DNA of 24,000 nt from Ardenticatenaceae bacterium (GTDB lineage Bacteria > Chloroflexota > Anaerolineae > Promineifilales > Promineifilaceae). The stretch is taken from assembly GCA_011525915.1 (NCBI GenBank), contig WYBM01000086.1, forward strand, positions 35,711-59,710, in the 5' to 3' direction. The notes beneath the pieces were generated by a model. That model worked only from the letters and a program-made list of their open reading frames with translations, was not told the DNA's origin and did no database searches. Positions 1-24,000 of this stretch are shown one piece after another (position 1 is the stretch's first letter; the number at the start of each line of letters is the position of its first letter). The position numbers and the translations under genes were made by a program.

Positions 1-552
1 CTGGAAGCGGGGGCCACCCACATTGACACCAGTGTGTTGGGCATTGGCGAACGCAACGGTATCACACCGTTGGGTGGCCTGATCGCCCGGTTGTACGCCA
101 CAGATGCGGCACTGGTGAAAAAGTACAACCTGCCGCTCATTCGCAACCTGGACAACCTGATCGCCCGGCTGGTGCGGGTAGACATCCCTTTTAACAACAC
201 CATCACCGGTTTTGCCAGCTTTACACACAAGGCCGGTATTCACGCCAAAGCGGTACTAAATAACCCGGCGACTTATGAGATTTTGAAGCCAGAAGATTTT
301 GGCCTGACGCGCTATATTCACGTCGCCCACCGCCTGACAGGGTGGAACGCCGTGAAGGGGCGAGCAGAACAATTGGGATTGTGTCTGGATGATGCTCAGG
401 TGAAATATTTGACAGAGCAAATTAAGAATATGGCGGATCACGGCCGTCTTACCCTTGACGATGTAGACGCGCTATTGTATGAAACCGCTAACCAAAATCT
501 GTTAGTAAAAGGAACAAACCATGGTGAAACAGTTGAGTACAGCCGAACTTGA
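1..552 (+). CDS. Homocitrate synthase (fungal Lys20 / Thermus HCS type), 3' part; CDS begins upstream of the window
   Basis: Frame 1 is open from base 1 ([20 protein letters not shown]...). The motif [28 protein letters not shown]...[17 protein letters not shown] closely resembles the Lys20/HCS C-terminal region as I recall it. Homoaconitase and homoisocitrate dehydrogenase genes follow. Confidence 0.85.
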
Positions 553-606
553 GGCCGGGCTGCCATTGGTACAGGCCTCACCGCCAGATAGGGGTAAGGA
601 GTGCTC

Positions 607-1839
607 ATGGGACAGACATTAAGCGAGCAAATTTTAGGGCAAAAAGCCGGGCGGCCCGTGCAGCCTGGGGATCTGGTGGTGGTGGAACCAGACGTGGCCA
701 TGGGGCATGATTCCCTGTCACCGGGCATTATCAAGGTCATGCAGGAGCAGTTGGGAACCTCACGTGTCCACAACCCGGCGCAGGTTGTGCTGGTGCTGGA
801 CCACGTAGCCCCAGCCTCCACCGTAGGCGTGGCCGATAACCAGAACCTGGTACGCCGCTTTGCTCAGGAGCAAGGCATTCGGTTATTTGAAGTGGGCCGA
901 GGCATCTGCCACCAGGTGTTAGTGGAAGAACGTATTGCCCGGCCGGGTATGGTGGTGGTGGGGTCAGATTCACACTCCACCAGTTATGGCGCAGTGGGGG
1001 CGTTTGGTACAGGCATGGGGTCTACAGACGTGGCGCTGGTGTGGGCCACCGGCAAAACGTGGCTGCGTGTACCGGAGACGCTGCGTGTTATAACACACGG
1101 CCGTTTCCGTCCTGGTGTAGATGCTAAAGATCTAGCGCTTAAACTAGGCCGCGAACTAACTATCGGCGGGGCTACCTACATGGCTATTGAGTATCATGGG
1201 CTGGCATGGCTGCCACTGCCCGGTCGTCAGACTCTCAGCAGTATGGCCATTGAACTGGGCGCCAAAGCGGGGATCTTCCCGCCGATGGGCGCTGCAGCGG
1301 CAGATTGGGATGTGCCAGACTACCTGTTTGTAGACCCCCAGGCCACCTACGCCCAAACCATAACCATCCACCTGGATGAATTGGAGCCTCAGGTGGCTGT
1401 TCCCCATGCCGTGGATGATGTGGTGGACCTGGGAGCGGTAGCCGGGACAAAAGTAGATGTGATCTTTTTGGGAACGTGTACCAACGGCCGTTATGAAGAC
1501 ATGCGCACCGCCGCCGACATTCTGAAAGGTCGGCAGCTAGCGCCTGGTGTGAGGATGATTGTCAGCCCGGCCAGCCGCCAGGAGTTACAGCGGGCCATTG
1601 CTGATGACACGTTAAATACCCTGCTGGAAGCTGGTGTCACGTTAACGACGCCGGGGTGTGGGCCGTGCATGGGACGGCACCAGGGCACGCTGGGTGAAGG
1701 GGATATCTGCCTTTCTACCGGTAACCGCAATTTTAAGGGGCGCATGGGACACCCTTCGTCGCAAATTTATCTAGCCAGCCCCAGTGTGGCCGCCGCCACG
1801 GCCGTGACAGGGCACATCACCGATCCCCGTGATTTATAA
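607..1839 (+). CDS. Homoaconitase / 3-isopropylmalate dehydratase large subunit (archaeal/Thermus LysT-HacA type aconitase-family protein)
   Basis: About 410 aa with aconitase-family motifs (GSDSHT-like GSDSHSTSYG, CTNGRYED, GCGPCMG). AAGGAG at 595-600 favours ATG 607 over the GTG at 601 listed in the ORF track. MGQTLSEQILGQKAGRPV resembles the Thermus LysT N-terminus. Confidence 0.85.
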   Translation: MGQTLSEQILGQKAGRPVQPGDLVVVEPDVAMGHDSLSPGIIKVMQEQLGTSRVHNPAQVVLVLDHVAPASTVGVADNQNLVRRFAQEQGIRLFEVGRGICHQVLVEERIARPGMVVVGSDSHSTSYGAVGAFGTGMGSTDVALVWATGKTWLRVPETLRVITHGRFRPGVDAKDLALKLGRELTIGGATYMAIEYHGLAWLPLPGRQTLSSMAIELGAKAGIFPPMGAAAADWDVPDYLFVDPQATYAQTITIHLDELEPQVAVPHAVDDVVDLGAVAGTKVDVIFLGTCTNGRYEDMRTAADILKGRQLAPGVRMIVSPASRQELQRAIADDTLNTLLEAGVTLTTPGCGPCMGRHQGTLGEGDICLSTGNRNFKGRMGHPSSQIYLASPSVAAATAVTGHITDPRDL

Positions 1840-1888
1840 AAAGGATAAAGGATGAGAACAAGCTCATCCTCCATAAATGGAGAGAACC

Positions 1889-2386
1889 ATGGCACGCATA
1901 TGGAAATTTAGCGCGGACGTAGATACTGACCAGATTGTCCCTGGGCGGTATGCACCCTACATGTTAAAAGAGGGACAGGATGTGAAAGATTATGCTTTTA
2001 TTGAGGCCCGGCCAGACTTTGCCAGGGCAGCACAGCCCGGTGACATCATTGTCGCCGGGGCAAATTTCGGCTGCGGCTCGTCACGGGAATATGCGCCGGA
2101 GGCGCTGCGGCGGCGGCAGATTGGGGCCATCATTGCCCCTAGTTTTGCCCGCATCTTTTTCCGCAATGCTATCAACCTGGGCATTCCACTGTTTACCGCA
2201 CCGAATGCGGTCATGATGTTAGCCGATGGGGATGAGGTGACCCTGGATCTGGCCCACGGCCGTATCCTGGCCGATCATGTCACGATTGATTTGCCTCCCC
2301 TACCTGATTTTGCTCAGGCAATTATAGCCGCAGGCGGCATCACGGCCTATGTCCGGCAGGTTGGCCGTTTTCCTGGAGAAGTATAG
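1889..2386 (+). CDS. Homoaconitase / 3-isopropylmalate dehydratase small subunit (LysU-HacB / LeuD type 2)
   Basis: MARIWKFSADVDTDQIVPGRYAP is the typical short LeuD-type-2 N-terminus. GGAGAG lies just upstream of ATG 1889. The ORF-track start at 1877 adds 4 residues and has no SD. Confidence 0.85.
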   Translation: MARIWKFSADVDTDQIVPGRYAPYMLKEGQDVKDYAFIEARPDFARAAQPGDIIVAGANFGCGSSREYAPEALRRRQIGAIIAPSFARIFFRNAINLGIPLFTAPNAVMMLADGDEVTLDLAHGRILADHVTIDLPPLPDFAQAIIAAGGITAYVRQVGRFPGEV

Positions 2387-3397
2387 ATGCCCAGGCTGTG
2401 TGTGATCCCCGGTGATGGCATTGGGCAGGAAGTGATTCCAGCGGCCGTTGACGTGCTAACGGCCGTCATCCCCACCCTGGAAACGGTAACGGCTGAAGCG
2501 GGCTGGGGTACGTTTGAAAAGTATGGTGTTTCCGTACCTGAAGAAACGCTAGCCGCTATTCGTGCCTGTGGCGCCGGTTTGTTTGGCGCGGTGTCATCTC
2601 CCTCACGGCGGGTGACGGGGTACCGCAGCGCTATACTGACGCTGCGACAAGAGCTTGAGCTGTATGCCAGCATCCGGCCGGTGAAAAGCTGGCCGCGTGT
2701 CTCCCCCAAGCCAGGCATTGATATGATCATCGTGCGTGAGAATACGGAAGGGCTGTATGTAGGGCGCGAACGGCTGGAGGCAGATGGCGATACGGCCGTG
2801 GCCGAACGCCTCATTACCAGAAAGGCCAGTGAACGGATCGCCCAAAAGGCGCTGGCACTGATGCAAGACCAGCGCCGCCAGCGGCTGACCATCGTACACA
2901 AGGCCAACGTGCTGCCGCTAACAGATGGGCTGTTTCGAGATACGGTGCGTGGGGTTTTTAGAAAGGCACAGTGGGTCCCAGGTGCACACGATATTGAAGT
3001 AGCAGAATTGTTGGTGGATGTAGCCGCCCTAAAAATGATAGCCGAGCCAGAGGAGTTTGATGTGATCATTACCACAAACCTGTTTGGCGACATTCTTTCT
3101 GATGCTGCCGCCTATTGGGGTGGCGGTCTGGGGCTGGCAGCCTCGCTTAACTGGGGAGACGACGTCGCTTTAGCCGAGCCAGTACACGGCTCGGCGCCGG
3201 ATATTGCTGGCAAAGGTATTGCCAACCCGATTGCAGCGATTTTGAGCGGGGCCTTGCTGGTACGGCACAGGTGGGGGCTGGCAGAGGCGGCGGAAAAGAT
3301 AGAGACGGCCGTTGATCATACATTGGCCGATGCATCCTATACATCGTTAGCCACCACAGAAACAATTACCCGGGCTGTTTTGCGACATTTGAAGTGA
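2387..3397 (+). CDS. Homoisocitrate dehydrogenase (isocitrate/isopropylmalate dehydrogenase family, Thermus HICDH-like)
   Basis: 336 aa. Start ATG abuts the upstream stop codon. Motifs [31 protein letters not shown] and [18 protein letters not shown] resemble Thermus HICDH along the length as I recall it. Confidence 0.85.
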
Positions 3398-3433
3398 AAA
3401 AAACAGGCCACCCCATAAATAAAGGGTGGCCTG
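3397..3433 (-). terminator. Rho-independent terminator oriented for the minus strand
   Basis: CAGGCCACCC (3404-3413) pairs with GGGTGGCCTG (3424-3433): a 10-bp GC-rich stem with a 10-nt loop. On the minus strand it is followed by U7 (A-run 3397-3403). On the plus strand there is no U tract. Confidence 0.7.
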
Positions 3434-3579
3434 CCCGTTCACGAAGGAACGGGCGTTGCAGAAATCCGAGAGAGGAGACAACGCCCTGGGCCTGGTTAGC
3501 GGTTGTTCCAGTCGCGTTTCTTTTTGTGCCAGTTTGGGGGAGGTGTGTTTTCTCGAATTCCTTAAACTAACCAGACTTA
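3397..3579 (-). ncRNA. Candidate small RNA (or promoter-bearing 3'UTR-derived RNA); no family recognised
   Basis: It is bounded by an extended -10 promoter (3586-3615) and a 10-bp stem + U7 terminator (3397-3433). There is no ORF on this strand. A 10-bp closing helix (3567-3576 with 3490-3499) has one position that is G-U on the minus-strand RNA but C-A on the plus. Two further perfect 8-bp hairpins lie at 3451-3458/3479-3486 and 3433-3440/3447-3454. An exposed CCUCCCCC tract sits at about 3535-3542. Confidence 0.3.
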
Positions 3580-3585
3580 ATGATG

Positions 3586-3615
3586 ATTATAACAGCATAG
3601 TATCAATTTTGCCAA
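3586..3615 (-). promoter_or_regulatory. Sigma70-like promoter TTGGCA-N18-TATAAT with an extended -10 TGn
   Basis: The minus strand reads agctcTTGGCAaaattgatactatgcTGtTATAATcatca. It lies immediately downstream of the D-aminoacylase stop (3620-3622) and points into a gene-free 220-bp spacer. Confidence 0.4.
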
Positions 3616-3619
3616 GAGC

Positions 3620-5182
3620 TTAGTACCAAATGCCCAATAAAGGGGAAAGAACTCGTCCGGGAACCCGATCTGGCACTGGTTGGCCTTCTGCCAAAATGGT
3701 TATGCCGTTTACTATCACATGGGTAATGCCCACACTATGGTGGTGAGGGTGTATGTATGTGGCCCTGTCAGCGACTGTATCAGGATCAAAAACAACCAGG
3801 TCTGCAAAGTAACCTTCGCGAACTTCACCTCGTTGTCCCAGGTGAAAGCGGCTGGCCGGGAACCCGGTCATTTTGTTCACGGCCGTTTCTAAAGAGAACA
3901 ACCCTTTCTGGCGCACCGCCCAGCCCAACAACCGTGTGGCTGAACCGTACTGACGCGGATGGATCTGGCCACCAGGGAAATAGATGCCGTCACTACCCAT
4001 CAGGTAACGGCTGTGAGCCAAAAAGGGGGCTACCAGGTCATCCTTTCCTAAGTGAAAAACAAGCAGCACAGCCATGCCTTCACTTATCAATAAATCACAC
4101 AAGGCATCGGCCGGGGAAGTGCCGACAGCGGCAATGTATTGGGCCAGTGACTGGCCCTGATAGCTGCTGTTCGTTTTGCTGCTTACCCAGGCAATGGTGA
4201 CGTCCTCTAACGGTGTATCGGCCAGGGTGCGGTTAAAAGCGGTACGCAGGCGCGGCTCTGCCAATTTAGGCAAGGCTGCCAGCGGACCATCTCGCCAGGC
4301 TTCATGGGGCAAGAGGTATTGCAGCATCGTTGAGCTGGGCAGGTAGGGGTAGACATCAAAAGAAAAATCGACCTCATTCACGGCGATGGTGTCAATATAG
4401 TGGAGGATCGCTTCTGCCTCGGCCGGGTCAGCTGCTTTAAGGTGCGAAATGTGAACCGGTACACCCGCTCGTTTGCCAATGTCCACCGCTTCCTGCACCC
4501 CGGCCAGTGTGCCCAGGTTGTAACGCACATGAGTGGTATATACGCCATGAGGGGCTATAAGGCGGCAGGCTGCCACCAATTCATCGGTAGTCGCCAGGCA
4601 TTCGTCGATGTAGTCTAGCCCGGTGGAAATGCCCAATGCACCTTCTTCCATGCCTTGCTGAACCAGACGCTTAATTTCGTACAGTTGAAAATCATCAGGA
4701 AAGCGCTGGCCAAACCCACAGGCCAGGGTTCGCACGTTGGCGTAGGGAATGAAGACAGCGGTGTTTTGGGCCGTACGGCCGTCTAACAAAGCCATATAAT
4801 CACGCAGGTGCCGCCAGCCGGTGTATTCGGCGTATTCCAGGCCGTTTAACGGCCGTAGATAATATACCCACTCCCGCCATGTATGTTCATTGACCGGCGC
4901 GTAGGAGATGCCGTCTAACATAAGAAATTCTGTGGTAAACCCTTGCGTGGTCTTGGAAACCAAGTGCGGCTCTTTCAACAGCCAGGCATCTGAATGAGTA
5001 TGGGCATCAATGAACCCGGGCGCTATGATCTTGCCGGCGGCATCAATGACCTGGGCGGCTGCAGCGGCCCCCAGGCGGCCAACAGCAGCAATACGATCAC
5101 CACGAAGGGCTACATCTGCCTGGTAGCGGGGGGTATTACGGCCGTCAATGACCCAGCCGTTGCGAATAAGCACATCAAACAT
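3620..5182 (-). CDS. N-acyl-D-amino-acid deacylase (D-aminoacylase) family amidohydrolase
   Basis: 520 aa. The N-terminus [14 protein letters not shown]...[12 protein letters not shown] carries the metal-binding HxH typical of the D-aminoacylase family. GAAGGA SD lies upstream of the ATG. Confidence 0.8.
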
Positions 5183-5354
5183 GGCTAATCCTTCTCAGGC
5201 CTGATTATAACCAGGTTCATCAAAAGTAACCCCTGGTGGCTAACCCAAGGTCAGCAAACGCTAAACATATTGATGCAAAACCGGCCATAAACACGCCGTA
5301 AAATTCCCCCTTCTCAGCCGGCCATTTCGTGGTAGGATAGGGGCGGAGGTTGTT

Positions 5355-7052
5355 ATGCCCACTGCCCCACTGCGTAGCACAACGCCAGCCATTGACATAT
5401 ACGTCAAGTTGGCGCAATACCCCATTTTATGTGACCGCATTCGCTTGCGCATGCGCGAAGAATTATTCAGGCGCGGGATCATTGCCAAGACTGAATTTGA
5501 GCAAGAAGTAAAAAACCTGGCCGTGGAGTCACAGCGCCGCGAAGGCTTGAGTACGCCACTCTATCAAGAAGACGAGAGCGCCTGGCAACGTCGGCTGGAC
5601 ACCATTCGTGATTATCATACCGATGCTTATTTCGCCAACAACCTGGGCAGCGCCTTGCTGGAGCAAGTTATTGATGAGGTGCTGCGCAACCAGCATACAG
5701 AAGCTAACAAGACAGAGATAAGTTTTAACCCGGAAATTGCCCCTTGGGCTTTGCTTTTTCAGCAGGGCGAAGCGTATGATGCCCTGCCTCCCCCAGAAAA
5801 AGAGAAAGTAAAACACCATCTGGAAGAAATTAAGGTTGTCCTTATTAAACGGCTTATGAGTGACCAGCTGCCTTTTATTGCCGTGGCTAAGAATGTATTC
5901 CAAATACAGGATTTGCGCTGGATTTATGAGCGGCTCATTGGCCGTGGCAAAATTGGGGGCAAAGCCAGCGGCATGATGTTGGCCTGGAAGATACTGCAGA
6001 TGAATGCCCCGGAATTAGGGCCTAATCTTGGGAAATATATCACCATTCCAGAAACATACTTCATTGGGTCTGAATTGATCTACGAGTTCATCTATTTGAA
6101 CAAGTTAGAACGTTTTGTGAACCAGAAATATCTACCTGACGCCGAAAGACAGGCACAATACCCCCAAATCGTAACCGCGTGCCTGGCCGGCAAGATGCCC
6201 CCTTTTTTAGCAGAACAGTTGCGAGAGGTTTTGGTGCGCCTTGACGGCCGTCCGTTTATTGTGCGCTCTTCCTCTCTGTTAGAAGACCACCTAGATTACT
6301 CATTTGCCGGCAAATATGCTTCTGTTTTTTGTCCAAACCAGGGTAAACCAGAAGATAACCTGACCAATCTACTGAATGCCATCCGCCGTATTTACGCCAG
6401 CACCTTTGATCCCAATGCCATGATCGAACGTGAAAAATATGGTGTAATTGATTACGACGAGCGCATGGCCATTATGATTCAGCCCCTGGTAGGGGAACGG
6501 CATGGTGCTTACTTTTTCCCTACCATTGTGGGCATTGGCTTGAGCGAAAATCCGCTGCACCTGGAAACCAATACACGTAAGGGGGATGGCTGTTTACGGT
6601 TGGTATGGGGATTTGCCGGTCGTGTTACCGGGCAGCAATTTTTACATCAATCTTGTATTATTGCCCTGAGCCATCCCCGTAAACGATCTGGCGAAGCTAT
6701 AGAAAGCAACCTGTTGCAGGCTACACAACAAACCGTCAAAGTTGTTGACCTGGAAACCAATCAATTTGAAGAAGTGCCTGTCCACAAAATTTTGGGGGAA
6801 GGTTATAGTCATTTAGAGGAAGTGGCTACGGCCGTACCCCACGCCGCCCCTGAAGAGCCAGCCTATGCCATAACTTTTGATCGTCTTACCAAAGATCCCA
6901 AATTCGTCAAACTTATGCGTTATACGCTCATGCGCTTGCAGGCTGTTTACGAAAAAGCGGTGGAATTAGAATTTACCCTAATGATCGATAAAACCCCCAC
7001 TGGCCCCCACTATACCCTTTATATCTTGCAGTGCCATACGACGGTCCAGTGA
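5355..7052 (+). CDS. PEP/pyruvate-binding (PPDK_N, ATP-grasp) domain protein with an uncharacterised ~190-aa N-terminal region; no swivel-His or PEP-utiliser TIM domain
   Basis: GGKASGMMLAW, IVRSSSLLEDHLDYSFAGKYAS and a terminal ...LYILQCHTTVQ (equivalent to the QxRP end of the nucleotide-binding domain). GGAGG SD lies 6 nt before the ATG. Confidence 0.7.
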   Translation: MPTAPLRSTTPAIDIYVKLAQYPILCDRIRLRMREELFRRGIIAKTEFEQEVKNLAVESQRREGLSTPLYQEDESAWQRRLDTIRDYHTDAYFANNLGSALLEQVIDEVLRNQHTEANKTEISFNPEIAPWALLFQQGEAYDALPPPEKEKVKHHLEEIKVVLIKRLMSDQLPFIAVAKNVFQIQDLRWIYERLIGRGKIGGKASGMMLAWKILQMNAPELGPNLGKYITIPETYFIGSELIYEFIYLNKLERFVNQKYLPDAERQAQYPQIVTACLAGKMPPFLAEQLREVLVRLDGRPFIVRSSSLLEDHLDYSFAGKYASVFCPNQGKPEDNLTNLLNAIRRIYASTFDPNAMIEREKYGVIDYDERMAIMIQPLVGERHGAYFFPTIVGIGLSENPLHLETNTRKGDGCLRLVWGFAGRVTGQQFLHQSCIIALSHPRKRSGEAIESNLLQATQQTVKVVDLETNQFEEVPVHKILGEGYSHLEEVATAVPHAAPEEPAYAITFDRLTKDPKFVKLMRYTLMRLQAVYEKAVELEFTLMIDKTPTGPHYTLYILQCHTTVQ

Positions 7053-7054
7053 GC

Positions 7055-7108
7055 AGTAGGTTAGTAAGTCGGTAATCAGTCCAAGAACCGATCACCGACT
7101 TACCTACT
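7055..7108. terminator. Long imperfect inverted repeat between convergent genes (possible bidirectional terminator or RNA-stabilising hairpin)
   Basis: Helices of 6 + 9 + 3 bp: AGTAGG/CCTACT, TAAGTCGGT/ACCGACTTA and ATC/GAT. There is a 4-nt bulge and a 12-nt loop, and no U tract on either side. Confidence 0.35.
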
Positions 7109-7126
7109 AAACGCTAATGACCGCTA

Positions 7127-8983
7127 TTACGGCTTCAAAATCACCGGTAAAAAGACCCGTGGGGGGTCAATATAAGCCAGGTGAGATGTCACCATGTCTG
7201 GCAGGCCATCGCCATCCACATCCAGTTCAAAAATAATATCCGTAGGTGCCAGTAAGACAAAATCGGTGAATGCTACCTCCACTGGAATATCAACCGATTG
7301 GCCAGGGGTGATGTTCAACTGCCCGGTGATAACGCTGCCTGGGGGCAGGCCATTCAGACTCACAATAGGCGCGGTATCGGTCATGCCTCTTGACATGGCC
7401 CAGATGCGGTAATCGACTGCACCCCCACCGGCCAACGTCGGAAAGTCACCACCGCCATTATTTGTTACCGTAAAGCTAATGGCCTGGGTAAAACCAAAAG
7501 GAATGCCCCCGGCCAGGCCAGAATTAACGTTGGGGCTGGTCCACCAGTTTGGCGAATAGGACCATAAAGAGGCGTGACAGGTGAAGGTGGTGTTGGTGGC
7601 CAGATTAGTCACAATGGCCTGGAACTGCGCCCACTGCCCCTCCCCGGTAAAGCTGTTGGGGTAATCGATCTGAATATGCACTACGCCATACTGGTATGGG
7701 TTCAAAGATATGGGCAAAGTTGGGGTGAGAACGGTCATTGTGCTTGGCCCCACCAGCTGCACAGTATACGCTTTTTGGGGATCCGTAGAGGCGTTAAAAA
7801 TGTAGATTTCTGTTACCAGGGAAACTTGATCTAAGAAGTGATTGTCCCAGGGAATCATACAAAAGTCATTTTTGCCGCCTTGCCAGTTGCCAAAATCTAC
7901 ATCATGTACCATTTGATTAGGGCCGAGCTGAATGGTGTGTGTGCCCGTTTGCGGGTAAGTTTGCACCCACTGTATCATGTTTTGCCCATTCCACACGGGT
8001 GGCGGCTGTAACTCTGAAACTATATAGGTTCCTGGTGGCAAGCCCATAAACCAGTAGTTGCCTTGATCATCGGTAACAGTGGACGTGATGAAGCCATTCC
8101 CTTGCACCGTGATCGTCCAGTTAGGCAGGCCAGGTTCATCGACGTCTTTTTGGCCGTCACCATCCAGGTCATGGAATTTCATGCCATGAATCTCACCAAA
8201 TTCTTGGGTCCAGTTACCGAAGTTCAGGTTTTCGATAGATTGGGAGGGAACATATAAGAATGTGTAATAGCCAGGAGGCGGGGGAAAGGTTTGTACCCAA
8301 CCTGGCTGCAGCATTTCGGTAACGGTATAGGTGCCGGTCATCAGATCCATGAACCAATAACGGCCGTCTCCCCCCGTGGTTGTGGTCATCACCATGCCAT
8401 TCCCATCCAGTTGGATCGTCCAACCCGGCAGCCCCCACTCGTCGGCATCCCAGACGCCGTTGTTATTGTGGTCATAAAACTTGGCCCCGTGGACACCGCC
8501 ATCCCTGGGACCACCATGGTTGCCAAAATTAATGTCATCAACCTGCTGCCCACCATTAATAATCACCTGATGAACCCCACCACCGCCGGTAGCCGGATCA
8601 GGAAATGTTTGCTGCCAGCCAGGCTGCATTACTTCCATAACGATGTACTGGCCATCCGCCAAATTGTGAAAACAGTAAAATCCATCAGCGTTGGTGGTGG
8701 TAGAAGTAAACCCCCCGCCGCCTTCTAATTGGATTGTCCAGCCAGGCAAGGTGGGTTCCAGACCCAGATCCCAGACACCATTAGCATTTTGGTCATCAAA
8801 CTTTGCACCACAAATGCCACCACCGCCCACGACTGTGCGGGCCAGAGTCCCTTTGGCGGTGGCCAATGAGAACACCAATACCAGGGAAGCCAAGATGAGG
8901 ACGCTCAACAAGGCCATGTATCGATTCGTTTTTGGTAATAGGTGTGAACGTTTACGGGAAGGTCCAAACAGTTGCTCATTCAT
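7127..8983 (-). CDS. Secreted or cell-surface protein with three SdrD B-like (Cna-B-type) repeats and an uncharacterised ~250-aa C-terminal region
   Basis: N-terminal hydrophobic signal/anchor (MALLSVLILASLVLVFSLATAKG). The pattern G.KF.D.N.NG..D..E.GLPGWTI.L.G.G...T..TD..G.Y.F..L..G.Y.V.E...PGW.QT.P repeats three times. AAGGAG lies 8 nt before ATG 8983. Confidence 0.7.
   Translation of the reverse strand: MNEQLFGPSRKRSHLLPKTNRYMALLSVLILASLVLVFSLATAKGTLARTVVGGGGICGAKFDDQNANGVWDLGLEPTLPGWTIQLEGGGGFTSTTTNADGFYCFHNLADGQYIVMEVMQPGWQQTFPDPATGGGGVHQVIINGGQQVDDINFGNHGGPRDGGVHGAKFYDHNNNGVWDADEWGLPGWTIQLDGNGMVMTTTTGGDGRYWFMDLMTGTYTVTEMLQPGWVQTFPPPPGYYTFLYVPSQSIENLNFGNWTQEFGEIHGMKFHDLDGDGQKDVDEPGLPNWTITVQGNGFITSTVTDDQGNYWFMGLPPGTYIVSELQPPPVWNGQNMIQWVQTYPQTGTHTIQLGPNQMVHDVDFGNWQGGKNDFCMIPWDNHFLDQVSLVTEIYIFNASTDPQKAYTVQLVGPSTMTVLTPTLPISLNPYQYGVVHIQIDYPNSFTGEGQWAQFQAIVTNLATNTTFTCHASLWSYSPNWWTSPNVNSGLAGGIPFGFTQAISFTVTNNGGGDFPTLAGGGAVDYRIWAMSRGMTDTAPIVSLNGLPPGSVITGQLNITPGQSVDIPVEVAFTDFVLLAPTDIIFELDVDGDGLPDMVTSHLAYIDPPRVFLPVILKP
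7883..8818 (-). repeat. Three tandem ~100-aa domain repeats inside the surface-protein CDS
   Basis: Approximately residues 56-156, 163-257 and 264-367 align with each other at the protein level. Each ends in (I/L/V)NFGN(H/W) or DFGNW. Confidence 0.6.
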
Positions 8984-9322
8984 TTCTTACGCTCCTTTTG
9001 GTCAAGTCAAGTAACGGCCGCTCAACTCCTGGGATAATGCCATCATAAATCAAACAAGAAAGGGTGAGGGGTAGTTACAATCAGGTTAAATCTAATAAAC
9101 CCATCAACAGGGCAACAACAAGCCTACCATATCAATAAGCACCTCCTGAATTTTGTTTTACTAACTGGAGCCAGGCGAGTTTTAGAACCCTCTCTAGTGT
9201 GTAAGGCAATGGGGCAAATCGCGCCACACTGGAAAATTCAAAAAGCCAATGTCCAGTTACCGGTACACATAGGGGAATAATGTATGTGATTGTAGCAGAA
9301 CAATGGGTAAATCGTAAATCTA

Positions 9323-10765
9323 TTAGTGCATACACCCATGTCGCCAGACACGGCCGTCTCTGGCTAACAAGGCATCGGCTTCTTTTGGCCCCCAGCTGCC
9401 ACGTGTATACGTGGCCAACGGTGGCGCCTCTGGATGCGTCTTCCAACCCTGAATAATAGGGTCCACCAACTGCCACGCAGCTTCAATGCCATCGCTGCGT
9501 GTAAAAAGCGAGGCATCGCCGCGAATGGCATCCAACAGTAACCGTTCATAAGCGTCTGGCAGTGAATTTCCCTTAAACGAAGAGTCGTAATGGAATTCCA
9601 TATCGACCGGCTGCGTGGTATGGGCATCGGGCACTTTTGCCTCAAACTTTAAGTGAATGCCTTCATCTGGCTGGATGCAAAGTGACAGGGTATTGGCGCT
9701 AAAATCCTTATCGTCAATATCTGGAAACATGATGTGCGGCGGTTTTTTAAATTCGATAACGATTTCGGTGTTTTTGTCTGCTAAGGCTTTGCCAGAGCGC
9801 AAATAAAAAGGCACCCCCTGCCAACGCCAGTTGTCAATGTAAAGTTGAAGCGCAGCATAGGTAGGGGTTTGGGAGGCGGCGGCCACGCCTTCGGCCTGAA
9901 GGTACCCATCATACTGTGCGTGAACGGTGTCGGCCAGGCGCAACGGCCGTATCGCCTGGAACAGTTTGGCCTTCTCATTGCGCACGGCGTCAGCTTCAAA
10001 AGAAGCCGGGGGTTCCATGGCCACCAATGACAACAACTGCAACAGGTGGTTTTGAAACATATCACGTATGACACCGGCCTCGTCATAATAGCCGGCACGA
10101 CGACCTACATCTACACTTTCCGTAACAGCAATTTGCACATTATCCACATAATTACGGTTCCACACCGGCTCAAAGATAGTGTTGGCAAAACGGAAATAAA
10201 GGATGTTTTGCGCCGTCTCTTTACCCAGGTAATGGTCGATGCGGTACACTTGCTGTTCTGCAAAAACCGTATGAATCGCTTCATTGAGTACCTGGGCTGA
10301 TTGCAAATCATGGCCAAATGGCTTTTCTATCACCGCCCGCCGCCACCCCTCATGCTCATGCACCATGCCTGCCTGACCCAGATTTTGCACAATCGGCACA
10401 AAAAACTCTGGTGAAGTCGCCAGGTAGTAAAGGCGATTTGTAGGGCCACTTTCCAATGTGGGCAGGTGCTCCCGCAGCCGAATAAAATCTTCAGGCACAT
10501 CCAGGTTGCCCTGAAAATAGGTGATACGCGGCGCAAAATCGGCCCACTTTGCGGCATTAAACGATTTTTCTTGGAACTCTACCAGCCCTTCTTGCAACAG
10601 GGAGCGAAACTGGGCATCATCCCACGGCCGTCGGGCAAAACCTACAATTTGGAATGTCTGCGGCAGCCGCCCTTTGCGGTAAGAATTAAACAGGGCGGGA
10701 ATGAGCTTACGTCGGGTTAAGTCCCCTGAAGCCCCAAAAATAATAATGGTGGTTGGATGAGCCAT
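9323..10765 (-). CDS. zwf: Glucose-6-phosphate 1-dehydrogenase
   Basis: 480 aa. Motifs IIFGASGDLTRRKLIPALF (NADP site), RIDHYLGKE and FANTIFEPVWNR. Confidence 0.95.
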   Translation of the reverse strand: MAHPTTIIIFGASGDLTRRKLIPALFNSYRKGRLPQTFQIVGFARRPWDDAQFRSLLQEGLVEFQEKSFNAAKWADFAPRITYFQGNLDVPEDFIRLREHLPTLESGPTNRLYYLATSPEFFVPIVQNLGQAGMVHEHEGWRRAVIEKPFGHDLQSAQVLNEAIHTVFAEQQVYRIDHYLGKETAQNILYFRFANTIFEPVWNRNYVDNVQIAVTESVDVGRRAGYYDEAGVIRDMFQNHLLQLLSLVAMEPPASFEADAVRNEKAKLFQAIRPLRLADTVHAQYDGYLQAEGVAAASQTPTYAALQLYIDNWRWQGVPFYLRSGKALADKNTEIVIEFKKPPHIMFPDIDDKDFSANTLSLCIQPDEGIHLKFEAKVPDAHTTQPVDMEFHYDSSFKGNSLPDAYERLLLDAIRGDASLFTRSDGIEAAWQLVDPIIQGWKTHPEAPPLATYTRGSWGPKEADALLARDGRVWRHGCMH

Positions 10766-10785
10766 TTTTTACCCCCTATTTGTGT

Positions 10786-12249
10786 TCAGGCATTGTATGA
10801 GCCGGCCGTGACCTGGCCGCCTTCACCCGTCCAGTTGGTGTGGAAAAATTGGCCTCGTGGCTGGTCCACCCGCTCGTAAGTGTGGGCGCCAAAGTAGTCA
10901 CGTTGCGCCTGCAGTAAATTGGCCGGCAAACGACCGTGGCGGTAGCCATCATAAAAGGCCAGGGCGCTGGACATGGCCGGGAGGGGGATGCCCCAGGCAA
11001 CCGCCTGGGATACAACCCGCCGCCAGGCAGCCTGAGCCATCATCACCTGTTCTTTGAAATAGTCATCAAGCAGCAGGTTCGTCAACTGCGGGTGGCGGGC
11101 ATAGGCCGCCTGAATATTATCTAGAAAAGCCGCCCGAATAATACACCCTTCACGCCACATCAGGGCAATACCACCATAATTCAGGTTCCAATTCTGCTCG
11201 CTGGCCGCCGCCCGGAAGAGCATATACCCCTGTGTATAGGAGATAATTTTGGCGGCATACAAAGCCTGTGCCAGATCGGCCACAAACAGATCCCGGTCAC
11301 CGCTGAAAGTAACAGCCGGACCAGATAAGGCGGCGGCCGCCACCAACCGCTCCTCTTTTAAGGCCGACAGGGAGCGGGCAAACACGGCTTCGGTAATAAG
11401 GGTCAGGGGCATACCAGAGTCCAGCGCGGCCACGGCCGTCCACTTCCCCGTCCCCTTTTGGCCGGCCGCATCTAAAATCTTGTCCACCAACGGCAAGCCA
11501 TCCCCATCCTTAAAGGCTAGAATCTCCGCCGTAATTTCAATTAGATATGAATTTAACTTGCCCTGATTCCAGTCGGCAAAGATGTGGCTCATCTCGTCTG
11601 GCGTCAACCCCAGACCAACGCCCATGAGATGATACACCTCGGCGATAAGCTGCATATCACCATATTCAATGCCATTATGCACCATCTTCACAAAATGACC
11701 GGCGCCATCTTCACCCACCCAATCACAACAGGGCGTGCCGTCGGCCACCTTGGCGGCAATGGCTTGCAGAATCTCTTTGACATGCGGCCACGCTGGCGAC
11801 GAACCACCCGGCATAAGCGACGGCCCATGCCGTGCCCCTTCTTCACCGCCAGAGACACCACAACCCACAAAAAGCAGCCCTTTCTCTTCCAGGGTATGGG
11901 TACGGCGAATGGTGTCTGGGTAATGGGAGTTGCCACCATCAATGATAATGTCACCTGGCTCCAGGTGGGGGAGCAGCGAATCAATGACCGCATCCACCGG
12001 ATTACCCGCTTTGACCATGATCATCACACGGCGGGGTGGTTTTAAGTGACTGACCATGTCAGCAATGGTGTAGGCGCCAATGACCTGTGTGCCGGCCGCT
12101 GGGCCGGCCAGAAACTCTGTGGTCACTTCGCCGGTGCGGTTGTAAACGGCCGTTGTGAAGCCGTGATCATTCATGTTTAGCACCAGATTTTGCCCCATTA
12201 CCCCCAGGCCAATAAGGCCAATATCGGCTGTGGCATGATTGCTTGTCAT
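10786..12249 (-). CDS. gnd: 6-phosphogluconate dehydrogenase, decarboxylating (NADP-dependent)
   Basis: 487 aa. Motifs IGLIGLGVMGQNLVLNMNDHGF and HFVKMVHNGIEYGDMQLI. It lies 20 bp upstream of zwf on the same strand. Confidence 0.95.
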   Translation of the reverse strand: MTSNHATADIGLIGLGVMGQNLVLNMNDHGFTTAVYNRTGEVTTEFLAGPAAGTQVIGAYTIADMVSHLKPPRRVMIMVKAGNPVDAVIDSLLPHLEPGDIIIDGGNSHYPDTIRRTHTLEEKGLLFVGCGVSGGEEGARHGPSLMPGGSSPAWPHVKEILQAIAAKVADGTPCCDWVGEDGAGHFVKMVHNGIEYGDMQLIAEVYHLMGVGLGLTPDEMSHIFADWNQGKLNSYLIEITAEILAFKDGDGLPLVDKILDAAGQKGTGKWTAVAALDSGMPLTLITEAVFARSLSALKEERLVAAAALSGPAVTFSGDRDLFVADLAQALYAAKIISYTQGYMLFRAAASEQNWNLNYGGIALMWREGCIIRAAFLDNIQAAYARHPQLTNLLLDDYFKEQVMMAQAAWRRVVSQAVAWGIPLPAMSSALAFYDGYRHGRLPANLLQAQRDYFGAHTYERVDQPRGQFFHTNWTGEGGQVTAGSYNA

Positions 12250-12273
12250 GAGAATTATTCCTCTTTTGGTAAA

Positions 12274-12304
12274 CCATCATCCAAAATCACACTTCAGATG
12301 ATGG
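12274..12304 (-). other. 8-bp hairpin in the proA-gnd spacer
   Basis: CCATCATC (12274-12281) pairs with GATGATGG (12297-12304) around a 15-nt loop. There is no clear U tract. It could be a weak attenuator or processing site between proBA and gnd-zwf. Confidence 0.2.
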
Positions 12305-12329
12305 CTATCAGTGCATCTATTGACAGGGC

Positions 12330-13592
12330 TTACGGCCGTATGTGCCCGTCGCCAATGCACACCCATTTGTAAGTCGTTAACTCTTCAAGACCCATAGGGC
12401 CGCGTGCGTGCAGCTTTTGGGTGCTGACGGCCACTTCTGCCCCCAGACCAAACTGCCCGCCATCGTTAAAACGGGTGCTGGCATTTACAAACACCGCCGA
12501 CGAGTTAACCTCATTGACAAAACGCATGGCGTTTTGCCAGTCATTGGTAAGGATGCTGTCGCTGTGGGCCATGCTGTGTGCATGGATGTGGTCAATGGCT
12601 TCGTCAAGTTCACAAACCTTTACGCCCAGAATAAGCGCCATCCACTCTGTATCAAAATCGTCTGGCCCGGCGGGCACAAGGTTAGCGCCACGTCCATCCC
12701 TTTTCAGGATGTCCCAGGCGGCACCCGTGGGGCGCAGTTCTACACCAAGGGGGGCCAGCCGGGCGGCCATCTGCGGCAGAAACTCGGCAGCCACTGCTGG
12801 ATGAACCAGGACGGTGTCCAGGGCATTACACACCGACGGCCGTTGTACCTTGGCATTCTCCACAATAGCTAACGCTTTATCCAGGTCGGCGCTCTCATCG
12901 ACAAAAATGTGGCAAATGCCAATGCCCCCTGTTATGACGGGTACAGTGCTGTTTTCCTTACATACCTGGTGCAGTGTATGGCCGCCACGAGGGATGATTA
13001 CATCTACGTACTCGTCTAATCGCAGCAGGTCAATGACCAGTTTACGGTCTGGGTCATCAATGGTTTGCACGGCCGTAGGGGGCAGCCCCACCTTTTCCAA
13101 GGCTGCCTGAATGACAGCCACCAGGGCTTTATTGCTGCGCCGCGTTTCTTTACCGCCGCGCAAAATAGACGCGTTGCCCGTCTTCAGGCAAAGGGTAGCA
13201 ATATCAATGGTCACATTGGGGCGGGCCTCATAGATGACACCAACCACGCCAAAGGGGATGCGGCGGCGGCTCAGGCGCAGGCCATTAGGCAGCAGTCGGG
13301 CATCAAATTCACTGCCTACGGGGTCTGGCAAGGTGGCAACACGGCGAGCGTCGGCCGCCAGCCCGGCAATACGTCCTGCGGTCAACAGCAGCCTGTCCAA
13401 CAGGCCGTCGCTCAGGTTATGGTCACGGCCGTCGGCAATGTCCAGGGCATTTTGTGCCAGTACCGCTTCGGCCTGCGCTTCCAGTTCAGCAGCAATGGCC
13501 AGCAGAGCGGCGTTTTTCTGGTCTGTGGTCAGGGTAGCCAGCTTACGGCTGGCCACGCTGGCTGCCTTGCCCATGGCAATTAAGTTGGTCAT
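12330..13592 (-). CDS. proA: Glutamate-5-semialdehyde dehydrogenase (gamma-glutamyl phosphate reductase)
   Basis: 420 aa. Typical ProA N-terminus ([26 protein letters not shown]) and the catalytic Cys context [13 protein letters not shown]. Confidence 0.95.
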
Positions 13593-13648
13593 TTTATCAT
13601 CTCCCTTATCGCTAATGAGTGTTCAGCAATCGGCCGGTCTGTAAGCAG

Positions 13649-14749
13649 TTACAGCAAAATCATATCATTCCGATGCACGGCCACCGGTCCATAAGCATAA
13701 CCGAGCCGCTCCACAATCTGGTCAGAATGCAGCCCGGCAATGTGGGCCAGGTCATGGCTGCTGTAACGAACGATGCCGCGGGCCAGTTCACGGCCGTCTG
13801 CCCCTTGAATACAAATGGTGTCACCGCGTTCAAAATGGCCGGTCACGGCCGTGATGCCCGCCGGGAGCAAGGAACGACCGTCAGCACACAATGCCGCCAC
13901 GGCGCCAGCATCAATGACCACACAACCTGCCGCTTTGCGGCCAGCATAGATCCACTTTTTGCGGTTTTCCAGTGGGGTTTTTAAAGCTGGAAAGCGTGTA
14001 CCCACACTTTCACCAGCCACGGCGCGGGTGATGACATTGGGGGCGTGCCCAGCGGCGATAATCACGTCGGCGCCGGCGCGACGGGCAACATCAGCCGCCT
14101 GTAACTTAGTGGCCATGCCACCCACACCCAGGCCGCTAATGCTGCCGCCGGCCAATGATTTAAGTGTTTCATCTATTTTATCAACTTCTGGAATTAATTG
14201 CGCGTCAGGATGGCGGCGGGGATCGGCCGTAAACAGACCAGGCTGATCTGTGAGCAGTATGAGCAAATCTGCCTCGGCTAAGGTGGCCACCAAGGCCGAG
14301 AGGTTATCATTATCACCCACCTTAATTTCTTCGGTGGCCACGGCGTCGTTTTCATTAATAACCGGCACGATACGGTGTTCCAGCAGGGTGAGCAGGGTGT
14401 CACGGCCGTTTAAATAACGGCGGCGGTTTTGTACGTCGGCCCGGGTGAGCAAAATCTGGCCTACATGAAGGCCATAAATCTCAAAATACCGCTCCCAGAG
14501 CTGCATCAGCCGGCTCTGCCCCACGGCGGCTAACATTTGTTTATGATTTAGCGTGGGGGGTAAATCAGGAAAACCCATCCGTGCCCTGCCTACGGCAATA
14601 GCGCCCGAGGTACAGATGATCACATCTTTGCCCTGGCGATGCAAAGCGGCACATTGGCGCACCAACTCTACCATGTGCGGATGATCCAGGTGCGGGGTGC
14701 CTGCGGTTAACACACTGGTACCAATTTTAACAACAACTCGTTGATACAT
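13649..14749 (-). CDS. proB: Glutamate 5-kinase with a C-terminal PUA domain
   Basis: 366 aa. Motifs [19 protein letters not shown] and [12 protein letters not shown], with a PUA-like tail. It lies 56 bp upstream of proA. Confidence 0.95.
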
Positions 14750-14965
14750 GGGCCTCCACTGAATATGAGTATGAGAACGGCCGTTTACATTCTAGCTTTC
14801 CATTCGGTACAATAAAGGTACATTTTCACAAAAACCCCCCTCGTTGGCAATTCGAGGCATGGCGGATGCGGGCGCGGTTCATCATGAACCTAAACTCTAT
14901 GAAAGTCTGTGTACATGCATCCGCGTTCATCCACATCCCGTTATTTATAAAGAAAAGGAGAACCC

Positions 14966-16375
14966 ATGAAAACCCAAACAACCCAAGAATTATTTGATTG
15001 GCTCGGTGACACCATTCGTCTGGAAAACGGCGTCGTCCACGTTCGTGAAGCTACCCAACTGCCCGGCCAGATTGATAAGGTCGTGTACACGGCCGTTTTT
15101 GGGGATGGTCTAACACGCGACGTAGCACGCTGGCTCATTTGGGAAATTGCCCAAGCGGTGGGCATTTACCCTGCCTCCATTCATGAGTTGTACATGTCTG
15201 TAGGGCGCGGCGACACGCCACCTGCCTTCACTGTGCCAGCCATGAATGTGCGCGCCATGAATTTTAACACCTCACGTGCCATCTTCCGCGCCGCCAATAA
15301 ACTCAACGTGGGCGCCATGATTTTTGAGATCGCCCGCTCAGAAATTGGCTATACCAACCAGCGGCCGGCCGAATATACGGCCTGTGTGCTGGGCGCAGCT
15401 ATCAAGGAAGGCTATCGCGGCCCTGTTTTTATCCAGGGCGACCATTTCCAGGTGTCCGCAGCCAAGTTTAAAGCCAACCCGGAGGCCGAAATTCAAGCTG
15501 TCAAGGAGATCATGGCCGAAGCCGTGGACGGTGGATTTTTTAACATAGACATTGACACTTCTACTCTGGTTGACCTGAGTTATGAGACGCTGGATGAACA
15601 GCAACGGCACAATTATGAACAATGTGCCAACCTTACCAAATTTGCCCGGACCATTGAACCCCGCGGCATCACCATTTCGTTGGGGGGGGAAATTGGCGAG
15701 GTGGGCCATAAAAACTCCACGGTAGAAGAGCTGCACGCCTTTATGCAGGGCTACCACCGCCAGACAGAAGGGCTGCCGGGCATCTCTAAGATCTCAGTAC
15801 AAACTGGCACCAGTCATGGCGGCGTGGTGCTGCCAGATGGGTCGCTGGCTCAGGTGAAGGTAGACTTTGAGACACTGCGTGATCTGAGCGCCGCCGCTCG
15901 TGATGATTATGGTCTGGGGGGGGCGGTGCAGCACGGCGCTTCCACGCTGCCGCCAGAGGCTTTCCACAAATTCCCCGAAATCGGCACTGTGGAAATTCAC
16001 CTGGCCACCAATTTCCAGAACATCATTTATGATCTGCTTCCGGCAGACGTGGTCAGTGAAGCTTATGACTACATCAAAGCCAACCACGCCAATGAGTGGA
16101 AAGAAGGGAAAACGGAAGATCAATTCCTTTACAGCACACGTAAAAAGGCCATTGGCCCTTTCAAAGAACAATGGTGGCACCTGGATGAGGGGCTGCAGCG
16201 GCACATTGGCGCTACACTGCAGGAGCAGTTTGAATTTTTGTTTGAAAAGCTGAATGTCAAGGATACGCGTGAACTGGCCCAAAGCGCCACAACACGTGTG
16301 CCCATTCACAAACCCCGCCCCACAGCGGTGGCGGCAGAAACCGCAGGTGAAGACGTTAGCGATCTGGATGATTAA
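14966..16375 (+). CDS. Long (469 aa) divergent class II ketose/fructose-bisphosphate aldolase family protein
   Basis: F_bP_aldolase-like landmarks: VPAMNVRA, IQGDHF (Zn His), FNIDIDTS, GGEIGEVG, QTGTSHGG and VQHGAS. It is about 110 aa longer than FbaA-type enzymes. AAGGAGAACCC precedes the ATG. Confidence 0.65.
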   Translation: MKTQTTQELFDWLGDTIRLENGVVHVREATQLPGQIDKVVYTAVFGDGLTRDVARWLIWEIAQAVGIYPASIHELYMSVGRGDTPPAFTVPAMNVRAMNFNTSRAIFRAANKLNVGAMIFEIARSEIGYTNQRPAEYTACVLGAAIKEGYRGPVFIQGDHFQVSAAKFKANPEAEIQAVKEIMAEAVDGGFFNIDIDTSTLVDLSYETLDEQQRHNYEQCANLTKFARTIEPRGITISLGGEIGEVGHKNSTVEELHAFMQGYHRQTEGLPGISKISVQTGTSHGGVVLPDGSLAQVKVDFETLRDLSAAARDDYGLGGAVQHGASTLPPEAFHKFPEIGTVEIHLATNFQNIIYDLLPADVVSEAYDYIKANHANEWKEGKTEDQFLYSTRKKAIGPFKEQWWHLDEGLQRHIGATLQEQFEFLFEKLNVKDTRELAQSATTRVPIHKPRPTAVAAETAGEDVSDLDD

Positions 16376-16410
16376 ACCAACCTGAGCGTTTAACGTTTGC
16401 ACCTCTACCT

Positions 16411-16446
16411 ACGGCCGTATCTGCACAAACCGGTACGGCCGTTTTT
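16411..16446 (+). terminator. Rho-independent terminator built from two ACGGCCGT copies
   Basis: 16411-16421 pairs with 16432-16442 (11 bp including one G-U, 10-nt loop), followed by UUUU at 16443-16446. It lies 36 nt after the aldolase stop. Confidence 0.6.
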
Positions 16447-16530
16447 CATGACAATGTTCACTGGCATTTTCCTCTAATCCCGGCATACTTGACAACAGCG
16501 CAACAATTTACACTTTGTAAGGAGAACCCT

Positions 16531-17604
16531 ATGTCATTAAAAAGTTTACCCGCCGGGGTCATCACTGGCGAACAGGTGCAGGCCGTGTTTGCCCACGCCA
16601 AAGCCAACCAGTTTGCTTTGCCCGCGGCCAACGTGGTAGGCACAAACAGCGTCAATGCGGTGTTGGAAACGGCCGTGGCCGTTAATTCCCCCGTCATTTT
16701 GCAATTTTCGCACGGCGGCGCCACTTTTTTTGCCGGTAAAAGCCTGAACAATGACGGCCAGCGGGCGGCTATTGCCGGGGCCGTGTCAGGCGCACATCAC
16801 GTGCATCAGGTAGCGGCACTCTACGGCGCGCGGGTCATTTTGCATACCGATCACGCTGCCAAGAAGCTGCTGCCCTGGATCGATGGACTGTTAGATGCAG
16901 GTGAAGCATTTTACAAGGTTCATGGCAAGCCGCTGTTCAGCAGCCATATGCTAGACCTGTCTGAAGAACCGATCGCCGAAAACATTGACATTTGCAAGCG
17001 TTACCTGGAGCGTATGAGCAAATTGGGCATGACCCTGGAGTTTGAACTGGGCGTCACCGGCGGCGAGGAAGATGGCGTTGATAACACCGGTGTCGACAGC
17101 GCCCGTTTGTACACACAGCCAGAAGAAGTGGCCTACGCCTATGAAGAATTAATGAAGGTCAGCCCCAACTTTACCGTAGCGGCTGCCTTTGGCAATGTGC
17201 ACGGCGTTTACAAGCCGGGCAACGTGCAGCTGCGCCCTATCATTCTGCACAATTCACAGAAGCACGTGCAGGAAACGTTTGGTACGGGGGAAAAACCGAT
17301 CAACTTTGTTTTCCACGGTGGTTCTGGCTCCAGCCAGGCAGAGATCCGCGAAGCGATTGCGTATGGGGCCATCAAAATGAACATTGATACCGACCTGCAA
17401 TGGGCGTTTTGGGATGGCGTGCGCGGCTACGAGGCCACGTACCATCATTACCTGCAAGGGCAAATTGGCAACCCCGAAGGGGACGACGCTCCCAACAAGA
17501 AATATTATGATCCACGCCGCTGGCTGCGCACGGGCGAAGAAGCATTTGTAGCCCGTCTGAAGCAGGCGTTTGCTGATCTGAACAGCGTTAACACGCTGGC
17601 GTAA
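16531..17604 (+). CDS. fbaA: Fructose-1,6-bisphosphate aldolase, class II (type A, E. coli FbaA-like)
   Basis: MSLKSLPAGVITGEQVQAVFAHAKANQFALPAANVVGTNSVNAVLE...HTDHAAKKLLPW...FGNVHGVYKPGNV...HGGSGS. AAGGAGAACCCT precedes ATG 16531. The ORF-track start at 16489 adds 14 unsupported residues. Confidence 0.9.
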   Translation: MSLKSLPAGVITGEQVQAVFAHAKANQFALPAANVVGTNSVNAVLETAVAVNSPVILQFSHGGATFFAGKSLNNDGQRAAIAGAVSGAHHVHQVAALYGARVILHTDHAAKKLLPWIDGLLDAGEAFYKVHGKPLFSSHMLDLSEEPIAENIDICKRYLERMSKLGMTLEFELGVTGGEEDGVDNTGVDSARLYTQPEEVAYAYEELMKVSPNFTVAAAFGNVHGVYKPGNVQLRPIILHNSQKHVQETFGTGEKPINFVFHGGSGSSQAEIREAIAYGAIKMNIDTDLQWAFWDGVRGYEATYHHYLQGQIGNPEGDDAPNKKYYDPRRWLRTGEEAFVARLKQAFADLNSVNTLA

Positions 17605-17607
17605 CTT

Positions 17608-17645
17608 GCTTGAGGTTGGCAGACGGCCGTCTGCCAACCTCAAGC
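17608..17645. terminator. 38-bp perfect palindrome centred on ACGGCCGT, between convergent fbaA and the TauE-like gene
   Basis: GCTTGAGGTTGGCAGACGG|CCGTCTGCCAACCTCAAGC is its own reverse complement. It begins 4 nt after the fbaA stop and overlaps the last two codons plus the stop of the minus-strand gene. There is no U tract on either side. Confidence 0.45.
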
Positions 17646-18425
17646 TATCATCAAGTTCAGACCGATCAACACTAGCAGCAGGAGAACCATTTTGCGGAAG
17701 ATGGCCGCGGGTATACGGCCGTCCAACAAAAACCCCACGACCAACCCGACAACCATCGCCGGCATAGCCACCCAGACGTTATGCCAGACAACGGCCGTGA
17801 CATTTCCTTTTAAGATGTGCCCGGCCAACACCATGATGCCTGCTGGTAGAAAAAACCCCTGCAAATTACCCTTAAACTCGGCCGGCGGCCAGCGGCGGCA
17901 GCTGCCATAAATGATCACGGGTGGGCCGCTGGTATTGTAAATACCACCGATCACCCCGGCCACAAAACCAAAGGTCCAGGCCCAGGCCGGCCGCGTCAGT
18001 GCTGGTAAACGCGGCGACAGCAGCGCATAAAGCGCATACCCGGCTACCATCGCCCCCAACAGGCGTGCACCCACAACCGGGTCTATGACGCCCAGCAAAT
18101 ACAAACCGACCGGCGTGCCGGCCAACGCCGCTATCACCAGGCGGCTGACGGCCCGCACATTGACTGCCTCCCGAAAACGTATCAGAATGACAAATTCAGC
18201 CAACATGCCCACGATAGCCATCATGGGCGCGGCAGCAGGCAGGCCAATCACGGCCGTGAGCAGCGGCATCGATACCAGCGCCAACCCAAAGCCGGTGGCT
18301 GCTTGCACAAAAATGGCCAGGAAAACGATGAGGGCCACAAGGAGATCAGGACTCAGGTTATTCAACACGGATGGTTTTGATCGGCTGTTTGGCGTGCAGT
18401 TCATAGAGGTCTGGGCGGCGGTCAT
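17640..18425 (-). CDS. TauE/SafE (TSUP, DUF81) family anion/sulfite-type permease
   Basis: Polytopic membrane protein with glycine-rich TM segments (AATGFGLALVSMPLL, GVIGGIYNTSGPPVI). The start is uncertain. ATG 18425 overlaps the upstream CDS by 68 nt. GTG 18368 would overlap it by 11 nt. Confidence 0.7.
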   Translation of the reverse strand: MTAAQTSMNCTPNSRSKPSVLNNLSPDLLVALIVFLAIFVQAATGFGLALVSMPLLTAVIGLPAAAPMMAIVGMLAEFVILIRFREAVNVRAVSRLVIAALAGTPVGLYLLGVIDPVVGARLLGAMVAGYALYALLSPRLPALTRPAWAWTFGFVAGVIGGIYNTSGPPVIIYGSCRRWPPAEFKGNLQGFFLPAGIMVLAGHILKGNVTAVVWHNVWVAMPAMVVGLVVGFLLDGRIPAAIFRKMVLLLLVLIGLNLMIA

Positions 18426-19926
18426 GCAGCGGCCGTACGCTGCCCAATTCTCTTTGCTGAGCCAGGCTGTTGAGGTCTAGATCAGCAATCACTACCGTTT
18501 CCACATTGGGATCAGCCAAGGCGGCCGTGGCTTCCAACGGAAAAGCAAAATCACTGGGTGTAAGAATGGCTGACTGGCTGTAATTAAGCAGATAAGAAGG
18601 TGTTGTCGGCAGGTTGCCGGCGTTGCCAGACAATACCAGATAGATGTAATTCTCCACAGCACGCGCATGAGCGGCATAACGCACCCGGTAATAGGCTTTC
18701 TTTTCATCGGTGCTAAAGGGGACAAAGATCGTCTCTACACCGGCCATTGCCAGCAGGCGCGCCGTCTCTGGGAACTCAATGTCATAACAAATCTGAAGGG
18801 CGATACGGGCCAAGGGTGTCTCAAAAATACGGATACCTTCCCCGGGCTGCACGCCCCATCGCTCTCGTTCAAAAGGGGTAACGTGCAGCTTATCTTGGGT
18901 ATGCACCTGGCCAGACGGTGTAAACAGGTAGGCAACATTGTACAACTGGCCCTCACGCGCAGTGGGGTGAGAGCCAGCGATAATATACAGGCGGTATTTT
19001 TGGGCTAGACGGGTAAACAGCTCCTGATATTGCGCCGTAAAATCCGCCAACTGCCAGGCAGCCTTTTTGGGATCCATATCTGGCGACAGCAGGCTCATCA
19101 ACTGCACGGTGAACAACTCTGGCAGCAGCAAAAAGTGGCAGTGATAGGTATCAGCGGACAGGACAAAAAAGGTAACGATGCGTTCAAAATCATCCCAACT
19201 ATCAATAGGGCGCATCAGCCATTGGGCAGCGCAGACGCGGATGGTGCGGACGGGCCGTTTGAGGGGGGCGGCGGCAATTTTGCGCCGCTTTGGTTTATAC
19301 TCAGGGTTAGGCATTTCCAGCCAGGTGGCATAGTTAAGGCTCTCTTGATCCTCCATGTAATCTAGCAGCAGCCGCTTGACATGGTAACCGGCCGACAGGT
19401 GGGCGTTTAACGCTTTGTCATGTAATTCGCCGGCTTCAACCCGGCGCACATACTCTTCGGCCGTCATTTTGCCGCTGACCAGATAGTAATCAGGGATACG
19501 GCCGTAAGCCACCATGCGCCGCAAATTATACTTTCGCATCAACCCACGCCGTTTCTGGTACAGGCGTTTGGAAATGCCGCGCTGCCGGTAATCAGGATGC
19601 ACGGCAATGTCAGCGCCGTAAAGTGTATCACCGCTGTGGGTATGGTTGCTGAATGTGCCTGCGCCCGTAATTTCGCGGTAAGTATACCAATGATCATCAT
19701 CATCCAACTGCACGATCACCGCGGTAGCATAGCCGACTACCTGCCCGTCTAGTTCGGCCAGGAACTGACCTTGGGGGAAAGCGTTAAATTGATGTTCGTA
19801 TTTACGACGACCGTACATCTCATGGGCTTCGTACAACTGCCCATACACCGCCTGCTGACAAGCTACAATGCCGGGAATGTCTTCTGCCGTCCACAACCTG
19901 ATTTTAAATCTCCCTGTTTTCTTCAT
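18358..19926 (-). CDS. Bifunctional GNAT-family N-acetyltransferase / carbon-nitrogen hydrolase (nitrilase superfamily) fusion protein
   Basis: The N-terminal ~200 aa has a GNAT signature (HPDYRQRGISKRLY). The C-terminal ~280 aa has nitrilase-superfamily landmarks (LLLPELF, IALQICYDIEFPE with the catalytic Cys). Confidence 0.75.
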   Translation of the reverse strand: MKKTGRFKIRLWTAEDIPGIVACQQAVYGQLYEAHEMYGRRKYEHQFNAFPQGQFLAELDGQVVGYATAVIVQLDDDDHWYTYREITGAGTFSNHTHSGDTLYGADIAVHPDYRQRGISKRLYQKRRGLMRKYNLRRMVAYGRIPDYYLVSGKMTAEEYVRRVEAGELHDKALNAHLSAGYHVKRLLLDYMEDQESLNYATWLEMPNPEYKPKRRKIAAAPLKRPVRTIRVCAAQWLMRPIDSWDDFERIVTFFVLSADTYHCHFLLLPELFTVQLMSLLSPDMDPKKAAWQLADFTAQYQELFTRLAQKYRLYIIAGSHPTAREGQLYNVAYLFTPSGQVHTQDKLHVTPFERERWGVQPGEGIRIFETPLARIALQICYDIEFPETARLLAMAGVETIFVPFSTDEKKAYYRVRYAAHARAVENYIYLVLSGNAGNLPTTPSYLLNYSQSAILTPSDFAFPLEATAALADPNVETVVIADLDLNSLAQQRELGSVRPLHDRRPDLYELHAKQPIKTIRVE

Positions 19927-19972
19927 CTCTTTCTTTACAGGTTATCCGGCTAATGATGGGTATCTGCGCTAT

Positions 19973-20356
19973 TTACCACAATGTGGCTACAGTATACGCC
20001 TGAATATGAGCATCAGCCGTAAGTAAAGTCATATTTTCACAGAGGGCCTGGGCGATCAATAAACGATCAAATGGATCTTGGTGTATGGCCGGTAACTCCC
20101 CAATTTTACGGCAGTGATTTTTTTCGACAGGCAGCCATTGAATGCCGTTTGCCGCTATTTCGGCATCAAACACTTCCGGCCAATTGACTGCTAACACTAA
20201 CTTGCCAATGCTGATTTTAATGCAGACTTCCCAATAACTGACGGCGCTCAAGTAGAGGGTGTTTTCCGTGTCTAAAAAGGCGTGGCGAGCAGGCTCACTC
20301 AAACCCGTGCCCGTCAGACTCCATAAAAAAGCATGGGTATCCAACAAAAACTTCAA
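19973..20356 (-). CDS. vapC: Type II toxin, PIN-domain VapC family
   Basis: 127 aa. MKFLLDTHAFLW...DPFDRLLIAQA...LLTADAHI carries the PIN acidic residues. There is a 4-nt ATGA overlap with the upstream antitoxin. Confidence 0.85.
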   Translation of the reverse strand: MKFLLDTHAFLWSLTGTGLSEPARHAFLDTENTLYLSAVSYWEVCIKISIGKLVLAVNWPEVFDAEIAANGIQWLPVEKNHCRKIGELPAIHQDPFDRLLIAQALCENMTLLTADAHIQAYTVATLW

Positions 20357-20583
20357 CCCATATACTCCTTAAATTCATCCAATGGGGCATCAAAGTCATC
20401 GGCCATATGCAAAACAACCTCTTTGGCATGGCCGATCCGTCGCTGCGGGCGTGCTTCCGGAAGGACTACCAATTTGACCAACGGCCGTTTCCCCTTGGCA
20501 ATGATAATCTCTTCACCGTCCAGAGCTTGTTGAATGAGCCGGGACAAATGGGTTTTTGCTTCATGAATGGTTACTTGTGTCAT
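20353..20583 (-). CDS. Type II antitoxin, Phd/YefM family (VapB-equivalent partner of the PIN toxin)
   Basis: 76 aa. MTQVTIHEAKTHLSRLIQQALDGEEIIIAKGKRPLVKLV is the Phd/YefM N-terminal fold signature. Confidence 0.8.
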   Translation of the reverse strand: MTQVTIHEAKTHLSRLIQQALDGEEIIIAKGKRPLVKLVVLPEARPQRRIGHAKEVVLHMADDFDAPLDEFKEYMG

Positions 20584-20589
20584 GCCGAA

Positions 20590-20618
20590 ATCTTAGCCAA
20601 CTTTGTGAACTAAGTCAA
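20590..20618 (-). promoter_or_regulatory. Putative vapB-vapC promoter TTGACT-N17-TAAGAT overlapping the valS stop
   Basis: The minus strand reads ctggatacTTGACTtagttcacaaagttggcTAAGATttcggcATG. The -35 is formed by the last two valS codons (Leu-Thr). The -10 ends 6 nt before the antitoxin ATG, and there is no SD. A CTTAG/CTAAG inverted repeat (20592-20596 / 20610-20614) lies within the -10/spacer region. Confidence 0.4.
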
Positions 20619-23294
20619 AGTATCCAGCCGTTCGCTCAGTTCGGTATGGCTGCCTTGCAGCTGGGTCAGTTTATCGCGTTCCTTTTGCACCACGGCCGTT
20701 GGCGCTTTTTGGGCAAAAGGGCTGTTAAGCAGGCCGCTGACCCGCTGAATTTGCGCATCAAGGTCGGCCAACTCCTTTTGCAAGCGCTCCCGCTCTTTAT
20801 CCAGGTCTACCAGTCCGGCTAACGGCAGGTAGGCGGTGATATCCCCCTGGGCGATGGTAATAGCCTGGTCAGGAGCAGCCGCGCTTTCGGCAATCACCAG
20901 CGTTGTTTCATCCAGGCGGGCCAGAAAACAAAGGACAGCCTGTTGATCACGCAGGAAAGAGGTTTGAGAACCTGCAGAAATAACGGCCGTAACCCACTTC
21001 CCCGGCTCTACCTCATTATCAGCACGGGCGGCGCGGATGCCACGCACCAGGGTGCGCAGCTGTTCAAAGCTGGCCGCCGCCTGAGGGTAGGTGTCACCTG
21101 CTGCTGGCCAATCAGCAATGATGAGCGCCGCACTCCAGCCACCGGCTGGTTCAATGGCCAGATCGGCAGCCACAAAGGCATTTTTTAACTGCTGCCATGT
21201 CTCTTCGGTAACGTAAGGAATATACGGGTGCAGCAGGCGCAGGCAATCATCCAACACCGTGCGGGCCACGGCCAGGGTTGTCCAGGCGCGTTGGCCACCT
21301 ACCCGCAGCTGCACTTTTGCCAATTCTACATACCAATCAGCAAAGTCACCCCAGAGAAAGTCATACACCTGGCGGCCGGCCTCGCCATAGAGGTAATTGT
21401 CCATCAGGCGGTTGGCGTCAGCGGTCACTTCACTGAGGCGGGTCAAAATCCAGTGGTCGGCAGCGGTATAATTGGGCGTGGATGTGGCATCAGCTTTGCG
21501 GGCTTTGTCCAGATTGGCCGTGATAAAGCGGGCCGTGTTCCAGATTTTGTTGGCGAAGTTGCGGTTGGAGGCTACCCGGTCCAGCGACAGATTTAAATCA
21601 TTGCCAGGGGAGCCGCTGGTGAGCAGGGTAAAGCGCAAGGCATCGGTACCGTATTCGCCCATCACATCTAGGGGATCGGTAACGTTGTTGAGGGTTTTTG
21701 ACATTTTACGGCCGTGTTCGTCCCGCACCAGCCCGTGTAAATACACGGTATGGAAGGGAATGTCATTGGTGAACAACAGGCCCTGCATGACCATGCGCGC
21801 CACCCAGAAGAAAAGGATATCGTACCCCGTCTCCATCACATCGGTAGGGTAAAAACGCTGCAGATCGGGCGTGTTTTCCGGCCAGCCCAACGTAGAAAAG
21901 GGCCACAAGCCAGAGCTAAACCAGGTATCCAATACATCTGGGTCTTGTTCCAGGGTCACATCATGGCCGTAACGGGCGTGAGCTTCAGCGGCGGCCGCCG
22001 CTGCGTCGTGAGCCACAATCACCTTTTCCGGGTCACCATTCACATACCAGGCCGGGATGCGGTGACCCCACCACAATTGGCGGCTGATGCACCAGGGCTT
22101 GATATTTTCCAACCAGTTGTCCCACACTTTGACAAAACGTTCGGGCACAATGCGAATCCGGCCGCGGTGCACGGCATCCAGCCCCATATGGGCCATGGGT
22201 GCGACGTTGGCAAACCACTGCCAGCTTACCAGCGGCTCGATGATTTCGCCGCCGCGCTGGCTGCGGGGCACGTTCAGAGTGTACGGCTGCGTCATGATGG
22301 TCAGGTCGGCGGCTTCCATGTCCGCCCACAGTTTCTGGCGGCATTCAAAACGATCCAGCCCGGCGTACGGGCCAGCGTGGACGTTCATGGTGGCGTCTTT
22401 GTGCATCACGTTGAGGACGGCCAGGCCATGCCGCTGGCCAATTTCAAAGTCGTTGGGGTCATGGCCGGGTGTGATTTTAAGGGCACCAGTGCCAAAGTTT
22501 CGGTCTACATAGTCATCGGCGAGGATGGGGATTTCGCGGTTGAGGATGGGTACCAGGCAAACCTGGCCAATAAAGGGCTGGTAGCGTTCGTCGTCGGGAT
22601 GAACGGCCACGGCCGTATCGCCCAAAATCGTCTCTGGCCGTGTGGTAGCCACGGGAATGTGCCCACCGCCCTTCACCGGGTACTTAAAATGATAGAGAAA
22701 GCCCTGTTCTTCACTATATTCCACTTCCAGGTCAGACACGGCCGTTTGCAGCCCTGGCGACCAGTTCACCAGATATTCGGCGCGGTAGATGAGGCCCATA
22801 CGGTAAAGGCGGATGAATGCTTCTTTGACAGCTTCGCTCAGCCCCTCGTCCAAGGTAAACCGCTCCCGCTCCCAGTCACATGAAGCCCCTAAACGACGCA
22901 GTTGTTTGACAATGTGGCCACCATACTTTGCCTTCCACTCCCAGGTACGGCGCAGGAACGCTTCACGACCTATGGCTTCACGGGAAGTACCTTCCTGGCG
23001 CAGCATTTTTTCCACCTGCAGCTGCGTGGCAATACCGGCATGGTCGGTACCGGGAACCCAGAGTGCGGCCCGGCCTTGCATGCGGGCGCGGCGAATCATC
23101 AGGTCTTCCAGGGCCACAAACATGGCATGCCCCATGTGCAGTTCGCCGGTGACATTGGGGGGAGGTATGGAAATGGTGAACGGCCTGGCATCAGCAGGGC
23201 GACACTCAGGTTTAAACCAGCCATTGGCCTCCCACCACTGGTAGAGCCGTTCTTCAGTATCATGAAAGTCATAGGCTTTGGGCATTTGGGTCAT
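20610..23294 (-). CDS. valS: Valine--tRNA ligase
   Basis: Class I HIGH (PPPNVTGELHMGHA) and KMSKS (GRKMSKT) motifs plus a C-terminal coiled coil. MTQMPKAYDFHDTEERLYQWWE is a typical ValRS N-terminus. The ORF-track start at 23483 adds 63 non-homologous residues. Confidence 0.93.
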   Translation of the reverse strand: MTQMPKAYDFHDTEERLYQWWEANGWFKPECRPADARPFTISIPPPNVTGELHMGHAMFVALEDLMIRRARMQGRAALWVPGTDHAGIATQLQVEKMLRQEGTSREAIGREAFLRRTWEWKAKYGGHIVKQLRRLGASCDWERERFTLDEGLSEAVKEAFIRLYRMGLIYRAEYLVNWSPGLQTAVSDLEVEYSEEQGFLYHFKYPVKGGGHIPVATTRPETILGDTAVAVHPDDERYQPFIGQVCLVPILNREIPILADDYVDRNFGTGALKITPGHDPNDFEIGQRHGLAVLNVMHKDATMNVHAGPYAGLDRFECRQKLWADMEAADLTIMTQPYTLNVPRSQRGGEIIEPLVSWQWFANVAPMAHMGLDAVHRGRIRIVPERFVKVWDNWLENIKPWCISRQLWWGHRIPAWYVNGDPEKVIVAHDAAAAAAEAHARYGHDVTLEQDPDVLDTWFSSGLWPFSTLGWPENTPDLQRFYPTDVMETGYDILFFWVARMVMQGLLFTNDIPFHTVYLHGLVRDEHGRKMSKTLNNVTDPLDVMGEYGTDALRFTLLTSGSPGNDLNLSLDRVASNRNFANKIWNTARFITANLDKARKADATSTPNYTAADHWILTRLSEVTADANRLMDNYLYGEAGRQVYDFLWGDFADWYVELAKVQLRVGGQRAWTTLAVARTVLDDCLRLLHPYIPYVTEETWQQLKNAFVAADLAIEPAGGWSAALIIADWPAAGDTYPQAAASFEQLRTLVRGIRAARADNEVEPGKWVTAVISAGSQTSFLRDQQAVLCFLARLDETTLVIAESAAAPDQAITIAQGDITAYLPLAGLVDLDKERERLQKELADLDAQIQRVSGLLNSPFAQKAPTAVVQKERDKLTQLQGSHTELSERLDTLT

Positions 23295-23322
23295 GTTTAC
23301 TTCCCTTGTCATTATTATCGGA

Positions 23323-23406
23323 AGAGATTGGAGATGAGAGCGTGGCGACAAACGGCCGTTACAATCTCTAAAATAAAAAGCCCTCATCCTGGCAAGAACG
23401 AGAGCT
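23323..23406 (-). promoter_or_regulatory. Structured valS 5' leader: terminator-like hairpin plus two crossing helices
   Basis: On the minus RNA, AGCUCUC (23400-23406) pairs with GAGGGCU (23379-23385), followed by UUUUUAUUUU. Alternative 9-bp (23380-23388 with 23333-23341) and 8-bp (23362-23369 with 23323-23330) helices cross each other. Confidence 0.25.
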
Positions 23407-23577
23407 ATCTCTATCTTTATTTGTTCAGTTGCGTTGGAAGTATAACAAGGGGGGGTACGGCCGTCAAAGTGACGGCCAGCCACAAAGAACCATATGCCAA
23501 AACAATGATACTGTTTGAAAAACGTTATACATTTTGGTTTAATACCGTAACTACAATTTTGGCGAGATCACCAGGGT

Positions 23578-24000
23578 ATGAAAGAGAAAAAACATAGTAA
23601 TCCAAAAGAGGCGGTTGGTAAATGGAATCCAAGAACAACTATCCTCATCGCTATCATTATTTTGACAGTAGTTATCAGATTCTTCAATCTATTTCACCAA
23701 GGATTTGTGGCTGATAGAGCCAACTTCAGCGATGACGCTTTGATAACTTTTCGTTACTCGCTAAATCTCTCCCAAGGAAAAGGATTTGTTTATAATCCTG
23801 GCGAACGCATAATAGGCACCACGACACCATTGTACACAACATTGATGGCTGTTCCAGCTTTATTAGGTGTTGATCTAATGTGGGCTTCCTTTGTCGTTAA
23901 TGCGATCGCTGATATTTTAGTGATCGTACTTATCTGGCGAATGGGGCAAGAGAATCTTTTCGTTCAACTCCTTAGTGTCATACTTTATTTATCACCTTAA
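23578..24000 (+). CDS. AT-rich ORF resembling the N-terminal part of a polytopic GT-C-type membrane glycosyltransferase; TAA at 23998-24000
   Basis: A TM helix is followed by DDALITFRYSLNLSQGKGFVYNPGERIIGTTTPLY, a motif I associate with GT-C/ArnT-like membrane glycosyltransferase N-termini. At 140 aa it is much shorter than such enzymes, so it may be a fragment or pseudogene. The window edge prevents a decision. Confidence 0.45.
   Translation: MKEKKHSNPKEAVGKWNPRTTILIAIIILTVVIRFFNLFHQGFVADRANFSDDALITFRYSLNLSQGKGFVYNPGERIIGTTTPLYTTLMAVPALLGVDLMWASFVVNAIADILVIVLIWRMGQENLFVQLLSVILYLSP

Follow-up and report, generated by a model that had tools for sequence, protein, structure and literature searches.

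Abundance of the octamer ACGGCCGT, a HIP-type iterated palindrome, in an uncultured clade of Anaerolineae (Chloroflexota)

The octamer ACGGCCGT is a genuine HIP-type element (highly iterated palindrome, the class being taken as in Elhai 2015) outside the cyanobacteria, and appears to be an independent second instance of the HIP1 phenomenon. We assign a probability of roughly 55% to the reading that it is the HIP-type palindrome of an uncultured Anaerolineae clade, driven by a modification-linked DNA process. No earlier description of ACGGCCGT as an iterated palindrome was found in the searchable literature.

Abundance and coding context of ACGGCCGT

The window, i.e. the whole 24-kb stretch of DNA that was analysed, contained 45 exact copies of ACGGCCGT (1875 per Mb), beginning with that at 440-447 and ending with that at 23457-23464 (table 1). 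This recount agreed with an earlier note on the same DNA, which had set 45 copies against about 0.5 expected; dinucleotide-preserving shuffles of the window gave a mean of 0.49 copies and a maximum of 3. ACGGCCGT was the most frequent 8-mer in the window, where the best 8-mers without overlap to it occurred at most nine times. The observed/expected ratio (O/E) in the window was 95, 108, 40 and 7 under Markov models of order 0, 1, 2 and 4, respectively. HIP1 ranges from 300 to 2700 copies per Mb with an O/E of 55-228 (PMC4390886), and the density in the window lies inside this range, with the hundreds to thousands of copies per Mb and the O/E of tens to hundreds expected of the class. All these statistics cover 24 kb of the source genome and fragments of relatives.

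Under a 6th-order Markov model the O/E fell to 1.3, within the range (near 1-2) that the earlier note had named as evidence against an iterated palindrome. That yardstick is invalid because it is circular: ACGGCCGT itself supplies most of the subwords from which the expectation is built, namely 45 of 46 ACGGCCG, 45 of 51 CGGCCGT and 45 of the 69 CGGCCG in the window.

The 45 copies, on both strands, were read as Thr-Ala-Val (18), [H/N/D/Y]-Gly-Arg (17) or Arg-Pro (5), and five were intergenic. The use of all phases and the 18 Thr-Ala-Val readings had been reported before; the remaining counts, previously 15, 6 and six intergenic, differ because boundary copies were assigned differently (23457 in a doubtful valS extension, 12332 overlapping the proA stop). 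When synonymous codons were shuffled with the proteins kept (1000 shuffles), 4.4±2 copies were obtained (maximum 11), compared with 40 observed. Among 50 synonymously reachable octamer positions in the window proteins, 40 (about 80%) were occupied by ACGGCCGT. Thr-Ala-Val was found 19 times (3.4 expected, a 5.6-fold excess) and its permutations 0-6 times each, and [HNDY]-Gly-Arg 22 times (5.7 expected). The excess of ACGGCCGT acts on DNA, not on proteins, as had been claimed from the phases.

A by-product of codon, codon-pair or peptide preference, e.g. for ACG-GCC-GTN or Thr-Ala-Val, might be suspected from the Thr-Ala-Val reading of 18 of the 45 copies and from GCC and GGC being the preferred Ala and Gly codons. 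The earlier note had singled out codon-pair usage as an explanation to be checked. This cause was refuted by the protein-preserving codon shuffle (4.4 copies against 40), the three phases, the two strands and the five intergenic copies, by the valS alignment, in which motif-free relatives spell conserved Thr-Ala-Val as ACC/ACA GCN GTN, and by a density of ACGGCCGT that is equal across DNA of 46-65% GC; its probability is negligible.

It was also found that three intergenic copies lie in strong hairpins, which the earlier note had called terminator stems: the copies at 16411 and 16435 form the two arms of one stem, with a T-run behind it, and that at 17623 centres a perfect 17-bp stem. The 38-nt palindrome around the latter is likely to be a bidirectional terminator.

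Table 1. Copies of ACGGCCGT and associated hairpins, by position in the window (genes and phases assigned by longest ORFs)
Feature	Position	Location	Strand	Reading or remark
copy	440..447	homocitrate synthase gene	+	phase 1, His-Gly-Arg
copy	1097..1104	homoaconitase large subunit	+	phase 1, His-Gly-Arg
copy	1484..1491	homoaconitase large subunit	+	phase 1, Asn-Gly-Arg
copy	1798..1805	homoaconitase large subunit	+	phase 0, Thr-Ala-Val
copy	2256..2263	homoaconitase small subunit	+	phase 1, His-Gly-Arg
copy	2459..2466	homoisocitrate dehydrogenase	+	phase 0, Thr-Ala-Val
copy	2792..2799	homoisocitrate dehydrogenase	+	phase 0, Thr-Ala-Val
copy	3305..3312	homoisocitrate dehydrogenase	+	phase 0, Thr-Ala-Val
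copy	3879..3886	amidohydrolase gene	-	phase 0, Thr-Ala-Val
copy	4775..4782	amidohydrolase gene	-	phase 1, Asp-Gly-Arg
copy	4849..4856	amidohydrolase gene	-	phase 2, Arg-Pro
copy	5138..5145	amidohydrolase gene	-	phase 1, Asp-Gly-Arg
copy	6244..6251	PEP-utilising-like gene	+	phase 1, Asp-Gly-Arg
copy	6828..6835	PEP-utilising-like gene	+	phase 0, Thr-Ala-Val
copy	8360..8367	SdrD-like repeat protein gene	-	phase 1, Asp-Gly-Arg; sole copy in 1.86-kb gene
copy	9350..9357	zwf	-	phase 1, Asp-Gly-Arg
copy	9943..9950	zwf	-	phase 2, Arg-Pro
copy	10624..10631	zwf	-	phase 2, Arg-Pro
copy	11432..11439	gnd	-	phase 0, Thr-Ala-Val
copy	12146..12153	gnd	-	phase 0, Thr-Ala-Val
copy	12332..12339	proA end	-	phase 2, Arg-Pro; final T is first base of TAA stop
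copy	12836..12843	proA	-	phase 2, Arg-Pro
copy	13069..13076	proA	-	phase 0, Thr-Ala-Val
copy	13425..13432	proA	-	phase 1, Asp-Gly-Arg
copy	13790..13797	proB	-	phase 1, Asp-Gly-Arg
copy	13845..13852	proB	-	phase 0, Thr-Ala-Val
copy	14402..14409	proB	-	phase 1, Asn-Gly-Arg
copy	14777..14784	intergenic, divergent proB / aldolase-like gene		without hairpin; final T opens -35-like TTTACA
copy	15089..15096	aldolase-like gene	+	phase 0, Thr-Ala-Val
copy	16411..16418	intergenic, 3' of aldolase-like gene		5' arm of hairpin 16411..16462
terminator-like hairpin	16411..16462		+	11-bp stem, two copies paired, U-run after; -18.6 kcal/mol, z = -2.4
copy	16435..16442	intergenic		3' arm of hairpin 16411..16462, then TTTTT
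copy	16669..16676	fba	+	phase 0, Thr-Ala-Val
38-nt perfect palindrome	17608..17645	between convergent fba and 261-aa ORF		17-bp stem; -34.1 kcal/mol, z = -7.2
copy	17623..17630	intergenic		centre of palindrome 17608..17645
copy	17715..17722	261-aa hypothetical ORF	-	phase 1, Asp-Gly-Arg
copy	17791..17798	261-aa hypothetical ORF	-	phase 0, Thr-Ala-Val
copy	18250..18257	261-aa hypothetical ORF	-	phase 0, Thr-Ala-Val
copy	19498..19505	nitrilase-family gene	-	phase 1, Tyr-Gly-Arg
copy	20481..20488	intergenic, downstream of valS		marginal structure only
copy	20692..20699	valS	-	phase 0, Thr-Ala-Val-Val; common to L002
copy	20983..20990	valS	-	phase 0, Thr-Ala-Val; private to window lineage
copy	21708..21715	valS	-	phase 1, His-Gly-Arg; private
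copy	22609..22616	valS	-	phase 0, conserved Thr-Ala-Val-Ala-Val-His; common to L001, L002, L006
copy	22738..22745	valS	-	phase 0, conserved Thr-Ala-Val-Ser-Asp; common to L001, L002, L003, L006
copy	23352..23359	valS N-terminal region	-	phase 1, Asn-Gly-Arg
copy	23457..23464	doubtful N-terminal extension or 5' leader of valS	-	

Origin of the copies and their distribution

The earlier note had proposed an alignment of orthologous genes, and valS provided it: the lineages converge on the motif through both synonymous and non-synonymous substitutions, and no indels were present at the sites. Common copies were found at conserved Thr-Ala-Val and private copies in each lineage. At copy 20692 the motif-free relatives have Ala-Ala-Val-Val, indicating non-synonymous creation, and at copy 20983 relatives have Thr-Ala-Leu, Ile-Ala-Ala or Lys-Ala-Leu; at copy 21708 relatives spell the same peptide CAT GGC CGC or CAC GGG CGC, indicating synonymous creation. 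Locus L002 (74% protein identity) shares three of the five alignable valS sites, a proportion that convergence near saturation of permissive peptides would also yield. The data show that point substitutions, and not insertions, create copies in situ wherever the sequence lends itself to the motif, and that many amino acid replacements were accepted so as to make further copies. The copies stay sharp, without a halo of decayed versions, and their gain appears to be still continuing.

An origin as a small mobile repeat of the REP or MITE kind, whether remnant or insertion, can be dismissed with near certainty, as can an artefact of assembly: some copies do sit in extragenic palindromes, but 40 of the 45 lie within ORFs of conserved housekeeping genes without indels relative to orthologues, the motif recurs in independent MAGs, metagenomes and IMG/VR contigs of many studies, and the window is 100% identical to contigs of 20 or more separate run assemblies. 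REP, BIME and MITE elements are, moreover, intergenic, 20-40 bp or longer, and spread by duplication or transposition, unlike ACGGCCGT.

ValRS similarity places the host of the window in the Anaerolineae. ACGGCCGT was shared with three Anaerolineae MAGs, the ValRS identity among the four lineages being 70-74%. The density was 2.3 copies per kb in L002, 1.4 in L001 and 0.3 in L003, and about 0 in the other 77, more distant loci. Among the loci sampled, the abundance is confined to one uncultured clade of Anaerolineae. Densities of 1-4 copies per kb were also seen in dozens of contigs from metagenomes, mobile elements or viruses (46-65% GC), with 3.7 in L096 (encoding ParA, FtsK/SpoIIIE and SLT) and 3.6 in L149; those loci that were located via motif pairs are ascertainment-biased. 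The density of mobile elements was at least that of the chromosome, and the same process is shown to operate on chromosomal DNA of the clade and on its plasmid-like and phage-like DNA.

Layers of the motif

In 280 kb with 658 copies, one-mismatch variants at positions 1 and 8 numbered 250 against 93 expected, and those at inner positions reached 0.4-1.15 times expectation, with the exception of one transition. The variants cluster at positions 1 and 8, and the core is therefore CGGCCG. The claim that the full 8-mer is favoured, and not just CGGCCG, holds for the window, where outer-base variants are as rare as first counted (GCGGCCGT 3, ACGGCCGC 1, TCGGCCGT 2, CCGGCCGT 1). The 8-mer does not account for everything, and in mobile elements CGGCCG and the 7-mer ACGGCCG are strongly enriched on their own. 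Phage L426, for example, has 139 CGGCCG in 21 kb, mostly with one A flank. Full palindromes exceeded the expectation for independent flanks (116 vs 91, 595 vs 516 and 219 vs 176). A soft palindromic extension, GGaA-ACGGCCGT-TtCC, reaches ±8, and its consensus repeats in three independent sets; AACGGCCGTT makes up 60-69% of the copies in L001 and L002, and in the window lineage the ±1 preference is gone with the 8-mer retained.

These data show a layered element, in which the CGGCCG core is joined by a 5' preference for A on both strands (ACGGCCG), then by the full palindrome and by the soft outer GGaA...TtCC. ACGGCCG is an intermediate that is commonest in mobile elements, and the full palindrome prevails in chromosomes.

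The spacing of the copies was more even than random (coefficient of variation 0.70 vs 0.97, p about 0.005), and in 13 of 15 loci the coefficient stayed under 1. Of the inner variants, only ACGGTCGT/ACGACCGT, in which the first C of GGCC is replaced by T, was in excess, with 16 found against 6.7 expected (2.4-fold; control ratio 0.94); ATGGCCGT and ACGGCTGT were at 0.92 and 0.65 of expectation. The excess of ACGGTCGT may faintly hint at cytosine modification.

Candidate processes and known systems

HIP1 is GCGATCGC, and alternate cyanobacterial HIPs include GGGATCCC, TCGATCGA and CAGGCCTG (Robinson 1995, Elhai 2015, Xu 2018). ACGGCCGT resembles HIP1 in being a GC-rich 8-bp palindrome with about 2 copies per kb, made by substitution and not inserted, which occupies non-coding DNA as well as every phase of coding DNA. 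Each is built around a smaller nested palindrome, itself a classic restriction/methylation site (here CGGCCG/GGCC, in HIP1 CGATCG/GATC), and in each the density differs quantitatively between related lineages. The parallel drawn in the earlier note is strengthened by clade restriction, one-mismatch variants mostly at positions 1 and 8, lineage-specific palindromic extensions and a density in the HIP1 range. HIP1 proper, defined as GCGATCGC of cyanobacteria with DmtA (GATC) and DmtC (CGATCG) methylation, does not include ACGGCCGT, which has another sequence and belongs to another phylum (Chloroflexota, class Anaerolineae). Its outer bases are A/T instead of G/C, so that Elhai's 'G-meC' reader cannot be the same, and GATC is absent inside it, so that there is no Dam-type layer. 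A further difference is the strong enrichment in plasmid-like and phage-like DNA demonstrated here.

The modification-linked process that we favour would be of the kind proposed by Elhai for HIP1. CGGCCG or GGCC would be the target of an orphan modifying enzyme, and a factor involved in repair, nicking or recombination would recognise the modified site in the A-flanked context only. Preferential retention of new mutations by which a site is created or completed would give a ratchet that may saturate near one site per 0.3-1 kb. The present use of the sites could be strand discrimination in repair, or a self-DNA mark for uptake or recombination.

A cognate methyltransferase was not found in 505 kb of motif-rich DNA, which says little because this sample is a small fraction of any one genome. 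Only two C5 methyltransferases were detected there, both phage-encoded, mutually unrelated outside the catalytic core and without motif association in these 505 kb; the nearest homologues of one are on phages without CGGCCG excess. A simple motif search of the sampled motif-rich DNA revealed no Vsr-like signature. A classical Vsr-type drive acting on the inner C would be expected to deplete ACGGTCGT, and the observed excess speaks against the favoured process. The Dcm/Vsr footprint of E. coli (CCWGG) is similar in that repair bias rather than function sets the frequency of a methylation site. VSP repair has a modest effect (less than a few-fold), by which the deamination product carrying T becomes rarer, whereas the excess of ACGGCCGT is 40-100-fold and its deamination product ACGGTCGT is itself in excess.

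The even spacing and the mobile-element density, which is no lower than that of the chromosome, fit functional selection at least as well as a passive ratchet. ACGGCCGT could be a self-DNA tag under positive selection, read by DNA-uptake, recombination or nuclease-control machinery as are DUS/USS or Chi, with tagged DNA preferentially taken up, recombined or spared and a copy selected every few hundred bases in chromosome and mobile elements. Such a tag is compatible with a modification step and not exclusive of the favoured process; as the driver in its own right we regard it as rather unlikely. It would agree with about 2 copies per kb in three phases, the amino acid cost borne, the even spacing, the copies in terminator hairpins and the richness of mobile elements. 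Methylated HIP1 lifts transformation up to 100-fold in Synechococcus PCC 7002 (bioRxiv 10.1101/2024.09.10.611283) and T4SS genes correlate with HIP1 abundance (bioRxiv 10.64898/2026.06.24.733823), both supporting a tag. The DUS of Neisseria and the USS of Pasteurellaceae share with ACGGCCGT a frequency of about 1 per kb, use of all phases at a tolerated amino acid cost, fairly even spacing, some copies in terminator hairpins and clade restriction. They differ in being 9-12-nt non-palindromic motifs bound by a competence receptor, whereas ACGGCCGT is a perfect palindrome with a symmetric extension, and in its clade mobile DNA is as rich as the chromosome. The known uptake sequences and Chi sites lack palindromic symmetry and are read on a single strand. 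Chi and KOPS/AIMS are likewise over-represented 8-mers marking the host's own DNA, but depend on orientation relative to replication and are 4-10 times rarer; ACGGCCGT cannot carry orientation because a palindrome reads identically on both strands. No competence genes were found within the window. Close pairs were not enriched (one within 30 nt in the window vs about 2.5 predicted from density), and the half-site 7-mer enrichment and independent flanks in phage L426 resemble a stepwise mutational ratchet more than selection for whole sites.

With its soft extension to 16 bp, the motif looks more like the site of a dimeric DNA-binding protein than like that of a methyltransferase. An array of sites for an abundant protein of this type, nucleoid-structuring or chromosome-organising, with the 16-bp palindromic operator GGaAACGGCCGTTtCC, would explain the extension to ±8 in three independent sets and the even spacing, and a chromosome-structure role was proposed for HIP1 by Xu et al. 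2018 (PMC5861425). This explanation is improbable: thousands of sites per genome inside coding sequence, at an amino acid cost, are unusual for an operator, half-site enrichment in mobile elements is not expected of a dimer site, and the window lineage lost the ±1 preference though it kept the 8-mer.

In the thirty years since HIP1 became known, it has not been explained. The hypotheses on it (methyl-directed repair ratchet, chromosome structure, transformation or Chi-like function) have, to our knowledge, all been tested only in cyanobacteria. A second hyper-abundant palindrome, with another core in an unrelated phylum, is a natural replicate of the HIP1 problem, and a gene set co-varying with motif density in both phyla would be the likely machinery. 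More tentatively, HIPs may be a convergent bacterial phenomenon, in which modified CGGCCG is read as ACGGCCG by repair, recombination or uptake machinery and serves as a clade-wide self-DNA mark. CGGCCG would then be methylated, or possibly phosphorothioated, ACGGCCG would be the A-flanked, strand-specific form that is read, and drive or selection would make the chromosome, along with resident plasmids and phages, bear the motif every 300-500 bp. If true, this would give an independent second system for testing the purpose of HIPs. EagI and HaeIII-type sites are predicted to be extremely dense, and probably modified, in these organisms. As a compositional signature, ACGGCCGT is sharp and usable in the binning of this Anaerolineae clade, and it could link plasmids and phages to their hosts in the clade and flag recently acquired genes.

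Abundance and coding context of the octamer

The palindrome ACGGCCGT, which has the core CGGCCG and outer A and T, was present in exactly 45 copies in the window (24,000 bp, 53.5% G+C), and the recount was identical, copy for copy, to that of the earlier note. Dinucleotide-preserving shuffles of the window (n = 100) contained 0.49 copies on average, with a maximum of 3. Among 8-mers the octamer ranked first by a wide margin, and the next non-overlapping ones reached at most nine copies each. CGGCCG occurred 69 times, 45 times with A...T flanks and 0–4 times with each of the other fifteen flank pairs. Chance is ruled out as the source of the excess, and an artefact was likewise excluded.

A sixth-order Markov model had been proposed in the earlier note as the test that could refute the claim. 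The observed/expected ratios for orders 0 to 6 were 95, 108, 40, 17, 7, 2.5 and 1.3. The low value at the highest order is not counter-evidence, because most of the component 6-mers and nearly all of the 7-mers in the window belong to copies of the motif (45/46 of ACGGCCG, 45/51 of CGGCCGT, 45/69 of CGGCCG), so that a maximal-order model predicts the motif from itself. This criterion was rejected as circular and replaced by codon-shuffle, permissive-position, peptide and orthologue tests.

By longest ORFs, 40 copies are coding, on both strands. They fall into three phases: ACG-GCC-GTN (Thr-Ala-Val, 18 copies), xAC-GGC-CGT (His/Asn/Asp/Tyr-Gly-Arg, 17 copies) and xxA-CGG-CCG-Txx (Arg-Pro, 5 copies). 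The earlier tally had the same 18 Thr-Ala-Val copies and the use of all three phases, but gave 15 x-Gly-Arg, 6 Arg-Pro and 6 intergenic copies where 17, 5 and 5 are counted here, a difference that stems from the assignment of boundary copies. Shuffling synonymous codons within each gene, which keeps the proteins and a codon usage that is itself inflated by the motif, left 4.4±2 copies (n = 1000, maximum 11) compared with the 40 observed. These phases, strands and shuffles uphold the earlier reading of a DNA-level process rather than a protein motif.

The octamer was found at 40 of the 50 positions where the peptide permits it synonymously (Thr-Ala-Val 18/21, x-Gly-Arg 17/21, Arg-Pro 5/8). Moreover, the window proteins are bent toward motif-compatible peptides: Thr-Ala-Val occurred 19 times against 3.4 expected, its five permutations 0–6 times, and [HNDY]-Gly-Arg 22 times against 5.7 expected. 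The process fills permissive positions to saturation and prevails over some of the constraints on amino acids. Codon or peptide bias as the cause is excluded by the phases, the codon shuffle, the permissive-position occupancy and the valS alignment described below.

The genes carrying the motif are ordinary housekeeping genes. Those of the alpha-aminoadipate lysine pathway encode homocitrate synthase, the large and small subunits of homoaconitase, and homoisocitrate dehydrogenase. The others are zwf, gnd, proA, proB, fba, valS, genes for an amidohydrolase, a PEP-utilising-like protein, an SdrD-like repeat protein, an aldolase-like protein and a nitrilase-family protein, two hypothetical ORFs, and the start of a glycosyltransferase-like gene. 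No RNA genes were detected in the window by Rfam and tRNA scans. The SdrD-like and glycosyltransferase-like genes may be more recent acquisitions whose composition has yet to converge on that of the host. Whether the copy at 23457 is coding depends on the true start of valS, which is uncertain. The two intergenic hairpins were missing from a simple terminator scan because of its loop limit of 8 nt or the lack of a T-run after the stem.

Coordinates of intergenic copies, genes and enzyme candidates (window-based unless a contig is named)
Sequence	Coordinates	Feature	Observation
Window	7127–8983	SdrD-like repeat protein gene	single ACGGCCGT copy in 1.86 kb
Window	14777	intergenic copy	no structure; adjoins a −35-like hexamer
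Window	14966–16375, 16489–17604	class II aldolase-family tandem	one is canonical fba, the other an atypical 469-aa paralogue with a weak match to aldolase models
Window	16411, 16435	intergenic copies	mutual 11-bp stem, then U-run, 3' of the aldolase-like gene
Window	17608–17645	38-nt perfect palindrome centred on copy 17623	between convergent fba and 261-aa ORF, overlapping the final 6 nt of the latter; −34 kcal/mol, z = −7.2; probably a bidirectional terminator
Window	20481	intergenic copy	marginal structure only
Window	23300–23483	valS longest ORF	N terminus about 60 residues longer than in ValRS models; relatives align from residue 27 on
Window	23457	copy near the valS start	
Window	23578–24000	glycosyltransferase-like gene, start only	39% G+C, zero ACGGCCGT
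Phage contig L399/L426	1253–2596 (L399)	C5 methyltransferase	447 aa, variable region about 215 aa
Phage contig L366	1903–3717	C5 methyltransferase	
Mobile element L149	12024–13187 (−)	DndC-like PAPS-reductase-family gene	motif-rich element; 103 bits against a DndC cut-off of 290

Origin by point substitution and anatomy of the motif

The earlier note had called for orthologues to be aligned for synonymous and non-synonymous convergence on the motif, and both were seen when the window valS was codon-aligned with those of twelve relatives. Two copies each lie on a universally conserved Thr-Ala-Val, which motif-rich lineages encode with ACGGCCGT and motif-free relatives with ACC/ACA/ACT GCN GTN. 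One copy private to the window (His-Gly-Arg-Lys) differs from the relatives only synonymously; a second involves a change from Leu or Ala to Val. A copy common to the window and the Anaerolineae locus L002 involves a change from Ala to Thr (most relatives have Ala-Ala-Val-Val where these two have Thr-Ala-Val-Val). L001, another Anaerolineae locus, and L002 each have private copies elsewhere in valS. Three of the five alignable valS sites are shared with L002 (74% protein identity), a degree of sharing that convergence at nearly saturated permissive peptides would also give. Copies arise through point substitution under a directional, DNA-level process, and gain is continuing. Insertion of a mobile repeat is excluded as the origin by the location of copies within ORFs and the absence of indels at the motif sites of the alignment.

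One-mismatch variants were analyzed in 280 kb of motif-rich DNA (658 copies) and in 354 kb from motif-free Chloroflexota relatives (3 copies). Variants at positions 1 and 8 were in excess (250 against 93 expected), and those at inner positions were at or below background with one exception, a C-to-T change at the first C of GGCC (ACGGTCGT, 16 against 6.7 expected; control ratio 0.94). No depletion of inner variants is claimed, since their ratio was 0.74 with a Markov-3 expectation and about 1.0 when motif-free relatives supplied the reference frequencies. Within the window itself, the 24 one-mismatch neighbours added up to 15, with about 15 expected. A halo of decayed copies is absent, and the process keeps its copies sharp. 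Since variants concentrate at positions 1 and 8, CGGCCG is the core, and the A/T flank is a second layer. The same pattern has been reported for HIP1, the highly iterated palindrome of cyanobacteria (Elhai 2015, PMC4390886).

In the phage contig L426 (IMGVR_UViG_3300049045_000044, the same contig as L165 and L399), CGGCCG occurred 139 times in 21 kb against 7–24 expected, mostly as the 7-mer ACGGCCG. The A flank of its hexamers was mostly one-sided and the two flanks were independent. In chromosomal loci nearly every ACGGCCG lay within the full palindrome. Compared with the expectation for independent flanks, full palindromes in three sets numbered 116 against 91, 595 against 516, and 219 against 176.

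Distribution across lineages and mobile DNA

In comparison with GTDB representatives, the closest relatives of the window ValRS reached at most 72% best-segment identity. Over the aligned length, the Anaerolineae/Chloroflexota MAG loci L001, L002 and L003 had 70–74% identity, and all others at most 64%, which places the window in an uncultured member of Anaerolineae. Because the four motif-bearing lineages are mutually only 70–74% identical in ValRS, the trait is old and has been kept long after synonymous saturation. Among 80 loci of GTDB species representatives fetched through ValRS, the octamer occurred 53 times in 22.7 kb (L002), 18 times in 13.3 kb (L001) and 4 times in 13.5 kb (L003). 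The remaining 77 loci, including Anaerolineaceae, Caldilineales, Thermoflexales and Ktedonobacteria, contained 0–2 copies each.

In L003 the motif reached only 0.3 per kb, yet was set in the same extended AACGGCCGTT context. In locus L006 (69% G+C, 62% best-segment ValRS identity) it was confined to the two conserved Thr-Ala-Val sites in valS. L003 and L006 may mark the edge of the range of the trait, or reflect chance at high G+C. Exact-protein searches gave no match for hacA and hacB. The gnd protein of the window matched 100% identical DNA in at least 20 run assemblies (SRR326880xx), with contigs lying wholly inside the window and adding neither sequence nor polymorphism.

IMG/VR and a metagenome collection were scanned for two copies 30–120 nt apart. 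About 40–45 motif-rich loci were recovered from IMG/VR (46–62% G+C), at 1–4 copies per kb (up to 49 in 13 kb). About 25 motif-rich contigs came from metagenomes (43–66% G+C). Densities in both sets are biased upward by the choice of loci with a motif pair. The tens of copies per locus are not a selection artefact, as ascertainment fixes only one pair. The locus L096 encodes ParA, an FtsK/SpoIIIE translocase, an SLT transglycosylase and a P22-type antirepressor, and L149 encodes D5-like and DndC-like proteins; both resemble the DNA of a plasmid, ICE or phage. All DNA that resides in the clade is subject to the process.

Metagenome contigs L272, L284 and L294 consist of degenerate GTGTACACGGCCGT-like tandem satellites. 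Although the octamer lies within them, they have nothing to do with its dispersed copies and were excluded. Another lineage-specific palindromic octamer, AAAATTTT, is extremely abundant in three loci from rumen Selenomonadaceae MAGs (L025, L033 and L040), with 30, 19 and 31 copies in 14, 12 and 22 kb, respectively, at 50% G+C.

Proposed mechanism and alternatives

We consider it slightly more likely than not that the process is linked to modification of the DNA at CGGCCG or GGCC, with the modified site being read where an A flanks it, a model that follows the ratchet of Elhai for HIP1. Outer-position variants, 7-mer intermediates and saturation at about one site per kb are predicted by that ratchet, and all three were present. 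At the first C of GGCC, the surplus of the C-to-T product weakly suggests a modified cytosine. A classical Vsr-type drive acting there would deplete this product, so the surplus also speaks against such a drive.

Motif screens for methyltransferases and Vsr, together with a C5-methyltransferase HMM, were applied to 71 motif-rich loci; no motif-linked modifying enzyme was found in these 505 kb, a small fraction of any genome, which speaks neither for nor against the model. Only two C5 methyltransferases were detected, both from phages and unrelated to each other outside the catalytic motifs. That of L399/L426 matches M.HhaI and M.HaeIII in the catalytic core only. Its IMG/VR relatives (at most 46% identity over full length) lie on contigs essentially without ACGGCCGT, and its best homologues among 5.8 billion proteins (51–52% identity) belong to ordinary phages with no CGGCCG excess. 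Neither enzyme could be linked to the motif.

In phage contigs with relatives of the L399/L426 enzyme (L435 and L436, also L427–L434), GGCC and CGGCCG are nearly absent; GGCC occurred once in 11.6 kb of L436 (57% G+C) and four times in 11.8 kb of L435. This is classic restriction-site avoidance, the opposite of the motif excess.

Short DPPY-like ORFs in contigs L147 and L148 had no Pfam match. Phosphorothioation in Streptomyces targets a GGCC core, and the DndC-like gene of L149 is a lead only, its score being too low to count as evidence of phosphorothioation.

Copies in the window were spaced more evenly than random placement would give (coefficient of variation 0.70 against 0.97, p ~0.005), and the coefficient was below 1 in 13 of 15 loci. 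Even spacing and the motif richness of mobile elements would fit a self-DNA tag under selection for uptake, recombination or nuclease control, as would the results for HIP1, which stimulates transformation in a methylation-dependent manner (bioRxiv 10.1101/2024.09.10.611283) and correlates with T4SS genes (bioRxiv 10.64898/2026.06.24.733823). We consider such a tag rather unlikely, at about one chance in four; it may coexist with the ratchet.

The octamer also has a soft symmetric extension, with G at −4 (0.37–0.50), G at −3 (0.41–0.46), A at −2 (0.36–0.39) and A at −1 (0.44–0.50), mirrored on the 3' side and reproduced in the chromosomal, viral and metagenome sets. Coding-strand bias does not account for it, because the flanks were pooled reading toward the motif and such a bias would give G and C about equally. 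The lineage of the window has lost the ±1 preference and kept G at −4. The resulting 16-bp soft palindrome would suit a dimeric protein that binds at an array of sites, an explanation we regard as improbable.

With its abundance, dispersed origin by substitution, outer-position variants and palindromic extension, the octamer shows four defining properties of the HIP class, in line with the parallel to HIP1 drawn in the earlier note. It is not HIP1 itself, from which it differs in sequence, phylum and outer bases, and it does not show what defines uptake sequences, Chi, REP elements or a Vsr footprint. In keeping with the earlier note, no previous description as a HIP was found in the literature searched: the octamer appeared inside primers only, and since coverage was incomplete an earlier mention is possible. 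The HIP papers found dealt with cyanobacteria only, a prokaryote-wide survey of DNA-structure motifs did not mention the octamer, and a search for CGGCCG methylomes returned nothing relevant. ACGGCCGT offers an independent system for the HIP question, which has been open for thirty years.
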